A DNA stretch of 64,000 nucleotides, taken from positions 12,678-76,677 of the forward strand of contig JBBQGP010000002.1 in assembly GCA_038323095.1 (NCBI GenBank). The letters are read 5' to 3'. The first letter of the stretch is position 1; the number at the start of each line of letters is the position of its first letter. The position numbers and the translations under genes were made by a program. This document shows, piece after piece, positions 1-64,000 of the stretch. The notes below the pieces were generated by a model. The model did not search any database. It was given only the letters and a program-made list of their open reading frames with translations, and was not told the origin of the DNA. The stretch comes from Chloroflexia bacterium (GTDB taxonomy: Bacteria > Chloroflexota > Chloroflexia > Chloroheliales > Chloroheliaceae).

Positions 1-618
1 CCACCTCGCTGGGAGTATTTCGCCAAAGTAATTGACCCGATGTTTTTGACGGTACAGACTGCGATTGCGGCTACTGTAATCGGGATAGTGTTTGCCTTGC
101 CACTAAGTATTCTGGCGGCGCGTAACACTTCCCCACATCCTGTAATTTACAATTTGGTTCGGTTTATTATCAACACTGTCCGGGCCATTCCTTCCCTGAT
201 TCTGGCCCTGCTTTTCATCCCTTTTGTTGGTCTAGGCCCAGGGGCGGGGGTCTTGGGACTGGGAATTCATTCTATTTCAGTGCTGACCAAACTTTATGCC
301 GAAGCTTTCGAGGCAGTGAAGCCTCAACCCCTTGAAGCCCTCAACGCGGTAGGCGCGAATGGCCTCAAAACTTTTCGCTGGGGAGTATTTCCGCAAGCCT
401 TTTCGCTTATTGCCAGTTATAGCATCTTTAACTGGGAATCAAACGGGCGTGACTCGACGGTAGTAGCCTTTGTGGGCGGAGGCGGTGTGGGCTTCCTGCT
501 TCAGTCTAACCTGGCTTTGCTGGACTATGCCAATGTATCGGTCTTGTTGCTGGTGCTTGTTCTCACGGTAACTTTGCTAGACCGTTTTAGCGACTTTGTA
601 CGCTCGAAAATAATCTGA
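1..618 (+). CDS. phnE: Phosphonate ABC transporter permease PhnE, 5' end cut by window edge
   Basis: Frame 1 is open from nt 1 (PPRWEYFAKVIDPM...), so the listed ATG at 40 is internal. Multi-TM ABC permease with the EAA-like loop (LTKLYAEAFEAV...ALNAVGA) typical of PhnE. Followed by phnD. Confidence 0.8.
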   Translation, partial: PPRWEYFAKVIDPMFLTVQTAIAATVIGIVFALPLSILAARNTSPHPVIYNLVRFIINTVRAIPSLILALLFIPFVGLGPGAGVLGLGIHSISVLTKLYAEAFEAVKPQPLEALNAVGANGLKTFRWGVFPQAFSLIASYSIFNWESNGRDSTVVAFVGGGGVGFLLQSNLALLDYANVSVLLLVLVLTVTLLDRFSDFVRSKII

Positions 619-679
619 TTATAGCCTTTAAAGTCCAGTAGCCTTATAAATGTTTTGGAAACTATTACAAGAGGAGAGA

Positions 680-1804
680 ATGATGTTGAAATCGCTTAGT
701 TTTGGAAAAGCAACCCGCTTGCCGGGTCTGCTAATGATAACGCTTTTGCTGGCTGCCGTTTTGGTCGCTTGCGGTGATCCGACGGCCACTACTGTTCCTG
801 CTCCGGCGGCTACCACTGCGGCGGCAGCTACTACTGCTGCTCCTGCGACGACGGCTGCGGTTGCGGCTACTACGGCTGCCAAAGCTACCACAGCAGCAGC
901 TACCACAGCAGCAGCGACAACGGCGGCGGTGACGACGGCGGCTGGTGCTGCGGCTACCACTGTGGCTTCGGTAGCGACGACGGCGGCTGGTGCTGCGGCT
1001 ACCGCTCCCAAAATCAGCTTGAAGAAGTTGAATCTGGGTGCTATTCCGGCAGAAAACACCGCTAAAGTATTGGATGATACCAAACCCTTTGCCGATGCCC
1101 TATCCAAGCAACTTGGTATCCCGGTGGAAGTATATGTAGGTAACAATTACACTGCGGTTATCGAAGCTTTGAGCAGTGGCAAAATTGATGTAGCGATTTT
1201 CGGTCCTTTCAGCTACGTATTGGCGGCTGACAAGTACAATGCTCAGGCGAGCTTGCTGCAATTGGGTGCAACTGGTGCGACCAGTTACAACAGCTTGATT
1301 ATTACCACTGCCAAGACTGGCATCAAAACTTTGGCCGATTTGAAGGGCCGCACTTTCTCGTTTGTTGACCCTGCCTCTACCAGTGGTAATCTAATTCCGC
1401 GCTACACTATGGTCAAGAATGGCCTCGACCCCGATAAAGACGTTCAAGGTACTTTTGCCGGTGGTCACGACGCTTCGCTCTTGGGCGTGCTGAGTGGTAA
1501 AACTGATGCCGGGGCGGTTGCCAGCGATGTTTTCGCCAGTCTGGTTGCCAGTGGTAAGGTTAATCAGAGTGAGATAGTGGTATTGAACACCAGCAGCCCT
1601 ATTCCGAATAGCCCGGTTGCTGTCCGTAAGGAATTGAGCGAAGACGACAAGGCAGCGATTAAGGCCGGTTTCCTGGCAATCAAAGACCCTGCCGCGCTCA
1701 AGGCTCTTAATACCGCAGGCTTTACTGACAACAGCGACAAGAATTATGACGTGTTGCGCGATATTGCCAAAACCCTTAATCTGGACTTAACCAAACTGAA
1801 ATAG
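680..1804 (+). CDS. phnD: Phosphonate/phosphite ABC transporter substrate-binding lipoprotein PhnD
   Basis: RBS GAGGAG at 671-676, then ATG ATG at 680/683. Lipobox LLAAVLVAC|GD, ~75-aa Thr/Ala tether, then a PhnD-type fold (YTAVIEAL..GKIDVA, FVDPASTSG, SPIPNSPVAVRKEL). Confidence 0.8.
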   Translation: MMLKSLSFGKATRLPGLLMITLLLAAVLVACGDPTATTVPAPAATTAAAATTAAPATTAAVAATTAAKATTAAATTAAATTAAVTTAAGAAATTVASVATTAAGAAATAPKISLKKLNLGAIPAENTAKVLDDTKPFADALSKQLGIPVEVYVGNNYTAVIEALSSGKIDVAIFGPFSYVLAADKYNAQASLLQLGATGATSYNSLIITTAKTGIKTLADLKGRTFSFVDPASTSGNLIPRYTMVKNGLDPDKDVQGTFAGGHDASLLGVLSGKTDAGAVASDVFASLVASGKVNQSEIVVLNTSSPIPNSPVAVRKELSEDDKAAIKAGFLAIKDPAALKALNTAGFTDNSDKNYDVLRDIAKTLNLDLTKLK

Positions 1805-1832
1805 TCGAAGTTTCAGCTCGTTATTTCGAGGA

Positions 1833-1867
1833 AAGCGTCTGTTCTCCTTTGAGCAGCCGCTTTTTTG
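1833..1867 (+). terminator. Rho-independent terminator after phnD
   Basis: Stem aagcgtctg / cagccgctt (9 bp, one mismatch) followed by a T6 run at 1861-1866. Confidence 0.55.
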
Positions 1868-1887
1868 ATTTTGCGGCAAATTCCCGC

Positions 1888-3324
1888 CTAAAAAGTTTGA
1901 ACTAATTGCCGGGCCAGTTCTACCGCTTCCTCAAAGTTGGTAATCTGGCCTTCGGCCTGAGCCTCTTCCAGTTCCCGCAAAAGTTGGCCGATTTTTGGGC
2001 CAGGCGGAATTTTTAGAGCTTTTTGAAGTTGCTGTCCATCCAGCAAGCGCGGTTGCTCGGTCAACTTCTCTATTAAGAATTTATGAACCAGTAAATCGGT
2101 TAAAGTTAATTGGGTTTGCCATTCTACCGAATTTTGCTTACCTGCGCCGCTTGCCGCGAGAGCCAGTAGCAAAGTTTCGATTTGAACGGGCTGACTATCC
2201 CGCAAAAACCGAAAAGCAGCCCGCTTTCTCAAGCTTGAAACATCGGCAGCCTCAAATTTTTCGGTCAGCTTGCTCAGTTCTGCTTGCATTTGCAGCATTT
2301 TGACAAGGTTGTCACTAAAAAAGCGGCTCAAACGCAAGCGATGTGTAACCGAACGGGCTGTTTCTGGCTCAATTTGCCAGAGCAAAGCCGCCCAGAAAAG
2401 TAGTAATTTGCGTTCATCCTCGTTTGCCCTTAAGTGAGCCATTACAAGCGGCCATTCCCGGATTAGCGTTTCAGGACGGGCAAAATTTGCGGCTGCGGGC
2501 CAGACAAAAGCCGGGTCAAGCAACCCTTCCAGCCAACCAAATAAATCCGAAGTTACTTCAAATTTCCCGGTTAATTCAGGGATAAGCTCTTGCAGCAGAT
2601 TGCACTTATTCAAAATTTGCAAACTGCGGCCCAAATTTCCGGCCAACCAGGTTTTATTGAGTTCATCCCGAATACGTTCGGCGGCAGCCTGCCTTATCAG
2701 GCCACTCAAACTCTGGAAAAGCTCAAGCGTACCATCGGCAAAACGCCATTCTGCTCCGTCGCCGGAAAGCTGGGCAAATTGACGAATGCCGCGTAACATC
2801 CGAAGCGAATCGTCGATTAAATTTTGGGAACCAACCGGGCGAATAATGTGCCGGGCCAAATCCTGCTTGCCCTGTGGCACTTCCAGAGCTTCTTCAAGAC
2901 GCAAATCTTTACTTTGCAAAAATTGGTCGAGCGGGAAAGCCAGTGCGTTTATGGTAAAATCGCGCCGGGCCAAATCGCTTTCGATGGTGCCGCCGTTCAG
3001 CACCGCAATATCCAGATAAAAAAGTTTTTCTGAAAAATTTTCAGCTAAAGGGGTAAAAATTACGCGGGCAACCCCAAAATCCCGGTCAAGTGCAAAGGGA
3101 CTGGCTCGATAGCCCGAAATTTTGTCGCGGGCAGCGTTCGCCAGTTTGCGGGCCAAATCCAGAGCCAATTCGGGTGGCCCGGCTATGCCCAAATCAATAT
3201 CGGCACTTTCCCGGCTCAGTAAAGCATCGCGCACAAAACCACCAACCAGATAAACCGGGCGATTGGCGGGGACGATTCGCGCCATTATTTCCAAAGCCTG
3301 CTGCCGGGCCAAATCCAATTGCAT
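1888..3324 (-). CDS. cca: CCA-adding enzyme / poly(A) polymerase-family tRNA nucleotidyltransferase
   Basis: N-terminal nucleotidyltransferase motif VYLVGGFVRDALL...DIDL, RDFTINALA, and a helical C-terminal body. Confidence 0.7.
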   Translation of the reverse strand: MQLDLARQQALEIMARIVPANRPVYLVGGFVRDALLSRESADIDLGIAGPPELALDLARKLANAARDKISGYRASPFALDRDFGVARVIFTPLAENFSEKLFYLDIAVLNGGTIESDLARRDFTINALAFPLDQFLQSKDLRLEEALEVPQGKQDLARHIIRPVGSQNLIDDSLRMLRGIRQFAQLSGDGAEWRFADGTLELFQSLSGLIRQAAAERIRDELNKTWLAGNLGRSLQILNKCNLLQELIPELTGKFEVTSDLFGWLEGLLDPAFVWPAAANFARPETLIREWPLVMAHLRANEDERKLLLFWAALLWQIEPETARSVTHRLRLSRFFSDNLVKMLQMQAELSKLTEKFEAADVSSLRKRAAFRFLRDSQPVQIETLLLALAASGAGKQNSVEWQTQLTLTDLLVHKFLIEKLTEQPRLLDGQQLQKALKIPPGPKIGQLLRELEEAQAEGQITNFEEAVELARQLVQTF

Positions 3325-3339
3325 ACTTTTCCTCGAACT

Positions 3340-3366
3340 AAAAAAGCCCTGATAAATTCAGGGCTA
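3340..3366 (-). terminator. Rho-independent terminator after the alcohol dehydrogenase gene
   Basis: Minus-strand reading is agccctgaatttatcagggct followed by tttttt, a perfect 8-bp stem with 5-nt loop, about 50 nt downstream of the stop at 3415. Confidence 0.7.
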
Positions 3367-3414
3367 ATTTTGCGCTAACCCGGCCAATTTTGCAAATGCC
3401 GGGTCAGGCCAAAC

Positions 3415-4524
3415 CTAAAACTTGATTACACCGCGAATGTTTTTTCCGGCCAGCATATCGGCATAGCCTTCGTTAATCTGGTCAAGAGTGTAAGTCCGGG
3501 TGATAAGCTCATTGAGCATAAGCTGTCCGCTCTTGTGCATATTGAGCAAAAGCGGGATTTCGGCTTGGGGATTGGCGGTACCGTAAAGCGTACCGACCAG
3601 GCTCTTTTGATAAAGTACCAGCATCAGGGGACTAATCGGCACAGAATCGGCGGTGGCTGCCGATAGACCAATAACTACCGTCGTTCCAGCCTTACCCGTT
3701 GCGGCAAAAGCTTGCCCAATGGTTTCGGGGGTAGCGATGGCCTCAAACGCGAAATCAACTCCGACCCCGTTAGTAATTTCCATTACCCGTGTGACCAAAT
3801 CTTCTTTAGAAGAATTAATCGTATGAGTCGCGCCAAATTCTTTCGACCAACCCAATTTACCATCGTTAATGTCGGCGGCAATAATGGTCGAAGCGTTGGC
3901 GATACGTGCGCCCTGCACGGCGTTCATACCAATACCACCCACGCCGACTACCAAAACGCTACTACCCGGCGTAACTTTGGCCCGGTGGATAGCTGCGCCT
4001 ACGCCAGTTGCCACGCCGCAACCGACCAAACAAGCTCCATCCAGACTATGACTTTTGTCAATTACGCAAATCGAATCCTGATTGGCAATAGTATATTCGC
4101 TAAAAGTGCTAATCATGCACATTTGGCCGAAATCCTGACCGCCGTTATTGTGGAAGCGATAAGTTCCGTCTACCTGTGGCCCTTGCAAAATCCCTGCGCC
4201 CAAATCGCAAAGCTGGGTCATACCCGAAACGCACCATTTGCATTTGCCACAAGACGGAATAAAGGTCAATACAACGTGGTCGCCCTGCTTAATGCGACTT
4301 ACGCCCGGCCCGACGGCATCCACTACGCCCGCGCCTTCATGCCCCATCACCATTGGCGACATCCCAACCGGCAAATCGCCATCCATTACGTGCCAGTCCG
4401 AATGGCAAAGCCCGGCATAAGCCATTTTTACCCGAACTTCTCCGAATTTTGGCTCGTCCAGTTCCAATTCTTCAACCTTGAAGGGTTCATTGGCAGCATA
4501 AAAAACAGCAGCTTTAGTCTTCAT
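3415..4524 (-). CDS. Zn-dependent alcohol dehydrogenase, class III / mycothiol-dependent formaldehyde dehydrogenase-like
   Basis: Start moved to ATG at 4524 (MKTKAAVFY), preceded by GGAGAGGAG. Motifs GLCHSDWH, GHEGAGVV, structural Zn cluster CGKCKWC, Rossmann VVGVGGIG. Confidence 0.8.
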   Translation of the reverse strand: MKTKAAVFYAANEPFKVEELELDEPKFGEVRVKMAYAGLCHSDWHVMDGDLPVGMSPMVMGHEGAGVVDAVGPGVSRIKQGDHVVLTFIPSCGKCKWCVSGMTQLCDLGAGILQGPQVDGTYRFHNNGGQDFGQMCMISTFSEYTIANQDSICVIDKSHSLDGACLVGCGVATGVGAAIHRAKVTPGSSVLVVGVGGIGMNAVQGARIANASTIIAADINDGKLGWSKEFGATHTINSSKEDLVTRVMEITNGVGVDFAFEAIATPETIGQAFAATGKAGTTVVIGLSAATADSVPISPLMLVLYQKSLVGTLYGTANPQAEIPLLLNMHKSGQLMLNELITRTYTLDQINEGYADMLAGKNIRGVIKF

Positions 4525-4922
4525 TAACAGAATACTCCTCTCCATCGAGTAATTATATTTAGCGTAAAGCACACTCCAACAGTAGAGCATACTCGTTTTT
4601 GGCAGACCGGGCAAATTCCGAACAGGCAGAATTTACCATAGGGTATAGTATTTTAACCAAAGCAAAATGTAAAAAAGTTTAGCTCGAAAAGTTATTCCTG
4701 GTGGATAGATTTGTAGTTGCTTTCTAGCACGTTTGTTATAGCGCGAATATAAGCTTATTTTAGTAGTTAAAAATAGCAAAAGCAAGCCACATCGCGAATT
4801 TGAAAACGCATCCTAACCAGCCACAGCACTTGCCCGATAAATTCAAATCAGCTAGAATAAGTTGTCGCTATGATGGCGGCAGAAAACAGTTTAAGCTAAA
4901 ATTACAGGATAGAAAACATTTG

Positions 4923-6044
4923 ATGCGGCCACACGATAGCGGAGCAGTGGAAGCTTTGCGACTGGAATTGGTAAGCGGACTGAACGAAAATCGGCTGGCA
5001 CAGGTTAAAGACCTTTTACAGCATGCGCTCGACCACGACGGTTATTTGCCGATTGGTGAGCATATTTACCTGAAGTTACGAAGCGGGCAACCCGCGAATT
5101 TTGAGCAGAAACTTTTGAGCAATGACGAGGCTGCCGGGGCATTGCTGGCTTATCGGGAGCAAAACGGCCACGACCACGAAACTTATCCCGGTCAGCCCGC
5201 TAACACAGAAAAGCTGGTAGGTTATGTACAACTCCTGGCCCAGCCTGATAACCAGCCTTCGCGTTTACTAGCCGAACTGGTGGTGCATCCTCATTTACGC
5301 GGGCAGGGTATCGCTAAAAAGTTGTTGAACCGGGTACTGGAACTGGGGCAAATAGGCCGCTTTGAACAGGTAGATTTATGGGCCTACCACGCCCGGCAAC
5401 CCGCCCAAAGCTTTGCCAGTCATGTACAGCTTGTGCCAACCCGCACCCTCCATCATTTGCGTCGCCCTGCCGGGTTGGAACTTCCGGCTTACGAACTACC
5501 CGAAGATTTGCGGCTACGCCCTTTTGAGCCGGGACAGGATGATAAGCAATGGCTGGCCCTGAACCGATTGGTTTTTGCCGACCATCCCGAAAACGGCAAA
5601 TGGACTCAAGCTGATTTGGAAATGCGCTTTAGCCAGCCCTGGTTCGATGCCGCCGATTTTTTAATGCTGGAAAACCAGAGCGGGCAGTTAATCGGTTTTA
5701 ACTGGACAAAGCGTGTGCCAGCCCGTGTTAGCGATTTGTATCCGTCTCCGGCTTACCCTGAAATTGGCCGACTGCCTACGCTCTCGATTAGCCCTTCCTA
5801 CGGCGGTAGTTTGGGCGAAATCTATGTTGTGGGCTTGCATCCCGACGCACGCGGGCGCAAAATAGGACGCGGCCTGACTTTGCTGGGCTTGCAGCATTTA
5901 CGCGAACGTGGCTCTGATTTTTTTGCCCTGTACGTAGATGCGACCAATATTCCTGCCGTAAGTTTGTATTATTCGCTGGGCTTTACCCTGCATCACGACG
6001 ATATTTCTTATACCCATTTGTTTAGCAAAGGTAAAACCGGGTAA
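4923..6044 (+). CDS. mshD: Mycothiol synthase-like tandem-GNAT acetyltransferase
   Basis: Several blocks match M. tuberculosis MshD as I recall it: AELVVHPHLRGQGIA, FADHPENGKWT, GFNWTKRVP, LGEIYVVGLHPDARGRKIG, LYVDATNIPAVSLYYSLGFT. The ORF is open from TTG 4800. ATG 4923 fits the MshD N-terminus better. Confidence 0.7.
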   Translation: MRPHDSGAVEALRLELVSGLNENRLAQVKDLLQHALDHDGYLPIGEHIYLKLRSGQPANFEQKLLSNDEAAGALLAYREQNGHDHETYPGQPANTEKLVGYVQLLAQPDNQPSRLLAELVVHPHLRGQGIAKKLLNRVLELGQIGRFEQVDLWAYHARQPAQSFASHVQLVPTRTLHHLRRPAGLELPAYELPEDLRLRPFEPGQDDKQWLALNRLVFADHPENGKWTQADLEMRFSQPWFDAADFLMLENQSGQLIGFNWTKRVPARVSDLYPSPAYPEIGRLPTLSISPSYGGSLGEIYVVGLHPDARGRKIGRGLTLLGLQHLRERGSDFFALYVDATNIPAVSLYYSLGFTLHHDDISYTHLFSKGKTG

Positions 6045-6064
6045 GCTAAATTTTCAACTAGAAG

Positions 6065-6823
6065 TTGAGTATTTTGATATTTACTGCTTTTTTTCATTTT
6101 CAAAGCGAATTAAACGAATTTATCTCGGCGCGAAGGCGAAATATCAGCTTTCCCTATCGCTTTGAAGGGCCTGATTCTATCAAGGATTTAATCGAGGCTC
6201 TGGGCGTACCGCACACCGAAATTGAGGCAATGCTGGTCAATAGTCAAGCGGTAGATTTTAACTATGTGGTGGGAGAAGGCGATAAAATAGAAGTTTACGG
6301 ACTAGAATCGGCGGCACAATTAACCGGGTCGCTTCCGGCATTACGCCCGCCCTTCCCCGCGAATCCAGGCTTTGTGCTGGATACTCATTTGGGCCAACTG
6401 GCTACTTTTTTGCGAATGTTTGGCTTCAATACTCTTTACCGCAACGATTACCCCGACGAAGAATTAGCCCAGATTTCGAGTAGCGAAAACCGCATTTTGC
6501 TGACCCGTGACCGGGGCTTGCTCAAGCGCAATCTGGTTGTTCACGGCTATTACGTGCGCCAGATTAACCCGCGCCAGCAGCTTATCGAAATAATCCGCCG
6601 CTTCCAGCTAATGCCCAAAATTGCTCCGCTCCGGCGTTGTATTCGCTGTAACGGCGAATTGCAGGCGGTCAGCAAAACTTCTATTGCTGACCGCCTTGAG
6701 CCTAAAACCAGCGAACTTTACGACGAATTCAGCCTTTGCCCGAACTGCAACCAGATTTACTGGAAGGGCAGCCACTACGAGCAAATGAAAGAATTTATTA
6801 ATGAAGTTTTAGGCAAATCCTAG
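6065..6823 (+). CDS. Mut7-C RNase domain (DUF82, PIN-like plus Zn ribbon) protein with N-terminal ubiquitin-like domain
   Basis: SIKDLIEALGVPHTEI...GDKIEVYG (ubiquitin-like part), FVLDTHLGQLATFLRMFGF...ILLTRDRGLLKR (PIN-like part), C-terminal RCIRCNG...CPNCNQIYWKGSHY. Confidence 0.65.
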   Translation: MSILIFTAFFHFQSELNEFISARRRNISFPYRFEGPDSIKDLIEALGVPHTEIEAMLVNSQAVDFNYVVGEGDKIEVYGLESAAQLTGSLPALRPPFPANPGFVLDTHLGQLATFLRMFGFNTLYRNDYPDEELAQISSSENRILLTRDRGLLKRNLVVHGYYVRQINPRQQLIEIIRRFQLMPKIAPLRRCIRCNGELQAVSKTSIADRLEPKTSELYDEFSLCPNCNQIYWKGSHYEQMKEFINEVLGKS

Positions 6824-6851
6824 AGCGTATCTAATAATTGGTACGGAGAAA

Positions 6852-6915
6852 TCAACTGGCGGAGCAGCATCTTACAAGTAAGCCTGATGCTGTAAGATGT
6901 GGCTCTGCCCATTGA
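6852..6915. repeat. REP-like imperfect palindrome, copy A (25-nt arms, 14-nt loop)
   Basis: Arms are tcaactggcggagcagcatcttaca and tgtaagatgtggctctgcccattga, with 20/25 positions pairing. The arms are near-identical to those of the palindrome at 60396-60460. Sits between convergent genes. Confidence 0.6.
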
Positions 6916-6931
6916 TATATTAGATCGGCTC

Positions 6932-7942
6932 TTAGCGCAAGGCGATGGCCGGGTTATCGTTGCGGGGCAACCTGTACCAGATAGAATTACAAAACTGCAT
7001 TTCTTCCGGCTCAAGTTTAAGTTCAGTCCCACCCAAACTATCGCTTAATTGCTCAGGCCGACTCGCCCCTAAAATCGCCGAAGTAATGCCGTTTTGGGCC
7101 AGCACCCACGATAGCGCGACCTGAGTTAGCGATTTGTCCCGGTTGCTGAAATATTGCTTTAATTCTTGCACCGCTTCAAATTGGGCCTGTTGCCAGTAAC
7201 GGGCCTGATACATTCGTCCGGCTTGATGCAAGGTAAAGCGAGTGTTTTGTTCCGGCTCTTGCCCGGTCTGGTAGCGTCCAGTCAAAAAGCCTCCAGCCAA
7301 AGGATTATAGACAATTACGCCGACCTGCTGTTCCCGGCAAAGTGGCAAAATTTCGTTTTCGATTTCGCGGTAAAGAATATTGTAACGAGGCTGGTCAGAT
7401 TCAAAGCGGGCTAACCCTTGCTTATCGCTTGTCCATAAAGCGGTAGCCAGTTGCCACGCCTGATAATTGCTGCAACCGACATAGCGGACTTTACCCTGAT
7501 GCACTAAATCATCCAGAGCGCGTAAGGTTTCTTCGATTGGCGTTTCAAGGTCGGGCGAATGCATCTGATACAAATCGATGTAATCGGTTTTGAGGCGGTG
7601 CAAGCTATCTTCGACGGCTTGCATTATCCAGCGTCGCGAAAGCCCACCGTGATTGGGCTTGTCCCCCATATCGCCCCGGCACTTGGTCGCAAGTACCAAA
7701 TCCTGCCGCACCCCTCGCGCTTTAATCCAGTTGCCCACAAATTCTTCGGTGCGTCCGCGTAATTCAAGGGTTGCACCAAGCGGGTAAACATCAGCAGTAT
7801 CAAAAAAGTTTATCCCGGCTTCCCAGGCTTTATCCATAATCGCAAAAGAAGTCGGCTCATCGCATTGATTGCCAAAGGTCATTGTTCCCAAACAAATTTC
7901 GGTAACTTTTAACCCGGTTCGGCCCAATCGTTTTAATTTCAT
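6932..7942 (-). CDS. Aldo/keto reductase
   Basis: Canonical AKR start MKLKRLGRTGLKVTEICLGTMTFG, FFDTADVY, GKVRYVGCSN, ILGASRPEQL. Confidence 0.85.
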   Translation of the reverse strand: MKLKRLGRTGLKVTEICLGTMTFGNQCDEPTSFAIMDKAWEAGINFFDTADVYPLGATLELRGRTEEFVGNWIKARGVRQDLVLATKCRGDMGDKPNHGGLSRRWIMQAVEDSLHRLKTDYIDLYQMHSPDLETPIEETLRALDDLVHQGKVRYVGCSNYQAWQLATALWTSDKQGLARFESDQPRYNILYREIENEILPLCREQQVGVIVYNPLAGGFLTGRYQTGQEPEQNTRFTLHQAGRMYQARYWQQAQFEAVQELKQYFSNRDKSLTQVALSWVLAQNGITSAILGASRPEQLSDSLGGTELKLEPEEMQFCNSIWYRLPRNDNPAIALR

Positions 7943-7958
7943 TTTCTCTCCTCTATTG

Positions 7959-8459
7959 TTAGGGATTGCACAAATTGCCCATAAATTCCAGCACTTCTAT
8001 AATTTCAGGTTGAGGCGGGAGCTTATCGGGGCTTATCGCAGTAGCATAGCGGTAAATCGAGCCAAAGCGGTCAGCGATAAAGAGGGCAGCAGGCTTTTGC
8101 TGAATTTGGGCAGCATCATACTGCGGATAAACCAATTGGATATAGCGGCTATGTACCCGGTTATCGGCATCGGCCAAAAGCGGGTAAGACAAATTTAGCT
8201 CATAGGTCAATTGGGCGAGTCTTTCGCCTTCCAGCCCGCTAATAACCAGCAATTGCGCCCCAAAATCGCGGTAAAGCTGATTTTCTGAATTCAATCTTTG
8301 CAAAAAAGCACTTTCGTCGCCAGCTACAAAGTAAATTACCAGTGGTTTACGCTGCTTGTAATCCCAAAGGCGCACCCGCTCACCCGCGCCGCTCGGCAAA
8401 TCAAAGACCGGGGCGGGTCGTTCTTCGTTTTTGTAATCCCCAAAAGCATCAAAAGGCAT
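7959..8459 (-). CDS. Thioredoxin-fold (AhpC/TSA-like) protein lacking the peroxidatic cysteine
   Basis: Redoxin-like layout (FDLPSGAGERVRLWDY..KPLVIYF...LLVIS...YPLLADADNRV). The position of the usual TPxC motif reads VAGDESAF. The only Cys is 3 residues from the C-terminus. Confidence 0.5.
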   Translation of the reverse strand: MPFDAFGDYKNEERPAPVFDLPSGAGERVRLWDYKQRKPLVIYFVAGDESAFLQRLNSENQLYRDFGAQLLVISGLEGERLAQLTYELNLSYPLLADADNRVHSRYIQLVYPQYDAAQIQQKPAALFIADRFGSIYRYATAISPDKLPPQPEIIEVLEFMGNLCNP

Positions 8460-8528
8460 TGTTCTTACCCCCTCTACTTGTTTCCAGCCTAGTAACCGGG
8501 CTAATAATAATCGCCCAGTAGCCAGCCG

Positions 8529-10169
8529 TCAAACCTGAATAGCGGGAGCAAGCCAGCCTTTGAGCAGTAGCAACTGGTTGCCGAGCAAGCCAAGCTGGAC
8601 TATGCTTTGATTTGGCGCGTTTTCGGGATGATATTCAAAGCGGTTGCGCTCGAAATACTGGACAAGATAAGTTTTACCATCGGCAGGATTTAGTTCGGGG
8701 AAAGCTTCGCTGATGGGGAAGCCGTAGAGGGTCAGGCCGCCGTTAGTTTGCCAGTATTTGAGAAAAGCATCGGACAAAATATGCCCGGTTTCGGCAAAGT
8801 AAAGCGCACCCGGCGGGGCGGAAGAAGCAGCGACGCGCTGGAAAGATTTTTCACTTGGTCGGTTTTCGGTAAGCTGCGAACCAAGCAAGCCTAACAAAAT
8901 CGGGTTATCACTTTCGGGGTGGTACTCGAACCGCGCCCGCTCAAAATATTGAACAATAAAAGATTGCCCGGTTTGCAAATTGCGCTCTTCGATTTCCTCG
9001 GTTTGGGGATAGCCGAATTGGGCCAACCCGCCGTATTTCTGCCAATATTTTAGAAAAAGGCTACCCAGCGTATGCCCGGTTTCGGGGAAGTAAACCAGAG
9101 CCGGGCTATTCGGCACAGGCCCAACCCGACGGGTTGGGTTCGCCGCTACGTTTAGCACCGGCCAAAATTCCGGCCCTTCCTGTCCCAACCGCCAAACTGC
9201 CCAGCCGCCCAAATTATTACGCTGCAAAATTTCCAGTTTCGCCGCTACCGAGCGCGGGTTTTCGTACCAGACCCGATGCAGATTGCCGTTTTCGTAATAT
9301 TCTACATAAGGCGATTGGGCCGCTACGTCAAAATTAGGGATACCGTTTAGCTGCTCGACAATATTTTGGGTAGTGGCGTAATCCTGCGCGATGGCCTGAC
9401 CTCCCCGGCTCAAGTTCCAATCATAACCATAAAAAGGAATACCCAGCAGCACTTTGCCCGACCCGAATTGGGCAGCAGCATAGCGGGCCACCGCGTTTAC
9501 CCAACTAATCGGAGCAACTGGCCCGTTCTGGCTACCTGAATAATTGAAATCGTAGGTCATAATCGAAACCAAATCCAGATAAGGGGCAAGGGCCGCGTAA
9601 TCGTAGGGGGCGGCCCAACCGTTCGAGGCATCCTCGTATTTGGCGGCTACCGCCATTGTCACCAATTTGCTCCGCGCCCGCAATCTATCTGAAAGCAAAG
9701 CCATAAAAGCGGTCAGGTAGGGGCGGTCTTGCGGCAACATATCTTCAAAATCGATATGGAACCCATCATAGTTATAAGTGCGGACTAATATCTCAATCTG
9801 GCTGACAATATTTTGAACGGCCTGGGGATTGACCAACAAATTGTGCATTTCAAGCTGGCTATTGGTATTTTGAAGCATAGGCAAAACTCGCACTCCCCGG
9901 CTACGGGCCAATTGGGTGACTTCGGGTTGGTCACTACCGCCGATAGTGCCATCAGCATTTAGCACAAAATAATAGGGAGAAAGCAAATCCAGATTTTGAA
10001 TATTTTGGCGTACCGAATCAAGCGAAGTTGGTTGCCGCACATAGTAGCCCCAGCGCAAAGGCAGGTACGTGGGTGCGGCCTGTATTGTGTCGAGAGTGGG
10101 CAAAAACAGGGCAAGCAACCAGATAATTAGCCCGCTATATAACCATTTCAATTTGAGTAATCTTATCAT
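8529..10169 (-). CDS. Secreted GH18 glycoside hydrolase with two C-terminal ~70-aa repeat modules
   Basis: Signal peptide. GH18 catalytic motif DGFHIDFED. Two tandem C-terminal modules (FLKYWQ..GGL...G(Y/F)P..E......VQYFER.RFEYHPE). Confidence 0.75.
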   Translation of the reverse strand: MIRLLKLKWLYSGLIIWLLALFLPTLDTIQAAPTYLPLRWGYYVRQPTSLDSVRQNIQNLDLLSPYYFVLNADGTIGGSDQPEVTQLARSRGVRVLPMLQNTNSQLEMHNLLVNPQAVQNIVSQIEILVRTYNYDGFHIDFEDMLPQDRPYLTAFMALLSDRLRARSKLVTMAVAAKYEDASNGWAAPYDYAALAPYLDLVSIMTYDFNYSGSQNGPVAPISWVNAVARYAAAQFGSGKVLLGIPFYGYDWNLSRGGQAIAQDYATTQNIVEQLNGIPNFDVAAQSPYVEYYENGNLHRVWYENPRSVAAKLEILQRNNLGGWAVWRLGQEGPEFWPVLNVAANPTRRVGPVPNSPALVYFPETGHTLGSLFLKYWQKYGGLAQFGYPQTEEIEERNLQTGQSFIVQYFERARFEYHPESDNPILLGLLGSQLTENRPSEKSFQRVAASSAPPGALYFAETGHILSDAFLKYWQTNGGLTLYGFPISEAFPELNPADGKTYLVQYFERNRFEYHPENAPNQSIVQLGLLGNQLLLLKGWLAPAIQV

Positions 10170-10174
10170 CTTTT

Positions 10175-13100
10175 TTAAGGCATAAAGGGAAGCGGGTCAA
10201 TCACCCGGTTCTGATAGCGAATTTCGTAATGGACGTGCGGCCCGGTGGAATACCCGGTATTACCAGAAAGGGCAATTACCTGACCGGCCTGTACTTCCTG
10301 TCCCGGCACGACCAGTAAGCGCGAATTATGGCCGTAAAGCGTGATAAAACCGCCGGGGTGGTTGATATATACAACTATCCCGTAACCGTTGCGCTGGTCG
10401 CCCGCGTATTCTACGACCCCCCGTGCCGTCGCCCGCACTTCCGTACCCTCTGGCACGGCAATATCTATCCCGGTGTGAAATTCCTGTCCCGGCCCTACCG
10501 CCAAACTATTGCCGTTTACTCCCAAAGAAGTTAGCGGTACTCCCGGATTTACCAGAGGTATCCGGGCCGGGTAATAAGTTGGGATAGCCCCCACTGCCGC
10601 CTGTACCGGGTTGCCCGCCGGGTTGGGGTTAGGGCTGGAAGGTAAGGTCGCCACCTGAATAATTTGCGTGCCGTTTGGCGCAATTTGCGAAGTAGCGTTC
10701 GGAAAAGAAACGTCGCTGGTCGGCCCGGCAGTATAAGGCGTGCCGGTAGCCGTCGGCGTAACTGTCGCCGTGGCGGTATTGGTCGGCGTAGTGGTTTCTG
10801 TAGGGCTGGCACTGGGCGTAGCCGAATTAGTCGAAGTCGAAGTTGACTTGGGCGGATTGGTACGGGTTGCTGTCGGCACAAAAGTAAAAGTCGCCGTGAC
10901 GGTAGGCGTATCAGTGGGCAAAGGCGTTATTGTCGCGGTAGGTTGGGCCGTAAAGGTCGCGGCATAATCGGGGGTCGGCGTAAAAGTCGGCGTGGCACTA
11001 TAAGCTACCGTTGCCGTATTGGTTGGGGCAACGGTATTAGTCGGGGCGGGCGTACTGGTCGGCACACAGATCGGGGTCGGTGGCGGTGCGGTAGCCGTTG
11101 GAGTGGCGGTTAAAGCTTGCTGGCAAACGGCGGTGGCTGTCGCCGCAACATTCGCCGTAACCGTGGCAGTATTAGTAGCCGTAGGCAAAGGGGTAGACGA
11201 GGGGGTAAAGCTGACCGTCGCCGTCGCGGGAGCGGTGGTATTGGTCGCGGTAGCAGCAGCTTCGGTATCGTTGGCTACCGCTTTCGTCTGGGCCTGATAA
11301 TTCAGGTTAGCCCCGCCCCGCCCTTGCCCGGTTGGAGCGGTTGGGCCTGCGCCAAAACCAAAAAGCTTTCCACGCGGGCCAAAAGGCGAGCTAATCGGGC
11401 CTTGCACCGGCCAACCACGCGGGGCATAGGCCAGGATTGCCAACTTTTGCGCGTCCAGCCCGCTAACTGCCCCGACTACTCCCGGCCCTTGCTCGTTAAG
11501 CAGCATTGCCGGACTGGGCGTTTCGTTGGTAACAATCCCGCCGCCCGTAATCTGGTAGCCACTATGAGCCTGTAACACACTCAAAGTGGTATTATTCAAG
11601 AGCGAAAGGTTTTGGTAGATAATTTGTAACGAGTCTTTACTAAGGTTCGCTCCGGCAGCCGCGACAGGTGCGCCCTTATTGTCGTTAGCGGCCTGCAAAA
11701 GTTTGCCAATGTTTTGCTGCTGGCTATCGAGTTGCTTTTGAACCTTGTCGAGTTCGAGCAAGCGGCGTTCCAAATCGCTGCTCGCCCCGGTTTTGATGTC
11801 GGCCAAAGCGGTACCGAGTGCGCCATTTTGGGCGACAACTTCGCGACGACTGGCGGCTAATTCTTGCCCCAGATTTTGCTGACCCAGATAAAGCATTAAA
11901 TTCAGGCCCAGTACAGCCGCTACCAAAAGAGCCAGCAAAGCTACTACCAGCCGATTACTTTTAGCCGGAATAAGGCGAATTTGCGGGTTATTTTCGGTAA
12001 GGACTGCCGCACTACTATTGCTTTGGGCGGCTTCTAAGGCGGCAGAAGCAGCCACCGTCAGTTTATTTTCCCGCTCTTTTTCTTCTTGAGCCAATATTAA
12101 AGCCGCAAGCCGGGCCGGAACAGTTCCGCGCTCATCCCGTTTATGGAAAACATGACGATTAAGCATGGGGGCGGATTTGGGCAAATCGCGGCGTAGCACG
12201 CTGGGTCGATTGGTACGGGTTAATCCTCTGCCAATCAAGCTGGGTGCTTCGGCTCTTTCCGGCTCAACGGCTTGCCCCTGTTCTGCTGCTTCTGCAACTC
12301 CTGCCTCAGCCGATGGCAAATCGAGTGGAGCAATTAGTATTGTCGCTTTTAGTTTTAGCGGGTTTACAATTTGCAAATTAGCTCCAACTACAGGTTCAAT
12401 TTGAGCGGCAACGCTAACTAATTCTGGCTCGGTAACGGGTGTATCAAGTTCGGGTAGGACTATTGTTTGGTCAACTTGCACTGAACTGGTTTGTTCTTCT
12501 GTAACGTTTATATCTGTATTGTTCATGGTCGTAGCTTCTGGTTGGGTTTCAGATTGTACCAATAACGGTTCTGCAACTGTTGTAGAACTTGTTTCGGAGC
12601 TTGTAGCTACTAATTCGGTCAAATTCAAAGCGTTTTGGCTAAATACCTGACTAATTTGGGTAAAAGCAGGCAACTTAATAGCGATTTGTGGCTCAGGCAG
12701 CAGACCCGCTATTTTCAGGGAAGCCGCCGGGAGCAGCTTTGTTTTGGGTAGCAAATCAGCCCAATCGGGTTTGGTCGGAGCTTTTGCTTCTTCATGTATT
12801 TCTTTGTCCAGCTTTTTATTTGCGGCTTGGGCTTTTGAAATCGCCTCAGCTTCGGCTAATTTAGCCTTTGGAGGGGCAGTTTTGAGAGGTGGAAGCTGGC
12901 CCTCGAAAGGTGGAATTACCGCCAAATCGTTTTTAAGAATATAGTCAATTGCCGGGTCAATCAAAGGCAAATTATCAAAAAGGCGTTTCGCCAGAGAATT
13001 ACGTGGGTCGTACAAATTAGCCCATAGCAAATAATTAGCCGATTGCTCCTGCGTTTCGATTTCTTTGCGTTGCCGGTAAATGTACCACAAAATAAGATTG

Positions 13101-13711
13101 GCCTGAACTAACTTTGGATAGCTTTGCAGCAAACTTTGGCCCAGAGTTTCGGCCTTGTCATAGTAAAATTTGCGCCAGTAAGCTTCAAGCAAACCTTCCC
13201 GCACGTCCGGGCGTTCGGCGGCTTTCCCTTGTACCAGTCCAAATTCTTCAATGGCCCGGTCATAATTTCCGGCCAGTAAACTCCGATTAGCCGCGCCAAT
13301 TATGGTTTGCTGGCGGCGGGTGCGTTCGGTTTGGCTCAAGTTTAGCACATCGTACAGGCGGGAAAGCTCGGCTTTAACGTACACCAGCCGGGGGCTAAGT
13401 TCGATGGCCCGCTCATACCAGATAATTGCTTTTTCAGGCCGATTTTGGCGGCTGGCAATAAAACCGCGCGTACCGTAGCTCAAGCCGTCGCGTGGCTCGA
13501 TTTCGAGCGAATACTCGAAAAGTTGGTCGGCCTCGCTTAATTTGCCTAGCTGAACATAAGCTCTGGCAAGTAGCCGGGTAGCTTCCAGCGTACCGGGATA
13601 GTAATCCAGAATATGCAAACAAAGCCGGGCCGCTCCGGGCGCGTCGCCGGAAGCCAAACGTTGCTTGGCCTGTTGAATTAAGTCTGTAAGTTTAACCCTT
13701 GTAGTTGTCAT
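10175..13711 (-). CDS. Bitopic TPR / coiled-coil / Thr-Pro-linker / M23 (LytM) peptidase, 1178 aa
   Basis: N-terminal TPR repeats, one TM helix ([23 protein letters not shown]), a coiled coil, ~200 aa of T/P/A linker, and a C-terminal M23 domain with HTGIDI and GPHVHYE motifs. Confidence 0.8.
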
Positions 13712-13729
13712 CGCCTTAAAATATCTTGA

Positions 13730-14953
13730 TTATAGCTTTTTCTTCCGCAAGAAAAGTGTGTTTCCCTCAATTTCGGCTTTTTCGATTTGCTGACCCTGAC
13801 CTTTAAGTTTGGCGTTAATTTTTTCGCTCATACGCTGCACCACCCGGTCAGGCGGGAAAAAGAACCAGGGAAATTCGTTTTGCTGATTTAGCTTGTTCGA
13901 TTCAAAAGTTAAATTGCCGTTTCTGGGGATTATATGGCCTGTAATGCTGCCTAGCGTAATCCGATTGGAAAAAATAGTAGTTTCCAGCGTCAAGGTAACG
14001 CGCTGTTGCTCTTGTTCCTGAAAATCTACTTTTATATTTACAAATTTGTTTAGCGGGTTCACCATGTTTTGTAAATCGTCGCTTACCGATTTTTGTTCCA
14101 GACGAATGGAATTAGAAGGTGTGGCTAGGAGTTGGTCGGTTATAAGCTGGTCGGTACGGGCTACCAGAGTATCCCGGATAAACGGAAAGATTAAAAAAGA
14201 CCACAAAATTGCAAAAATTAAAAAAGCGAAAACGAAGCCAAAAAGCAGCGGGTGGCGTAATAGCAAATTCCAGCGCGATTCTGGCAAATATTCGCCTTCT
14301 ACTAATAGTGGTTCACCATTTACGGTATATTGCTCCACCTGCCACTGGGGTTGCACCAAAACCTCAAACTTTTGGAGCTGCCCAGCCTGGTCGTCAGGGG
14401 CGTTGGGCCGCATTTGCACTTTTAGCCGGGTGGTAGCTGATTTTTGTGGGGCAATTCTGACAATTGCTGGTAAAAACGTTCCCTGACAAAAATGATTGTT
14501 CGGCGGCAAGCTCAGGTGAAAAAACCCATCGCACATACTTCGGTTACGCACAATCAAAGCGTAGTTAGCTCGATAGCCTTTGGCGCGATGTGGTTGCAAT
14601 CGAGCTTCGGCCTTGAGGGGAGCAAGCACGTTTACTTCGATACGAGCTTCGGCTACTGCGTGCGGCTGACCCTGAGCGGTTACTACAATTCGGGCAGCAT
14701 GGATATTAGGATTAACTTTGGCCGAAACTTGCAGGCGCAGTTTGACGGTACTGGACTGATTGGGAAAAATAACAATTTGGTTACTCAAAAAACTGTACCA
14801 GCCCGCCGGAAGTCCGGCAATGCTCAACTCAAAAGTATCGGGCTGGCTGGTATTATTAAAAATAGTAAGCTCTTGCTCGATAGTATCTCCGGCAACGATA
14901 GTTACAGCCGAATTTTGTAACCTTATTTCAACTGGCGTGGAAATTGCGGTCAT
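13730..14953 (-). CDS. Hypothetical single-pass membrane protein with two N-terminal Ig-like (CARDB/NEW3-like) domains
   Basis: Beta-rich repeats (TFELSIAGLPAGWYSF...), central TM LLFGFVFAFLIFAILWSFLIFPFI. Lies 18 nt upstream of the M23 gene on the same strand. Confidence 0.6.
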   Translation of the reverse strand: MTAISTPVEIRLQNSAVTIVAGDTIEQELTIFNNTSQPDTFELSIAGLPAGWYSFLSNQIVIFPNQSSTVKLRLQVSAKVNPNIHAARIVVTAQGQPHAVAEARIEVNVLAPLKAEARLQPHRAKGYRANYALIVRNRSMCDGFFHLSLPPNNHFCQGTFLPAIVRIAPQKSATTRLKVQMRPNAPDDQAGQLQKFEVLVQPQWQVEQYTVNGEPLLVEGEYLPESRWNLLLRHPLLFGFVFAFLIFAILWSFLIFPFIRDTLVARTDQLITDQLLATPSNSIRLEQKSVSDDLQNMVNPLNKFVNIKVDFQEQEQQRVTLTLETTIFSNRITLGSITGHIIPRNGNLTFESNKLNQQNEFPWFFFPPDRVVQRMSEKINAKLKGQGQQIEKAEIEGNTLFLRKKKL

Positions 14954-15066
14954 GCTTGCCTCGAAAACCCGATAATTACATCCACAACAATAACTTCGCG
15001 AAAGCTGATTTCAGAACGTCTCTACTGCAAAACAGGCTATTACCCCTATCTCAAGGCCAGAAGCTA

Positions 15067-16380
15067 TCAGGATAAACCCACCCCGATTGCTTTTAATTCA
15101 TTTGATATAATTACTATCTCACTATTCTGGTTCAAATACGCTCGAATAGTATTGAACAAGGAAAATCTCAGTGCGCCAGCCTCGGCAGGATGCTGCCGCA
15201 AAAGTTGGCGATTGACCAATTGTTCCAGCCCGTCCAACAGATTTAGCCCGAATTGAGCCGGGTAAACTTCCTGAATTTGTTTCAGGGTAAAGCTGCCCTC
15301 GAAAGAAGCAAGCTGATACAGTAAGTTTTGTAAGGGTTTGGTTAAAGCCTGATAGCTGCTATCAAAGGCTACCCGGAGCGATTGATGGCGCGGCGGTAAA
15401 TCCCGCGAATAGCTTACCAAAAAATCAAGGGGGTTAGCCAGATAATCAAGCATATAGCCCGGTTCAAAAAAGTTGGTTCGGGCCGCCGCCAGTTCTATTG
15501 CCAGTGGCAACCCGTCCAACAAGTTGCAAATCCGGGCCAGGGCATAAATATTTTGCCAGCCAGGATTAAAATCAGGCCGAATTGCCTGTATTCTTTGTAG
15601 AAAAAGCGACAAGCTTTCTGTTTTAAGAATTTCTTCTAAAGTTAGCTCGTGAAAACGACTGAGGTCGGGCAAAGCCAAAGGTGATACAAAATTTAAGTGT
15701 TCACCATTTAGTTGCAAAGCTTCCCGGCTCGTCACCAGAATTTTCAGGGAGGGGTAACTGTGCAAGAGTTTTGCCACCACTGCCGCTCCCCGCACAATAC
15801 TTTCAAAATTATTTAGCACCAGTAAAGTTGGGCGGATCAGACAACGAGCCAAACTTTCAGGAGAATCTTCGACGTTGAGGCTGGATTTGATAAACGGTAG
15901 TAATTGTTCTGGTTCAGAAATATAATCAAGTTCTACCAGAAAAATATTATTGTTAAATTCGGCAATAAGGGTTTGAGCGGTTTCAAGAGCCAGTCGGGTT
16001 TTACCAACACCGGGCGGGCCAATCAAGGTTAGCAAGCGCACAGAGGGTTGAAGTAATTTTTGCCGGGTTGCCTCAATTTCGGCCTTGCGCCCTACCAGCG
16101 AACTTAGCGGAAGAGGCAGGTTGGAATAAAGCAGCTCAGAGGTATCAGGCAAATCCATAGCGCGAACTATTTCCATAAAGTGTGGCACTTTAGAAGCAGA
16201 AATTTTCAGGCTTTCGGCCAACTTTCGGGCCAAATGTTTGGAAGGACGGCGTTCGCCGGCTTCTATTTTACGAATTGTAATAGCCGAGCAGCCAATCTCG
16301 CTGGCAAGCTCTTTTTGGGTCAAGTCTAGCATCTCTCTGGTATGACGGATTAAATGCCCAACTGAATCAGAATGTGACAT
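15067..16380 (-). CDS. XRE-family HTH fused to a P-loop NB-ARC/STAND-like ATPase, putative regulator
   Basis: Start moved to ATG 16380 (MSHSDSVGHLIRHTREML). HTH LTQKELASEIGCSAITIRKIEAGER. Walker A GPPGVGKTRLA. Confidence 0.7.
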   Translation of the reverse strand: MSHSDSVGHLIRHTREMLDLTQKELASEIGCSAITIRKIEAGERRPSKHLARKLAESLKISASKVPHFMEIVRAMDLPDTSELLYSNLPLPLSSLVGRKAEIEATRQKLLQPSVRLLTLIGPPGVGKTRLALETAQTLIAEFNNNIFLVELDYISEPEQLLPFIKSSLNVEDSPESLARCLIRPTLLVLNNFESIVRGAAVVAKLLHSYPSLKILVTSREALQLNGEHLNFVSPLALPDLSRFHELTLEEILKTESLSLFLQRIQAIRPDFNPGWQNIYALARICNLLDGLPLAIELAAARTNFFEPGYMLDYLANPLDFLVSYSRDLPPRHQSLRVAFDSSYQALTKPLQNLLYQLASFEGSFTLKQIQEVYPAQFGLNLLDGLEQLVNRQLLRQHPAEAGALRFSLFNTIRAYLNQNSEIVIISNELKAIGVGLS

Positions 16381-16928
16381 GACTATCCTTTTATGCTTAA
16401 TGAGAAAATTGTTTTCGCTCAAAACCCAAAAGAACATAGCTCTAAAAGCTTCTTTAGTATACTAAAACAACACAGCAAAATAATAAACTAAAGAAGTGAC
16501 TGAAGTATGGATTAAGATTATAATAGAAGATTTTTTGATAAAACGCAATAGCCTAGATGTAGGATATTATAGCTTTTTCATATTAATATTTTGTAACCCT
16601 GCTTGTATCGCTTCTCGTATAATTTTGGTACTACCCCAGCACTGCTTGAATTAAGCCCTACTTTTGCCCGTTTCAATTCCTTAGCCGAAATTTAGTTGAT
16701 TGCAATTTTTGGAAGAATCTCCTGGTTTTAATACTATTTCTATTCCCTTAAAGTACCAGTCATTGCAGTACCATTATGCTCTTGTAGTCATGTAATTTAA
16801 TGGTAAACTTGGGACAATCTTATTAATGAACATATTAATTACTGATTAGTGATTAATTATTAGGCTCATTTTGTTAAGCAAGTAGAATCAAGAAAAGTAA
16901 CTGTCCACATCGAGGCAGTCGAGGAGGT

Positions 16929-18356
16929 TTGTTAATTTTGTCTATTTTTAGGAGAGGAAAGTATTACTGGCGGTGGCTTCTTGCTGGCGCGGTTGTAGTA
17001 TTATTTACAACAATGTTGTCCACAGTTTTTATTAGTGAATGGAGTGCGGCTCAGGCCGGGGGGGTGAACGGCTCTTATAAGGTAAGCTATAACGTAGTTG
17101 AACAATGGGATAGTGGCTATTATACTGAGGTTAAAATTAGTAATACCGGCTCAACACCGATTTCTAATTGGACTATTAGCTGGCAGCTAACACAGAACGA
17201 GCAAAGCCTGGCAAGTACCTGGGGTGCTAAATGTAGCCTGAATATTGGGCGGATTAGCTGTACTGGAAGCTCCACTATTCGAGTAAACAGCTCTGTTCAG
17301 TTCGGCACTGATTTGTATGGTAACGGCAAGATAACCTCGCCTACCATTTTTACTGTTAATGGAGTTACTGTTTCTACTCAGGCAACCACATCGGCAACTA
17401 CTGTTGCTCCTACTGCGTCACAAGCTACTACCGCACCAGCGACCAGGACTACTGTCGCCGCCACCCCTACTAAGACGGCAGTACCCACTGCTACGCCTGC
17501 CAGGGCAACGGCGACGGCGGTACCCACCTCAAATACGCCACCACCGACTGCCGCCGCTCCCGTCCCGCCGTCGGCAAGTACGCCCGGTGGCTGGTGGCAA
17601 CCCACGCCGGATAGACCAATTCATTGGCACTGGCAGCTCTCTGATGAGTTTGCCTATCCCAGAGACGTACTAACGAATGTCGAGCTATACGATATTGACG
17701 GAGAGTACGCTACCGCAGACAACGTTGCCAAGCTCCACGCTCTTGGCCCTAACGTTAAGGTGATTTGCTATTTTGATGCAGGAGTTTACGAAACCTATCG
17801 TTCCGACGCTGGTCGCTTTCCTAAATCTGTAATTGGTAATGCCGATACTGGCTGGAACGGCTCTTACTGGCTCGACATCCGACAGACCGATGCTTTATTG
17901 CCAATTATGCGTGACCGAATGCAAAATTGGTGTAAAAACAAGGGTTTTGACGCGGTTGAGCCGGATGAGACAGAAGTTTGGACTAATAATTCCGGCTTTC
18001 CTATAACCAAAGCCCAAAACAATCTTTATAACCAAAAGATAGCTGAAATGGCTCATTCGCTGGGCCTTTCGGTAGGGCTAAAGGGTAATACTACCGAAGC
18101 ACCAGAGTTATGGTCTTACTTCGATTGGACACTCAATGAACAGTGCTGGCAGTACAAGGAATGTGATTCGTTGAAGACTAGCTTTATTGACCACAACAAG
18201 GCCGTTTTCAATATTGAGTACAACGTTAATCCTGATTGTACTCAGGCGAATAGCTGGCATATGAACTCGGCCCGTCGTGACCTGAATTTAGTTGGGCCAA
18301 CCAATTCGGCCTATCAATACAGCCCTTGTATTCCAGATTCCAGGAGCGGCTGGTAG
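16929..18356 (+). CDS. Secreted CBM2-like + Thr/Ala/Pro linker + GH114 (endo-alpha-1,4-polygalactosaminidase family) protein
   Basis: Signal peptide. CBM2-like YKVSYNVVEQWDSGYYTEVKISNTG..ISNWTISW. GH114 blocks IHWHWQL, LYDIDGE, VICYFDAGVYETYRSD, WNGSYWLDIR, GFDAVEPDETE, SVGLKGN, NEQCWQYKEC, AVFNIEY. The start may be TTG 16938, which is better spaced from GGAGG at 16923-16927. Confidence 0.75.
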   Translation: MLILSIFRRGKYYWRWLLAGAVVVLFTTMLSTVFISEWSAAQAGGVNGSYKVSYNVVEQWDSGYYTEVKISNTGSTPISNWTISWQLTQNEQSLASTWGAKCSLNIGRISCTGSSTIRVNSSVQFGTDLYGNGKITSPTIFTVNGVTVSTQATTSATTVAPTASQATTAPATRTTVAATPTKTAVPTATPARATATAVPTSNTPPPTAAAPVPPSASTPGGWWQPTPDRPIHWHWQLSDEFAYPRDVLTNVELYDIDGEYATADNVAKLHALGPNVKVICYFDAGVYETYRSDAGRFPKSVIGNADTGWNGSYWLDIRQTDALLPIMRDRMQNWCKNKGFDAVEPDETEVWTNNSGFPITKAQNNLYNQKIAEMAHSLGLSVGLKGNTTEAPELWSYFDWTLNEQCWQYKECDSLKTSFIDHNKAVFNIEYNVNPDCTQANSWHMNSARRDLNLVGPTNSAYQYSPCIPDSRSGW

Positions 18357-18385
18357 CAAGCAGCTATCCAAAATTTGAACACGTT

Positions 18386-18430
18386 AAAAGAAGTACAGTC
18401 TCCGTAACCTGCGGAGGTGTACTTCTTTTG
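18386..18430 (+). terminator. Rho-independent terminator after the first GH114 gene
   Basis: aaaagaagtacagtctccg / cggaggtgtacttctttt, about 17 bp of stem with a small bulge, ending in a T run. Confidence 0.75.
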
Positions 18431-18618
18431 ATGTCGCAAGCCTTTTTAAAGCCAAAACTTGTAAAACCCCGGTTTAGGCTGCTTCTAGTATCGTTATAGA
18501 CTTTAAACACAATTCAAAAGCGAATTAGAGGGAATAATCTTGTTTCTTAACCTTTTTGACTGCTATTGGGTAAATATTTGGAAGTTGTTAATTTACGCAA
18601 ACTGGTCTTCTCAAACTA

Positions 18619-18647
18619 TTGACATATAAAAAAATATATGCTACATT
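18619..18647 (+). promoter_or_regulatory. Candidate sigma70-type promoter inside the long non-coding region
   Basis: TTGACA (18619-18624), 17-bp spacer, TACATT (18642-18647). It would give a ~680-nt leader ahead of the SDR gene. Confidence 0.4.
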
Positions 18648-19035
18648 AACTTTAAGGGTTAACAAATAGACTAATCAGCGCCGCGTTTAATCAAACAAAA
18701 GCAAATTTCTTTTTGAACATTACAGGTTAGCGAGCGTTGTTGAGGAACAGCTATATTCTAACAATAGTTGGTATGCATGAGTTAAATGGATGAGACTCTG
18801 GATAACTTCTAAAGTCCCCCTCCAAATACAACCTAACATAACAAAGCTAAAAAATAACCCTAAGAGCAAAGCGTTATTTTAGTATTTCTAAACAATTTAG
18901 ACAACTAAAATAGCAGGGTTTGAAGGCATTTGAAAATGGGTTGAACCTGAACCAAATTGAGGATAAATTCGGGTTGTTTTATACTTCCAAACAAACAACA
19001 TAACTAAAATCTATTTAAGTTACGAAGCTGAATAA

Positions 19036-19275
19036 GGCTCAGGTTTTATTAATGTTTATTGTCAAGTTAGAAATCACCAAACTTTTGTTAAAGTTTGTCG
19101 TCAAGCTGGATAAGCTTAGGCTTTATTAAAGTTTGTCGTCAAACTGGATAAAAGTAAGAGCTTGTTAGAATTTGCCTAAGAAATTGGGGTAAAACTTGAA
19201 CTTTATTAAGGTTTGTTATTAATCCAGGTAAAACTTAGGCTTATTAGGATTGCCCTGAATTAGCAGTGGGTAACA
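19036..19275. repeat. Six degenerate tandem repeats, period ~37-41 bp
   Basis: Anchor tta(a/g)(a/g)gtttg occurs at 19049, 19088, 19126, 19165, 19206 and 19243. Each unit ends in (c/t)(t/a)gg(a/g)taa(a). Units 2 and 3 are nearly identical (ttaaagtttgtcgtcaa(g/a)ctggataa). Confidence 0.6.
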
Positions 19276-19331
19276 ATAATTTTCTTATTGCAGTTAATAA
19301 ATTATTAACTGCAAACACTATGGAGGAAACA

Positions 19332-20387
19332 ATGAATCGTTCAGTCTTGATTACTGGTGGTGCCGGCTTTATTGGTTCACACTTAGCTGAAGCCCTTTTG
19401 GATGCGGGAGAAGCAGTCACGATTATTGATGACCTTTCAACTGGTGCTGTTGGTAATATTCGCCACCTCAAGGCCCATCCCCGTTTTCGCTTTGTAATTG
19501 AGCCAGTGGCAAACCAGCAAGTTTTAGCCGAATTAGTGGACGAGTGTGATGTTATTGTACATCTAGCGGCGGCGGTGGGAGTGCAGCTAATTATCAATAG
19601 CCCGGTACGTACTATTGAGACCAACGTAGGCGGTACAGAAGTAGTTTTGAAGTGGGCCGCCAAGAAAGGCAAGCGAGTGCTAGTCGCCAGCACTTCCGAA
19701 GTTTACGGCAAGAGTACCGAACTTCCTTTCCGTGAGACCGCCGACCTTGTACTTGGCCCCTCCCATTTGGGCCGCTGGAGCTATGCCTGCTCCAAATTAC
19801 TGGATGAGTTTTTGGCATTGGGTTACTGGCAGGAAAAAGCGTTGCCTGTAACCGTTCTGCGCTTCTTTAATACAGTTGGGCCACGTCAGCTAGGTCGTTA
19901 TGGCATGGTTGTGCCGCGCTTTGTGCGTTCGGCCTTACGCAACGAACCACTCCAGGTTTACGGGGACGGGCAACAAACGCGCTGCTTTACCTACGTTGGT
20001 GATGCGGTTCGGGCAGTTATGTTGCTTTTAGATTGCCCCGACGCTATCGGTCAGGTGTTCAATGTTGGAAACCCGGAAGAAGTGACAATTGAGCAATTAG
20101 CCCGCCGGGTGATTGAAATAAGCGGTAGTCGCTCCGAGATTGCCTATATTCCCTATTCGCAGGCTTACGAAGGCGGAGCCGGGTACGAAGATATGCGTCG
20201 CCGCGTGCCATGCATTGATAAATTGGGCCGAGCAACTGGCTACCAGCCGCAAGTAAAGCTTAACGCTATCTTGCAATCTGTTATAGATTACGAGCGCAAG
20301 AATATGGAACACCATATTACTGCTTTCCCGGTTCTAAGCCACTCAGTTTCAATTACCAATTCCGAACTTGAGGCAGTGTCAGCCTAA
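19332..20387 (+). CDS. Extended-SDR NAD-dependent nucleotide-sugar decarboxylase/epimerase (ArnA-C / UXS-like)
   Basis: GGAGG at 19322-19326, 5 nt before ATG 19332 (MNRSVLITGGAGFIGSHL). Motifs STSEVYG and catalytic YACSK. The listed GTG 19266 start lies inside the repeat array. Confidence 0.75.
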   Translation: MNRSVLITGGAGFIGSHLAEALLDAGEAVTIIDDLSTGAVGNIRHLKAHPRFRFVIEPVANQQVLAELVDECDVIVHLAAAVGVQLIINSPVRTIETNVGGTEVVLKWAAKKGKRVLVASTSEVYGKSTELPFRETADLVLGPSHLGRWSYACSKLLDEFLALGYWQEKALPVTVLRFFNTVGPRQLGRYGMVVPRFVRSALRNEPLQVYGDGQQTRCFTYVGDAVRAVMLLLDCPDAIGQVFNVGNPEEVTIEQLARRVIEISGSRSEIAYIPYSQAYEGGAGYEDMRRRVPCIDKLGRATGYQPQVKLNAILQSVIDYERKNMEHHITAFPVLSHSVSITNSELEAVSA

Positions 20388-20489
20388 GTTAGAGTTAAAG
20401 CGTCTTCAGGTACAAACTGAATTCAAATGTTGTGGGTTGAGCTTTAGCACTGAAAAACTAACATGCACCGAGAGAGGTAAGATGAGACT

Positions 20490-21785
20490 ATGCTAGTCGA
20501 CAAAATTAGATTAAAACAGGCAAGGATTGGAATTGTTGGAATGGGTTATGTCGGCCTACCCGCCGCCGTTACCTTTGCGGAAAAGGGTTTCAAAGTAACC
20601 GGCTTTGATATTGCGAAGTGGAAAGTTGAGCGGATTAACCGGGGCGATAGTTTTATTGAGGATATTTCAAGTAGCCAGCTAGGGGCAGTAGTTGCGATGG
20701 AACGCTTCCGGGCTACTTCCAACTCAGACGAACTAGCCGAGCAAGATGTCATTATTATCGCAGTTCCCACTCCCCTAAATAAGACCCGTGAACCTGACCT
20801 GACGGCGGTGCGCTCGGCAACAGCTGATATTGCCCGTAACTTACAGCCCGGTCAACTGATAATCCTGGAAAGCACCACCTATCCTGGGACCACGGAAGAA
20901 GTGGTTAAACCTATCCTGGAAAAAAGCGGGTTAAAGGCCGAAGAGGATTTTTATCTGGCTTACTCCCCGGAACGAATTGACCCAGGCAGTAAGTGGAATT
21001 TTGAGGATGTGCCGAAGGTCGTAGGTGGAATGACTCCCGCCAGCCTGGATGCAGCTTGTGCGCTTTACCAGCAAATACTCAAGCAGGTAGTGCCTATCTC
21101 TTCCACTCAGGCTGCCGAAATGGTCAAATTATTCGAGAACATTTTCCGGGTAGTGAATGTGGCCCTAGTCAATGAAATGGCCCTGTTATGCAACAGAATG
21201 AAGCTAAACATGTGGGAAGTGCTGGATGCGGCCAGTACCAAGCCTTACGGGTTTATGAAGTTTACGCCCGGCCCAGGAGTAGGCGGGCATTGTATCCCGG
21301 TAGACCCCTTCTACCTGACCTGGAAGGCTCGCGAGTACGGTTTTCACACCCGCTTTATTGAATTAGCCGGAGAAATCAATCTTCAGATGCCCTACTACGT
21401 CAAGGAACTGATCACACGTAGCCTTAACCTGCAAGGGAAATCGCTCAAAAACTCGAAGGTGCTGCTATTGGGAGTGGCATATAAGAAAGACGTTGGAGAT
21501 ATGCGAGAGTCTCCGGCCATCAAGGTGATTGAGCTGCTAGACGAGACGGAAGCCCAGCTCGTTTACCACGACCCTTTTGTGTCTGAATTTGAAGAAGGTA
21601 CTCACCGGCTACACTCGATGGAGCTAACCGACGCGCTTTTACAAGAGGCCGATTGTGTAGTCATCCTTACTGACCATACTTGCTTTGATTATGCCAACAT
21701 TGTCCGGCAAGCTCAAATGGTGGTAGATACACGCAACGCAACCAAAGCTATTAGCCAGGACCGAAACAAGATTATCCTACTTTAG
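20490..21785 (+). CDS. Nucleotide-sugar 6-dehydrogenase (UDP-GlcNAc/ManNAc dehydrogenase group: WecC/WbpA/TviB-like)
   Basis: IGIVGMGYVGLP Rossmann motif and catalytic-Cys motif GGHCIPVDP, typical of the N-acetylhexosamine dehydrogenase group. Confidence 0.8.
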   Translation: MLVDKIRLKQARIGIVGMGYVGLPAAVTFAEKGFKVTGFDIAKWKVERINRGDSFIEDISSSQLGAVVAMERFRATSNSDELAEQDVIIIAVPTPLNKTREPDLTAVRSATADIARNLQPGQLIILESTTYPGTTEEVVKPILEKSGLKAEEDFYLAYSPERIDPGSKWNFEDVPKVVGGMTPASLDAACALYQQILKQVVPISSTQAAEMVKLFENIFRVVNVALVNEMALLCNRMKLNMWEVLDAASTKPYGFMKFTPGPGVGGHCIPVDPFYLTWKAREYGFHTRFIELAGEINLQMPYYVKELITRSLNLQGKSLKNSKVLLLGVAYKKDVGDMRESPAIKVIELLDETEAQLVYHDPFVSEFEEGTHRLHSMELTDALLQEADCVVILTDHTCFDYANIVRQAQMVVDTRNATKAISQDRNKIILL

Positions 21786-21927
21786 AGCCTGAAATTTGGA
21801 CAAAGCTGGACAATGTCTGCATTACTTTAATGTAAACTGCCAGGCTAATCCCTAACCAGCAATCCGGCTTTGTCTAAATTCTTAAATTACTACCGACACT
21901 TATAGTTAGACCTTCAGGAGGTTGAAT

Positions 21928-24066
21928 GTGATTAATAGAATAAGCTTATTTCAGGGGGTAGTCGTACGGTTGGGCCTGGTATGCGCTCTCTTTGTAGCAA
22001 TTATGCTGACCGTGGTACCAAACCCAGCCGAAGCCGCTAAAGATAAGAAAGATAAGAAAGGCCATCATCAAATTGTGACTGGCCCGACCACGCCATCCCG
22101 GATAACTACTACGCCGCCTCGTGTTCTTGATCCGGCCCAACCACTCAAAGCCAAGAAAAAATCTGGGACTGGCCCGTTAAACACCAATTTTGCCGCCGCC
22201 CTTGCCCCTGTCGCCGCCGCGTCTACCAATCATACGCTGGATGCACGCGACATGAAGATTTTGCTTATTAGTGCTGTAGGCGGCTCTGACCCTGATTATC
22301 AGGCGATGAGTGCTTTTCTCAACCAGCTTGGTACTCCATTTGATACGCTGATTGCCTCTACCACGGTGCTTTCTTCAAATATGCTTTGGGATGGTGTGGC
22401 ACACGGCTACTATCAGGGTGTCATCTTGACCGATGGCGATTTACTATATGAATCCCCGGTTGGGAGCGGTAACTATGTAAGTGCTTTTACTGCTGATGAA
22501 TGGCAAACCCTCTCGAATTATGAAACCATGTTCGGGGTGCGGCAAGTCACTTCTTATACTATTCCTGGTTTGCCAGAAAGCTACGGCCTGTCAGACCCAA
22601 ATTTTGCCTCTCAGGATACCAGTGTTACTCCCCTCAAAGCGAACCTTACGGCTGCTGGAAAAACCGTTTTTCCATATATTAACGCAGCCAATCCTATCAC
22701 CATTCAATATGCCTGGACTTACCTGGCTAAAGTAGAATCGCCCCAGCCTGGTACGGTAGTCACCCCCTTACTAAATACTACCAATGGCTACACTGTCGCG
22801 GCTGTAAAGAAATATGCCGACGGGCGCGAGAATCTAGCTATAACCGCCGAAAACAATTCCTTTTTGATACACTCCCAGCTTTTGTCCTACGGTATCATTA
22901 ACTGGGTTACTAAGGGGCTATTTTTGGGTGAGCGGCACGCTACACTGAATATACAGCCTGACGACTTATTTATTGAAGATGATATTTGGGACACTCAGGT
23001 AATGACTGACACCACCGGCATTAGCTATCGCTTGACCGGGAACGATTTTAAACAATTTATGAGCTGGCAAAATTCTAGCCGCGTTAAATATCCTCTGGCT
23101 TCCGGGTTGAAGATTGAGTGGCCTTTCAATGCCGATGGAACTAATCCGAATAACTATAATTACGTTGATACACTAACACCAGAGGTTCTAAAAGATAAGG
23201 CTAGTTTCAACTATATCAACCACACCTTTACCCACGCTAATTTGGATAATATTGATGCAGCTACGCTTACCACAGAACTTCAAAAGAATAATAATTACGC
23301 CACAAACAAAGGGTTGACACCCTATTACAAAGACTCGATGATCCAACCTGATATTTCCGGGTTGTTCAATCCAGTTTTTGCTAATACTGCTTATCAGCAA
23401 GGCATCCGCTATATTATCTCGGACGCATCCCGGCCCGAATGGAGCAATCCTAGCCCTAACGCAGGTTTTTATAGCCAGTACCAATCCGGCCTGCTGATTA
23501 TCCCGCGTCATGCTTCTAACCTGTTCTACAATTTGACAACTCCCGCAGAATGGGTGTCGGAGTACAATTGTTACTACGGCCCACAGGGAGTTTGCCCAGA
23601 CTTTCCCAACTCTACCCGTTGGAACACTAATCTCAATTATCAGCAGATATTGGATGACGAATCAAATTTCTGGCTTTCGTACCTGTTAAAGTGGGACATT
23701 GACCCGCTTATGTTCCACCAACCAAATGCCAGAGCCTACGATGGAATTCATTCTTTATTAGGAGATTTGGTTGAAGCCACTCTGAAAAAATATACCAGCC
23801 TCTATAACTTGCCAATTCAAAACTTGACCCAGCACGAGGTTGGTATCAAAATGGCAAACCGAATGGCCTATAACGCCTCTGGCCTACAGGGTACGCTATA
23901 TCCAGGACAAAAAATTGTTTTGACTACTACGAAGGCGGCTTCAGTTCCAGTTACCTATGCCAAAAGCATAAGCGGAGCTGGTTTCCAAAATGAACTATAT
24001 GGCGGTCAATATATCTCAACTATTCCGATGGCGGCGGGCCAGACGCGCACGATTACTTTGCCATAG
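21928..24066 (+). CDS. Secreted 712-aa protein, candidate metal-dependent polysaccharide de-N-acetylase (Agd3/CE18-like hypothesis)
   Basis: GTG 21928 lies 6 nt after AGGAGG. Signal peptide. QPDD (aa 345-348), INHTFTHAN (HxxxH, aa 434-438) and PLMFHQP (aa 595-601) sit in CE4-like order. The coding call is solid. The function call is tentative. Confidence 0.5.
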   Translation: MINRISLFQGVVVRLGLVCALFVAIMLTVVPNPAEAAKDKKDKKGHHQIVTGPTTPSRITTTPPRVLDPAQPLKAKKKSGTGPLNTNFAAALAPVAAASTNHTLDARDMKILLISAVGGSDPDYQAMSAFLNQLGTPFDTLIASTTVLSSNMLWDGVAHGYYQGVILTDGDLLYESPVGSGNYVSAFTADEWQTLSNYETMFGVRQVTSYTIPGLPESYGLSDPNFASQDTSVTPLKANLTAAGKTVFPYINAANPITIQYAWTYLAKVESPQPGTVVTPLLNTTNGYTVAAVKKYADGRENLAITAENNSFLIHSQLLSYGIINWVTKGLFLGERHATLNIQPDDLFIEDDIWDTQVMTDTTGISYRLTGNDFKQFMSWQNSSRVKYPLASGLKIEWPFNADGTNPNNYNYVDTLTPEVLKDKASFNYINHTFTHANLDNIDAATLTTELQKNNNYATNKGLTPYYKDSMIQPDISGLFNPVFANTAYQQGIRYIISDASRPEWSNPSPNAGFYSQYQSGLLIIPRHASNLFYNLTTPAEWVSEYNCYYGPQGVCPDFPNSTRWNTNLNYQQILDDESNFWLSYLLKWDIDPLMFHQPNARAYDGIHSLLGDLVEATLKKYTSLYNLPIQNLTQHEVGIKMANRMAYNASGLQGTLYPGQKIVLTTTKAASVPVTYAKSISGAGFQNELYGGQYISTIPMAAGQTRTITLP

Positions 24067-24242
24067 TGTTCTATTATTAAGATTATAGGCTGTCAATTTG
24101 AAGTAAGTGGCAGCCTGTAATCCGATAGATTGCAAATTTTTTAGGATATTAGATTATTCGAGCATATTCTACTTTTATTTACTATCAAGCTCCACTAAAC
24201 TTGGATAAGCCCAGGGTCTTCTAACACAGGGAATGACGAACA

Positions 24243-27200
24243 ATGCTTAATTACAATAGGTCAAATGCTGATTTTTCTCAGAACAGACCAAAAGTAAAAG
24301 TTGCTAAAATTAAATTATTTTTTTCAAGCGTTGCCGAAAAAATTCTGCCAGCAAATTCTCTTTTTGCTACCTTGTCAAACGTGGCCCAGCCAGAATTAGT
24401 GCTGGGTAACTCTCAAGCTACGCTTGAACCTGAATTGCAGCAACCAAATGAAACTGAAATACCTCCGGCAAACGTTCCCACTAAACCAGCTCTCAAAGTT
24501 TTACTGATTGCGGAAGGTACTTATCCATTTCATTGGGGCGGAGTTAGCACCTGGTGTCATTTACTGATACGTGATTTGCCCGAAGTAGATTTTAGCCTGT
24601 ATAGCATAGTAGCCGACCCACTGATTAAACCTCAAATTAATTTACTCGACAATGTGGTAGAATTCATCCCTGTACCGCTCTGGGGTGTACTTGGCACTTT
24701 AGAGCTAAGCCCAAATTTAGGATTGGCCGAGTTACGTCACCGCAAACAGCACACCAGCGAGGCAGTTATTGCGGAAAAATTTGTGCCGGTATTTCGCGCT
24801 TTTATCAGGGATATGTTCCTCAGCGACACCGAGGCGGAACGTATGGGGGTGCATATTCACCAGATGTACCGGTTTTTCCTGGAATACGATTTCGATACTA
24901 CTTTTCATTCGCAAGCCGTTTGGAATTGCTACGTAAAAGCTATGCAGCAGGATTTCCCGCTTGCCGCCGCGCATCACGGTTATAGCGAGGCGACTTTTAC
25001 TTTGTCAGATATAACTCAGGGATTACAATGGCTGTATCATTGGTGTTTTCCTCTGGCAAAACCACTACCCCAGGTTGATGTGGCCCACGCTTCTACCGCA
25101 GGTATTAGCACAATGATTGGCGTAATTGCCAAGCTGGAATATGGGACGGCCTTTCTGCTTAGTGAACATGGTATTTACTTGCGAGAACGCTATTTAGCCG
25201 AAGCCAGCAATCCAAACACATTATTTCTCAAGCTGCTGGCCTTGCGCTTTGCGCGTCGCATGACCGACCTCAGCTATGTAGTAAGTGACCAAATTTCGCC
25301 CTGTTGCGACTACAACCAGCGTTGGGAACTGCAAAACGGAGTTCCGCCGGAGCGATTACGCACTATTTATTATGGGGCGGATGCCGACAAATTTTATGCT
25401 GGGGACAAGCCAATTGGAGACCCGCCGGTGGTGGTTTGGGTAGGACGTATTAATCCGCTCAAAGATGTGATTACCCTCCTGAAAGCGGCTGCAATAGTCC
25501 ATGAAACGCGGCCTGATATTAAATTCCGGCTTTATGGCTCTCCCCCTAAAGAGGATCAATCTTATTACGAGGAATGTTTGCTGCTACGGGCCAAGCTTGA
25601 CCTGGAAGAAGTCGTTATTTTTGCCGGTTATGCTTCAAATGCGGCTGTCGCTTATAACGAGGGAGATGTAGTATTACTTTCCAGCATTTCGGAAGGTTTC
25701 CCCTTCGCTACTTTAGAGGCAATGCTTTGTGGCAAGCCAGTAGTAGCAACCTCTGTGGGGGGCTTGCCAGAACAAATTGAGGGTTGCGGAATTGTGGTAG
25801 AGCCACGTAACCCGCAAGAAATGGGTGAGGCCGTCCTTACCCTGATGAACGACCCGGAATTATGCGCGCGCTATGGCAAAGCGGCCCGCGAGAAAGCGTT
25901 GCAGGAATTCAGTGTCCACCAATCCCGCGAAGCTTATCTATCAAGCTATCTTCGGGTCATGAAACAAAATAATCAGGAAAATGTCTTGGCAGGTAAAAGC
26001 GAATACCAATTGCAGCAAGTTCAGCAGCTATTAGCCCAAACCGCCGCAACCCAAAACAGCCTGCCTACAGCATCAAACCTGGATTGCGAAGTTGCGACCA
26101 AATTTGATATTGAACAAACGAACGATGCTAATAATGGCAGGCAACCCGCTACTAGCAAGGCCGTACCGCTTCGCGCTTCTATGCGTAGGTTGCAACTTTT
26201 GGTTTTGAATAAGCCACAGGAATGGTTGCCCCACGACCCGGAAAGTATTCGTACTATGGCTAAAGAAATAACCAGCCAAAATTTCCAGCCGGTTGATTAT
26301 TTGGAAATAGCTGCTATACTTGAATCAAAAGGCATTACTGACGAATTTGCTTCGCAACATCATAACGCTCCTGACACTTTTGAGCTGGCAAAGGCAGTAT
26401 TAGCAGCAATCCGGGCTGAACCACCAATAGCCGCACCGCCGGAGATTCCGACAGAACCAACCCAAAGCTTTAAGCAAGTGCTAGTCAGCTATTTACAAGG
26501 GCCAATTTCGTTTTTGCCCAGTTTGCTGGTGCTACTTACCATCCAGATTTTTAGTTTTGGCGGTCAATGGGCCGGAGGGCAAATAATGGCCCTAAGCCTG
26601 GGCATGAGTGCAGGCTTGCTTATAACCAACGGTTTTCTCCAGGCGGTAATGCGACGGGCCTCGATTTGCCTTTCGTTAGGTAATTCGCAATCTGCCCGCC
26701 GGTTTCTGATTCGCGGTTTGGGCGTAGCCGCTTTGATTGTCGTAGCGGTGGCACTATTAACCTTTCTGATTACAAGCTGGACAGAAGTTATAACATTGGA
26801 AGAGCGGCTTATTTTCTGCCTGGCTTTTGTGGCTCTTTCGACAATTTGGCTGGTGGGTGGCCCGTTGGCACTGGTGCAAGCCCAGATATGGCTGGGTATT
26901 GGACTGGGAGGGGGTTTGTTTACCGGCTTTGTGGCTGACCGAGTGGCGGCATTATTTACTGATTTGCATCTAGTGTTTGGTACTGTTCTGGGGTTTCTGG
27001 TAACACTTGGCCTGATTATTTGGGCGGAAACACGGGCTTTTGCCCCTAGAAGTAAGGCTGAAAAGGATAGCAAAATACTTTTACCTTCACCGGCTTATCT
27101 ACTTTACGAAGCTCTGCCTTACTTTATCTATGGCACACTCTACGCCCTGTTTATAATCGCCCCCCATTTTCTAGGCTGGTTTGGGAAACTTGGCGAAAAC

Positions 27201-27797
27201 CAAACCCGGCAATTCGCTATTACTAGCCTTGAAGTCGGGCTAACCCTGGCAATGTCGCCAGTAGTTTTGGTTAGTGGAATTATAGAACGAACCCTGCGCT
27301 TGTTCTGGACTAAAGCGGCGGTAGCCCAAAAAACTACTCCCGGTTTGCAAGTAGAGCAGTTTGGTAAAACGTTACTCAATTTTTACTGGCAGCAGTGGAG
27401 GCTTTATGAGCTAGTTTTGGCGGGACTTAGTCTTGCTTTCGCGCTACCGCTTTGGCTCGCGTTGGATAGCGGGCTGCTAAAAGGCTTGCTTGGCTCTAAT
27501 CCGACTACTGCTATAATTTTCTTTCTCACGGGACTGGTAATCTTCTTTTTGTTGGGGCAAGGGCTGTTTAACTGTGTATTTTGTATTACGCTGGCCCGGC
27601 CCCAATTCGCCGTCCGTGCTGTGGCTATTGCTATGGTGGTTATGTTCGCACTTGGAACGCCTTTGAGTCTATGGGTAGATTTTAGCTATTGTTTAGTAGC
27701 GTTTATTGCAGGAGTTTTCACTTTCGTAACAGTATCGTCCCGCCTGACCCAGCGGCTTTTAGCCTCAGCGGACTATTACTACTTTTCATTTTTTTAA
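24243..27797 (+). CDS. PelF-type GT4 glycosyltransferase (DUF3492 + GT1 domains) fused to a C-terminal ~420-aa polytopic membrane domain, 1184 aa
   Basis: Blocks match P. aeruginosa PelF as I recall it: LLIAEGTYPFHWGGVSTWCHLLI, HASTAGIS...LLSEHGIYLRERY, VGRINPLKDV, LLSSISEGFPFATLEAMLCGKPVVATSVGG. From about aa 760 there are at least 10 hydrophobic helices. Confidence 0.8.
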   Translation: MLNYNRSNADFSQNRPKVKVAKIKLFFSSVAEKILPANSLFATLSNVAQPELVLGNSQATLEPELQQPNETEIPPANVPTKPALKVLLIAEGTYPFHWGGVSTWCHLLIRDLPEVDFSLYSIVADPLIKPQINLLDNVVEFIPVPLWGVLGTLELSPNLGLAELRHRKQHTSEAVIAEKFVPVFRAFIRDMFLSDTEAERMGVHIHQMYRFFLEYDFDTTFHSQAVWNCYVKAMQQDFPLAAAHHGYSEATFTLSDITQGLQWLYHWCFPLAKPLPQVDVAHASTAGISTMIGVIAKLEYGTAFLLSEHGIYLRERYLAEASNPNTLFLKLLALRFARRMTDLSYVVSDQISPCCDYNQRWELQNGVPPERLRTIYYGADADKFYAGDKPIGDPPVVVWVGRINPLKDVITLLKAAAIVHETRPDIKFRLYGSPPKEDQSYYEECLLLRAKLDLEEVVIFAGYASNAAVAYNEGDVVLLSSISEGFPFATLEAMLCGKPVVATSVGGLPEQIEGCGIVVEPRNPQEMGEAVLTLMNDPELCARYGKAAREKALQEFSVHQSREAYLSSYLRVMKQNNQENVLAGKSEYQLQQVQQLLAQTAATQNSLPTASNLDCEVATKFDIEQTNDANNGRQPATSKAVPLRASMRRLQLLVLNKPQEWLPHDPESIRTMAKEITSQNFQPVDYLEIAAILESKGITDEFASQHHNAPDTFELAKAVLAAIRAEPPIAAPPEIPTEPTQSFKQVLVSYLQGPISFLPSLLVLLTIQIFSFGGQWAGGQIMALSLGMSAGLLITNGFLQAVMRRASICLSLGNSQSARRFLIRGLGVAALIVVAVALLTFLITSWTEVITLEERLIFCLAFVALSTIWLVGGPLALVQAQIWLGIGLGGGLFTGFVADRVAALFTDLHLVFGTVLGFLVTLGLIIWAETRAFAPRSKAEKDSKILLPSPAYLLYEALPYFIYGTLYALFIIAPHFLGWFGKLGENQTRQFAITSLEVGLTLAMSPVVLVSGIIERTLRLFWTKAAVAQKTTPGLQVEQFGKTLLNFYWQQWRLYELVLAGLSLAFALPLWLALDSGLLKGLLGSNPTTAIIFFLTGLVIFFLLGQGLFNCVFCITLARPQFAVRAVAIAMVVMFALGTPLSLWVDFSYCLVAFIAGVFTFVTVSSRLTQRLLASADYYYFSFF

Positions 27798-27820
27798 GAA
27801 GCTGGGAATTAAAGAAAAGC

Positions 27821-29482
27821 ATGAGAAATCCTCATTCAACAAATCGCCGCCGCTTTTTGATATATGGTGCGCTTGGCCTGGTTGGGGCCGCCGGAGTAGG
27901 TAGTCTTAAAACTATATTCAATCAGGAAGCGGATCCCCAACAAACTGCTAAGATTAATCCAATACCTACCAATGCTGTGACCCGAACCGTAGCCCCAACC
28001 CAAACGATTAGCCCGACCCCAACCAGCACTCCGATTCCGTGGCGCAATCCAATTGAAGCAGAAAACAAACAGTCTGGCAGTCCTAATTGGGTCATTACTA
28101 AAAGTGGCGATGATACGCTACTTCAAATTAAAGGTTATGCTTCGGCGACCAGCGTAAATAAAGGTGAGCCGATAAATCTGCACGTTTCGGTCAACCCGGC
28201 TCAAGATTACGCAATGGAAATCTACCGCATCGGTTGGTACAACGGGGTCGGCGGACGCTTGATGCAAACAGTCGGGCCGATAGCTGGCTCAACTCAAAAT
28301 ATACCTGCGCCGGACAGCTTAGGTACAGTCGCCTGTAATTGGCCGGTGGCTTACAGCTTGAAGGTGCCAGCCAGTTGGACGAGCGGAGTGTATCTGGTCA
28401 AGCTTACTAACACACAAGGGTGGCAAAATTACATTCATTTTGTGGTACGGGACGATGCGCGTGCTTCGGATTTGTTATTTCAGTGTAGCGTGACCACCTA
28501 TCAGGCTTATAACAATTTTGGTGGCAAAAGTCTTTATCCCGACAACAGCCTGGACGGGAAGGCGGCCCGCAAAGTTTCGTTTGACCGACCTTACGCCAAT
28601 ATTGGAGCTTTACAATTTTACGATTGGGAGATGCCACTGCTCCGTTTTATAGAGAAAAATAGCTACGATATATCCTATTGTACTAATTTAGATTTGCATT
28701 CCAACGCTAGTTTAATAGATTCTCACAAGGCTTTCCTTTCAACCGGCCACGACGAATATTGGAGCATGGCAATGTATGACAATGCTCTGGCAGCCCGTAG
28801 TAATGGTAAGCATTTGGCTTTTTTTGGAGGTAATGCGGTATACTGGCAAATCCGAATGGAAAGCTCGGCTGAGGGCATACCCAATCGGATAGTAACTTGT
28901 TACAAAAGTTATTATCTGGAAGACCCTCAATATCCTGGCCCTAAGACCACGTATCTCTGGCGCGAACTTATACCAGGCAAGCCTAGTTCGGAAGCAAGCC
29001 GACCCGAAAACCAGCTAATCGGCATTATGTACGATAGCTTTATCAATAGTACCGTTGGACAAGCATATGTGGTAACAAATAGTGACCACTGGGTCTATGC
29101 TGGAACGGGCTTTAGCAATGGAACAAGTGTGCCGGGGATTGTGGGTTACGAATGGGACAAACGCTACAGCAATGGTTTAGAGCCTGGCGGATTGGTGCAA
29201 CTTTCTAACTCATTAGTGGTAAACGAGAATAAAGTCAACACCTACGCGCACTCTTCAATTTATCAGGCCAGCAGTGGAGCATGGGTCTTTGCTACCGGCA
29301 CAATTTACTGGAGCTATGCTCTCGACTTTTGCGGTTTTCAAACTAACGATTTACGGAATGTAGGCATCCAGCAGACCACCAGCAATGTATTAAACCGCTT
29401 TGTTAATAACGGAGCGAAACCTTCAGCTTTGTTTGGTAATGTTTCTACAGGTTTAAAAAGCACGGCTACCCCTTCGCCCTGA
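27821..29482 (+). CDS. Tat-exported protein of the N,N-dimethylformamidase large-subunit-like family (function unknown)
   Basis: ATG 27821. Twin-arginine signal NRRRFLIYGALGLVGAAGVG. Family-like blocks IYRIGWYNGVGGR, WTSGVYLVKL, TTYQAYNNFGGKSLY, VSFDRPY, STGHDEYWS, FFGGNAVYWQIRME. Confidence 0.6.
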   Translation: MRNPHSTNRRRFLIYGALGLVGAAGVGSLKTIFNQEADPQQTAKINPIPTNAVTRTVAPTQTISPTPTSTPIPWRNPIEAENKQSGSPNWVITKSGDDTLLQIKGYASATSVNKGEPINLHVSVNPAQDYAMEIYRIGWYNGVGGRLMQTVGPIAGSTQNIPAPDSLGTVACNWPVAYSLKVPASWTSGVYLVKLTNTQGWQNYIHFVVRDDARASDLLFQCSVTTYQAYNNFGGKSLYPDNSLDGKAARKVSFDRPYANIGALQFYDWEMPLLRFIEKNSYDISYCTNLDLHSNASLIDSHKAFLSTGHDEYWSMAMYDNALAARSNGKHLAFFGGNAVYWQIRMESSAEGIPNRIVTCYKSYYLEDPQYPGPKTTYLWRELIPGKPSSEASRPENQLIGIMYDSFINSTVGQAYVVTNSDHWVYAGTGFSNGTSVPGIVGYEWDKRYSNGLEPGGLVQLSNSLVVNENKVNTYAHSSIYQASSGAWVFATGTIYWSYALDFCGFQTNDLRNVGIQQTTSNVLNRFVNNGAKPSALFGNVSTGLKSTATPSP

Positions 29483-29537
29483 ATAGCCCTAAAAAGTCTT
29501 TTGAAGCATTGGCAGGGAAAAAAAAGGTAGGTACTTT

Positions 29538-31238
29538 ATGAGGTGCAACAAGCTGATTTGGGTGCTATGGTTTCTGGTTATAATGCCGGTTCTGGTGGCG
29601 TGTGCCTCGAAATCCAACCAAAACTCTATGACATATGGCGATGCTAAATTCAAACAAACTTGGGAATATAGCGATAAGCTGGTGAGTGAAGTACCGGGCG
29701 CAGGCCGCGGTTATACCTGGGGGCAAAATTCCTTTGGCATTTTGCAGGAAGAATATAATGAAGCACCGGCGGGTCGCCGGATGGTGCAATATTTTAACAA
29801 GAGCCGGATGGAACTTGCGCCGGATGGTAATTCTGTTACCAATGGGCTGCTTACTAAAGAACTTGTGGGCGGGCTGCGTCAGGTTGGTGAGGCTAAATAC
29901 ATTCAGTTTGAGCCTAGCAAAACCCAAATTGCCGGGGATGATAATAGTGCCGGAGGTAATACTATTGCCCCAGCTTACGCCAGCTTCAAAAAAGTTGTTA
30001 CATTTAGTTCGGGCGAAAATATTGCCCCTTCAAGGGTGAATCAAGCGGCAAACCTGGGACTGGGTAAAGCTGGTGAAGTAGCCACTCTCACCAATCCGCC
30101 AACTCAGCTATTAATTGGTTACTACGAGTCAACGCTGGGACACAATGTTCCTAAAGTTTTTGAAGATTACCAAAACTTGAGCGGGCAGGTTTGGAATGGG
30201 ACAAACTATCAAAAAGGCCGGGTCTATACTGAAAATCCAACTACTAATGTTTTTGGCTACCCTATCTCGGAAGCCTACTGGGTTAGAGCGGTAGTCGCCG
30301 GGGTCGAGAAAGACGTATTGGTACAACTTTTTGAGCGCAGGGTATTAACCTATACTCCTTCAAATGCTGAGCCTTTTAAAGTAGAAATGGGTAATATTGG
30401 GCAGCACTATTACCAGTGGCGTTATCTGTCTGGTACTGCTATCCCCGCGCCACCGGCGGCACCGGCGGCAAAGTGGTGGCTACCTACGCCAGATAAACCA
30501 ATTCACTGGCACTGGCAACTCTCTGAGGATTTTGTTTATCCCAGGGATGTACTGCCTAACGTAGAAGTGTACGACATTGATGGAGAACACGCTACAGCTG
30601 AGACGGTTGCCAAGCTCCATGCTCTTGGCCCTAACGTTAAGGTGATTTGCTATTTTGATGCAGGAGTTTATGAAACCTATCGTTCCGACGCTGGTCGCTT
30701 TCCTAAATCTGTGATTGGTAATGCCGATACTGGTTGGGATGGCTCTTACTGGCTCGACATTCGACAGACTAATATTTTGCTCCCGATTATGCGTGACCGA
30801 ATTCAGCAGTGGTGCAAGGATAAAGGTTTTGATGCTATCGAGCCGGACGAGACCGAGGTTTGGAGTAATAAATCAGGCTTTTCCATTACCAAAGAGCAAA
30901 ACAACTTTTATAATCAGAAAATAGCTGAAATAGGACATTCGATGGGTCTTTCGGTAGGATTAAAAGGTAACACTGGTGAAACGCCGGAGCTATGGCCCTA
31001 TTTCGATTGGACTTTGAATGAGCAGTGCTGGCATTTCAAGGAGTGTAATTTGCTTAAAACCAGTTTTATTGACCACAACAAAGCAGTTTTCAACATTGAA
31101 TACGAGACTAGCCCGGATTGCAACCAGGCGAATAGCTGGCATATGAATTCGGCCCTGCGTGACTTAAATCTGGTTGGCTCAACTAATTCGGCTTATCGCT
31201 ATACCCCCTGTGTGTCTAACTCTAAAGATAAGTGGTAA
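29538..31238 (+). CDS. Lipoprotein with N-terminal repeat-module domain + GH114 domain (paralog of 16929-18356)
   Basis: Lipobox PVLVAC|AS. The N-terminal half contains VQYFNKSRMEL and VQLFERRVLTY modules. The C-terminal ~255 aa are roughly 80-85% identical by eye to the other GH114 domain. Confidence 0.75.
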   Translation: MRCNKLIWVLWFLVIMPVLVACASKSNQNSMTYGDAKFKQTWEYSDKLVSEVPGAGRGYTWGQNSFGILQEEYNEAPAGRRMVQYFNKSRMELAPDGNSVTNGLLTKELVGGLRQVGEAKYIQFEPSKTQIAGDDNSAGGNTIAPAYASFKKVVTFSSGENIAPSRVNQAANLGLGKAGEVATLTNPPTQLLIGYYESTLGHNVPKVFEDYQNLSGQVWNGTNYQKGRVYTENPTTNVFGYPISEAYWVRAVVAGVEKDVLVQLFERRVLTYTPSNAEPFKVEMGNIGQHYYQWRYLSGTAIPAPPAAPAAKWWLPTPDKPIHWHWQLSEDFVYPRDVLPNVEVYDIDGEHATAETVAKLHALGPNVKVICYFDAGVYETYRSDAGRFPKSVIGNADTGWDGSYWLDIRQTNILLPIMRDRIQQWCKDKGFDAIEPDETEVWSNKSGFSITKEQNNFYNQKIAEIGHSMGLSVGLKGNTGETPELWPYFDWTLNEQCWHFKECNLLKTSFIDHNKAVFNIEYETSPDCNQANSWHMNSALRDLNLVGSTNSAYRYTPCVSNSKDKW

Positions 31239-31312
31239 GGCTAAAGCCTTGTTAATAAGCAAACAGGCTTCGCTACTCAAATTATATAGCTGAGATAAAG
31301 GTTACGTTACTT

Positions 31313-32047
31313 ATGGATACTTTATTTTCTGAACCTGCCCCAGGGTTTGGCCGAGCTACAAACCAAAATCTTTTCGTTATCTACTATGGCTGGCTGATTG
31401 CAGATAGTGCGGGGAAGCCAAATCAGGTGGCACAGTGCATTGCGGCGGCCCAACCGAAGTTGCTAATTGCCTCATTTTATACTTTTGAACCCAAATATCT
31501 TAATTTGAGTGAACCAGTACGGGCGATGCTACATCAGGCAGGAGTAAGCATCTTTGCTTATGTCGATACGGATTATGCCAGACGAGACCGTGATATAGTC
31601 AAAGCCGAAGCTTATAATTATCTTAGTCAAGACATGGATGGTATCTTTTTCGATCAGGCTTGCAACTTTTTAGACGGCTCTCAGTTCGCCTATTATCAGG
31701 ATTTGTATGAGTATGTACGAAGGTATAACAAACTGGTTATCCTTAATCCGGGTATCGGTCTACCGGGCGAGGAAATAATGAACGTAACCGATATTTTAAT
31801 GGTAGAACATGCCTGGCGCGAACTCTACCAAACTAATCCGTGGTTTACGGCTTACCCACCTGAACGGTTTATGGGAAATTCTAGCAACGAACACCCCGAA
31901 CTGTCCTGGCACTACCATATTAATTGTGAGGTTGCGACCCAGGATACGAAAGAAGCCTGGAATAAAGGGGTTGGTTGGCATTTTAGCACCGACAAATACA
32001 TTACTTTGCCGGATTGGTTTTCACAATACGCTTCTAACCTGCGCTAA
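31313..32047 (+). CDS. Spherulin4 / Sph3 (GH135)-like protein, no signal peptide
   Basis: Spherulin4-like blocks: VSIFAYVDTDYARRD, MDGIFFDQ (family consensus GIFFDE), VILNPG, DILMVEH. The N-terminus is not hydrophobic. Confidence 0.6.
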   Translation: MDTLFSEPAPGFGRATNQNLFVIYYGWLIADSAGKPNQVAQCIAAAQPKLLIASFYTFEPKYLNLSEPVRAMLHQAGVSIFAYVDTDYARRDRDIVKAEAYNYLSQDMDGIFFDQACNFLDGSQFAYYQDLYEYVRRYNKLVILNPGIGLPGEEIMNVTDILMVEHAWRELYQTNPWFTAYPPERFMGNSSNEHPELSWHYHINCEVATQDTKEAWNKGVGWHFSTDKYITLPDWFSQYASNLR

Positions 32048-32189
32048 CTTGTAGAAGAAAATTTTCCGGCAACTTGCGGTTTTCCCCTCGCAGATGAGTA
32101 GCATAATACATTTGCAGACTTGTCAATGGCTTTTGGAACGGCAGCTAGACGATTGCAAAAACTTGAGTTTTCCTATTACCTAACGTTTG

Positions 32190-32218
32190 TTGACAAATGA
32201 GCCAAAATGCCTTATAAT
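32190..32218 (+). promoter_or_regulatory. Consensus sigma70-type promoter upstream of the Lrp/AsnC gene
   Basis: TTGACA (32190-32195), exactly 17 bp, TATAAT (32213-32218). Confidence 0.55.
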
Positions 32219-32290
32219 CTTAGGGAGAATAAATGACTTTGCTAATTTCTTTTAGAAAATGGAAGAAAAGAAGTGGAAGGACATTAAAAG

Positions 32291-32752
32291 GTGAACCTGG
32301 ACGCAATTGACCTGAAAATTCTGGCAATTTTGCAAGCCGATGGCAAAACTTCGCACGCGGCCATTGCCGAGCAGGTGGGGATAAAAGCCCCTTCGGTCTT
32401 TGAGCGGATAAAGAAATTGGAAACGCGGGGAGTTATTCGAGGTTACACTGTTTTAATAGATGCCGAAGCTTTGGGCAGAAACTTGACCGCCCTGATTAGT
32501 GTCACCTTGATGGGCGGGCCGGATTATGCCGACGAAAGCGCAATCGTGGCGGAACTGGCGGCAGAACCAGCGGTGGAAGAATGTCATATCGTAGCCGGAG
32601 ACGAATCTTTTGTGCTGAAAGTGCGGGTACGTACTCCAAAGGAATTACAGGATTTGACTATCCGTCTGAGAAGGATTAAAGGCGTAGCCCAAACCCGCAC
32701 TACCGTTGCGCTTAGTACCCCGCTTGATAAGCCCGGCCCGACAGTAGATTAA
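32291..32752 (+). CDS. Lrp/AsnC family transcriptional regulator
   Basis: GTG start. LDAIDLKILAILQADGKTSHAAIAEQVGIKAPSVFERIKKLE HTH plus a RAM/ACT-like C-terminal domain. Confidence 0.85.
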   Translation: MNLDAIDLKILAILQADGKTSHAAIAEQVGIKAPSVFERIKKLETRGVIRGYTVLIDAEALGRNLTALISVTLMGGPDYADESAIVAELAAEPAVEECHIVAGDESFVLKVRVRTPKELQDLTIRLRRIKGVAQTRTTVALSTPLDKPGPTVD

Positions 32753-32876
32753 AAAACTGTTCTAAAAATCTGGTAGCCCAAAGAAAAGAGCGGCAACGTT
32801 CTTTTTTTGTGCCTTCGTATCTTTAATAAAGATTTATAAAAGAATTACAAAATTATAAAGAAAGGTGGAAATAAAA

Positions 32877-33971
32877 ATGATGACCCGAACTAATCAATTT
32901 GTGACAAATCGATTGGCAATAGGGCAGGGCGGAGTAGGGCGTACCCTCGCTTTGCTGGTAGTTCTTAACGGTTTGTGGGGCGGAGCATGGTTGCCCTACA
33001 AAGTTGCGCTGGAACAAATGCCGGTATCAGTTTATGCCGCCTTGCGGGTGCTAATCGTATCGCTGGTGTTGTTGCCGTTCGCCTGGCTGGATTTGCGACG
33101 ACATCTGCGGGCGGGTGGTAGCAAGCCGGGCCTTAAAAACTTACCGCGCCTGCTGCTACTAGCTTTAATTGGGGTAGTGCTAAACAATTTGCTGGTTTTT
33201 AACGGGGCAAAACTGGCAAACGCAACCGATGCTTCGCTGCTGGCGATTACCGAAACGCTGTTTACCGCACTATTGGCCTGGTTCTTCCTGAAAGAAAAAT
33301 TCCCGCCCATGAAGTTGCTTGGCCTGTCAATAGGAGCGTTCGGGGTTTATTTGCTGGTGGCAAAAGGTTTGTATTTGCCTCAATTAAATAATGGTGGGCA
33401 AGCTTTGGGTAGCTTGCTGCTGCTGGGCGGGTTTGGCTTTGAAGCTTTGTATACTTTGCTGGCTGCCGGAAGCGTGCGCCGTTTTCCGCCACTGGTAATA
33501 ATCGTTGGCACAAACTTGACCTCGCTTTTGTTCTGGGGGCCAGCCGCCGGGATAAGTTTGGCCGAATCTAATTGGCAATGGCCGCAACTGGATTGGGCCG
33601 GAATTGCTGCGATTGCTTATCTGGTGCTGATTTGTGGCGCGTTTGGCTATAGCGTCTGGTTTAAGGCTTTGCGAAAAGTTGAGCCGGGCCTGATTTCAAT
33701 TACGCTATTTCTACAACCACTGGTCGGCGTAATATTAGGTGCGACTTTGCTGCACGAAAAACTAACCGAGGTTACTTTAATTGGCGGTTCGCTGGTAGTT
33801 GCCAGTTTGGGCCTGATAGCACACGGTGCAACTCAGAGCCATAGCTCAACTACTTCCGAACTGGGTAGCAACGGGCAGGCATCTTACGCCGAAATTGCGC
33901 TGGACGAACCTGAACGCCAGCGTCTTGGCCGCGCCCTTTCCAAATCGCTATCCCTCGAAGGGGATGATTAA
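32877..33971 (+). CDS. DMT-superfamily (EamA-like) transporter
   Basis: AAGGTGGA RBS 8 nt before ATG 32877. About 10 TM helices in two EamA-like halves. Confidence 0.8.
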   Translation: MMTRTNQFVTNRLAIGQGGVGRTLALLVVLNGLWGGAWLPYKVALEQMPVSVYAALRVLIVSLVLLPFAWLDLRRHLRAGGSKPGLKNLPRLLLLALIGVVLNNLLVFNGAKLANATDASLLAITETLFTALLAWFFLKEKFPPMKLLGLSIGAFGVYLLVAKGLYLPQLNNGGQALGSLLLLGGFGFEALYTLLAAGSVRRFPPLVIIVGTNLTSLLFWGPAAGISLAESNWQWPQLDWAGIAAIAYLVLICGAFGYSVWFKALRKVEPGLISITLFLQPLVGVILGATLLHEKLTEVTLIGGSLVVASLGLIAHGATQSHSSTTSELGSNGQASYAEIALDEPERQRLGRALSKSLSLEGDD

Positions 33972-34102
33972 AATTTGCGAAATTGGCTATGACATTCAGA
34001 AAGTCGCCTTTAATTGTGAGGCGGGCGGTAGTCTGGTATAATCTGTTTCAACTGAAAAACGGTTAAAAACATTATTTAACATCAGGTAAAAGGTGATTAA
34101 GA

Positions 34103-34348
34103 ATGCCAGTTTATGCTTATAAATGTATGAGTTGTGGCAGCGATTTTGAGCGGCTGCGCGGTATGTCGACCAGTGATAGCGAAGTAGAATGCCCGGATTG
34201 CGGCAGAGGTGGTCAGGCTAAACGCAAACTTAGCACTTTCGCCGCAATGAGCAAAAGCGACGGCGTAACCCGCCCGGCCAGCACTACTAATGCCAGCCCC
34301 AGCAATTCTGGTGGCTGCTGCGGCGGTGGTTGCGGCTGCGCTCATTAG
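34103..34348 (+). CDS. FmdB-family zinc-ribbon protein
   Basis: MPVYAYKCMSCGSDFE...ECPDCG, with a Cys/Gly-rich tail GGCCGGGCGCAH. Confidence 0.75.
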   Translation: MPVYAYKCMSCGSDFERLRGMSTSDSEVECPDCGRGGQAKRKLSTFAAMSKSDGVTRPASTTNASPSNSGGCCGGGCGCAH

Positions 34349-34360
34349 TCAGGCTTAATA

Positions 34361-35164
34361 ATGCTGGATAACCCCCTGACTTATTTTATATTCGGTTTGT
34401 TGTTTGCCTGGATTGGTTCTTATTTTTATAGTGCCTGGCACAACCGACGGAAATTAACCTGGCTGGCGAAGTGGCTTGAGCCATCGTTGCATATCTTGGG
34501 CAGTAAAATTTCGAGCCGGTGGCACGGCACTGACCGCCTGGATATTTTAATCGGCGAGGGACGGGGAATGATGCGGGACGGGGCGATAGTGCTGGGAGTG
34601 CAGTCGCGCCGCCTTTTTAACGCCCTGATTTCTACCTTGCGCGGCGGGCGTGACAACATGAACATTCTGGTCAGCTTGCAAAATATGCCTGCCTCCGCTT
34701 ATCAATTTGAAGTTTTTGGGGCAAAAGAACCCGTCCCGCGCACCGTAGCCCTGAATATGGCAGCCTGGGATATTGAAGATTATAGCCGCGCTCCTTACCG
34801 GGTGGCTTTTCAGGATGAAACAGGCCGGGATAATGCTTTCCGGCTAATTACGCTGCTGCTGGATTTAGGGTTGGATATTCGGCGGGTTTCGGTGCGCCCG
34901 GTTTTGCCGCAGTTGTTCTTTACCTTTAACATGGGGCGATTGCCACAAAGCGAGGCGGGTGAACTTTTGCGGATAGTACGTGGCGTGGCCGAAGAAGCCA
35001 GCCAGCCTGCCAAAACCAATCTGCGCCCGCCGCGTTCCGGCAACAAATCTTCTAAAACCTCTAAAAAAGAAATTGACAAACTTAATCGTCAATTTCCTCC
35101 GGCGATGACCCAACCCGTCAACGACCCCAAACTCAGCCGCAACGGACACCATAAAGAGGAGTAG
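34361..35164 (+). CDS. Hypothetical N-terminally anchored protein with basic C-terminal tail
   Basis: One N-terminal TM (YFIFGLLFAWIGSYFYSAW). Lies 12 nt after the FmdB gene. I recognise no family. Confidence 0.55.
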   Translation: MLDNPLTYFIFGLLFAWIGSYFYSAWHNRRKLTWLAKWLEPSLHILGSKISSRWHGTDRLDILIGEGRGMMRDGAIVLGVQSRRLFNALISTLRGGRDNMNILVSLQNMPASAYQFEVFGAKEPVPRTVALNMAAWDIEDYSRAPYRVAFQDETGRDNAFRLITLLLDLGLDIRRVSVRPVLPQLFFTFNMGRLPQSEAGELLRIVRGVAEEASQPAKTNLRPPRSGNKSSKTSKKEIDKLNRQFPPAMTQPVNDPKLSRNGHHKEE

Positions 35165-35311
35165 TTTTAAGTTTTGAGTTAAAGAATTCGGGGTCTATTT
35201 ATGTCTGATGATATTTTGTAGGATACTGCTCCGCCAGTAGATTTTTGATTAACTTCTATTGACAGAGCAATATCTTACTGAAATATTAACTCAAAACTCA
35301 AAACTTAAAAC
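35164..35311. repeat. Intergenic element bounded by 19/26-nt AT-rich inverted repeats
   Basis: gttttaagttttgagttaa (35164-35182) against ttaactcaaaactcaaaacttaaaac (35286-35311). The right arm carries a 7-nt duplication (tcaaaac). Fills the gap between convergent genes. Confidence 0.5.
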
Positions 35312-35315
35312 CCTC

Positions 35316-36314
35316 TCAAGACTGCCAGCCATTGAGGTGGGATTTGTGCCAGTTGTAGGCCGAGCGTATCATATCTTCAAGATTATATCGAGCGTGCCAA
35401 TCAAGTTCTTTGGTAGCTTTGGTATTGTCGGCCCAAATCGCCATTGCATCGCCGGGACGACGGGCTACTTCATCCACCTTGAAGTCTGTGCCGGTAACAC
35501 GTTTGGCAGTGTCAATTACTTCCTTAACAGTATTGCCGTTACCCGTCCCCAGATTATAGGACGTAGTCTGGTTGGTTTTCATCAAATATTCCAGAGCCAG
35601 AATATGGGCTACTGCTAAGTCTACTACGTGAATATAATCGCGGACACAAGTACCATCGCGGGTTGGGTAGTCTGTCCCGAAAACCTTGACCGATTCTATT
35701 ATGCCCAGCGCAGCTTTCAAAACTAGCGGTATCAAATTTAGAGTGATTGACCAATCCTCGCCAATTTTAGCGTCAGGAGCAGCCCCAGCTACGTTAAAAT
35801 AGCGCAAACTGGAACTTCGCAGACCATAAGCGGTATCGTAGCGTTTCAGGGCGCGTTCGACCATCAATTTGCTTTCCCCGTAGGGGCTTTCCGGGTTAAA
35901 CGGATTGTTGTCCTCGCTAACTGGCAAACTTTCGGGATTGCCGAAAATGGCGCAGGTAGAAGAAAAAATAAAGTAGTTAATTTTATGGCGTACCATCGCA
36001 TCCAGCAAATTCAGCGTGCCACAAAAATTATTGTGAAAATATTTGCCGGGTTGCTCTACCGATTCGCCTACCGATTTATAGGCGGCAAAGTGAATAACCG
36101 CGTCGGGCTTCTGCTCCTGAAAAACCCGGTCTAGTAAGGCACTATCGGCGGTATCACCTACGATTAGCTTATCAGCCACGCCCAGAGCTTCGATAGCTTG
36201 CCGGAAACCTTTTTCCAGCGTATCCAAAATTATTACATCGTGGCCTCGTTCGATTAATTCGCGCACCGTATGTGAACCAATATAGCCAGCCCCACCCGTT
36301 ACTAAAACTTTCAT
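35316..36314 (-). CDS. galE: UDP-glucose (or UDP-GlcNAc) 4-epimerase
   Basis: MKVLVTGGAGYIGSH, catalytic YGESK, and full-length GalE-like layout. Confidence 0.85.
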   Translation of the reverse strand: MKVLVTGGAGYIGSHTVRELIERGHDVIILDTLEKGFRQAIEALGVADKLIVGDTADSALLDRVFQEQKPDAVIHFAAYKSVGESVEQPGKYFHNNFCGTLNLLDAMVRHKINYFIFSSTCAIFGNPESLPVSEDNNPFNPESPYGESKLMVERALKRYDTAYGLRSSSLRYFNVAGAAPDAKIGEDWSITLNLIPLVLKAALGIIESVKVFGTDYPTRDGTCVRDYIHVVDLAVAHILALEYLMKTNQTTSYNLGTGNGNTVKEVIDTAKRVTGTDFKVDEVARRPGDAMAIWADNTKATKELDWHARYNLEDMIRSAYNWHKSHLNGWQS

Positions 36315-36430
36315 CGCGTCTCCTTATTATAATTTTTGGAAGAATTAAAAACTGCTTACTCTCTGAATTACTATATCATCAAGAGTATAACCGTTTTTAA
36401 TACCTCAAAAGTTTCGCCAAATTTTAGGGA

Positions 36431-37024
36431 TTATTCAGGAAAGCGGGCTAAACTTTCTTCGAGCCAGCGCACCACCGCTTCGTTTTGGCGGGCGCGAAGT
36501 TCTAGCACCAACTGTCCAAATTGATTGGCTGGATACTCGGATAAATTGCGCTCCTGGGTCAGGCGTTCGAGGGCGGCCCGGCTATTCGCTAATTGTTCTT
36601 CCAGCAGGCGACGGGCAGCAGCTTCGCTTTCGCGGCGGGCAAAATAAAGCTTTACCAAAAAATTCAGACGAATTTCGCGAGTTTTTTCGACTGGTCGCTC
36701 GACCCACTCGCTAAAATGGCTGCGCCCGGCTTCGGTTAGGTAATACATGCGTTTGAATTTGTGGGGACTGATGGCTTCCGGGCGTGGTTCAATCAAGCCG
36801 TCGCGCTCCAACTTTTTGAGCAGGGCGTAAAGCATACTCATTTCCAGATGATAAACTTGCCCAAGCTCGGTATCCAGCGCGAAAAAACGGGTCAAATCGT
36901 AGCCGTGATGTGGCCCTTCCGCCAGCAAACCCAAAATGGCGTACTCTGCCGGGTGGCGTTCTTCGCCGGGACTATTCAGATTTTGACGACGGTTGCGCCT
37001 TGTCGCTTTTTCGCTCAGGCTCAT
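36431..37024 (-). CDS. PadR family transcriptional regulator
   Basis: GPHHGYDL...MSMLYALLKKLERDGLIE winged helix with a long C-terminal helical domain. Lies 16 nt downstream of modC. Confidence 0.8.
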   Translation of the reverse strand: MSLSEKATRRNRRQNLNSPGEERHPAEYAILGLLAEGPHHGYDLTRFFALDTELGQVYHLEMSMLYALLKKLERDGLIEPRPEAISPHKFKRMYYLTEAGRSHFSEWVERPVEKTREIRLNFLVKLYFARRESEAAARRLLEEQLANSRAALERLTQERNLSEYPANQFGQLVLELRARQNEAVVRWLEESLARFPE

Positions 37025-37040
37025 TTTCTGCTACTTTTTG

Positions 37041-38189
37041 CTACTGATTAATAATATGGATTTGGGAGGCATCAATTCTTAACCACCAATCGCGCTGCTT
37101 ATGTAAAGCAAGCTGGTCATAAAGCTGGCTACTAACTTCTATTTCGAGTTCGATTTTTCCAATTTTTTTAGTTTCAGGCAAATCAGAAGTAGATTCATCC
37201 AGCAAGCGCATTTTCAAAAGATGGGTTGAACCACGCCCAATTTCTTCGATTATTCCAGCTTTCAAATAATTAGTAGTACCGAACAACTCAACTTCGTCCA
37301 AAGGTTGGAGCAACTGTACCCGTTCAGGCCGAAACATCAAGGTTACTTTTGAATTTGGTACAAAAACCTGCCCTGCTTCTACATCGACCCAAAGTTGAAA
37401 ATGAGCCAGTTGCACCAAAACCTGTTTTTGAGCCGAATTCACTTCCAACACTTCGCCACTCAGCAAATTGCGATTACCCAAAAGCCGGGCTACATCTTCG
37501 CTATTTGGACGGTAAAATATTTCGTGTCGTGAACCGTATTGCAAAATTTTGCCCTGATTATACACTGCGATGCGGTCAGCCAACACGTAAGCTTCGTCCA
37601 AATCATGCGTTACAAAAACTATTGGAATAGCCAAACGACGGCTCAACTTTAGCATTTCTTCGCGTAATTGCTGGCGGATATTGGCATCCAAAGCTGAAAA
37701 AGGCTCGTCCAAAAGCAAAAGCGGTGGCTCGATTGCCAAAGCGCGGGCTAAAGCAATTCGCTGCTGCTGCCCGCCCGATAATTGACGGGGCTTGCGCTGC
37801 TCCAAATCCTGTAGTTGCATCAGTTCCAGCAAATTTTTTACCCGCCGGACAATCTCGCTACGATTTAGCCCAATTAGCCCATAACTGATATTTTCGGCTA
37901 CATTTAGATGCGGGAACAAGGCATAATTTTGGGGGACGTAGCCGACGCGCCTTTGCTGCGGTTTCAGGTTAATCTTCTGCTGGCTATCATAAACTACTTT
38001 TTCGCCGATGACAATTCGCCCGCTATCCGGCGCGAATATCCCGGCAATCGCTTTGAGAGTAATGCTTTTACCGCTTCCAGATGGGCCGAACAAAACTAAA
38101 ACGTTGTTGCCACCCGGCTCTGGCCGGAACTCGAAACAACTTTGCAATTCAAAATTCTTTAGTTTTTTTTCGATGGCTATTTCCAGCAC
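37041..38189 (-). CDS. modC: Molybdate ABC transporter ATP-binding protein with C-terminal TOBE-like domain
   Basis: GTG start. Walker A GPSGSGKS, signature LSGGQQQR, Walker B LLLLDEP, and ~140 aa of C-terminal beta domain. Confidence 0.8.
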   Translation of the reverse strand: MLEIAIEKKLKNFELQSCFEFRPEPGGNNVLVLFGPSGSGKSITLKAIAGIFAPDSGRIVIGEKVVYDSQQKINLKPQQRRVGYVPQNYALFPHLNVAENISYGLIGLNRSEIVRRVKNLLELMQLQDLEQRKPRQLSGGQQQRIALARALAIEPPLLLLDEPFSALDANIRQQLREEMLKLSRRLAIPIVFVTHDLDEAYVLADRIAVYNQGKILQYGSRHEIFYRPNSEDVARLLGNRNLLSGEVLEVNSAQKQVLVQLAHFQLWVDVEAGQVFVPNSKVTLMFRPERVQLLQPLDEVELFGTTNYLKAGIIEEIGRGSTHLLKMRLLDESTSDLPETKKIGKIELEIEVSSQLYDQLALHKQRDWWLRIDASQIHIINQ

Positions 38190-38200
38190 CGCCGATTTGC

Positions 38201-39061
38201 TTACTCCTGATTAATTGTAGTATAACGGGCTAAACTTTTGAAAACAAGCAAAACGGCAAAGCTGACGACCACTAAAATAACCGATAAGGCCAAAGCCTGG
38301 TTAAGCCCGCCACTGCCCTCCAAAGCCGAATATATTGCCAGTGGCATTGTTTGGGTCTTGCCCTGAAAATTGCCCGCAAACATAATTGTTGCCCCAAATT
38401 CACCCAAAGCCCGCGCCCAGGTCATCACCAGCCCGCCTAGCAAAGCGGGCAAAGCCAGAGGAACGGTGATGCGGCAGAAATTGCGCCAATTGCTGCTACC
38501 CAGCGTAGCCGCCACTGTTTCGAGGCTGCTATCTACTGCTTCAAAGCCAGCTTTGGCCGATTTTATGTAAAAAGGGGCGGCTACGAAAAGTTGAGCCAGC
38601 ACTACCGCCCCCGTTGTAAAACCGAGCGTAATCTGGAAATTGCGTTCCAGCCATTCGCCCACAAAACCACGCCGCCCCAAAGTAATCAGCAAAGCGACCC
38701 CCGCTACCGAAGGCGGCAGCACCATCGGTAAATCCAGCAAGGTATCCAGCACATTTTTGCCGGGAAATTGGTAGCGTGCCAAAAGATAGGCCAAAGGTGT
38801 GCCAAAAATAACAGTTAGCAGCAAAGAAAGTAAAGTGGTTATCAGGCTCAGGCGTAAAGCCTCGATTACTACCGGGTCAGCCAGAAATTCGCCCAAAATA
38901 TTGCTTGCCAGCGTCCGACCCAAAATTGCCAGGAGTGGCACAACCAGAAACAAAATCAGCACCAGCCCGCTTGCCAGCAGCCAAAATACATTCAGGCTGA
39001 AGCGATTTTGGCCGGGAAACTTGAAGCGGGGTTTTAGACTTTGGGTTACTTTTACTTCCAC
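38201..39061 (-). CDS. modB: Molybdate ABC transporter permease
   Basis: CysTW/ModB-type permease with EAA loop FEAVDSSLETVAATLGSS and FAGNFQGKTQTMPLAIY. Confidence 0.85.
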   Translation of the reverse strand: MEVKVTQSLKPRFKFPGQNRFSLNVFWLLASGLVLILFLVVPLLAILGRTLASNILGEFLADPVVIEALRLSLITTLLSLLLTVIFGTPLAYLLARYQFPGKNVLDTLLDLPMVLPPSVAGVALLITLGRRGFVGEWLERNFQITLGFTTGAVVLAQLFVAAPFYIKSAKAGFEAVDSSLETVAATLGSSNWRNFCRITVPLALPALLGGLVMTWARALGEFGATIMFAGNFQGKTQTMPLAIYSALEGSGGLNQALALSVILVVVSFAVLLVFKSLARYTTINQE

Positions 39062-39117
39062 CTGTTCACAAACCTCATATCAGAATTCGCAATTTTCTTT
39101 AATTTCGCGCAAAGACG

Positions 39118-40038
39118 CTAGGGTTTGGCCGGAATAAAGTTGTTTTTCTTGAAAATAGCTTGCCCTTTTTCGCCCAGCACATAATCGGTAAAAACTTTGG
39201 CGGCGGCAGGATTGGCAGCAGCTTTGAGCGCAGCAATCGGATAGGTTGCAATGGTATTAAATTGGTCGGGTATATCAATTGTAACTAGATCTGGCGCGAT
39301 TTTGGCTGATACATCCGAGCTATAAACTACGCCCGCATCGGCTTCGCCCAATTGTACCTTTGTGACTACTTGCTTCACGTTGGCTTCCTGCGAGACAATA
39401 TTTTTCAGCACTTTGTCCTTGAAATCTGCCCCAAAAGCAGCGTCGGCACTCATTTTATCCAGCGCGGTCAGGGTGTAGCCGCCGACGGGTACGTCTTTTT
39501 GAGCGGTCACGAATTTTAGGCCGGGTTTGCCCAAATCCTGCAAAGTCTGAATTTTGGCGGGATTATTTTTGGGCAAAATTAGTACCAGCCGATTACGAAC
39601 GAAGGTTGTACCTTTGTCGGCTACCAGGTTGCTTTTCAGAGCGTTATCCATTTCGCTTTGATTGGCACTGGCAAAAACATCAGCCTTTGCCCCCTGCTCA
39701 AGCTGGGCGCGGAGGGTATTCGAGCCACCAAAGTTATAGCTAATCTTTAGCCCGGCGTTATCTTTTTCCAATTCGGCCTTGATTTCGTTAAAAGGGTCGG
39801 TCAGGCTGGAGGCGGCAAACACCACGAGTTCCCCGCTCAGATTTTGCTTTGGACTTGAGGCGGCGGCTACAGTGTTATTAGCAGCACTGGTTACAGCTAT
39901 CGTAGTTGAAGCAGCACTGGTATTCGCGGCAGGTTGCGGGGCGGTGGTGGTGGTGGCATCACCACAAGCCACCAGGAATAGGCCCAAAATTAACATTAAA
40001 AGGCCCAAAACAAAGCTTTGCCTGTGCTTGATTAGCAT
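39118..40038 (-). CDS. modA: Molybdate-binding periplasmic-type lipoprotein
   Basis: The true start is ATG 40038, preceded by GGGGAGAGA. Lipobox FLVAC|GD, Thr/Ala tether, ModA blocks VFAASSLTD, ISYNFGGS, ADVFASAN. Confidence 0.85.
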   Translation of the reverse strand: MLIKHRQSFVLGLLMLILGLFLVACGDATTTTAPQPAANTSAASTTIAVTSAANNTVAAASSPKQNLSGELVVFAASSLTDPFNEIKAELEKDNAGLKISYNFGGSNTLRAQLEQGAKADVFASANQSEMDNALKSNLVADKGTTFVRNRLVLILPKNNPAKIQTLQDLGKPGLKFVTAQKDVPVGGYTLTALDKMSADAAFGADFKDKVLKNIVSQEANVKQVVTKVQLGEADAGVVYSSDVSAKIAPDLVTIDIPDQFNTIATYPIAALKAAANPAAAKVFTDYVLGEKGQAIFKKNNFIPAKP

Positions 40039-40262
40039 TTGTCTCTCCCCATATCTAAAAATACTTCTCCAAAGCTTGATACTCAATAATTGAGTATAAG
40101 GCCAGCTCGATTTAATGTCAAACCAAAAAGGTGGAGAAAATTCGAGCCTAGTCCGCCCAAAAGTATAAATAACTTGACACGAGCAATGTCTACTTTTACA
40201 ATGCAAGCGTGTACTTCTTTTAAGGTGGATAGTTTCTTTTTGGATTTTAACGTGGTAAGAAT

Positions 40263-41003
40263 ATGAATACGATACAAAAAGTGGGTGATAGTATGTCCGA
40301 CCCAAGTAGTTTGACCGGCTCAATATTAACCTGGGTAGATAAAGACGGGCAGTCGCACAGCAAGCAACTTTCTGAGGGTAAGTTAAATATTGGCCGTCAC
40401 ACTCAAAATGACATTGTGCTGGACGACCCAACCGTATCACGCCGTCATGCTACAATCAGTTATGAAGATTTGCGTCATTATTTGAGCGACCAAAGTAGCC
40501 GCACCGGGACTTTGCTTAACAAAAACTTGATTCAGCCGGATGAGCCACAGTTGCTCAATGATGAAGATGAAATTGAAATTGGGCAGGTAACTTTTACCTT
40601 TCGTGACCCCAATAAAACGATTGGCAAAGCTCAATACGAGGAAGCTCTACGCGCCTCGACCCCCAATCCCCGTCATTACAATTTGAGCAATCAAAACGAT
40701 GGCCTGGTAATTAACCTGACTGCCGGAGAAGTACGCAACAATGGCGAGGAAGTAGCCTTAACTCCAAAAGAATTCGCGCTGCTGGCTTTACTTTATCAGA
40801 ACCAGGATAGAGCCTGCACCCGGCCCGAAATCCGGCGGGCGGTTTGGCCGGAACGCGAAGGCGACGATGAGCAGGCGGTTAGCGACGAAGAAATTGATGG
40901 ATTGGTACGTCGCTTGCGCCAGAAAATCGAGGCAGACCGGGCGAACCCGCGCTATATCATCACCGTGCGGCAGGTACGCGGCTACCGTTTCAAAAACCAC
41001 TAA
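40263..41003 (+). CDS. FHA domain fused to OmpR/PhoB-type winged-helix DNA-binding domain (no receiver domain)
   Basis: FHA: GKLNIGRHTQNDIVLDDPTVSRRHATI...SRTGTLLN. Trans_reg_C: LTPKEFALLALLYQN...RRLRQKIE...YIITVRQVRGYRF. The start may instead be ATG 40293. Confidence 0.7.
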   Translation: MNTIQKVGDSMSDPSSLTGSILTWVDKDGQSHSKQLSEGKLNIGRHTQNDIVLDDPTVSRRHATISYEDLRHYLSDQSSRTGTLLNKNLIQPDEPQLLNDEDEIEIGQVTFTFRDPNKTIGKAQYEEALRASTPNPRHYNLSNQNDGLVINLTAGEVRNNGEEVALTPKEFALLALLYQNQDRACTRPEIRRAVWPEREGDDEQAVSDEEIDGLVRRLRQKIEADRANPRYIITVRQVRGYRFKNH

Positions 41004-41119
41004 ACAAAATTTAATAGAATATGGCTCTGGAAACAATTTCAGGGCTTTTTCGTTATGCTATAATAACGCTGCAATTATTAGATTTTTTGAGTTGCAAGAA
41101 TTTTAAGGAGGCTTTTTTT

Positions 41120-42271
41120 ATGACCACCCGTGCCAAAGTTGCGGTATTAAAGACCAGGCCGGAAACTGTGCTGGAAGATTACGAAAAGCTGATGAAGCTG
41201 GCCGAATTTGACAAGCACCTCGATGCGTCCAAGACAACTATTCTAAAAGATAATATTTCCTGGCATTTTCCTTTTCCCGGCGCAAATTCTACGCCCTGGC
41301 AATTGGAAGGCGCTATCAAGGCTTTGCAAAACGGCGGCTTTAACAATATAAGCTGCGTCCAAAACAAAACAGTTGTGACCAACGCTTTTAAGGGCGAAGA
41401 TTTGAACAATTATGTTCCTCTTTTCAAAAAATACAATATCCCGGTGCTGTATAATTTCAAGCCCGAAGATATGACCTGGGTCAAGTACGAACCAAAAGCT
41501 AAAATGCTGGTTCTTGATAAAATCTTCCCTGAAGGAATTTATATTCCCGATTATTTTTTTGATAAAAACATTGTGCATCTCCCCACTGTGAAATGCCATA
41601 TCTACACGACCACTACCGGGGCGATGAAAAACGCTTTCGGTGGCTTGCTCAATACTCACCGCCATTATACTCATAGCTGGATTCACGAAACATTGGTGGA
41701 TTTGCTGGCAATTCAAAAGGAAATCCATAGCGGCATTTTCGCGGTAATGGACGGCACTACCGCCGGAAATGGCCCTGGCCCACGAACGATGATTCCTGTT
41801 ATCAAGGATTATATTCTGGCTTCGGATGACCAGGTAGCGATTGATGCCATTGCCGCCAAGATGATGGGTTTTGACCCTCTTAGTCTGAAATATATCAGAT
41901 TGGCCCACGAAGCCGGGCTAGGGGTAGGCGACCCCCGCGAAATTGAAGTGGTCGGCGCGGATATTTCGGGCGAAAGCTGGGGTTTCCGGGTGGGTGACAA
42001 CGGCGCGAGCCGGGTTGGGGACGTAATGTGGTTCGGCCCGATGAAGCGTTTCCAAAAGCTGTTTTTCCATACCCCTCTGGTAAATGTATTTGTGGCTGGT
42101 AGCGAAGTTTATCACGATTATCTGCGCTGGCCCAATATAGATAAAAAGGTTTTTGAAAAATGGCTACACAACACCCAATGGGGTAAACTTTTTCAGGATT
42201 ACACCCCTGACCCTAACTCCGGCCAAAACGAAGATGCCAAGCCGATTGGGGCGGGTAAACTGAGCAAGTAA
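41120..42271 (+). CDS. DUF362 domain protein
   Basis: AAGGAGG 8 nt before ATG 41120. DUF362-like blocks ILKDNISW, VMDGTTAGNGPGPR, ILASDDQVAIDAIAAKMMGFDP. Confidence 0.65.
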   Translation: MTTRAKVAVLKTRPETVLEDYEKLMKLAEFDKHLDASKTTILKDNISWHFPFPGANSTPWQLEGAIKALQNGGFNNISCVQNKTVVTNAFKGEDLNNYVPLFKKYNIPVLYNFKPEDMTWVKYEPKAKMLVLDKIFPEGIYIPDYFFDKNIVHLPTVKCHIYTTTTGAMKNAFGGLLNTHRHYTHSWIHETLVDLLAIQKEIHSGIFAVMDGTTAGNGPGPRTMIPVIKDYILASDDQVAIDAIAAKMMGFDPLSLKYIRLAHEAGLGVGDPREIEVVGADISGESWGFRVGDNGASRVGDVMWFGPMKRFQKLFFHTPLVNVFVAGSEVYHDYLRWPNIDKKVFEKWLHNTQWGKLFQDYTPDPNSGQNEDAKPIGAGKLSK

Positions 42272-42296
42272 AGTTTGTGTATTCACTTGAACTTGA

Positions 42297-42322
42297 GGCG
42301 GGAAAATTCCCGCCTTTTTTAT
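42297..42322 (+). terminator. Rho-independent terminator after the DUF362 gene
   Basis: ggcggg aaaatt cccgcc followed by ttttttatttttg. Confidence 0.85.
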
Positions 42323-42397
42323 TTTTGATTTGGTTTTCCCGAAAATATGTGCTATTATTATAAGGGCGGTTAATAAGCAAAATTTGGGAAAATTAAA

Positions 42398-44743
42398 ATG
42401 GGCGAAGCAAAAGCAAGCGGGCGTACTCTGGTAATAGTGGAAAGCCCAGCCAAAGCCAAAACTATTGGTAAATATTTAGGCACAAGTTATGTAGTGCGGG
42501 CCTCAATGGGTCATGTTCGTGATTTACCAGCTAAGGGGCTAGGGATAGACGTTGAAGACGGCAGTTTCAGCCCGCAATACGAACTGGCGAAAGGGCGTTA
42601 TAAAACCGTCAGCGAAATTCGCGCACTGGCTAAAGAAGCCTCCCAGGTTTTGTTAGCTACCGACCCTGACCGCGAAGGCGAGGCGATTGCCTGGCATATT
42701 GTAGCGGCGGCGGGATTAAACCGGGCAGGACAAAGCGTGCGCCGGGTCGAATTTCACGAGATTACCGAATCCGCCATTCGCGCTGCCATTGCCCATCCCC
42801 GCTCAATTGATATGAATTTGGTGGATGCCCAACAAGCCCGCCGGGTGCTGGATAGATTGGTCGGCTACAAAGTTAGCCCTTTGCTCTGGAAGAAAATCGG
42901 TAAAGGCTTATCGGCAGGCCGGGTACAAAGCGTAGCTCTGCGGGTAATCGTTGAGCGTGAACGCGAAATAGAACGGTTCATCCCCCGCGAATTTTGGACA
43001 GTTGAAGCCGATTTAGCTAAACAGCCCTTTTCCGGCAAAAAGTTTGATATTTTCCGGGCGACTTTATATACCAAAGAAGGCAAGAAGCGCGAATTTGAGA
43101 AGGGCGATGAGGCTAAAAGGGTTGTGACCGATTTGCAAGGCGCAAAATGGAGCGTGGCGCGAGTGCTAAAAAAGCAGGGCCAGCGTCGCCCGTCCGCCCC
43201 TTTTACAACCAGTACCTTGCAGCAGGAAGCCAGCCGTAAACTGCGCTTGCAAAATCAGGATACAATGCGAATCGCCCAGCAACTATATGAAGGGGTGAGC
43301 CTGGGTGCCGAAGGTAATAGCGGCTTGATTACTTATATGCGAACCGATAGCACTCAGGTCGCAAGCGAGGCCCAGCGTGCCGCCCGCGACGTTATCCAGC
43401 AAATTTATGGGTCGGATTTTTTGCCTGACCGCCCGCCCTTTTATGCTACCAAAGCCAAAGGCGCACAAGAAGCCCACGAAGCTTGCCGCCCCACTAAACC
43501 CGAACGCGAACCCGACAAAATCAAGCAATATTTGTCCCCCCAGCAATACTTACTTTATCGCTTAATCTGGCGGCGGTTTATTGCCAGCCAGATGGCCCCT
43601 GCAATTGTCGAGCAAACTATCGTAGATGTAGCAGCCCAACCCGCTGATTTGAGCAAAGAAAAGTATAATTTTCGGGCGACGGGCGAAAGAGTAGTTTTTC
43701 CCGGATTTATGGCGGTTTACCGCGAATCGCGGGGCGATACCGAAGGCGACGAACCCGAAGAAGAAATCGGTAATTTGCCCAAACTGGAAGCGGGCGATTT
43801 GCTGGATTTAATTAAGCTTTTAGCCGAGCAACATTTTACCCAGCCTCCCCCCCGCTACGGTGAAGCTACATTGGTTAAAACTCTGGAAGAATTGGGAGTG
43901 GGCCGACCCAGCACTTACGCCAGTATTCTTGGCACTATTCAAGACCGGGGTTATGTAGTGAAGAAGCTGGAAAATAAAGAGCGCAAGTTCAGCCCTACCA
44001 AATTAGGCCGGGTCGTTACGGATTTGCTGGTGGCCCGTTTCCCGAATGTGCTGGATGTAAAATTTACCGCTAAAATGGAAGAGGAACTGGACGAAGTAGC
44101 CGAAGGCAAACGGGCCTGGACACCCCTTATCCGCGATTTTTATACCCCGCTAATGGAACAATTAGCTTCCGCCGAGCGGGAAGTCGAAAAAATAGCGATG
44201 CCGGAAGAAGATTTAGCTCCGCGTTCTGCCTCATCCGCGTCAAGCTTTCGCGGCAAAAGTAGGGGTTCGGGCAAAAGCTGGGGCAATAATGGCTCAAAAA
44301 GCTACGGTTCTCGTGCCAGTAGCCCCGCAGCTTCGCTTGCCAAATATGACCGCCGCCCTAAATCCTCGACAAGTACCGATAGCGATGAGTTAGCTTTGGC
44401 TGCTCCTAAAACTACCCGAACCCGCCGTACCACCAAAGCCGCCAATCTTGTCGGTGGCGAAGAAGCGGCTACTCCCAAAACTACCCGCACTCGCCGTTCG
44501 ACTAAAATTGCCAATACTTCCGAAACCGAAGCGGCATTTACCCCAAAAACTACCCGCACTCGTGGCCGCGCCGCGCCTGAACAGCCTTCCCTACTCGCAC
44601 CGGCTACCAGTTCTGCTGCCGAAGCCGTCTCCGCCGAAAATTGCCCCTTATGTGGCAAAGCAATGGTTAAACGCAAAGGGCCATACGGCGAATTTTTCGG
44701 CTGTAGCGGCTACCCCAAATGTCGGGGCGTTCGGAAATTTTAG
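42398..44743 (+). CDS. topA: DNA topoisomerase I
   Basis: TOPRIM start LVIVESPAKAKTIGKYLG, DPDREGEAI, active-site region GLITYMRTDS, and a C-terminal basic region plus one Zn ribbon CPLCG...CSGYPKCRG. Confidence 0.9.
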   Translation: MGEAKASGRTLVIVESPAKAKTIGKYLGTSYVVRASMGHVRDLPAKGLGIDVEDGSFSPQYELAKGRYKTVSEIRALAKEASQVLLATDPDREGEAIAWHIVAAAGLNRAGQSVRRVEFHEITESAIRAAIAHPRSIDMNLVDAQQARRVLDRLVGYKVSPLLWKKIGKGLSAGRVQSVALRVIVEREREIERFIPREFWTVEADLAKQPFSGKKFDIFRATLYTKEGKKREFEKGDEAKRVVTDLQGAKWSVARVLKKQGQRRPSAPFTTSTLQQEASRKLRLQNQDTMRIAQQLYEGVSLGAEGNSGLITYMRTDSTQVASEAQRAARDVIQQIYGSDFLPDRPPFYATKAKGAQEAHEACRPTKPEREPDKIKQYLSPQQYLLYRLIWRRFIASQMAPAIVEQTIVDVAAQPADLSKEKYNFRATGERVVFPGFMAVYRESRGDTEGDEPEEEIGNLPKLEAGDLLDLIKLLAEQHFTQPPPRYGEATLVKTLEELGVGRPSTYASILGTIQDRGYVVKKLENKERKFSPTKLGRVVTDLLVARFPNVLDVKFTAKMEEELDEVAEGKRAWTPLIRDFYTPLMEQLASAEREVEKIAMPEEDLAPRSASSASSFRGKSRGSGKSWGNNGSKSYGSRASSPAASLAKYDRRPKSSTSTDSDELALAAPKTTRTRRTTKAANLVGGEEAATPKTTRTRRSTKIANTSETEAAFTPKTTRTRGRAAPEQPSLLAPATSSAAEAVSAENCPLCGKAMVKRKGPYGEFFGCSGYPKCRGVRKF
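44402..44575 (+). repeat. About 2.5 tandem 69-bp (23-aa) coding repeats in the topA tail
   Basis: PKTTRTRR(T/S)TK(A/I)AN units start at 44402, 44471 and 44540 (cc(t/c)aaaactacccg(a/c)ac(c/t)cg). Confidence 0.7.
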
Positions 44744-44765
44744 CTGTATACTTTGAAGTGGGATT

Positions 44766-45686
44766 TCAATCCCCAGACGTTTGAGCGGGAACACGCACTT
44801 TTAGCGCGTTTGGCACAATCTGGTATTTGAGGGGCGGGCGCATCCGAAAAACTTCGCCGTCAAAGGCAACGCTAACCCGGCGATGGCTCTGGGTGGAAAC
44901 TTCAAAATCGGTTAAGCAATGTTCGCTAATAAGGTCGGATTTTTCGGGTTGATTAAGCAAAAAACGCATAGCCGCCCCGAAAAGTTTAATACGATTGCTG
45001 GCCCGGATAATATACAAATCTAATTGTCCCTCGCTAAGGCTATCACGTGAGCCGGGACGGGGCAGTTTCATGTTTATACGGTTGTTGGCGGCAAAAACCA
45101 GCCAAACCTTGAAAGGCTGCATTTCATCTTCGACGGGTAATTGGATTGAACGGTGAACCGGGTAGCGTAAAGCAGCAATCGTCGCCAGCACGTAAGCCAA
45201 CCCCTTGCCCAATTTTGCTTCGTGCCGTTCGCGCAATTTTACCAGACGCGGATACAGCCCGATGCTGGAATTGTTAATAAAATAGCGTTCATTAACCTGA
45301 CCCACATCTATAGATTGTTCGCTACCTTCTTCGGGAAGCATCAGGCGGACGGCATCCTGGGGCTGGGGGGGCATCCCCAAGTCACGAGCAAAATGATTGA
45401 GCGTGCCAAAAGGAATGGCAACCAACTTGACAGAGCTACCAACCAAAGCGTTGGCTACCGCGCTAACCGTACCATCGCCACCCGCCGCCCCAATTATTTC
45501 TACACCTTGCCGTACTAGCTGACGGGCGTATTCGGTAGGGTCTTCGCCTTTGTGCAAAAGGTAGGGAGTAACGTTAGGCAAATCATTTATTGCCGCCAAA
45601 AGTTTATTTAGTTCGCGCCCACGTCGCGCCCGCCCGGAATGAGCGTTAATAATTACTACGTTTTTAACTGACATTTTTTCTTTCAA
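44766..45686 (-). CDS. Diacylglycerol-kinase-family lipid kinase (YegS/BmrU-like)
   Basis: VVIINAHSG...GGDGTVSAVANAL...PFGTLNHFARDLG. Confidence 0.8.
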   Translation of the reverse strand: MKEKMSVKNVVIINAHSGRARRGRELNKLLAAINDLPNVTPYLLHKGEDPTEYARQLVRQGVEIIGAAGGDGTVSAVANALVGSSVKLVAIPFGTLNHFARDLGMPPQPQDAVRLMLPEEGSEQSIDVGQVNERYFINNSSIGLYPRLVKLRERHEAKLGKGLAYVLATIAALRYPVHRSIQLPVEDEMQPFKVWLVFAANNRINMKLPRPGSRDSLSEGQLDLYIIRASNRIKLFGAAMRFLLNQPEKSDLISEHCLTDFEVSTQSHRRVSVAFDGEVFRMRPPLKYQIVPNALKVRVPAQTSGD

Positions 45687-46398
45687 GTTGGCCGGAGTGA
45701 TGCAAATTTTCGTAAATTGTGACTCCGCTTAAAACCGTAATTAACCAAAAGCTGCCTGAAATCCAGCCAGCCAGTACATCCGTCGGGTAATGTACCCCAA
45801 AATAAACCCGGCTCAAACCTACTAGCAGGATAGCAACTACCATCAAAATTGTCCAGAGAGTTCGCCATAGCTGAGGCTGGATAAACCGCCAGCCCAACCA
45901 GATAAGGCAGCCAAAATAGCATAAAGAAGCGGTAGCATGACCACTTGGGAAGCTGAAGGTATTAGGGCGCGGGCTAACTATGTCCCATAATTCCGGGCGC
46001 GGACGGTGAAACAAAAGCTTTAACACCTGGTTGATTAGCACTCCGCCGCCGACCACAATTGCCAGCACCCAGGCCGAGCGGAAATGCTTTTGGACGGCCA
46101 ACAAGCCAAAAGTCAATACGGTAAGAATAACAATTCCGGCAATCCCGCCTATCGTTGTAAAAAAGTTAAAGATAAAATCCAAAGTTGGGTTTGCCAGACG
46201 GTGAACCCCTAATTCAAAATTATTATCAAAGTTAGAAAATTCCTTGTCAAAAACTTCTTCGGTCAGAACAGCAAAAAGCCAGAGCAAGGCAATTGCCCCA
46301 AGTAATCCGGCCAGTGCAAAACCGCCAATTTGTTTTATTAAATTAGTTAGAGCCGTCCCGCTTTGCCGAACGGGTGAATTAGAGGGTGTCATTTCCAT
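45664..46398 (-). CDS. PAP2-family lipid phosphate phosphatase
   Basis: KLLFHRPRP, PSGH and SRVYFGVHYPTDV, the three PAP2 motifs. The 3' end overlaps the lipid kinase gene by 23 nt. Confidence 0.8.
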   Translation of the reverse strand: MEMTPSNSPVRQSGTALTNLIKQIGGFALAGLLGAIALLWLFAVLTEEVFDKEFSNFDNNFELGVHRLANPTLDFIFNFFTTIGGIAGIVILTVLTFGLLAVQKHFRSAWVLAIVVGGGVLINQVLKLLFHRPRPELWDIVSPRPNTFSFPSGHATASLCYFGCLIWLGWRFIQPQLWRTLWTILMVVAILLVGLSRVYFGVHYPTDVLAGWISGSFWLITVLSGVTIYENLHHSGQLERKNVS

Positions 46399-46544
46399 TA
46401 TGTTATTTTCCTTTTTGCATCACTTCCCTTAACATGAGAAATTAGCCTTTGCACAAATCGGGCCGGGGTTTGTGGTAAAATTAAAAGAAGGCTTTGAAGT
46501 TCGGATACTGGCAGAACCTAAAAAGAGGGCAAGGCAAATTCGAG

Positions 46545-47582
46545 ATGAAACCGCGTGTTATCTTTTTTATCGTTATAGCAGCAGTGCTAATACTTGGCAC
46601 ATTTTTTATCATCAGTACCATTCCCCAGTCGTCCAAAGGAACTGGCGCACTTTCTACCGCTACCCCAAATTTGGGGCAAAAGCTATCAGGCGAAAAGCTG
46701 GAAGGACAGCTTTTGTTTGCCCGCACCGGGAATTTGTGGGCCTGGCGGGGCAACGACGCTACCCGTTTGGCGATAGAGCCAGGTAGCCCGGTAGTGGTCA
46801 ATACTCAGGTAAAACTGTTAAACCCGGTTTGGTCGCCGGGAAATAGCCAGATTGCCTATATTCGACAGGACGAAAGCTTTTCGGATTTGTGGGTAGTTAA
46901 TTCGGATGGCTCGAACGCCCGCAACCTGACCAATAATAAAGGCAAAGGTCAGCCGCGTACTGGCAACTATAACCAAAGTTCGCTTTGGGCTTATGGACCG
47001 AGCTGGTCGCCGGACGGTTCGCAAATTGCTTATTTAACCGATATTCAAACCGACGATTTGGCTTTATGGATAACCCCGGTTAAAAACCCGCAGCCACGTC
47101 GTTTAAGTGGTTTGGCGGTTGGGCAGGGCGGGCAACAAAAGCCGAGCTGGTCAAGCGATGGACAGCAAATCGCTGTAGCCGCTTACGAGGGCGGCAAATC
47201 CCAAATTTATAGTGTTCGGGTTAATAACGGCAATACTACCAGGCTGACCGAAGCCGCCGAAGGAGCGTATGACCCGGCTTTCTCGCCCGATGGCAAATCT
47301 ACCGCTTACGTCACCCGGCGCGGCAATACCGCCGATTTGTGGCTGATGCGGGCCGACGGCAGCGGCGCAGCGCAGCTAGTGGGTGGATTGGCCGCCCGTT
47401 CGCCGGTGTGGTCGCCCGATGGCAGCAAAATTGCCTTTCTAGGATTGCGCGGCGGTAGTGGCAGCTTCGAGCTTTTCACCATAAGCTTAAACCCTAACGG
47501 GAGTGGAGCAGCAGGAGAGCCAAAGCAGATTAGTCGTGAGGCTAATATTGATGCTAATGGCGGACTTAGCTGGGGTCGTTAG
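46545..47582 (+). CDS. TolB-like beta-propeller (PD40 repeat) protein, N-terminally anchored
   Basis: ATG 46545 (MKPRVIFFIVIAAVLILG). Repeated WSPDG(S)(Q/K)IA(Y/F) PD40 motifs, about five copies. Confidence 0.7.
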   Translation: MKPRVIFFIVIAAVLILGTFFIISTIPQSSKGTGALSTATPNLGQKLSGEKLEGQLLFARTGNLWAWRGNDATRLAIEPGSPVVVNTQVKLLNPVWSPGNSQIAYIRQDESFSDLWVVNSDGSNARNLTNNKGKGQPRTGNYNQSSLWAYGPSWSPDGSQIAYLTDIQTDDLALWITPVKNPQPRRLSGLAVGQGGQQKPSWSSDGQQIAVAAYEGGKSQIYSVRVNNGNTTRLTEAAEGAYDPAFSPDGKSTAYVTRRGNTADLWLMRADGSGAAQLVGGLAARSPVWSPDGSKIAFLGLRGGSGSFELFTISLNPNGSGAAGEPKQISREANIDANGGLSWGR

Positions 47583-47599
47583 CCTTTATTCGAGTTTAT

Positions 47600-47628
47600 T
47601 TGTTATGTTAGTTTGCTTTTGCTATAAT
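47600..47628 (+). promoter_or_regulatory. Candidate sigma70-type promoter for the GT9-LCP-GT-C genes
   Basis: TTGTTA (47600-47605), 17-bp spacer, TATAAT (47623-47628). Confidence 0.5.
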
Positions 47629-47757
47629 TAAAATCAGGTTAGACTGCTAAAATCTAAAGTACATGAATAATTTTTCTCAGGTTGGCGGTTTTTCCCATTC
47701 CTGGCAGGGTCGGACAGAATCGGAAGTGGAAAAATCGAATTTGGCACAGGAGCTTGT

Positions 47758-48843
47758 GTGGCGCAATTAAAACCAGGGCTGTCAAAAACACCCGAAAAAA
47801 TCTTGATTTTGCCTTTTGCGGATGGTATCGGCGACTTCATAAATATGCAACCCCTGATAGCTGCCATTGTCCGGCGTTTTCCCTACGCCGATATAAGCGT
47901 GGCAGCTTCTTCTTACGCCAATTATTTGATTTCACCTCGCCAGTCGGTGCGGGTGGTTACGCCTAGCTGGTTCGAGCGCGAACCCGGCCCAATGGCCCAG
48001 TATTTCCGCCATTATATCCCACACGTAGTAATGGCCTGGCTTGCTGCCCCTGTTCTCAAGCGGGAAATAGATATTGATGTGGATTTGGTAATTAATACGA
48101 TTTATTTGTGGGAGCGTACTCTGGATTTTCCGGCTTACTGGACACCGCAAGTTCCGCCCCGTCCTGGCGCAGTTCATACTTTAGATTGTATCGCCGATGC
48201 ACTGGAAGAAGAATTGGGGCTGGCAATGCCGCCCTCCGAACGTTACCCCAAATTGTTTGTGCGAGAACGCTCGCGGGAATGGGCCGACGAATTTTTGCGG
48301 CAGGAAAATTTCGATAATCGCCCGATTGTCGGGTTTATTCCCGAAAGCAATATGCTAATCAAGAAATGGCCTGCCGGACATTGGGCTTATGTCAATGACG
48401 CTTTACAAGAGCGGGGTTATCAGACTATACTCTTTGCTGATGCCAAAGATTGCGGCCTTTCCCGGCAGGTAATAGAGCGGGCCAGGTACAAACCTTTGCT
48501 AGTTTCTACCCGGCTGGATAATGTGGCGGCTTTGCTGGAACGTTGCGGGCTGGCAATTGGGGTGGATACCGGGCTGTTGCATATGGCGGCGGCGGTAGGC
48601 ACGCACTGGCTAGGGCTGTTCGGGCCAACCAACCCGGAAGTAACCGGGCCATATGACCGAAGATTAGGCCGGGGGCTGGTTGCCCCTTTCCCAAAAGTCG
48701 AAAGCTGCCGCAATTGCTGGAAAAGCTTTAAATACGAAGATGATGAATGCCCGACTTTAGAAAACCGAAGTTGTATGAGTTTTCTTGACCGCGCTACTGT
48801 TTTAGAGGCCAGCCTCGAAAGTTTGGAAGCGGTTCGGGTTTAA
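47758..48843 (+). CDS. Glycosyltransferase family 9 (heptosyltransferase-like)
   Basis: GTG start. KILILPFADGIGDFINMQPLIAAI and GVDTGLLHMAAAVGTHWLGLFGPTNP are GT9 hallmarks. Confidence 0.75.
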   Translation: MAQLKPGLSKTPEKILILPFADGIGDFINMQPLIAAIVRRFPYADISVAASSYANYLISPRQSVRVVTPSWFEREPGPMAQYFRHYIPHVVMAWLAAPVLKREIDIDVDLVINTIYLWERTLDFPAYWTPQVPPRPGAVHTLDCIADALEEELGLAMPPSERYPKLFVRERSREWADEFLRQENFDNRPIVGFIPESNMLIKKWPAGHWAYVNDALQERGYQTILFADAKDCGLSRQVIERARYKPLLVSTRLDNVAALLERCGLAIGVDTGLLHMAAAVGTHWLGLFGPTNPEVTGPYDRRLGRGLVAPFPKVESCRNCWKSFKYEDDECPTLENRSCMSFLDRATVLEASLESLEAVRV

Positions 48844-48862
48844 GCAGGAGAGTTACTACCGA

Positions 48863-50407
48863 TTGCGTACTTTTTTAAAAACTAATTGGAAATGGATGCT
48901 CGTTGGTACAGGCGTTTTTGTACTAGCGATAGCAATTTTTCTGGCCTTGCGCGTCAGCAGCTTTGTGGGCGAGACCACTGGCGGCGGACGAACTGAAAGT
49001 TATCTAGCTACACCAACTGCCAATCTGTTGGCAACCAGTACCGCACAGTCCAAAGTTGAGCAACTTTTTGGCACGGCTACCCCCGGCAGTGCAAGTCCGG
49101 CTACCGCCACCCCTGCCCCTACGGTCAACTATAACAATTCGAGCATTGTGCAGAAAATCAAAAACAACGAACCAATCACTACCTTGCTTTTGGGTTATGG
49201 TGGGAACGGTCACGAAGGGGAATGGCTAACCGATACTCTGCTGGTGATGCGCTACGACCCCAAAACCAGGACAATGCTTCAGTATAATATCCCGCGTGAT
49301 TTGTACGTTTTTATTCCTTTTGGCGGCAAGGATAAAGGACGCTGGGGCAAGATTAACACGGCGTTAGCGATAATCATGAAATGGGATAATCCTAGCCAGA
49401 GTGAATTAAACCCTAAATATCGCTGGACGGATGAAAAAAAGCAGTTCGATAACGGAGTTAATCTGGTAGCCGATACTATCGAAATAATGTTGGGCTTTCG
49501 GGTGGATAACTGGGCCACTCTAAGCTTTGATGGCTTCCGCCGTTTTATAGATGCAATGGGCGGGGTGGAAGTTGACGTAGAACATTACTTTATCGATAAA
49601 AAATACCCTCGCAACGACAATGACCAGGTAGATGCCAGCTTCACAACCATAGAATTTCAGGCGGGCAAGCAAATAATGAACGGCGAAAGAGCGATTGAAT
49701 ACGCCCGCAGCCGCTATAGTCAAACGCCGCTAGAGGGAGGCGATTTTGCCCGTAGCCGCCGCCAGATGCGTCTGATTGCCGCCGTCAAGGAAAAAATGTT
49801 GCGCGAAAATCTGGCGGTTAAATCGCTGGGTTATATGCAAGCCTTGCAAGGCAAAATCCGCTTTAGCCTTGATTTTGGTGAAGTGACGGCTCTGGCGAAT
49901 TATCTTAATAGCAGCGAAGGCAAATCGCTGGCAAACGACGTAAAATTTAGTTCGGAGATTTTGAACGATACCTATCTGGAAGATAAAACTTTGGAGGGCG
50001 ATTACGTTTTGCTTCCAAAAGAAGGCAAGGGCAAATACGCTGCTATCCAGAGTTGGGCGCAAAAATCGCTGGCAAACGCTGATATTCGCCGCGAAATGGC
50101 GCGGGTGCAGGTCTTGAACGCCAGCGTTACGGCTGGTTTAGCCGCCAAGTTTACCGATTTTTTGATTGACCAGGGTTTCCGGGTGGCCGAAGAAGACAAT
50201 ACTGACACTCAAAATCAAACCGAGCTGTTGGATTATTCCAATAATAGCGCACCAAATACGATTGCTCGTCTCAAAAATTGGTTGCCCAATCTAAAAGTTA
50301 CTCAAGTACCGCCCAACAAACGTCCCAAAGATTTAGCACCCGAAATTACTATGCAGCTCTTGCTGGGCAAAGATTTCAAAAATCCGGCCAGTGCTGAAAA
50401 ACGCTAA
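48863..50407 (+). CDS. LytR-CpsA-Psr (LCP) family glycopolymer ligase with LytR_C-like C-terminal domain
   Basis: N-terminal TM, LTDTLLVMRYDP, YNIPRDLYV, GKINTA, EYARSRYS...GDFARSRRQ. Confidence 0.8.
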   Translation: MRTFLKTNWKWMLVGTGVFVLAIAIFLALRVSSFVGETTGGGRTESYLATPTANLLATSTAQSKVEQLFGTATPGSASPATATPAPTVNYNNSSIVQKIKNNEPITTLLLGYGGNGHEGEWLTDTLLVMRYDPKTRTMLQYNIPRDLYVFIPFGGKDKGRWGKINTALAIIMKWDNPSQSELNPKYRWTDEKKQFDNGVNLVADTIEIMLGFRVDNWATLSFDGFRRFIDAMGGVEVDVEHYFIDKKYPRNDNDQVDASFTTIEFQAGKQIMNGERAIEYARSRYSQTPLEGGDFARSRRQMRLIAAVKEKMLRENLAVKSLGYMQALQGKIRFSLDFGEVTALANYLNSSEGKSLANDVKFSSEILNDTYLEDKTLEGDYVLLPKEGKGKYAAIQSWAQKSLANADIRREMARVQVLNASVTAGLAAKFTDFLIDQGFRVAEEDNTDTQNQTELLDYSNNSAPNTIARLKNWLPNLKVTQVPPNKRPKDLAPEITMQLLLGKDFKNPASAEKR

Positions 50408-52760
50408 GGAATTCGAGTTGGGCGTAATTGGGCAGTTAGCTTCAAAGCGGACACGAATAGCCGCCGGGTCGGGTAAAGGAAACCAAACCAGACAAGGTTG
50501 GTGGTGGCCCTGGCTGATTGCCCTAGTAATTTTTGTAGCCGCCTGGCTGATTGGGCTGGCACGTGGCCCGGTGCTAATCGATATTGGCAGCGAGGACCGT
50601 CAAGATTTGATTTATCTTTCTGAAGGTGGCGAGGGGGGCTTTTTCGCCCCTGAAAAGCAACCCCTTGCGTCACCTGAACCCTCTTACGACGAGACTTACC
50701 GCTGGACAAGCCGCACCTCTTTTATTGATTTGCCCTGGCCGCTTGAGGCTGTCCCACTCAAGGCGACGCTACGGGCCAGCGCACAGCGTCCCAACCGTAA
50801 TCCCGACCAGACTGGCACAATTCTTTCGATTGCCGCCCTTACCAACAATAACAGCACCAATCTGGGTCAATTCCCGGTGCCGGGTTATTACGAAGGGCGG
50901 GATATTACTTTTCAAATCCCGGTGCATTTGCGACCTGCGCTTGACCGTCTGAAGCTCCGCTTCGATTCCAGCGAGGTTTATCAGCCCGGTAACGGTGACG
51001 TTCGCCGCCTTTCGGCCATTTTCTTTAGCCTGAAACTTGAGCCGGATTACGCCGCTTTTGGCTGGAAAGGCTGGCTGGCAAGCCTATTTCGGCCAACTTT
51101 GCTGGCCTTGCTATCGCTATGTACTTTAGGATTAGCAAGCTTTTTTACCCGCCGCCAAAGCTGGCAGCTAATCTCGGAAGGTTTCGCCGGATTACTCTTG
51201 CTGGGCAGTTTGCTTGGCTGGCCTTTGGCGGCAGAACCGTTTTACGCCCCCTGGGTTTTGATACTAGCAGGTAGCTGGCTTTTGTTCGGGTTAGCTCATC
51301 GTTTTGCTGCCGCCGCGCCAAATTTACCTGCCCCTTTTGTATATGCCGCCACTATTTTGCCACTTTTGCCCTTTGTCCAGCTTGTTGCCGGACGGCAGGA
51401 TTTGACCAATGTTAATCCCGGTTCAGTCGCTCTGGTACTGTATTCTGCCGCTTTGCTAATTAACGGGCTGGTTTATTTTGGGCGAGTAGCAAATTTTGAG
51501 ACAATTTTTATGTGGACTTTTCTGGGCGCAGCGATTTTACTTTTTGGCTATAATCATTGGCGGGTTTTCGCCGATAACATTTACCGTGGCGGCGATTTTC
51601 GCAATTATTATATCGGCTTGTTAGATGGGCAGCCACTTTATGATTTGAAAAAAATGGCCGAGCAGCCCGGTCAGGCGGTCAGGATGCCGCCCGCCTTCGG
51701 GGTGTTATTCTGGCCTTTTGTTCAAATCTTCGGGCGCGACGTAAACGCCGCAATTTTTGGCTGGCGCATTTTTAATGAGCTTTTGCTCCTTCCAATTCTT
51801 TATTTTTTCTGGAAGATTTTCGGTAAAATGCAACCCGGCCAAAACTTCTTTCCGGCGATTTTGTTCCTGACCCTAAGCTTTACCCAAATTTCCGAAACAA
51901 TTGCCTACGGTCAGCTAAATATCGTCCTGCTTTTTGGGCTGGCTCTGACCAGCTTTTGGGTTTATCAAAAACGGGACGGCCTGGCCGGGATTGCATTGGC
52001 TCTGCCTGTCTGGGTCAAGCTAATACCGATTATTTCGGGGTTCTTCTTCTTGCTGGAAAGACGCTGGCGAGGGCTGGCCGGATTGGTAGCCGGAACACTT
52101 CTTGTAAACGGCCTGACGATTGCCGCCGTTGGTTGGGATAACGTCTGGTTTTACTTTAGCAAGGCAATCTGGGCGGTGAACGACCCCGAACTGGGTATCA
52201 GTAACCAATCCTGGTGGGGGATTATGGGTCGGCTGATGGTAAACGAGGTCAAAAACGATTTTTTGGGCAATTTCCCGAAGCAATTCGCCCCGCTCGGCTA
52301 TCTCGGCTCATTGCTCGGCTTGCTCCTAACCGTATCTACCCTTTGGAAATTAAGTATCAAGTATCAAGTATCAAGTATCAAGTCTAAAATCGGAAGTATA
52401 AAGTCGGAAACAACTCGCAACTTGCAACTCATAATCCAGCTTCAGCTTGGGGTATTAACCTTGCTGGCTTTGTGGATGCCGCCCTTTAGCTGGATGCATT
52501 ATATTGTGCCGGGGTTGGTGGGGATAATGGCAATGTTAATTGCCCTTAATGATAAAAGAACTAAGGGTGGAGCTTTGCTTATTTTTGGGCTGGCTTACGC
52601 GCTATTGGCTTACGGCGGACGGCTGGATTTTTTCTTTGTCGAGGCGGTAGGATTAGCCCGGTTAGGTAGCAGTTACCGTTTTATGGCGACTTTCGCGCTC
52701 TGGGGCTTGAACTTGTGGTTACTCTGGCAAGAGTGGGCCGAGCCTGAGCAAGCCGGGTAG
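50391..52760 (+). CDS. Large polytopic GT-C-type membrane glycosyltransferase (DUF2029/GT87-like)
   Basis: 789 aa. Extracytoplasmic N-terminal domain, then at least 12 TM helices. GGDFRNYY motif in the first loop. The start (TTG 50391) is uncertain and overlaps the LCP gene by 17 nt. Confidence 0.6.
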   Translation: MLKNAKEFELGVIGQLASKRTRIAAGSGKGNQTRQGWWWPWLIALVIFVAAWLIGLARGPVLIDIGSEDRQDLIYLSEGGEGGFFAPEKQPLASPEPSYDETYRWTSRTSFIDLPWPLEAVPLKATLRASAQRPNRNPDQTGTILSIAALTNNNSTNLGQFPVPGYYEGRDITFQIPVHLRPALDRLKLRFDSSEVYQPGNGDVRRLSAIFFSLKLEPDYAAFGWKGWLASLFRPTLLALLSLCTLGLASFFTRRQSWQLISEGFAGLLLLGSLLGWPLAAEPFYAPWVLILAGSWLLFGLAHRFAAAAPNLPAPFVYAATILPLLPFVQLVAGRQDLTNVNPGSVALVLYSAALLINGLVYFGRVANFETIFMWTFLGAAILLFGYNHWRVFADNIYRGGDFRNYYIGLLDGQPLYDLKKMAEQPGQAVRMPPAFGVLFWPFVQIFGRDVNAAIFGWRIFNELLLLPILYFFWKIFGKMQPGQNFFPAILFLTLSFTQISETIAYGQLNIVLLFGLALTSFWVYQKRDGLAGIALALPVWVKLIPIISGFFFLLERRWRGLAGLVAGTLLVNGLTIAAVGWDNVWFYFSKAIWAVNDPELGISNQSWWGIMGRLMVNEVKNDFLGNFPKQFAPLGYLGSLLGLLLTVSTLWKLSIKYQVSSIKSKIGSIKSETTRNLQLIIQLQLGVLTLLALWMPPFSWMHYIVPGLVGIMAMLIALNDKRTKGGALLIFGLAYALLAYGGRLDFFFVEAVGLARLGSSYRFMATFALWGLNLWLLWQEWAEPEQAG
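52352..52435 (+). repeat. 84-nt heptanucleotide repeat tract inside the GT-C coding sequence
   Basis: Units in phase: AAGTATC x4, AAGTCTA, AAATCGG, AAGTATA, AAGTCGG, AAACAAC, TCGCAAC, TTGCAAC, TCATAAT. Translated as KYQVSSIKSKIGSIKSETTRNLQLII. Confidence 0.8.
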
Positions 52761-52861
52761 CTAAAGCCGGGCAACAAAAAAGCCTGCCCTATTAACTCAA
52801 AGGTACAAGCTTTTGGTTGTGATGAGTTCTGCCACGGTTAAAAGTAACTGGCTAAAAAGAA

Positions 52862-53566
52862 TTATCTTGCAATCAAATCGGCCACGATAGTTTGGCCGCT
52901 GGTATTGCCGTTTACGCTAAGTTTATAAGCACCAGGAGTGCCAGCGAAGAAAAGTCCACTAATCGGGTCGTTAGGCATTTTGCCACCGCCATCCGCATTG
53001 CAGTAGCCGAGGCCCAATACTTTGCCTGCGCCATCAGTAATCCAGATGCTAATCTTTTCACCGGGATAGTAGTTGTTTCCGGCGAAAGTTGAAATCACCA
53101 GAGGCGTACCATCTACCGCGACAGAAACAGCGTTGGATGAAAGAGTGGGTTTTGCCAGTGTAAAGGTATCAGTCAAGGTCGTACCACTGTTAATGCCTTT
53201 AGCGGTAACAGCAATTGTTCCGGGGGCATCTTCGCCGGTTGAGCCGTATTTGTAAACCGGGCTGAACCCACTAAAATTACCGAGATTATCGGCAAAAAGA
53301 CGGCCTAGCGTTGCCGCCACTCCGCTTGAATCTGTGTCCCAGATAGCGACTGGCTCGTTTGGACTAAAACCGCTTCCACTTACCGAGATTTGCTGCCCGA
53401 AGCGAATATTTTTGGTATCCACCGAGAAACCAGCAGCTCTGGCAGTCGGGGCGTTAAAGGCCATTAGAAACAGGGATAGTAGCAAACCAAAGACAGCGGC
53501 CAGTAGAAGTAACTTCGTTTTCCGGCCAAACTCTTGACGCATTGAAAAAGTATCAGGGTAAAGCAT
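52862..53566 (-). CDS. Secreted protein with two Ig-like repeat domains
   Basis: AAGGAG 5 nt before ATG 53566. Signal peptide ...FNAPTARA|AG. Internal duplication (ISVSGSGFSPNEPVAIWDTD... / ISTFAGNNYYPGEKISIWITD...). Confidence 0.6.
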   Translation of the reverse strand: MLYPDTFSMRQEFGRKTKLLLLAAVFGLLLSLFLMAFNAPTARAAGFSVDTKNIRFGQQISVSGSGFSPNEPVAIWDTDSSGVAATLGRLFADNLGNFSGFSPVYKYGSTGEDAPGTIAVTAKGINSGTTLTDTFTLAKPTLSSNAVSVAVDGTPLVISTFAGNNYYPGEKISIWITDGAGKVLGLGYCNADGGGKMPNDPISGLFFAGTPGAYKLSVNGNTSGQTIVADLIAR

Positions 53567-54000
53567 CGAGTCTCCTTTCTTTACAGCCAAACTTAAATTA
53601 GCAGTAGGTGTTGCGCCTGGATAGAAACCGCCAGTAACTAATTAAAACCGTCGGATTATAAGCCAAATTTTACGACCAGATTTTACTGCCTGTACAACTA
53701 TTTTAGGAAACTGTCAGGGAACTCTTTTCAGAGGGGGCTAATTCCTCTAAACCCGAATTACTTTATTTGTAACATATAAGTTTGCTAATTGCAATAGGAT
53801 TAATCACTTTCTTTTGTAATTCGATTGTTTTTTCTAAAATAGTCGCAGTGTCATCAGACTATGACTCTAGTTTTTGTACTCTAATCGGTATTATATTCCG
53901 AACTAGGCTCAAAATTAGCTTTAGATTTAGGATAGTCAAAAATACAAAAGCCAATAACCTACTCTAACAAATTTGTCAAAATGAATGTTTATAATCCGGC

Positions 54001-54029
54001 TTGACAAACTCAGCTATAAGCTATAGTAT
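54001..54029 (+). promoter_or_regulatory. Candidate sigma70-type promoter
   Basis: TTGACA (54001-54006), 17 bp, TAGTAT (54024-54029), about 60 nt upstream of the ATG at 54088. Confidence 0.5.
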
Positions 54030-54087
54030 ATAAACACTCTCGAAAAACTGCACAATAGTTATAACATCTTGGAAAGGGAGTAAGGAT

Positions 54088-54540
54088 ATGGAAACTGATT
54101 TCTCAAAGATAGGGCAAAATTGCGCCGATGTTCCGATGCCAATTGTAAAGCTCAATCGCTGGACGCTCCTGACAGGAGTGCTTCTTGCGCTAGTTTTGCA
54201 GCAGCCATTTATTACCACTTTTCTTTTTGGGATGATTTTGGTAGCAGTAGTTTTTGGGCAAAAAGCCAGCCTGATTTTTCAGTTAGGTAGCCGCCTTTTT
54301 GCGGCTCAAATTCCTGCCGCCGAGCGTGAAGACCGCCGCCTGATGCGCTTTAATAATACGCTTGCTATGATTATGCTGGGTCTGGCTCAAATCAGCTTTG
54401 TCGTGGGCCTACCCCTACTCGGCTGGATTTTTTCGTTAATGGTAGCTACCGCCGCCGGAGTTGCTCTGGCGGGCTTTTGCGTGGGCTGCTTTATGTACTA
54501 CCAATTCAAGCTCAACCGCTACCGTTTGCTAAATCGCTAA
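54088..54540 (+). CDS. Small integral membrane protein (DUF4395-like)
   Basis: AGGGAG RBS. Four hydrophobic helices. The N-terminal VPMPIVKLNRWTLL resembles DUF4395. The family call is tentative. Confidence 0.55.
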   Translation: METDFSKIGQNCADVPMPIVKLNRWTLLTGVLLALVLQQPFITTFLFGMILVAVVFGQKASLIFQLGSRLFAAQIPAAEREDRRLMRFNNTLAMIMLGLAQISFVVGLPLLGWIFSLMVATAAGVALAGFCVGCFMYYQFKLNRYRLLNR

Positions 54541-54842
54541 ATCCCCCAACTTATCAAGCGAGTTTCTTAGTCAAGAATACAAACTGCCCTCAAACAATAA
54601 AGGATGTGCTATTATTGGGGGCAGTTGAAACCAAATCAAAAGCTGTCGGGGAAAACCTCAAATAACCAATCATCTACAACTAAAGCCATCAACCAAATTC
54701 CTGCTATCGATTTTCCAGCTTTACCGATGGATATTTTTTTTATTTGGCAAAACCCTTTTCAAGTTGCCCCAGCCATGTAATAATGTAAGAACTAAAGAAA
54801 TCAGTTGACTGTTCCATCGAACGGGCTGTACAAGGTATTCTT

Positions 54843-55073
54843 ATGCGTAAAGCTTATGTTGTTATCGCCATTCTAACCGGGTTGGGGATTTGGCTGCTTA
54901 TGATAATGTTGCTGCTGCCCTGGTGGGTTGCAACATTATTAACAGTGATTGTAGCTCTTATCTTTTGGCGGGAAGCTGCACCATTTATCCGCTACTGGCA
55001 ACCCGAAAACCGACATTCTGGCTGGCAACGCAACGCTTTGCGCTTTAAACGCCGCTCAAAAATTGACGATTAA
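54843..55073 (+). CDS. Hypothetical two-TM small protein (76 aa)
   Basis: Two clear TM helices and a basic tail. Ends 19 nt before ilvD. No recognisable family. Confidence 0.45.
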   Translation: MRKAYVVIAILTGLGIWLLMIMLLLPWWVATLLTVIVALIFWREAAPFIRYWQPENRHSGWQRNALRFKRRSKIDD

Positions 55074-55092
55074 CTTTTGAAGAGGAAAAAAA

Positions 55093-56787
55093 ATGGCAGA
55101 CACCAACGAAACTAAAGGCCGCCTGAAAATTCGGAGCGGTATGACTACTGACGGTATCGAACGCACTCCCAATCGCTCTATGTTGCGGGCGGTGGGCTTC
55201 ACCGACGAGGATTTTGAGAAACCGATGATAGGGGTAGCCAGTACCTGGGCCGAAATTACCCCTTGCAACATCCACATTAACAAATTGGCCGAGAAAGCCA
55301 AAGAAGGGGTGCGGGTAGCGGGCGGCGTTCCGCAAATTTTCAATACAATCACGGTCAGTGATGGTATTTCGATGGGCCACGAAGGAATGAAATTTTCTTT
55401 GCCCAGCCGTGAATTAATCGCCGATTCAATTGAATTAGTGACTCAGGCCATGCGTTATGATGGAGTGGTAGCTATCGGCGGCTGTGACAAAAATATGCCC
55501 GGCTGTTTGATGGCTTTAGCCCGCCTCAATATTCCCAGCCTTTTCGTTTACGGCGGTACAATCTTGCCGGGAAATTGCGCCGGACGCGACATAGATATTG
55601 TCAGCGTTTTTGAAGCGGTTGGGCAATACAGTGCGGGCCAAATTACCCTTGAGGAATTGCACGAAATCGAAACTAAAGCGATACCGGGAGCAGGCTCGTG
55701 TGGCGGCATGTATACCGCTAATACAATGGCTTCGGCTATCGAAGCTTTGGGAATGGCCTTGCCCGGTGGCTCATCCATGCCCGCCGTGACTGCCCGCAAA
55801 ATGGAAGATTGCTATATGGCTGGTCAGGCCGTTGTTCGCCTTATCGAAAAAGGGATTTACCCTAAAGATATTTTGACCAAGCAAGCTTTCGAGAACGCTA
55901 TCCGGGTGGTGCTGGTGTTGGGCGGCTCGACTAACGCCGTATTACATCTGATTGCGATTGCCCGTCAGATTGACGTAGATTTGACTATCGAAGATTTCGA
56001 GCGTATTAGCAAAACTACGCCCCATTTGGCCGACCTCAAACCGGGCGGCAAGTACGTTATGTACGATTTGGACAAAATCGGCGGGACACAGGGTGTAATG
56101 AAAATGCTGCTGGAGGCTGGTTATCTTCACGGCGACGCAATGACCGTGACCGGGCAAACCCTGGCCGAAAATCTGAAATATGCCCCATCGCTGGTCGAAG
56201 GCCAAACGATTGTCCGTCCCTTTAGCAATCCGCTGCACGCTTCCGGCCCGCTGGTGATTTTGCGGGGTAATCTTGCCCCCGAAGGCGCGGTTTGCAAAAT
56301 TGCCGGACTAACTGTAACTCAGCTTCGTGGCCCGGCCCGCGTTTTTGATGGCGAAGAAGCCACTTTCAAGGCGATTATGGACGGGGTAATTCAGCCGGGC
56401 GAAGTTGTGGTTATCCGCTACGAAGGGCCAAAGGGCGGGCCAGGTATGCGCGAAATGCTGGCGGTAACTTCGGCTTTGGTCGGCAAGGGTTTGGGCGAAT
56501 CGGTAGGCTTGATTACCGATGGCCGCTTTTCGGGCGGTACTCATGGGCTGGTCGTCGGCCATATCGCGCCGGAAGCCCAGGTTGGCGGGCCACTCGCTGC
56601 CGTCCGGGATGGCGATATAGTTTTGATTGATGGCGAGAACGGAAAGCTCGAAGTCGAACTAAGCGAGGCTCAATTCGCCGAACGAATGAAAGATTGGCAA
56701 GCTCCCGCCGCAACTTATACCCGTGGTGTATTGGCGAAATATAGCAAACTGGCTAACTCGGCTTCGCTGGGCGCAACTACCGATTAG
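55093..56787 (+). CDS. ilvD: Dihydroxy-acid dehydratase
   Basis: Full-length IlvD/Edd: [49 protein letters not shown]. Confidence 0.95.
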
Positions 56788-56792
56788 GGGGA

Positions 56793-56813
56793 AAGTCGGA
56801 AGTATAAAGTCGG
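56793..56813 (+). repeat. Second copy of the AAGTCGG-AAGTATA-AAGTCGG heptamer triplet
   Basis: 20/21 identical to 52387-52407. Begins 6 nt after the ilvD stop codon. Confidence 0.7.
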
Positions 56814-56916
56814 AAGAGCAGAACGGGCGAAACTGTAAGAGGGATTGGAAATCTCTCCTGCACTAGCCTGATTGAGCCGTTACACCCGTTTTGTCGTTAA
56901 ATAAGGATATTTTAAA

Positions 56917-57726
56917 ATGAGTAACGAAGCGACAACGAAGCCGCCGGTAATTGGGCGCGTCACTACCGAACGGCAAGGGCGCGTTTTTTTGATGGGGCTG
57001 GATAGAACGCCCAAGCTTAATGCCTTTGATTTACCCATGATGGAGGCTTTAGCTCAAGCTTATGGTGAATACGAGCAGGACGCGGATTTATGGTGTGCCG
57101 TTTTGTTCGGGCATGGCAATCATTTCACCAGTGGTCTGGATTTGACTCAACACGTCGAGCGGTTGCGGGAAGGGGGAGAAAGTTATTCTCCCGGCGCGAT
57201 AGACCCGTTTGGGCTAGGCAAGACCCGCCTTTCCAAACCGTTAATCTGTGCGGTACAGGGTTACTGCTATACTGCCGGAATTGAAATTATGCTGGCAAGC
57301 GATATTCATATTGCCGCCGCTAACACTCGTTTTGCCCAAATTGAAATCAAGCGGGGAATTTACCCTTCGGGCGGAGCGACTATCCGAATGGTGCAGCAAG
57401 CTGGCTGGGGTAATGCTATGCGCTATCTTTTGACGGGGGATGAGTTTGGGGCGGAAGAAGCTTACCAGATTGGGTTGGTTCAGGAAGTAGTCGAGCCGGG
57501 TCAACAGCTAAACCGCGCCCTCGAAATTGCCAATCTTATTGCGGCTCAAGCTCCACTAGGCGTAAAAGCCACCCTTAAATCAGCCCGCCTTGCCATCACA
57601 GATGGTCAAGAGGAAGCGATTCGCCAGCTTCGTCCTGACCAAACCCAACTAATGCAAACCGAAGATGCCAAAGAAGGGGTGCAAGCTTTTATTGAACGTC
57701 GGGTCGGAATGTGGCGAGGAAGATAA
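56917..57726 (+). CDS. Enoyl-CoA hydratase/isomerase (crotonase) family protein
   Basis: Crotonase fold blocks FTSGLDL, ICAVQGYCYTAGIEIMLASDI, EIKRGIYPSGG, EGVQAFIERR. Confidence 0.85.
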   Translation: MSNEATTKPPVIGRVTTERQGRVFLMGLDRTPKLNAFDLPMMEALAQAYGEYEQDADLWCAVLFGHGNHFTSGLDLTQHVERLREGGESYSPGAIDPFGLGKTRLSKPLICAVQGYCYTAGIEIMLASDIHIAAANTRFAQIEIKRGIYPSGGATIRMVQQAGWGNAMRYLLTGDEFGAEEAYQIGLVQEVVEPGQQLNRALEIANLIAAQAPLGVKATLKSARLAITDGQEEAIRQLRPDQTQLMQTEDAKEGVQAFIERRVGMWRGR

Positions 57727-57903
57727 GGCAGTTAGTAATTTTCATATTATATTTGACGCAATGGTTGCGCTCGTTGGCACGCAAATTGCTAAAAAATATA
57801 GTGAAAAAGCAATTATAACTTTTTCTTTCCTCTTAACAACAACGGATGGTTTTAAACATCCAGGTTTTACCCCTCTTATGTACTCTCCAATGAAATTAAA
57901 GTA

Positions 57904-57969
57904 GGCGAGGTTCGCTCCCTCGCCGCTTTTATTTTATACAGGAAAGCTTTCGTTAAAATAAAAGCGGCG
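57904..57969. terminator. Nested hairpins between convergent genes (bidirectional terminator candidate)
   Basis: ggcgagg/cctcgcc (57904-57924) followed by gcttttatttt. Overlapping perfect 15-bp inverted repeat cgccgcttttatttt (57921-57935) / aaaataaaagcggcg (57955-57969). Confidence 0.65.
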
Positions 57970-58011
57970 GAGAAATTTTCTCATACCGCTTTTAGAGGCT
58001 CAACAGGGTTT

Positions 58012-58803
58012 TTATTCTGCTGCCGCTTTTGGCTTGCGAGAACGAGCAGGGCGTTTGGAAGTAACTGGTGCTTCGGTGGCGGAGTCAGAAGCAGCTTCGC
58101 TAAATTCAGGCGAACCGGGCAAAACAAGTTCCGATTGGCTTAGGCTGGCTTCTTCGGTTGGGCTGGCGTTGGTGATAATTTCTGGGGAAGCTGAAACCAA
58201 ATCCAAAGCTGGGGCAGGAGCGGGCGCGGGTGCAAAATTGGATAAATTGTTAAGGGCGGTCAGCAATTGATTGATTTGCCCTTCCAAATTAGTCAGGCGA
58301 TTAGAAACCATTGCCAGTTCCTCACGAGTTGGCAAAGCGGCCAGACGAGTTTCCAGATTTTCCAGTTTGCTTATAACTGTCTCGCTTACGTCCGGGTGAG
58401 CGTCCTGCTTATCGAGCAGACTTTCTTCCAGATTATCTACTTTGGCATCCAGCGCGACGATTTGACGGGCTACCGAAGTCAAATCTTCCCGGCTGGGAAT
58501 AGCGGCGGCATCCAGATAAGCTTTGGCGGCTTTGCGTACTGCCAGCCGGTAATTTGCCATTGTTCCCGCCGAACGTCCTAAAGTTTGAGCAAATTCGGGG
58601 GTGGCGGTTAGCTGCTTCATAAATTGTCCCCATGCTTGCTCATTGCGGTCAGCCAGGGTTTTCCATAGCTCTAGCGGGTCGGCGGGATTAGGCAAGTTTT
58701 GGGGAAGGGCGGTTGCCATCGCCTGAGTCGGTAGGGCTATCAAGCGGTTCATCCAGCCCAAAAAATCGGCTGGCCCTGGAATATCGTTCGGTTTGTCACT
58801 CAT
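58012..58803 (-). CDS. Phasin/PhaE-like coiled-coil protein with Ala-Pro and acidic tail
   Basis: Two copies of the granule-protein-like motif (IPSREDLTSVARQIVALDAKVDNLE and LPTREELAMVSNRLTNLEGQINQL). The family call is tentative. Confidence 0.5.
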   Translation of the reverse strand: MSDKPNDIPGPADFLGWMNRLIALPTQAMATALPQNLPNPADPLELWKTLADRNEQAWGQFMKQLTATPEFAQTLGRSAGTMANYRLAVRKAAKAYLDAAAIPSREDLTSVARQIVALDAKVDNLEESLLDKQDAHPDVSETVISKLENLETRLAALPTREELAMVSNRLTNLEGQINQLLTALNNLSNFAPAPAPAPALDLVSASPEIITNASPTEEASLSQSELVLPGSPEFSEAASDSATEAPVTSKRPARSRKPKAAAE

Positions 58804-58859
58804 CCTTTTTTACCCTCTCAAGAAATTTTATTTTTGTAATTGCTCATAAGCTAATTATA

Positions 58860-59732
58860 TTACATTCCAGCCCGTGAATAAACCGAAGTGGCACGGGCAA
58901 AATGATAATCCAGAAAGTCCAGAACCAAACGGTTGATAGTTTCCGGGTCTTCGCTTGGCAGAAAATGACCACGTCCCGGCACAATCGCCAATTCTGCTCG
59001 TGGGATACGCCGAGCCAAAATCCGGGAGTTTTCGGGCCTGACCAGCACATCCGCCCCACCTGTAAAGACCAGTGTCGGTATCGCCAGCAAATCCAGTTGG
59101 TCATAAGTATTGTGGGCGGCAACCGCAGCAAGCTGGCGGCGATAAGCGTAAGCCGGAGTGGGATAAGTCAGGCGGATTTTGGCATCGGCAGCGATTTGCT
59201 CCGGGTAATCACGCCGGAATTCTTCACTGTACAAAATCGGGATAATCATATCGGTAGCTTCTTTCCAGCGAACCAAACCGCGCTGTACCATCAGCAACCC
59301 AACATAAGGCGAAGAAGCATAATGGTGCCAGGCTCCGGCAGTGCTTGCTCCTAAAACTAGCCCTTTTACCCTTTGCGGGTAGTTCAAAGCCACTTCCTGC
59401 GCTATCAGGCTACCCATCGAATAGCCGAAAACGTGCGCCCGCCGCACTCCTGCCGCGTCCAGCACTGCGACTGCATCCGCCGCCATCTGCTTGATACTAT
59501 AGGGCGCGTCAGGCTTGGAGCTGCGACCCGTCCCCCGGTTGTCGAAAACAATCACCGTCCGGCTGGAATTAAGGCCCGGAATATTTTTGTACCAGCTAAG
59601 GCTATTCAAGCCCAGCCCCATTATCATCAACAAAGGGGTGTGGTCACTTGAAATGGGCCAATTCGGGTCGCGCCCAGTGGCGGGATGCACTTCGTAATAA
59701 ATTTCGATGCCGTTGGCCTGAGTTATGGGCAT
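58860..59732 (-). CDS. Alpha/beta-fold hydrolase (serine nucleophile)
   Basis: Oxyanion MIMGLG, nucleophile elbow GYSMGS, C-terminal GRGHFLPSEDP histidine motif. Confidence 0.8.
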   Translation of the reverse strand: MPITQANGIEIYYEVHPATGRDPNWPISSDHTPLLMIMGLGLNSLSWYKNIPGLNSSRTVIVFDNRGTGRSSKPDAPYSIKQMAADAVAVLDAAGVRRAHVFGYSMGSLIAQEVALNYPQRVKGLVLGASTAGAWHHYASSPYVGLLMVQRGLVRWKEATDMIIPILYSEEFRRDYPEQIAADAKIRLTYPTPAYAYRRQLAAVAAHNTYDQLDLLAIPTLVFTGGADVLVRPENSRILARRIPRAELAIVPGRGHFLPSEDPETINRLVLDFLDYHFARATSVYSRAGM

Positions 59733-59829
59733 TTTCTACCTCCTGACTGTCAATTGCAATTAACAAGGCGTGATTTTTGCTAAAGCTACTTCGATATTAT
59801 AGTCAAGCAAATTATAGACCAAAAAGGGC

Positions 59830-59857
59830 TTGACAGAATGTAACTTAGGTGTAGAAT
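59830..59857 (+). promoter_or_regulatory. Candidate sigma70-type promoter
   Basis: TTGACA (59830-59835), 16 bp, TAGAAT (59852-59857), 40 nt upstream of ATG 59897. Confidence 0.5.
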
Positions 59858-59896
59858 ACACATAGATATTATCAATGAATAAGAAAAGAGGAAATC

Positions 59897-60208
59897 ATGT
59901 TGGAAGAAAATCAGGCGGCAGTTGCAGATACTACCTTAAACCAAAATAGCGTGAATAATTATCAGGCTTATAACCCGGCCCGTGAAAACCCATTAGAGAA
60001 AATGCTAATTAAGGGCGATTATGCCTGGCTCTGGAATCAATATGTAAAAGGAATTATCCGCTTTCAGGAAAATTTGACCCAAATCAATCAGGGAATTTTA
60101 CGCTTTTATGGTTTGCCAACTCGTGAAGAACTGCGCCGGGTTAATATCCAGCTTTTTGACTTAAATAATCGTTTAGATGAAATCGAAACCCGGCTGGATA
60201 ACAAATAG
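59897..60208 (+). CDS. Small phasin-like coiled-coil protein (103 aa)
   Basis: AGAGGAAA RBS. C-terminal LPTREELRRVNIQLFDLNNRLDEIETRL is the same motif seen in 58012-58803. Confidence 0.5.
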   Translation: MLEENQAAVADTTLNQNSVNNYQAYNPARENPLEKMLIKGDYAWLWNQYVKGIIRFQENLTQINQGILRFYGLPTREELRRVNIQLFDLNNRLDEIETRLDNK

Positions 60209-60304
60209 ATTCGATATGAGAACCTGCTGATTAGCACTGTGATTGTGAGTAGTGCGACCAAAAAAGATTTCTCGCAATTCAGGAAAATGTCTGACCATCA
60301 ATCG

Positions 60305-60561
60305 CCCTGAAATGAATTTCGGGCTAAGTTATGGGAAGCTGGTTCAAACCAACTCTAAAATTTGGCCCTTACTTGATTAAAATTTATCCAGGAGGTCAAT
60401 GGGCAGAGCCACATGCTACAAGATGCCCTTATCCCTGTAGGATGCTGCTCTGCCCATTGACTTTGCCCAACCTCACTTGAGAGGAACTCTCAGTTAATTT
60501 CGGCACTGCCCACCTTCAGCGAACCAATTTGCAGTAGTTTAGCCCGAAATTTATTTCAGGG
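60305..60561. mobile_element. MITE-like 257-bp non-coding element with 23-bp terminal inverted repeats
   Basis: ccctgaaatgaatttcgggctaa (60305-60327) against ttagcccgaaatttatttcaggg (60539-60561), 22/23 complementary. Contains the REP-like palindrome copy B. No ORF. Confidence 0.4.
60396..60460. repeat. REP-like imperfect palindrome, copy B (25-nt arms, 15-nt loop)
   Basis: tcaatgggcagagccacatgctaca / tgtaggatgctgctctgcccattga, 22/25 pairing. The arm sequences match copy A (6852-6915) in inverted orientation. Confidence 0.6.
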
Positions 60562-60587
60562 CCAGATTACCACTAATCTAGCCATAT

Positions 60588-61499
60588 CTAACCCTGTGTT
60601 TCCAGATTTAGCCTGTCCCAATGCCCCAAACTAGCGGCAGCCTCGTAAGTGCTTTGGGCAAAATCCAGCAAAAGCTGGTCAGGGTTTTCGCCAGAACGTA
60701 CATCATCATAGAGCAAGAAAAACTCGGACTTTTCCGGGCTGTAAAAAGCTTTTTCCGGGCGAACAGTAGCCGCTTTTAGCCCTTCGGGTTCAGGAGCGGC
60801 GTAGGCATAAAAAGAGGGCTTGGGAAACTCGGCGTTACCGGGCCAAAAACCTACGCTAAATACTTCGTGTGAATAAGCCTCACGGGTAATAGAGTCTGCT
60901 CCTTCACGTTCGGGAGCGCGTTTGCCCGAAAAGCGGGTTACGGCCAAATCAAAACTACCCCAAAAGAAGTGAACCGGGCTGCTTTTGCCAATAAAACCGC
61001 CTCGAAATATTTTTAGTACCCTGTCGGCTTGTACCAGTAGTCGCCAAAAGCGATTGACATATTCCGGGTCATAAGATTTATGGTCCTGGTCTTCATCGCA
61101 AGGAATGGCGTTCAGAATTTCACTTGGTAAAGTGTTAATTTCTACCTCTATGTTTAGTGATTTCAGGATTGCCATAAATTCGCGATAAAAATCGGCTACC
61201 GAGCGGGGAATTAGCGGCAAATAGCGGGTAGCTCCGTCGCTGGTTTGTACAGTTAGAACATGGTCTATAAAATCAAAATTAACTTCAAAAATGCGATTTT
61301 GATAAGTTATAGGCGAAGTAGTAAGACCACGCGAATTTATATAGAATGGTACTTGCCACCAATGGTTTTGGTAGGGGCTTAGTTCAAGCCGTACCTTGCC
61401 AACTACCTGCATCCAAAGGTGTAAAGTTTCGCAAGTGTCTTGCCATTCCTCGAAAGGCAAAGTCGGCCAGATTTCAGTCGGAGTTGAGATATTGCTCAT
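60588..61499 (-). CDS. Conserved hypothetical protein (DUF5996-like)
   Basis: 303 aa. The N-terminal WPTLPFEEWQDTCETLHLWMQVVGKVRL...NHWWQVPFYINSRGLTT resembles DUF5996. The family name is from memory only. Confidence 0.6.
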   Translation of the reverse strand: MSNISTPTEIWPTLPFEEWQDTCETLHLWMQVVGKVRLELSPYQNHWWQVPFYINSRGLTTSPITYQNRIFEVNFDFIDHVLTVQTSDGATRYLPLIPRSVADFYREFMAILKSLNIEVEINTLPSEILNAIPCDEDQDHKSYDPEYVNRFWRLLVQADRVLKIFRGGFIGKSSPVHFFWGSFDLAVTRFSGKRAPEREGADSITREAYSHEVFSVGFWPGNAEFPKPSFYAYAAPEPEGLKAATVRPEKAFYSPEKSEFFLLYDDVRSGENPDQLLLDFAQSTYEAAASLGHWDRLNLETQG

Positions 61500-61554
61500 T
61501 AGCTTTTTTCTCCTTGTTCGTTTTATTTTAGCCTGTTTAAACAGAACTTGAATT

Positions 61555-63987
61555 TTAGCTCAAATCGCCTTCGACGTTCCAGAGTTGAGCCACTTTTTTT
61601 GCTAACAAAGCGTGTTCAGGATGGGATAAATCCGGGTCAATTTCAAAAAGTGCGCTGGCTTCGGTGCGGGCTAGTTCCAGCAAACCCGTGTCGTTCACGC
61701 CCGCTACCCGCAAATCTGGCACACCGCTTTGGCGTGTCCCAAAAAATTCACCCGGCCCGCGCAATTTTAAATCGGCTTCGGCCAGCACAAAGCCATTATT
61801 GGTATCCTCGATAATTTTGAGCCGCTTTTGGCCTTCCTCGCTCAAATCGTCAGTTGCCAGCAGCAGGCAAAAGCTCTGGTCTTGACCACGCCCGACCCGA
61901 CCACGAAATTGGTGCAATTGAGCCAGGCCAAAACGGTCAGCTCCTTCTATCATAATCACGCTGGCATTGGGAATATCTATACCTACTTCAATCACCGAAG
62001 TTGACACCAGAATATCGTATTTTCGGTCACGGAAATCGGCCATAATTGCGTCTTTTTCGGCGGGTTTCATTCGCCCATGCAAAAGACCCAACTTTAAGTC
62101 GGGATAAACTTCTTTTTGTAAATGGGCGTGTTCTTCTACCGCCGCTTTTGCCTCAATTTTCTCCGATTCTTCCACGAGCGGGCAAATGACAAAAGCTTGC
62201 CGCCCTTTCTCGATTTCCTTACGGATGAAATTATAGGCTTTATAGCGGTCTGGCGGCATTACCCACTTGGTTTTAATCGGCATCCGGCCTGGCGGCATCT
62301 GCTCGATTACCGACAAATCCAAATCGCCGTAAATCGTCAGGGCCAAACTGCGCGGGATAGGGGTAGCGGTCATGCTCAAAACGTGCGGGTTGGTAGTGTC
62401 GCCCTTGTCTTTAAGGGTCGAACGTTGCATAACCCCGAAGCGGTGCTGTTCGTCGGTAATTACCAGCCCCAGCCGATTAAATTCTACCCCTTCCTGAATC
62501 AAAGCTTGCGTCCCGATAATAATTTCAACCTCGCCATTGCTGATTTGTCGGTAAATCGGCTCTTTTTTCTTGACGTTCCCGGTCAACAAAGTCACCCGAA
62601 TATTCAAGCCACGTCGCTTAACCGCTTCGGTTTCAGCAAAAGAAGTAAAAAGCCGGGAAAGCCCCTGATAATGCTGCTCGGCCAAAATTTGGGTCGGGGC
62701 CATGAGCGTACCCTGAAAGCCCGCCGAAACCGCCATCAAAAGGGCGGTAGCCGCCACCATTGTTTTGCCGCTACCGACATCGCCCTGTACCATCCGGCGC
62801 ATCGGGCGGTCTTTGCCCAAATCGGCCAGCACATCGTAAATCGCCTTGCGCTGGTCATCGGTAAGCTGAAAAGGCTTTTGCGGGTCTTTGGTCATAAGAT
62901 TGGTAAGATGATTGTACCATTCGTTCAAAAGGCCGGGGTCGGCTTTAATCGGGGCGGCGTGGCGTTCGTCCTGCCATTCCTTGCGCTTCATTAAAACGCC
63001 AAGCTGAATCAGGAAAAATTCATCAAAAGCCAAACGCTTACGGGCCGCTTTTTGCGAATCTTCGTTGTCCGGGAAATGATATTGCTCAACCGCCGTAATT
63101 ATGTCAACTAAATTATTACGGGTTTGAATTGGCTCAGGCAAATGTTCGGGCAAATAAGCGGCATATTGGTCAACACAAGCTTTGATATGGCGGCGCAAAG
63201 TATGCAATTTCACCGGGTCAGAAGTATGGTAAACCGGCACGAGCCGCCCGGTATTGGTTTTTTCTTTTTCGGCTGGTTCAAAGGTCGGCGATTTGAGGCA
63301 AATTTGCCCGCCCCATTGCTCGACCTTACCACTTAATCTAACCCGTGTTCCCGGCTTTAGTCCATAAGTCATTTTGCGATTAAAGAACAAACATTTGAGC
63401 ATCCCGGTTTCGTCCGAAACTACTACTTCGATTAGTTCCTTGCCGCCTCTGGTACGCACTCCGGCCACATCAATTACTTTGGCCTCCACGCTTTCGGTTT
63501 GCCCGTACATCAGCTCGCTTATTTTCTTCATCGAGCTATAATCTTCGTGCCGGAACGGGAAATAATACAGGGCATCGTGAACCGTTCTTAACGGGATAAA
63601 TTCCAAAAGTTTGGCATAAGTTGGCCCAATGCCCTTGACCTTTTCAAGCGGCATCCCCAAATCAACTTTTTCGCCTGCTACGGGCTTTTTACGAAGGGTA
63701 GTAGCCACTTGACGAGTGGGGGCAGGGGCAGAGTCGGGCGCGGCTGTTGGGGCAGAGCGCAGGGGCAAGGCCGCCATTGTTTTTGTTTCATCAGGGCGGG
63801 AAGCCACCGCACGAGCCGGATTTGGGGCAGTTTTAGCCGTGCCTACCGTCGCGGACGGGCGCGATACAGGCGCGGCGATTTTACCCGGCAGGGAAACTTC
63901 GGCCAAAATTTCCTGAATGTAGCGTTCGCGGGCAGATTGCGAAAGGCTGGCGTAATCCATTAAGCGTTGGGAAACCAGTTCAATCAA
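61555..63987 (-). CDS. recG: ATP-dependent DNA helicase RecG with ~120-aa low-complexity N-terminal extension
   Basis: Wedge/OB domain, Walker A GDVGSGKT, DEQHRFG, later helicase motifs (TATPIPR, QLHQFRGRVGRG), TRG-like C-terminus. The frame stays open to the window edge at 64000, so the start (TTG 63987, ATG 63960 or beyond) is unresolved. Confidence 0.9.
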   Translation of the reverse strand: MIELVSQRLMDYASLSQSARERYIQEILAEVSLPGKIAAPVSRPSATVGTAKTAPNPARAVASRPDETKTMAALPLRSAPTAAPDSAPAPTRQVATTLRKKPVAGEKVDLGMPLEKVKGIGPTYAKLLEFIPLRTVHDALYYFPFRHEDYSSMKKISELMYGQTESVEAKVIDVAGVRTRGGKELIEVVVSDETGMLKCLFFNRKMTYGLKPGTRVRLSGKVEQWGGQICLKSPTFEPAEKEKTNTGRLVPVYHTSDPVKLHTLRRHIKACVDQYAAYLPEHLPEPIQTRNNLVDIITAVEQYHFPDNEDSQKAARKRLAFDEFFLIQLGVLMKRKEWQDERHAAPIKADPGLLNEWYNHLTNLMTKDPQKPFQLTDDQRKAIYDVLADLGKDRPMRRMVQGDVGSGKTMVAATALLMAVSAGFQGTLMAPTQILAEQHYQGLSRLFTSFAETEAVKRRGLNIRVTLLTGNVKKKEPIYRQISNGEVEIIIGTQALIQEGVEFNRLGLVITDEQHRFGVMQRSTLKDKGDTTNPHVLSMTATPIPRSLALTIYGDLDLSVIEQMPPGRMPIKTKWVMPPDRYKAYNFIRKEIEKGRQAFVICPLVEESEKIEAKAAVEEHAHLQKEVYPDLKLGLLHGRMKPAEKDAIMADFRDRKYDILVSTSVIEVGIDIPNASVIMIEGADRFGLAQLHQFRGRVGRGQDQSFCLLLATDDLSEEGQKRLKIIEDTNNGFVLAEADLKLRGPGEFFGTRQSGVPDLRVAGVNDTGLLELARTEASALFEIDPDLSHPEHALLAKKVAQLWNVEGDLS

Positions 63988-64000
63988 GCGGGCTTCGTCG

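Follow-up and report, generated by a model that had tools for sequence, protein, structure and literature searches.

Gene content and organization of the locus

The stretch of DNA analysed here, 64,000 nucleotides long and hereafter called the window, carries a group of eight genes (A to H), all read from the + strand (Table 1). An ORF check of positions 16929-32047 found every one of them where the preliminary description had placed it, and the domain assignments that it proposed are each backed by profile searches (Pfam, NCBIfam), including those to GH114, GH135 and PelF. Export signals are predicted on A, D, F and G, and not on B, C and H.

Table 1. Genes and other features in and around the locus, in window positions
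Feature	Position	Strand	Match or basis
Divergent XRE-type HTH + AAA/STAND-like ATPase	15067..16437	-	Pfam HTH_3 (6.3e-12), AAA_16/AAA_22
Gene A, secreted CBM2 + Thr/Pro-rich linker + GH114	16929..18356	+	Pfam CBM_2 4.6e-14, GH114 2.4e-61
Terminator-like hairpin 3' of gene A	18398..18418	+	Nine-pair stem then T-run; consensus match only
Promoter-like site	18619..18647	+	TTGACA-17-TACATT, extended -10 TG; promoter scan
Imperfect direct repeats, ~39 bp, core TTATTAAAGTTTGTCGTCAA	19035..19280	+	33%-GC leader, directly 5' of gene B
Gene B, SDR of UDP-uronic-acid decarboxylase type (UXS/ArnA-like)	19332..20387 (gene-call start; alternative start 19266)	+	Pfam SDR epimerase/dehydratase 2.6e-53
Gene C, nucleotide-sugar 6-dehydrogenase	20490..21785	+	Pfam three-domain UDPG_MGDP; TIGR03026 445 bits (passes)
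Gene D, Agd3-type de-N-acetylase	21922..24066	+	Pfam CBM87_Agd3 9.8e-16, Agd3_CE (CE18) 7.2e-33
Gene E, synthase-exporter, 1184 aa, single polypeptide	24243..27797	+	Pfam DUF3492 + GT4
Gene F, DMFA2_C-family protein	27821..29482 (alternative start 27689)	+	Pfam DMFA2_C 4.5e-117
Gene G, lipoprotein with C-terminal GH114	29538..31238	+	Pfam GH114 5.9e-61
Gene H, Spherulin4 (GH135)-like	31313..32047	+	Pfam 2.7e-16; 60.3 bits, cut-off 30.2
GalE UDP-hexose 4-epimerase	35316..36314	-	TIGR01179 428 bits, cut-off 262

Genes B to H show an operon-like spacing (23-176 bp), and a terminator scan detected no convincing internal terminator in the gaps between them. Gene A, which is set apart from B-H by 975 bp and by a terminator-like hairpin, looks like its own transcription unit. 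The B-H operon probably starts at the promoter-like site located in this gap, and its leader would then be ~0.68 kb long; a TTGACA...AAAAAAT block is kept in the equivalent 1-kb gap of a relative (L015). The leader also includes four copies of an imperfect direct repeat, with spacings of 38-39 bp and 80 bp, the core of which gives three matches at ≤3 mismatches versus 0.02 expected. These repeats are not conserved in L015, and the leader has no Rfam match.

The locus had been described as AT-rich, and this bias is real but modest: GC content is 46.0% in the locus versus 49.2% in the remainder of the window, the GC3 of its genes ranges from 44 to 53%, and much of the difference comes from the 975-bp intergenic gap, which is at 33% GC. 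The divergent HTH/ATPase gene can be considered only as a candidate regulator of the cluster; BTAD/SARP-type or PucR-type regulators occupy a comparable position in related loci. Just upstream of the locus are genes for a GH18 chitinase-like protein and a large M23 peptidase, and genes encoding an LCP-family ligase, a GT87 and a GT9 lie 16-20 kb downstream of the cluster. As the preliminary description had noted, no PelA fusion, PelB/C, PelD or PelE is apparent: a domain scan of the ORFs of 100 aa or longer from 10 to 38 kb yielded no PelA/B/C/D/E-like domain.

A synthase fused to a PelG-type membrane domain

Gene E had been proposed to encode a PelF-homologous GT4 joined to a polytopic membrane domain. 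Its product indeed scores above the cut-off of the NCBIfam PelF equivalog model (168.6 versus 100 bits) and comprises a PelF-type GT4 (~aa 85-575), carrying a SEGFPFATLE stretch (EX7E) that hardly varies across the family alignment, a conserved helical linker module (~660-725) and a C-terminal domain (~745-1184); about 12 hydrophobic segments are present. The AF2 model of the C-terminal domain (pLDDT 92.5) retrieves MATE, WzxE and MurJ, all from the MOP superfamily, as top Foldseek matches. Apart from GT families, the members of the gene E family match a single Pfam family, PelG (PF16933; 5 of 44). Furthermore, stand-alone homologues that match the membrane domain of E (phmmer, 1e-24 to 1e-31) pass the PelG gathering score (52 and 40 bits, cut-off 29), and PelG is a 12-helix MOP exporter (PMC13254593). 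From sequence and structural model, the polytopic half of E is thus best described as a divergent PelG-type 12-TM MOP exporter, which makes the synthase a PelF-PelG fusion.

Enzymes predicted to modify or cleave the polymer

The product of gene D, for which an Agd3-type de-N-acetylase activity had been envisaged, combines CBM87 and CE18 domains and matches the Agd3 structure 6NWZ (3.1e-27, phmmer). Every residue of the CE18 catalytic motifs is conserved, D347/D348, H434/H438, R529 and M597/H599 corresponding to D377/D378, H510/H514, R613 and M666/H668 of Agd3. A hydrophobic helix at its N-terminus predicts that the protein is membrane-anchored or secreted.

Gene F had been described as encoding a Tat-exported amidase-like protein. 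The Tat motif (RRRFL) stands, and an amidase-signature enzyme is ruled out, the protein belonging to the DMFA2_C family instead. In the PDB it is distantly related to an N-acetyl-(R)-beta-Phe acylase (1.7e-12) and, with conservation at the positions of Tyr440 and Glu521, to the large subunit of DMFase (1.6e-7). It is a predicted Tat-exported protein and a putative metal-dependent amidohydrolase. A DMFA2_C gene lies directly 3' of the synthase gene in L015 and L016 and nearby in L003, and this arrangement corresponds to a Chloroflexia subclade; one relative carrying a DMFA2_C gene has no Agd3 gene within 10 kb.

Both of the GH114 domains initially recognized, in A and G, are 82% identical to each other and retain the nucleophile and the acid/base residue of Ega3. 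In A, which would be an endo-alpha-1,4-galactosaminidase-type hydrolase and bears a hydrophobic segment at its N-terminus, EPD Asp346 and NEQC Glu404 align with Ega3 Asp189 and Glu247; its CBM2-GH114 architecture recurs in L015 and L016. In G, which matches the Ega3 structure 6OJ1 (5.5e-32), they are Asp437 and Glu495. G carries a lipobox (LVAC, aa 19-22) and an N-terminal module of ~280 aa that has 1735 homologues and neither a Pfam match nor a PDB fold match; this tether module is also found in envelope-acting amidases, sortases and deacetylases.

The assignment of gene H to the Spherulin4 family stands. The invariant FFD Asp114 aligns with the FFDE Asp of the Sph3 structure 5C5G; the position of the Glu is ambiguous. 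Unlike Sph3, H has no signal peptide and no membrane anchor, and the hydrophobic segment is also absent from four homologues; lacking an export signal, H fits the Sph3 model poorly.

Sugar-nucleotide genes

The nucleotide-sugar dehydrogenase/decarboxylase pair that had been noticed corresponds to genes C and B. The best PDB matches of B are human UXS1 (184 bits) and ArnA, ahead of PelX (146 bits) and WbpP (85 bits), and its top NCBIfam model is PRK11908 (UDP-4-keto-pentose/UDP-xylose synthase; 177 bits, below cut-off). It carries STSEVYG and YxxxK motifs, STSEVYGK being invariant among its orthologues from 10 related loci. C is nearer to the NCBIfam models of UDP-ManNAc dehydrogenase and TviB than to Ugd, and it scores 226-244 bits against 4r16, Cap5O and 3g79 versus at most 134 bits against UDP-glucose dehydrogenases. 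Family placement thus suggests a dehydrogenase of the UDP-N-acetylhexosamine clade; concerning specificity, B and C score below every NCBIfam equivalog cut-off. A UDP-GlcNAc dehydrogenase and a UDP-GlcNAcA decarboxylase (UXNAcS) from Bacillus cereus/cytotoxicus reportedly lead to UDP-XylNAc (Gu et al., JBC, 2010; mentioned in PMC5078965). The window resembles this pair, by family placement only, in having a HexNAc-type dehydrogenase gene beside that of a UXS-like SDR within a polysaccharide cluster.

The GalE-type epimerase gene, recognized earlier at ~3 kb downstream, is outside the operon (3.3 kb away, opposite strand) and is a probable source of UDP-Gal(NAc). A homologue (68.7% identical) is found immediately 5' of the synthase gene inside the L015 cluster, and L004, L006 and L013 harbour second SDRs of GalE/PelX type in-cluster.

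Conservation in related loci and nature of the polymer

Many other bacteria share this gene set in synteny, and cultured carriers of a gene E orthologue include Actinoplanes sp. SE50/110, Streptomyces lavendulae, Conexibacter woesei and Meiothermus ruber. Among 15 related loci, drawn from Chloroflexota and Actinomycetota, the synthase gene is accompanied by an adjoining Agd3 gene in 13, a dehydrogenase gene in 13, an STSE-type SDR gene in 11, and GH114 and Spherulin4 genes in 8 each. This recurrence, together with the E-values, excludes a chance origin. The dehydrogenase and the STSE-type SDR are thus conserved like Agd3 and more than GH114/GH135. The recurrent association of Agd3, PelFG, dehydrogenase and decarboxylase-type SDR indicates that the sugar-nucleotide pair belongs to the core of the system; the polymer is, on these genomic grounds, unlikely to be plain Pel. 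B/C-type enzymes rank with the most conserved companions of the synthase, which makes it less certain that the polymer is purely GalNAc/GalN.

The most serious alternative, which we nevertheless consider unlikely, is that the product is an ordinary Pel made only of partly de-acetylated alpha-1,4-GalNAc, the B/C pair serving another glycan or being dispensable. The PelF equivalog match, the GalE-type epimerases in or near the clusters and the specificity of the characterised fungal CE18 and GH114 enzymes for GalNAc/GalN polymers (PMC7229062, PMC12054363) agree with it. However, a pairing so tight, in two phyla, of dehydrogenase and STSE-type SDR with the synthase is hard to square with a B/C product that the pathway does not use.

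Proposed pathway

The locus is likely to encode a synthase-dependent exopolysaccharide system of Pel/galactosaminogalactan type in a Chloroflexota genome, probably of class Chloroflexia. The domain identities, catalytic residues, fusion of PelF with PelG, predicted signals for export and synteny across phyla are established above; from them we infer substrates, linkage, regulation and the order in which the enzymes act; polymer, linkage and charge are deduced from distant characterised homologues (~25% identity to Agd3; 114 bits for Ega3). In the cytoplasm, GalE, dehydrogenase C and decarboxylase-type SDR B would supply UDP-amino-sugar donors, namely UDP-GalNAc and a UDP-HexNAc-uronate and/or its decarboxylated pentosamine derivative. 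The PelF-type retaining GT4 of E would join these donors into an alpha-linked chain that the fused PelG-type MOP domain would carry across the membrane, export operating without a PelD/PelE c-di-GMP module. Once outside, the chain would lose part of its N-acetyl groups to the anchored CE18 enzyme D, giving a cationic, adhesive polymer, and the Tat-exported protein F may be a second de-N-acylase. Two GH114 hydrolases that appear recently duplicated, the lipoprotein G and the secreted, CBM2-bearing A, would trim or release the de-acetylated polymer. Features that speak against this scheme are the missing export signal of H, the separation of gene A from B-H, the oppositely oriented GalE gene 3.3 kb off and the sub-cut-off scores of B and C.

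It is rather improbable that the product is instead a wall-attached secondary cell-wall glycopolymer and not a released biofilm matrix polysaccharide. Points in its favour are a host that is probably a monoderm-type Chloroflexi, the presence downstream of the LCP-family, GT87 and GT9 genes, and a tether module of G that is shared with envelope-acting enzymes; but the LCP gene is unlinked to the cluster, with none seen in the related loci examined, the cluster has no undecaprenyl-phosphate priming transferase, and PelFG has the architecture of a synthase-dependent secretion system. Finally, the three to four secreted hydrolase/esterase-type enzymes (one with a chitin/cellulose-type CBM2), the GH18 and M23 neighbours and the apparent independence of gene A might evoke an arsenal, degradative or predatory, directed at foreign Pel/GAG of fungal or bacterial biofilms, fortuitously adjacent to the GT gene, but this is very improbable, as hydrolases and esterase co-occur with synthase and sugar-nucleotide enzymes in many genomes from two phyla, genes of amino-sugar catabolism (uptake transporter, kinase, deaminase) are missing from the operon, and GH114 and GH135 are integral to biosynthetic GAG and Pel systems (PMC7229062, PMC9860509).

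Relationships with known systems

Operons annotated "Agd3, GTB, TM, Epi, GH114, GH135" were reported, also on a purely bioinformatic basis and in cultured bacteria, from Actinobacteria, including Actinoplanes sp., and Deinococcus-Thermus by Bamford et al. 2020 (Nat Commun 11:2450, PMC7229062, Fig. 8c, Supplementary Data 2), who already argued that the fungal cluster originated in bacteria. Like the window, they carry Agd3, a GT-B, a multi-span alpha-helical membrane protein, 'Epi' SDRs, one or two GH114 and sometimes GH135. The window differs by its host phylum, Chloroflexota, which is outside their list; by the encoding in one gene, with a PelG-type membrane part, of GT-B and TM, which are listed as separate items in their table; by an 'Epi' beside the synthase that has a decarboxylase-type STSE motif and a HexNAc-type dehydrogenase partner; and by the addition of the DMFA2_C protein and a Chloroflexi-specific anchor module. 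The idea of bacterial Agd3/GH114/GH135/GT/TM operons and the evolutionary inference have thus been known since 2020, and the window is a Chloroflexi addition with clade-specific extras.

With the Aspergillus fumigatus cluster uge3-sph3-gtb3-agd3-ega3, the locus shares homologues of Agd3 (all catalytic motifs), Ega3 (Asp/Glu) and Sph3 (at family level), and a 4-epimerase gene that is nearby here and in-cluster in relatives. However, its synthase is a 130-kDa PelF+PelG protein whereas Gtb3 reaches ~300 kDa, its Sph3-like protein is devoid of a membrane anchor, and its dehydrogenase, decarboxylase and DMFA2_C genes have no fungal counterpart.

The Gram-positive pelDEA(DA)FG system of Bacillus cereus ATCC 10987 (PMC7112168; PMC13254593) has in common with the window a PelF GT4 and a PelG MOP exporter, a single-pass membrane-anchored three-domain de-N-acetylase encoded beside the exporter, the lack of outer-membrane components and, likely, an alpha-1,4 amino-sugar polymer. 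In contrast, the scan from 10 to 38 kb found neither PelD, the c-di-GMP receptor, nor PelE; here PelF and PelG are fused, the deacetylase is CE18/CBM87 and not CE26/CBM114, the GH114 and GH135-like enzymes stand alone, and a dehydrogenase/decarboxylase pair is encoded in the cluster.

Organization and boundaries of the cluster

The eight co-directional genes grouped as one exopolysaccharide locus in the preliminary description (genes A to H in the table) are confirmed. Profile searches matched every domain guess made for them, and the proposed reading, a hybrid between the bacterial Pel system and the fungal galactosaminogalactan (GAG) pathway, is supported in substance. The same gene set also recurs in other genomes.

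Genes of the cluster and of its surroundings
Feature	Position	Strand	Description
Gene A	16929-18356	+	Signal peptide, CBM2, Thr/Pro linker, GH114
Gene B	19332-20387	+	Extended SDR (start from the public gene call)
Gene C	20490-21785	+	Three-domain nucleotide-sugar dehydrogenase
Gene D	21922-24066	+	N-terminal hydrophobic helix, then CBM87 and Agd3-type CE18
Gene E	24243-27797	+	1184 aa; N-terminal half PelF by NCBI equivalog model
Gene F	27821-29482	+	RRRFL Tat motif; DMFA2_C domain (4.5e-117)
Gene G	29538-31238	+	Lipoprotein, LVAC lipobox; C-terminal GH114
Gene H	31313-32047	+	Spherulin4/GH135-like
AsnC/Lrp-family regulator	32291-32752		Precedes the EamA transporter
EamA transporter	32865-33971
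GalE	35316-36314	opposite to cluster	TIGR01179, 428 bits
GH18 chitinase-like protein	8529-10169	-
TPR + M23 peptidase	10175-13711	-	1178 aa
FixG_C Ig-like protein	13730-14953	-

The intergenic gaps from gene B to gene H measure 23-176 bp, and no convincing terminator was found within this stretch. Genes A and B are separated by 975 bp at 33% GC (18357-19331). This gap includes a terminator-like hairpin downstream of gene A (18398-18418) and a promoter-like site, TTGACA-17-TACATT (18619-18647), whose surrounding block is also conserved in the equivalent gap of L015, the closest long relative among the related loci compared. The promoter-like site would give a predicted leader of about 0.7 kb ahead of gene B. 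Just upstream of gene B, this leader carries an array (19035-19280) of imperfect direct repeats of about 39 bp with the core TTATTAAAGTTTGTCGTCAA, detected by mismatch-tolerant searches only (Tandem Repeats Finder gave no report) and absent from L015. A riboswitch or another known RNA in the 975-bp region was rejected, as Rfam gave no match at the gathering threshold over the whole window and none at E ≤ 1 between 18300 and 19400. At the other end, a perfect sigma-70 consensus, TTGACA-17-TATAAT (12/12, 32190-32218), lies 73 bp upstream of the AsnC/Lrp-family gene, which argues that the operon ends at gene H.

The AT-richness previously noticed by eye exists (46.0% GC for the locus versus 49.2% for the rest of the window), but the shift is mild and much of it comes from the 33%-GC gap. 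Given this small shift, the absence of tRNA genes from the window and that of mobile-element genes among the flanking ORFs scanned, a recent horizontal-transfer island has no support.

A PelF-PelG fusion synthase

The N-terminal half of the gene E product scores 168.6 bits against the NCBIfam PelF equivalog NF038011 (cut-off 100) and matches the Pfam domains DUF3492 (1.7e-44) and Glycos_transf_1 (1.2e-31), as does the cytoplasmic GT4 PelF. The fusion of this glycosyltransferase to a polytopic domain, which had been noticed from the sequence, is real; the new detail is that the polytopic half is of the PelG type. This half (residues ~745-1184) comprises about 12 hydrophobic helices, with a conserved helical module of ~60 aa (LE.AA.LES.GITD...) ahead of TM1, and has no direct Pfam or NCBIfam match. 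Its AlphaFold2 model, built with 85 homologues (pLDDT 92.5, pTM 0.87), finds its best PDB fold matches exclusively in the MOP superfamily, i.e. MATE transporters, MurJ and WzxE, a Wzx flippase, with E-values as low as 1.6e-5 and target-normalised TM-scores of 0.6-0.67. PelG is itself a 12-helix MOP exporter (PMC13254593). Furthermore, PelG (PF16933) is the sole non-glycosyltransferase family matched by full-length members of the gene E family (5 of 44, best 2.8e-6).

An exhaustive phmmer search with the membrane domain retrieved 445 representatives, many of them stand-alone proteins of ~520-550 aa. Two of ten sampled stand-alone homologues exceed the PelG gathering threshold (29), P0257 with 52.2 bits and P0213 with 40.2 bits, in matches that span nearly the entire PelG profile. 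Because of the MOP fold and of this transitive homology through stand-alone relatives that pass as PelG, the membrane half of gene E is identified as a divergent PelG, and gene E therefore encodes a PelF-PelG fusion. The synthase occurs both fused and split. The fused architecture (~1050-1250 aa) is found in more than 100 sequence clusters, simply named PelF at NCBI, whose source names include Chloroflexota, Actinomycetota, Dormibacteraeota and Acidobacteriota.

Conservation of the gene set in related loci

An identical copy of the locus was found in metagenome assemblies only. The genomes that match best are Chloroflexales, Herpetosiphonaceae and 'Chloroflexia' MAGs, which makes class Chloroflexia the most probable source of the window. 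Fifteen related loci (L003-L010 and L012-L018) were examined, from Chloroflexia, Anaerolineae and Caldilineaceae, from Gaiellaceae, Acidimicrobiia and Mycobacteriales (Actinomycetota) and from a few unassigned contigs. Next to the synthase, 13 of the 15 carry Agd3, often duplicated, and 13 the dehydrogenase; an SDR with the invariant motif STSEVYGK is found in 11 (10 by motif scan, L017 by position and Pfam), and GH114 and Spherulin4 in eight each, several of the absences falling at contig ends. A Mycobacteriales MAG (L013) has nearly the whole set of the window: dehydrogenase, Agd3, PelFG, SDR, two GH114, Spherulin4 and an epimerase. In L015, whose proteins are each 63-75% identical to those of the window, the order CBM2-GH114, 1-kb gap, then SDR and dehydrogenase is kept.

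Predicted polymer-modifying enzymes

Gene D, previously considered as possibly an Agd3-type de-N-acetylase, is above threshold for both Pfam models concerned (CBM87 and CE18) and aligns with the sequence of the Agd3 structure 6NWZ (3.1e-27). It keeps all the mutagenesis-defined residues of Agd3 in the four CE18 motifs compared: the Asp-Asp of CM1 that provides base and metal ligand (D347/D348, corresponding to D377/D378 of Agd3), the HxxxH of CM2 (H434/H438, H510/H514), the Arg of CM3 (R529, R613) and the Met-x-His of CM4 (M597/H599, M666/H668). Like gene D, genes A and G encode clear N-terminal hydrophobic segments.

The assignment of two GH114 domains to the Ega3 family was borne out by the profile match and by the catalytic residues. 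Both domains (genes A and G) align with Ega3 (6OJ1, 5.5e-32), and in both the counterparts of its nucleophile Asp189 and its acid/base Glu247 are conserved, as the Asp of EPD and the Glu of NEQC. The two domains are 82% identical over 254 residues, which suggests that a recent duplication attached the same catalytic module to two distinct targeting modules.

In gene G, the N-terminal module (29538-30500, aa 1-320; ~280 aa) has no Pfam match but has 1735 homologues at E ≤ 1e-3, with 33 invariant columns; the named top matches are Chloroflexi MAGs. In these, the module precedes varied envelope enzymes (Amidase_3, Polysacc_deac_1, SGNH, CAP, sortase, PD40/DPPIV). It looks like a module for surface anchoring or wall binding and seems to be typical of Chloroflexi. 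Its AlphaFold2 model (pLDDT 91) has no relative in the PDB (best Foldseek E 0.18) and possibly represents a new fold. In two Anaerolineae relatives (L004:17374-20352 and L005:16304-19213), a secreted protein of ~970-990 aa ends in the cluster GH114 as its C-terminal domain. The L004 protein also contains a CAP domain and a Peptidase_S8 subtilase with a prodomain of the fervidolysin type, an unusual protease-galactosaminidase fusion.

Gene H is above the Pfam threshold for Spherulin4, as the first assignment to a Spherulin4/GH135-like protein implied. The Asp of its FFD motif is invariant and aligns with that of the Sph3 FFDE, and the adjacent Glu is replaced by Gln. In the Chloroflexi proteins of this type, the second catalytic Glu is shifted by one position in the alignment with Sph3; actinobacterial homologues have a Sph3-like VFE. 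Fungal Sph3 is membrane-anchored and faces outwards, whereas gene H lacks a signal peptide or anchor. Indeed, no hydrophobic segment was found in gene H or in four homologues (L005:19250-19966, L006:9487-10233, L013:11919-12623 and L014:8674-9477; maximal Kyte-Doolittle 19-residue mean ≤1.31). On these sequence grounds the protein appears cytoplasmic, a location for which the Sph3 model does not account.

Predicted sugar-nucleotide supply

Genes B and C behave, by scores and motif, as the dehydrogenase/decarboxylase pair that had been proposed. Gene C scores 226-244 bits with the PDB entries 4R16, Cap5O and 3G79 and 228-308 bits with the WecC/TviB models (TviB 228), versus at most 134-200 bits for UDP-glucose dehydrogenases, and is thus closer to UDP-N-acetylhexosamine dehydrogenases. 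Gene B is nearest to UDP-glucuronate decarboxylases, i.e. an SDR of the UXS/ArnA type. Its PDB relatives are hUXS1 (184 bits) and the ArnA C-terminal domain, with PelX at 146, UDP-GlcA 4-epimerase at 127 and WbpP at 85 bits, and it scores 177 bits against the UDP-4-keto-pentose/UDP-xylose synthase model. It carries STSEVYG and YACSK (Thr-Ser-Glu, Tyr-x3-Lys), not the Ser-Ser-Ser of 4-epimerases. The STSE motif is invariant in the cluster orthologues of gene B; where relatives have a second SDR in the cluster, its motif is SSAAVYG or SSSAVYG.

As every NCBIfam equivalog cut-off is missed by both proteins, we infer the exact reaction. According to the most economical reading, UDP-HexNAc would be oxidized to a UDP-HexNAc-uronate, which would then be decarboxylated to a 2-acetamido-pentose or a 4-keto sugar; the UDP-XylNAc route of Bacillus is an analogue. 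A TviB/TviC-like route to UDP-GalNAcA, as for the Vi antigen, would agree with the TviB-like dehydrogenase (228 bits), but it was rejected since the SDR scores no more than 76 bits with TviC and carries the STSE motif of decarboxylases rather than the SSS of epimerases. The B/C pair is as conserved as Agd3, which suggests that the product of the decarboxylase-type route enters the cluster polymer. A pure GalNAc/GalN polymer would therefore be less likely than initially assumed.

The GalE-type 4-epimerase announced about 3 kb downstream is there, 3.3 kb from the cluster, beyond the AsnC regulator, the EamA transporter and an unknown ORF. A homologue with 68.7% identity lies inside the L015 cluster, directly upstream of the synthase, which argues for a functional tie between GalE and the pathway. 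In other relatives, the second in-cluster SDR is GalE/PelX-like (4ZRM 296 bits, PelX 6WJ9 190 bits) with the epimerase-type motif SSAAVYG.

A CofD/YvcK-family gene (PF01933), for which no counterpart was found in the window cluster, lies between the dehydrogenase gene and the Agd3 or GalE gene in two Chloroflexia relatives, L015 (7835-8917) and L016 (1431-2504). YvcK (GlmR) of Bacillus subtilis is a UDP-GlcNAc-binding protein that controls the supply of this precursor; by analogy, the in-cluster gene may encode a regulator of precursor supply.

Gene F, a candidate de-N-acylase

Gene F had been described as a Tat-exported protein resembling amidases. The Tat motif stands, and the family is now identified as DMFA2_C, a very large family of secreted proteins with at least 3797 matches at E ≤ 1e-10, many of them fused to fn3, TIG or Big domains. 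A literature search on DMFA2_C/PF20254 found nothing. Structures exist for only two relatives of gene F, both amide hydrolases: the large subunit of dimethylformamidase (DMFase; 1.6e-7) and, with the better match, N-acetyl-(R)-beta-phenylalanine acylase (1.7e-12). Tyr440 and Glu521 of DMFase are reportedly, after Arya et al. 2020, iron ligands in a 2-Tyr-1-Glu site; the residues aligned to them in gene F are Tyr and Glu. Comparison of the PDB entries 6LVD and 6LVB reveals an Ala at position 440 (Y440A), consistent with an active-site mutant, which supports Tyr440 indirectly. The counterpart of Tyr399 is only suggested, by the alignment of YQAYNNF with YTYQAYANY.

A DMFA2_C gene directly follows the synthase gene in the window, L015 and L016 and lies nearby in L003. 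L016 carries both Agd3 and DMFA2_C (8828-11089). L015 has two DMFA2_C genes, one upstream (5574-7755, split in two ORFs, possibly by a frameshift) and one directly downstream of the synthase (13759-16089), and no Agd3 homologue within 10 kb, so DMFA2_C may replace the CE18 deacetylase. That gene F encodes a second or alternative polysaccharide de-N-acylase is a reasonable working hypothesis.

Relationships with Pel, GAG and bacterial Agd3 operons

As the preliminary description stated for PelA fusions and PelB to PelE, none of the ORFs of 100 aa or more that were scanned from 10 to 38 kb has a signature of PelA, PelB, PelC, PelD or PelE. This covers PelA (GH166 + CE21), PelA-DA (CE26), a TPR/porin PelB and a PelC-like lipoprotein, as well as GAF, GGDEF, PilZ and PelD/E-like matches; a short or very divergent PelE could have escaped such a scan. 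A canonical Pel operon was therefore rejected: the absence of PelD, PelE and PelA places the locus outside this system. Instead of the modifying enzymes PelA/PelA-DA, it has a CE18/CBM87 deacetylase and GH114 and GH135-like hydrolases.

The locus shares with the fungal cluster (uge3-sph3-gtb3-agd3-ega3) an Agd3-type protein (gene D) and, in two copies, an Ega3-type one (genes A and G). The Uge3-type 4-epimerase belongs to the fungal cluster, whereas the GalE of the window is detached from the bacterial cluster and on the opposite strand, its homologue being in-cluster in L015. The fungal synthase Gtb3 is described in the literature as a transmembrane glycosyltransferase of ~300 kDa.

The closest precedent is bacterial. 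In their search for Agd3 homologues, Bamford et al. 2020 found 45 bacterial species, and their Supplementary Data 2 gives 'Agd3, GTB, TM, GH135, GH114' for Streptomyces lavendulae and similar strings for Micromonospora, Saccharothrix, Conexibacter, Kytococcus, Deinococcus, Thermus and Meiothermus; it also includes Actinoplanes sp. SE50/110 and contains no Chloroflexi (PMC7229062). These authors concluded that the bacterial operons speak for an origin of the fungal cluster in bacteria (PMC7229062). All components of such operons are present in the window: Agd3, GT-B, the multi-span membrane protein, GH114 and the optional GH135 and Epi. Our literature search found no later study characterizing any such bacterial system. 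As Chloroflexi are absent from the list and the class is unstudied, the locus adds a member from a further phylum to a class that was already catalogued. The idea itself is already published, and the findings refine it without surprising specialists. They show that the membrane domain is a PelG and that the synthase also exists fused, and they add a neighbouring 'Epi' of decarboxylase type that is tightly paired with a HexNAc-type dehydrogenase, the DMFA2_C accessory and the signal-less GH135-like protein.

Possible nature of the polymer and significance

Amino-sugar polymers that are cationic through partial de-acetylation, such as Pel, GAG and PNAG, have a central place among biofilm adhesins. 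Bacterial clusters of the Agd3 type, from which the fungal GAG cluster is proposed to derive, are all uncharacterized. The locus and its relatives extend this class to Chloroflexota, filamentous bacteria that abound in sludge, mats and soil, where matrix polymers control the flocculation of the community.

We consider it rather unlikely that the locus and its relatives combine a cationic polymer chemically distinct from Pel and GAG with a new family of polysaccharide de-N-acylases. The backbone of such a polymer would derive, in part or entirely, from UDP-HexNAc-uronate or from a decarboxylated 2-acetamido-pentose of the XylNAc/AraNAc type, and its synthesis would need no more than a PelF-PelG synthase in one polypeptide, independent of c-di-GMP. 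In the Chloroflexia subclade, DMFA2_C, with its thousands of secreted proteins, would act as a novel type of polysaccharide de-N-acylase, which could stand in for CE18, as L015 suggests. Several leads follow from the locus. Its PelF-PelG fusion does without the c-di-GMP module of PelD and PelE, its sugar-nucleotide pair predicts a polymer that differs from Pel in composition, DMFA2_C, a large orphan family, gains a candidate function, and its GH135-like protein is apparently cytoplasmic.

Neighbouring cell-envelope and regulatory genes

In a Chloroflexales relative (L017:5149-7383), the cluster is preceded by genes encoding a NusG paralogue and a Wzz + ParA/CbiA-like protein of the BY-kinase type, typical regulators of Wzx/Wzy capsule loci that are found here beside a synthase-type system. 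In the window, the GH18, M23 and FixG_C genes (minus strand, 8529-14953), directly upstream of the candidate XRE-AAA regulator of the cluster, could together be a group of secreted lytic enzymes. Further downstream (47758-52760), co-directional genes encode a GT9, an LCP (LytR-CpsA-Psr) ligase with LytR_C and a 789-aa GT87 membrane glycosyltransferase; this block is separate from the exopolysaccharide cluster and is consistent with a monoderm-type wall glycopolymer pathway.

Follow-up and report, generated by a model that had tools for sequence, protein, structure and literature searches.

Two questions are raised by the reading frame at 24243-27797 of the 64,000 nt stretch of Chloroflexia DNA analysed here (the window): whether a PelF-like glycosyltransferase that continues into a multi-spanning membrane domain is a real protein, and what such a protein would do. 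The frame opens with an ATG, encodes 1184 aa and has no interruption, and the first-pass annotation was correct in describing a PelF-like glycosyltransferase continuous with a membrane domain, with the Pfam and NCBIfam matches of the PelF-like half and the transmembrane (TM) helices all falling within it. The parts of the fusion and the genes around it are listed in Table 1. The full-length AF2 model has a mean pLDDT of 88.2 and a pTM of 0.86, values that suggest a confident relative placement of the domains.

Table 1. Features of the fusion gene and its neighbours, in window coordinates
Feature	Position	Strand	Residues	Basis or remark
Secreted GH114 (Ega3/PelA-hydrolase-like endo-alpha-1,4-galactosaminidase family) with CBM2	16929..18356	+		Pfam: Glyco_hydro_114 E 2e-61; CBM_2 E 5e-14
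SDR epimerase/decarboxylase-like gene	19332-20387	+		Pfam
Nucleotide-sugar dehydrogenase	20490-21785	+		Pfam; NCBIfam TIGR03026, 444.8 bits
Agd3-like deacetylase (CBM87 + CE18), N-terminal signal/anchor	21922..24066	+		Directly upstream of fusion; Pfam Agd3_CE E 7e-33, 114.5 bits; CBM87_Agd3 E 1e-15, 58.6 bits; cut-off 27.6
Whole fusion ORF	24243..27797	+	1184 aa + stop	PelF-like GT4 / helical adaptor / PelG-like 12-TM fusion
N-terminal extension	24243..24494	+	1-84	Predicted disordered, lineage-specific
PelF-type GT4 (GT-B) domain	24495..25967	+	85-575	Pfam, NCBIfam, Foldseek
Spacer	25968..26168	+	576-642	Long C-terminal GT-domain helix, then disordered, poorly conserved stretch
Conserved cytoplasmic helical adaptor module (predicted)	26169..26417	+	643-725	Conservation, AF2
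PelG-like MOP-fold membrane domain, 12 TM helices (predicted)	26469..27794	+	743-1184	N-in/C-in; hhalign, AF2, Foldseek
Tat-signal DMFA2_C-domain protein	27821..29482	+		Directly downstream of fusion; Pfam DMFA2_C E 4.5e-117; start from gene call of locus L014
Second GH114 hydrolase, lipoprotein-like signal	29538..31238	+		Glyco_hydro_114 E 6e-61
Spherulin4-family (Sph3-like) protein	31313..32047	+		Spherulin4 E 2.7e-16, 60.3 bits; cut-off 30.2

The Pfam families DUF3492 (aa 85-370) and Glycos_transf_1 (aa 392-550) make up the glycosyltransferase half. It also passes the NCBIfam PelF model (NF038011) with 168.6 bits against an equivalog cut-off of 100, aa 86-552 corresponding to positions 2-472 of the 489 in the model, in good agreement with the PelF-like region of about aa 85-600 that had been annotated. 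Foldseek matches the domain to the retaining GT4 enzymes GlgM, MshA and BshA (E ~1e-13). Residues E484 and E492 (E-x7-E), R402, K407 and E308-H309-G310 are invariant among 111 fusions. The cytoplasmic N-terminal half is shown at the sequence level to be a PelF-type retaining GT4, predicted from these conserved residues to be catalytically intact. The annotated N-terminal extension of ~85 aa is present, at ~84 aa, and is predicted to be disordered (pLDDT <50 at aa 1-72). Its first ~35 residues are shared only with the closest relative (P0285, 76% identical), and in other fusion relatives the extension is absent or variable, from 0 to ~125 aa.

Between the glycosyltransferase and the membrane domain, the first-pass annotation described a linker of ~160 aa. 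The peptide quoted from it, YLEIAAILESKGITDEF, is located at about aa 686-724, but the linker is not a single unit, consisting instead of a disordered spacer (~aa 576-641) and a conserved module (aa 643-725). In the spacer, a helix at aa 558-601 is followed by pLDDT <50 at aa 603-641, and this region of the fusion consensus is mostly 'x'. The adaptor module carries the motif P-x-D-x-LE-x-x-A-x-LES-x-G-x-TD ... F-x-LA. Among the 111 fusions, E694, D700 and F713 of the module are invariant and P683, D685, L687, E688, A691, G697 and A703 are nearly so. Its pLDDT is 85-96 for the most part, the first two 10-residue blocks being at about 54 and 69. In unfused membrane partners from many phyla the same motif is N-terminal, and at two loci (L001 and L002) it is at the C-terminal end of a separate small gene.

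For the strongly hydrophobic C-terminal part, a Kyte-Doolittle scan and the AlphaFold helices together give 12 TM helices at aa 743-1174, where at least 10 had been noted previously. The loops predicted to be cytoplasmic contain 18 K+R and the outer ones 3, consistent with an N-in protein whose GT4 domain is cytoplasmic. The AF2 model of the membrane domain (pLDDT 93.6, pTM 0.87) matches only MOP-superfamily structures in Foldseek (MATE, MurJ and WzxE), with E-values down to 9.5e-06 and target-normalised TM-scores of about 0.4-0.7 over about 440-590 columns. The topology and modelling proposed in the first-pass annotation therefore predict a 12-helix MOP-superfamily fold, N-in/C-in. This 12-TM architecture is that of the MOP transporters (MATE, MurJ and Wzx); the window domain differs from these in being fused to a glycosyltransferase, with a substrate presumed to be a polymer.

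The neighbouring genes encode enzymes associated with polysaccharide synthesis and modification (Table 1), and the Agd3-like, dehydrogenase and SDR genes adjoin 7 out of 10 fused loci. The DMFA2_C gene also follows the fusion in locus L016 and has a homologue in L020. The two GH114 genes score 207 and 206 bits. For the sugar-nucleotide genes, the nearest equivalog models are UDP-ManNAc dehydrogenase/TviB and UDP-xylose synthase-like, all scoring below cut-off. The dehydrogenase and the UDP-xylose-synthase-like SDR are a hint, from their sequences, of a uronic or decarboxylated sugar, and the product may therefore differ from Pel or GAG. Just past the cluster, at 32865-33971, there is a gene for an EamA-family transporter, and a GalE gene, encoded on the opposite strand, lies just outside it.

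The gene is probably a natural single-chain PelF-PelG pair, forming the polymerising and membrane-export core of the Pel/GAG-type synthase-dependent exopolysaccharide systems. PelG is regarded as a MOP-superfamily exporter that acts with PelF (PMC13254593). In the mechanism proposed here, the GT4 domain would polymerise a UDP-hexosamine-derived sugar at the membrane, the donor most likely being UDP-GalNAc or a derivative of it supplied by the dehydrogenase and SDR encoded alongside. The helical module would dock the GT4 domain onto the PelG-like domain, which would move the chain across the membrane. The extracellular Agd3-like CE18 enzyme would then partly de-N-acetylate the polymer, which would be trimmed by both GH114 enzymes and by the Sph3-like one, in the manner of fungal GAG and bacterial Pel. 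Covalent linkage would take the place of recruiting a soluble PelF through PelD/PelE. The likely role, as predicted from the enzyme families, is to synthesise a Pel/GAG-like polymer and export it with a single polypeptide.

Export of free polymer by PelG-type MOP proteins is itself a prediction that has never been directly shown (PMC13254593), and all of the solved glycan-acting structural neighbours, MurJ and WzxE, flip lipid-linked substrates. The gene could on this basis be a glycosyltransferase fused to a flippase, in which the GT4 domain would build an undecaprenyl-phosphate-linked oligosaccharide and the MOP domain would flip it, as for Wzx and MurJ, with polymerisation or attachment taking place outside. 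This is unlikely, as neither the cluster nor the scanned window ORFs yielded an initiating phosphoglycosyltransferase, a Wzy-type polymerase or a chain-length regulator, and the Agd3, GH114 and Sph3 families are those of the synthase-dependent Pel/GAG context. The PelG-like domain might alternatively do no more than anchor or scaffold the GT4 domain and the extracellular partners, leaving export to another protein. PelG has been proposed to contact other Pel proteins via its TM helices (PMC13254593), and the EamA-family transporter gene is close by. However, the polar and charged residues E956, Y960, Y963, E997, P1006 and R805 within the TM helices are strongly conserved among the 111 fusions. 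Such conservation, along with the retention of all 12 helices of the MOP architecture, exceeds what an anchor would require. The fused loci have no other conserved neighbour that could be a polysaccharide exporter, and a purely anchoring role is accordingly quite improbable.

The single-chain PelF-PelG reading requires that the membrane half be related to PelG. Pfam PelG (PF16933; gathering score 29 bits) has no match to aa 573-1184 even at E <= 10, and no Pfam or NCBIfam model matches the membrane domain at this threshold; membership of the PelG family therefore rests on profile-profile and fold evidence. Where Pfam PelG failed, an hhalign comparison of the membrane-family profile with PelG gave a probability of 97.1% and E 7e-11 over 418 columns, collinear and end to end (query 99-540, target 15-454). 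Controls were clean, with E 0.23 for the reversed profile and E >= 0.023 for five block shuffles. Across relatives the Pfam PelG scores are 44.5, 24.4, 23.1, 18.7 and 9.9 bits, with members of the same family from Balneolaceae at 44.5 (above the gathering score), Paenibacillus at ~23 and Caldithrix at ~19, and a fusion (P0328) at ~24. PelG is the only MOP family matched among these relatives, with no sequence-level membership of MATE, MurJ or Wzx.

The first-pass annotation saw no clear PelG-like sequence in the membrane part and suggested that it may be a new translocation domain. The lack of a direct Pfam or NCBIfam match and the identity to PelG of only about 16% in the profile alignment are in keeping with that suggestion. 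A domain unrelated to PelG is nevertheless very improbable given the profile match, the family members that pass or approach Pfam PelG, the exclusively MOP fold, and the location of the gene in unfused relatives directly downstream of pelF or one to two genes further. On this sequence and model evidence, the membrane domain belongs to the PelG family, in which it is highly divergent, and has a predicted MOP fold; it is not a new kind of exporter.

The fusion is not confined to one assembly. A Logan assembly of SRR24807096 (locus L014) matches the window with 99.94% DNA identity over 12,850 bases with zero gaps, and its product is likewise 1184 aa, the sole residue change from the window protein being S156R. 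The 90% cluster of the window protein has three members of 1184 aa from three assemblies, the window and two others. Homologues of the fusion at 76%, 63% and 35-55% identity all retain the single ORF; that at 63% (P0007) aligns across aa 69-1184 and keeps the entire architecture. In three relatives (L001, L002 and L004) the parts are separate, overlapping genes, and an Anaerolineae locus (L055) is split right after the adaptor motif, so that a sequencing or assembly frameshift could in principle have merged separate pelF, small-protein and membrane-protein genes, but the probability of this is negligible in light of the independent ungapped assembly, the three-assembly cluster, the confident AF2 model of the whole chain and the more than 100 fusion clusters described below. 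The artefactual joining of genes, which the first-pass annotation had named as grounds for abandoning its reading, was rejected on this evidence, and the gene is confirmed as a genuine, intact bacterial gene encoding a single-polypeptide fusion.

In an exhaustive HMMER search the membrane family numbered 1033 representatives, mostly stand-alone proteins of about 530 aa. Among the best 150 of these 1033, about 12 are fusions of 1050-1220 aa, and DUF3492 and GT1 were found in 8 of the 8 fusions tested. A total of 80 species-representative loci include 7-8 that are fused and 64-65 with separate glycosyltransferase and membrane-protein genes, the latter beside the glycosyltransferase gene or one to two genes downstream. 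A profile search for the fusion, whose spread the first-pass annotation had proposed to survey, recovered more than 100 protein clusters. The fused form is found mainly in Chloroflexota and to some extent in Actinomycetota and Dormibacterota. The two halves are shown to be adjacent genes in most relatives and fused in one clade, mainly of Chloroflexota. The PelF-PelG fusion is recurrent and is apparently an undescribed form of a known system.

No separate pelD, pelE or pelG was identified by Pfam in the 28 window ORFs, nor was there a Pfam match to GGDEF, GAF or the PelD family. BLAST with five canonical PelD/PelE pairs, a search of limited sensitivity, likewise found neither protein at the loci searched. 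No PelA, PelB, PelC or PelC-like lipoprotein was found among the scanned window ORFs. The only TPR match is a 1178-aa TPR and peptidase-M23 protein at 10175-13711 that is without a porin-like part. The annotated lack of pelD, pelE and pelG genes nearby is in agreement with these results, although the proposal that the fusion stands in for all three is not. PelG lies inside the fusion, and PelD/PelE are equally undetectable by BLAST beside unfused relatives. The absence of PelD/PelE should therefore be seen as a trait of the whole clade, rather than of the fusion.

Compared with the Pel systems of Pseudomonas aeruginosa (pelABCDEFG) and Bacillus cereus (pelDEA(DA)FG), the fusion shares a DUF3492 and GT1 glycosyltransferase that passes the PelF model, a membrane half that is remotely homologous to PelG and has a predicted MOP fold, and the pelF-pelG order. 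GH114 hydrolases are common to both. PelF and PelG are two proteins in Pel and one polypeptide in the window: PelF is soluble and recruited by PelD, PelE and PelG, whereas the window glycosyltransferase is covalently fused to its membrane domain. The helical module that precedes TM1 in the fusion is not present in canonical PelG (about 457 aa). The window has no detected PelA-PelE; its deacetylase is of the Agd3 type (CE18) rather than PelA, and its GH114 domains are in separate secreted proteins.

According to Bamford et al. 2020 (PMC7229062), bacterial agd3 operons always encode a cytoplasmic glycosyltransferase along with a membrane protein that spans the bilayer several times. Those of Deinococcus, Streptomyces and Thermus encode, as does the window, an Agd3-like protein, a PelF-like glycosyltransferase, a membrane protein, GH114, Spherulin4 and sugar-nucleotide enzymes, and the Deinococcus membrane protein is detectably homologous to the window domain, including the helical motif. 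The glycosyltransferase and membrane protein are separate in these operons and fused in the window, where, unlike in the operons, there is also a dehydrogenase and a Tat-signal DMFA2_C gene. The supplementary files of that study contain no Chloroflexota names.

The Agd3, Ega3/GH114, Sph3/Spherulin4 and membrane-bound GT4 synthase families of the Aspergillus fumigatus GAG cluster are also found in the window, while for the role of the epimerase Uge3 there is only the UDP-xylose-synthase-like SDR and the opposite-strand GalE. Gtb3/Gt4c is a single transmembrane glycosyltransferase thought to both polymerise and export (PMC9860509). Its reported size is about 300 kDa, the window fusion being about 130 kDa. 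The comparison with the domain logic of Gtb3 made in the first-pass annotation is reasonable as an analogy, since the window cluster matches the fungal one in gene content, with an Agd3-like CE18 + CBM87 protein, two GH114, Spherulin4 and SDR/epimerase genes. By extension of this analogy, the fused pelF-pelG gene, set among most of the GAG-type gene families, might be the bacterial counterpart of Gtb3 and possibly near the donor lineage, with fungi having acquired a fused synthase-exporter together with agd3, ega3 and sph3 from a Chloroflexota-like or Actinomycetota-like bacterium and with the adaptor substituting for PelD/PelE; this is a tentative and rather doubtful proposal. If it is true, the helical adaptor would be a built-in stand-in for PelD/PelE and the machine would be self-sufficient.

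The PelF-like glycosyltransferase and the multi-TM region reported in the first-pass annotation are indeed joined in one ORF, which is unbroken. Pfam places DUF3492 at aa 85–370 and Glycos_transf_1 at aa 392–550, and the NCBI PelF equivalog model matches aa 86–552 with 168.6 bits (cut-off 100). At least 10 hydrophobic helices had been counted; hydropathy and two AlphaFold models, modelling having been suggested with the original observation, give 12 long TM helices (aa 743–1174). The predicted inner loops of the membrane domain hold 18 K and R residues and the outer loops 3, which fits an N-in topology with a cytoplasmic GT4 domain. The intervening ~160 aa do contain a conserved stretch but are not a plain linker, being made up of a disordered spacer (pLDDT <50, aa 603–641) and a conserved helical module (aa 643–725), here called the adaptor. 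The ~85-aa N-terminal extension (24243–24494, 84 aa) is AT-rich and predicted to be disordered, has no family match in the Pfam and NCBIfam scan and is conserved in the closest relative only. Other fusions begin directly at M-x-V-L-L-I-x-EGTYP.

A frameshift or assembly artefact joining two genes, raised at the outset as a possible explanation, is rejected and the ORF is genuine. A second sequencing run (SRR24807096) yielded a Logan contig that aligns to the window without gaps across 12,850 bases, at 99.94% identity, and encodes the same 1184-aa product save one substitution. The 90% cluster of the fusion has three 1184-aa members from three assemblies. Homologues are also found, P0007 with 63% identity across aa 69–1184, linker included, and P0285 with 76% identity.

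The membrane part had been considered a possible new translocation domain, to be compared with PelG by profile searches. There is no direct Pfam match: for the linker and membrane region, Pfam and NCBIfam gave nothing useful even at E ≤ 10. When a seven-sequence profile of the membrane family was used in an exhaustive HMMER search, 1033 representatives were retrieved at E ≤ 1e-3 (403 at E ≤ 1e-30). Stand-alone proteins of about 520–550 aa make up most of them, and the best 150 matches include about 12 of 1050–1220 aa; DUF3492 and GT1 are present at the N-terminus of all eight long matches tested. An alignment of 141 family members was then compared with a PelG alignment from Paraburkholderia-like bacteria, Pseudoalteromonas, Cetobacterium, Sulfitobacter and Azospirillum. 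The two match end to end over 418 columns (probability 97.1%, E 7.2e-11). They are collinear through all helices, and the match takes in the C-terminal DYYY / EYETY tail. As controls, the reversed PelG alignment gave E 0.23 and five block-shuffled PelG alignments gave E ≥ 0.023. With the shallow input of only two PelG sequences, the hhalign probability is 57.6%.

Against the Pfam PelG model (gathering score 29), the Balneolaceae partner protein scores 44.5 bits over its full length, P0328, another fusion, 24.4 bits, and members from Paenibacillus, Caldithrix and Arcobacter 23.1, 18.7 and 9.9 bits. Family members matched no MOP family other than PelG. The AlphaFold model of aa 643–1184 (pLDDT 93.6, pTM 0.87) matches only MOP-superfamily structures in Foldseek, namely MATE transporters, MurJ and WzxE, with E down to 9.5e-06 over ~440–590 columns and TM-scores normalised to target of ~0.4–0.7. 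The profile match, the grading of the family into Pfam PelG and the MOP-only model matches together identify the membrane domain, as predicted from profiles and models, as a very divergent PelG. A novel translocon is rejected on the end-to-end profile match, with its clean controls, and the MOP fold.

One further family match, P0047, is a 1051-aa membrane protein (L017 3381–6536) in which five stretches match the PelG-like profile. It sits behind two tandem PelF-like genes, near DUF2194 and GH114 genes, and may have a duplicated or insertion-rich PelG-like domain. Intron-bearing fungal genes, as a source of such multi-stretch matches, are rejected for P0047 since its locus is bacterial.

The most conserved non-catalytic stretch of the fusions lies in the adaptor, P683-x-D-x-L-E-x-x-A-x-x-E-S-x-G-x-x-D...F713. 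In unfused relatives the membrane protein has this motif as its cytoplasmic N-terminus. Two unfused loci have instead a separate gene of 185–196 aa between pelF and the membrane gene (L001 1576–2133 and L002 3477–4067), with the motif at its C-terminus and an N-terminus weakly resembling DUF4388 (E 0.003–0.013). The adaptor can thus be encoded as a separate protein. Canonical PelG (~457 aa) begins at TM1 and does not have the adaptor. It is likely a GT-docking element without counterpart in canonical PelG, by which the GT4 domain would be docked onto the exporter.

The full-length AlphaFold model, built from 111 sequences, has a mean pLDDT of 88.2 and a pTM of 0.86. Foldseek groups aa ~85–600 with retaining GT4 enzymes such as GlgM, MshA, BshA and HepE. 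Residues E484 and E492 (E-x7-E), R402, K407 and E308-H309-G310 are invariant across 111 fusions, and the GT4 half looks catalytically competent from its sequence.

The fusion is not unique. A single-protein search of genome contigs found no relative in the first scan, and a word-indexed search with the C-terminal 540 aa gave six stand-alone proteins only; the appearance of uniqueness was overturned by the exhaustive HMMER and profile searches. A survey of its spread, proposed in the first-pass annotation, was made with a profile of 12 fusions and retrieved >100 distinct 90% clusters of 1040–1270-aa proteins, labelled by NCBI plainly as 'GT4 family glycosyltransferase PelF'. Clusters with a named source are from Caldilineaceae, Chloroflexales, Chloroflexia, Anaerolineae, Litorilinea, Dormibacteraeota, Actinomycetota, Mycobacteriales and Acidimicrobiia, and the closest named relatives (49–57% identity) are from Chloroflexia, Chloroflexales and Herpetosiphonaceae. 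Among the best 80 species-representative loci, 7–8 are fused, the ambiguous locus being L036 from Actinomycetes. These are from Herpetosiphonaceae, Chloroflexales, Anaerolineae (two), Caldilineaceae, Actinomycetota and a truncated MAG labelled Proteobacteria. In 64–65 of the 80 the GT gene stands apart from the membrane gene, which adjoins it or lies one or two genes downstream; these include loci of Flavobacterium, Sulfurimonas, Arcobacter, Thermoanaerobaculia, Paenibacillus, Balneolaceae, Calditrichota, Nitrospirae and others.

The GT domains were placed in a rough neighbour-joining tree without bootstrap, where the fused genes form one clade that includes a few split members. This suggests that fusion happened once or a few times, with secondary fission or frameshift now and then. 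The clade neighbours split Chloroflexota genes and the PelF of Deinococcus, Streptomyces and Thermus agd3 operons, and is far from proteobacterial PelF. A fusion-type Anaerolineae locus (L055 9956–13218) has two overlapping ORFs that break just past the adaptor motif, one of 631 aa for the GT and adaptor and one of 483 aa for the membrane part. Either the gene has undergone secondary fission, at another breakpoint, or a frameshift error is present.

Genes of the cluster and its margin in the window
Feature	Position	Strand	Remarks
GH114 + CBM2	16929–18356		Pfam
SDR	19332–20387		Pfam; closest models UDP-xylose synthase/ArnA-type decarboxylases
Nucleotide-sugar dehydrogenase	20490–21785		passes TIGR03026; closest UDP-ManNAc dehydrogenase/TviB
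Agd3-like CE18 + CBM87	21922–24066		
PelF-PelG fusion	24243–27797	+	1184 aa
Tat-signal DMFA2_C protein	27821–29482		DMFA2_C E 4.5e-117
Second GH114	29538–31238		
Spherulin4	31313–32047		
True GalE	35316–36314	−	

The Agd3-like gene and the fusion lie directly downstream of the dehydrogenase gene, which has the SDR gene alongside, and Agd3-like, dehydrogenase and SDR genes are found beside 7 of 10 fused loci. Given the closest models of the dehydrogenase and SDR and the recurrence of the pair, the donor sugar may be a uronic or decarboxylated hexosamine instead of plain UDP-GalNAc. The Tat-signal gene 3' of the fusion, encoding an N,N-dimethylformamidase beta-subunit-like domain, is in the same position in the 63%-identical relative (L016 4216–5796), and the Herpetosiphonaceae locus L020 also has a homologue. 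The protein matches no NCBIfam model, and to our knowledge no role has been described for it in Pel or GAG systems. The catalytic domains of the two GH114 genes share ~81% nucleotide identity over ~515 bases (30683–31197 and 17801–18315). Their N-terminal parts differ, one having CBM2 and the other a lipoprotein-like signal and an unassigned ~300-aa region. The pair looks like a recent in-cluster duplication.

Upstream of the cluster, the stretch 8529–13711 (minus strand) encodes two proteins, one of 1178 aa that has TPR repeats at its N-terminus and an M23 peptidase domain at its C-terminus, the other a member of GH18, the chitinase family. These cell-wall or glycan-active genes may or may not be functionally linked to the cluster. 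The 781-aa topoisomerase I (42398–44743) falls in a 90% cluster represented by a 54-aa Photorhabdus 'sigma factor-like HTH' fragment, which looks like a clustering oddity of the protein collection rather than biology.

Pseudomonas PelF depends on three partners. The first-pass annotation reported no separate pelD or pelE nearby and tied this to the fusion. Neither was found in the window, but a BLAST comparison of 88 loci, fused and split, also found neither. Absence of PelD and PelE is thus, on these gene contents, apparently a trait of the clade and not a consequence of fusion.

In the proposed mechanism, the covalent link and the adaptor would hold the cytoplasmic GT4 domain at the membrane, where it would polymerise a UDP-hexosamine-type donor. 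The PelG-like MOP domain would conduct the chain outward, and the Agd3-like, GH114 and Sph3-like enzymes would process the exported chain. The main rival, a GT and flippase acting on a lipid-linked intermediate, is compatible with the MOP fold, but is less likely because no initiating transferase or Wzy-type polymerase was found among the scanned ORFs.

The proposed synthase-exporter has parallels in known systems. PelG is the predicted exporter acting with PelF in the PelDEFG complex (PMC13254593). Gtb3 is viewed as a single transmembrane synthase-exporter, hard to study owing to its size and membrane location (PMC9860509). Four families of the GAG cluster are represented in the window: Agd3, GH114/Ega3, Spherulin4/Sph3 and a membrane-bound GT4. 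For the Uge3-type epimerase role, the window has only the in-cluster SDR and the GalE just outside the cluster. The gene set also matches that of the bacterial agd3 operons, in a paper whose supplements contain no Chloroflexota names (Bamford et al. 2020; PMC7229062). Literature searches found no paper on a PelF-PelG fusion, on the Gtb3 membrane part relative to PelG, or with a domain map of that part. The fusion proteins are already in public databases as PelF, and the 'PelF' label on these 1100–1200-aa proteins hides the exporter half.

A natural ~130-kDa PelF-PelG protein, modelled with high confidence and with no PelD or PelE found beside it, bears on the question of how Pel- and GAG-type chains are polymerised and cross the membrane. 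The fusion sharpens the hypothesis of a bacterial origin for the fungal GAG cluster. It is independent genetic evidence for PelF and PelG as one unit, from which a 1:1 ratio may be inferred, and its compact size makes it a candidate through which the Pel/GAG synthase class could be reconstituted and studied by cryo-EM.
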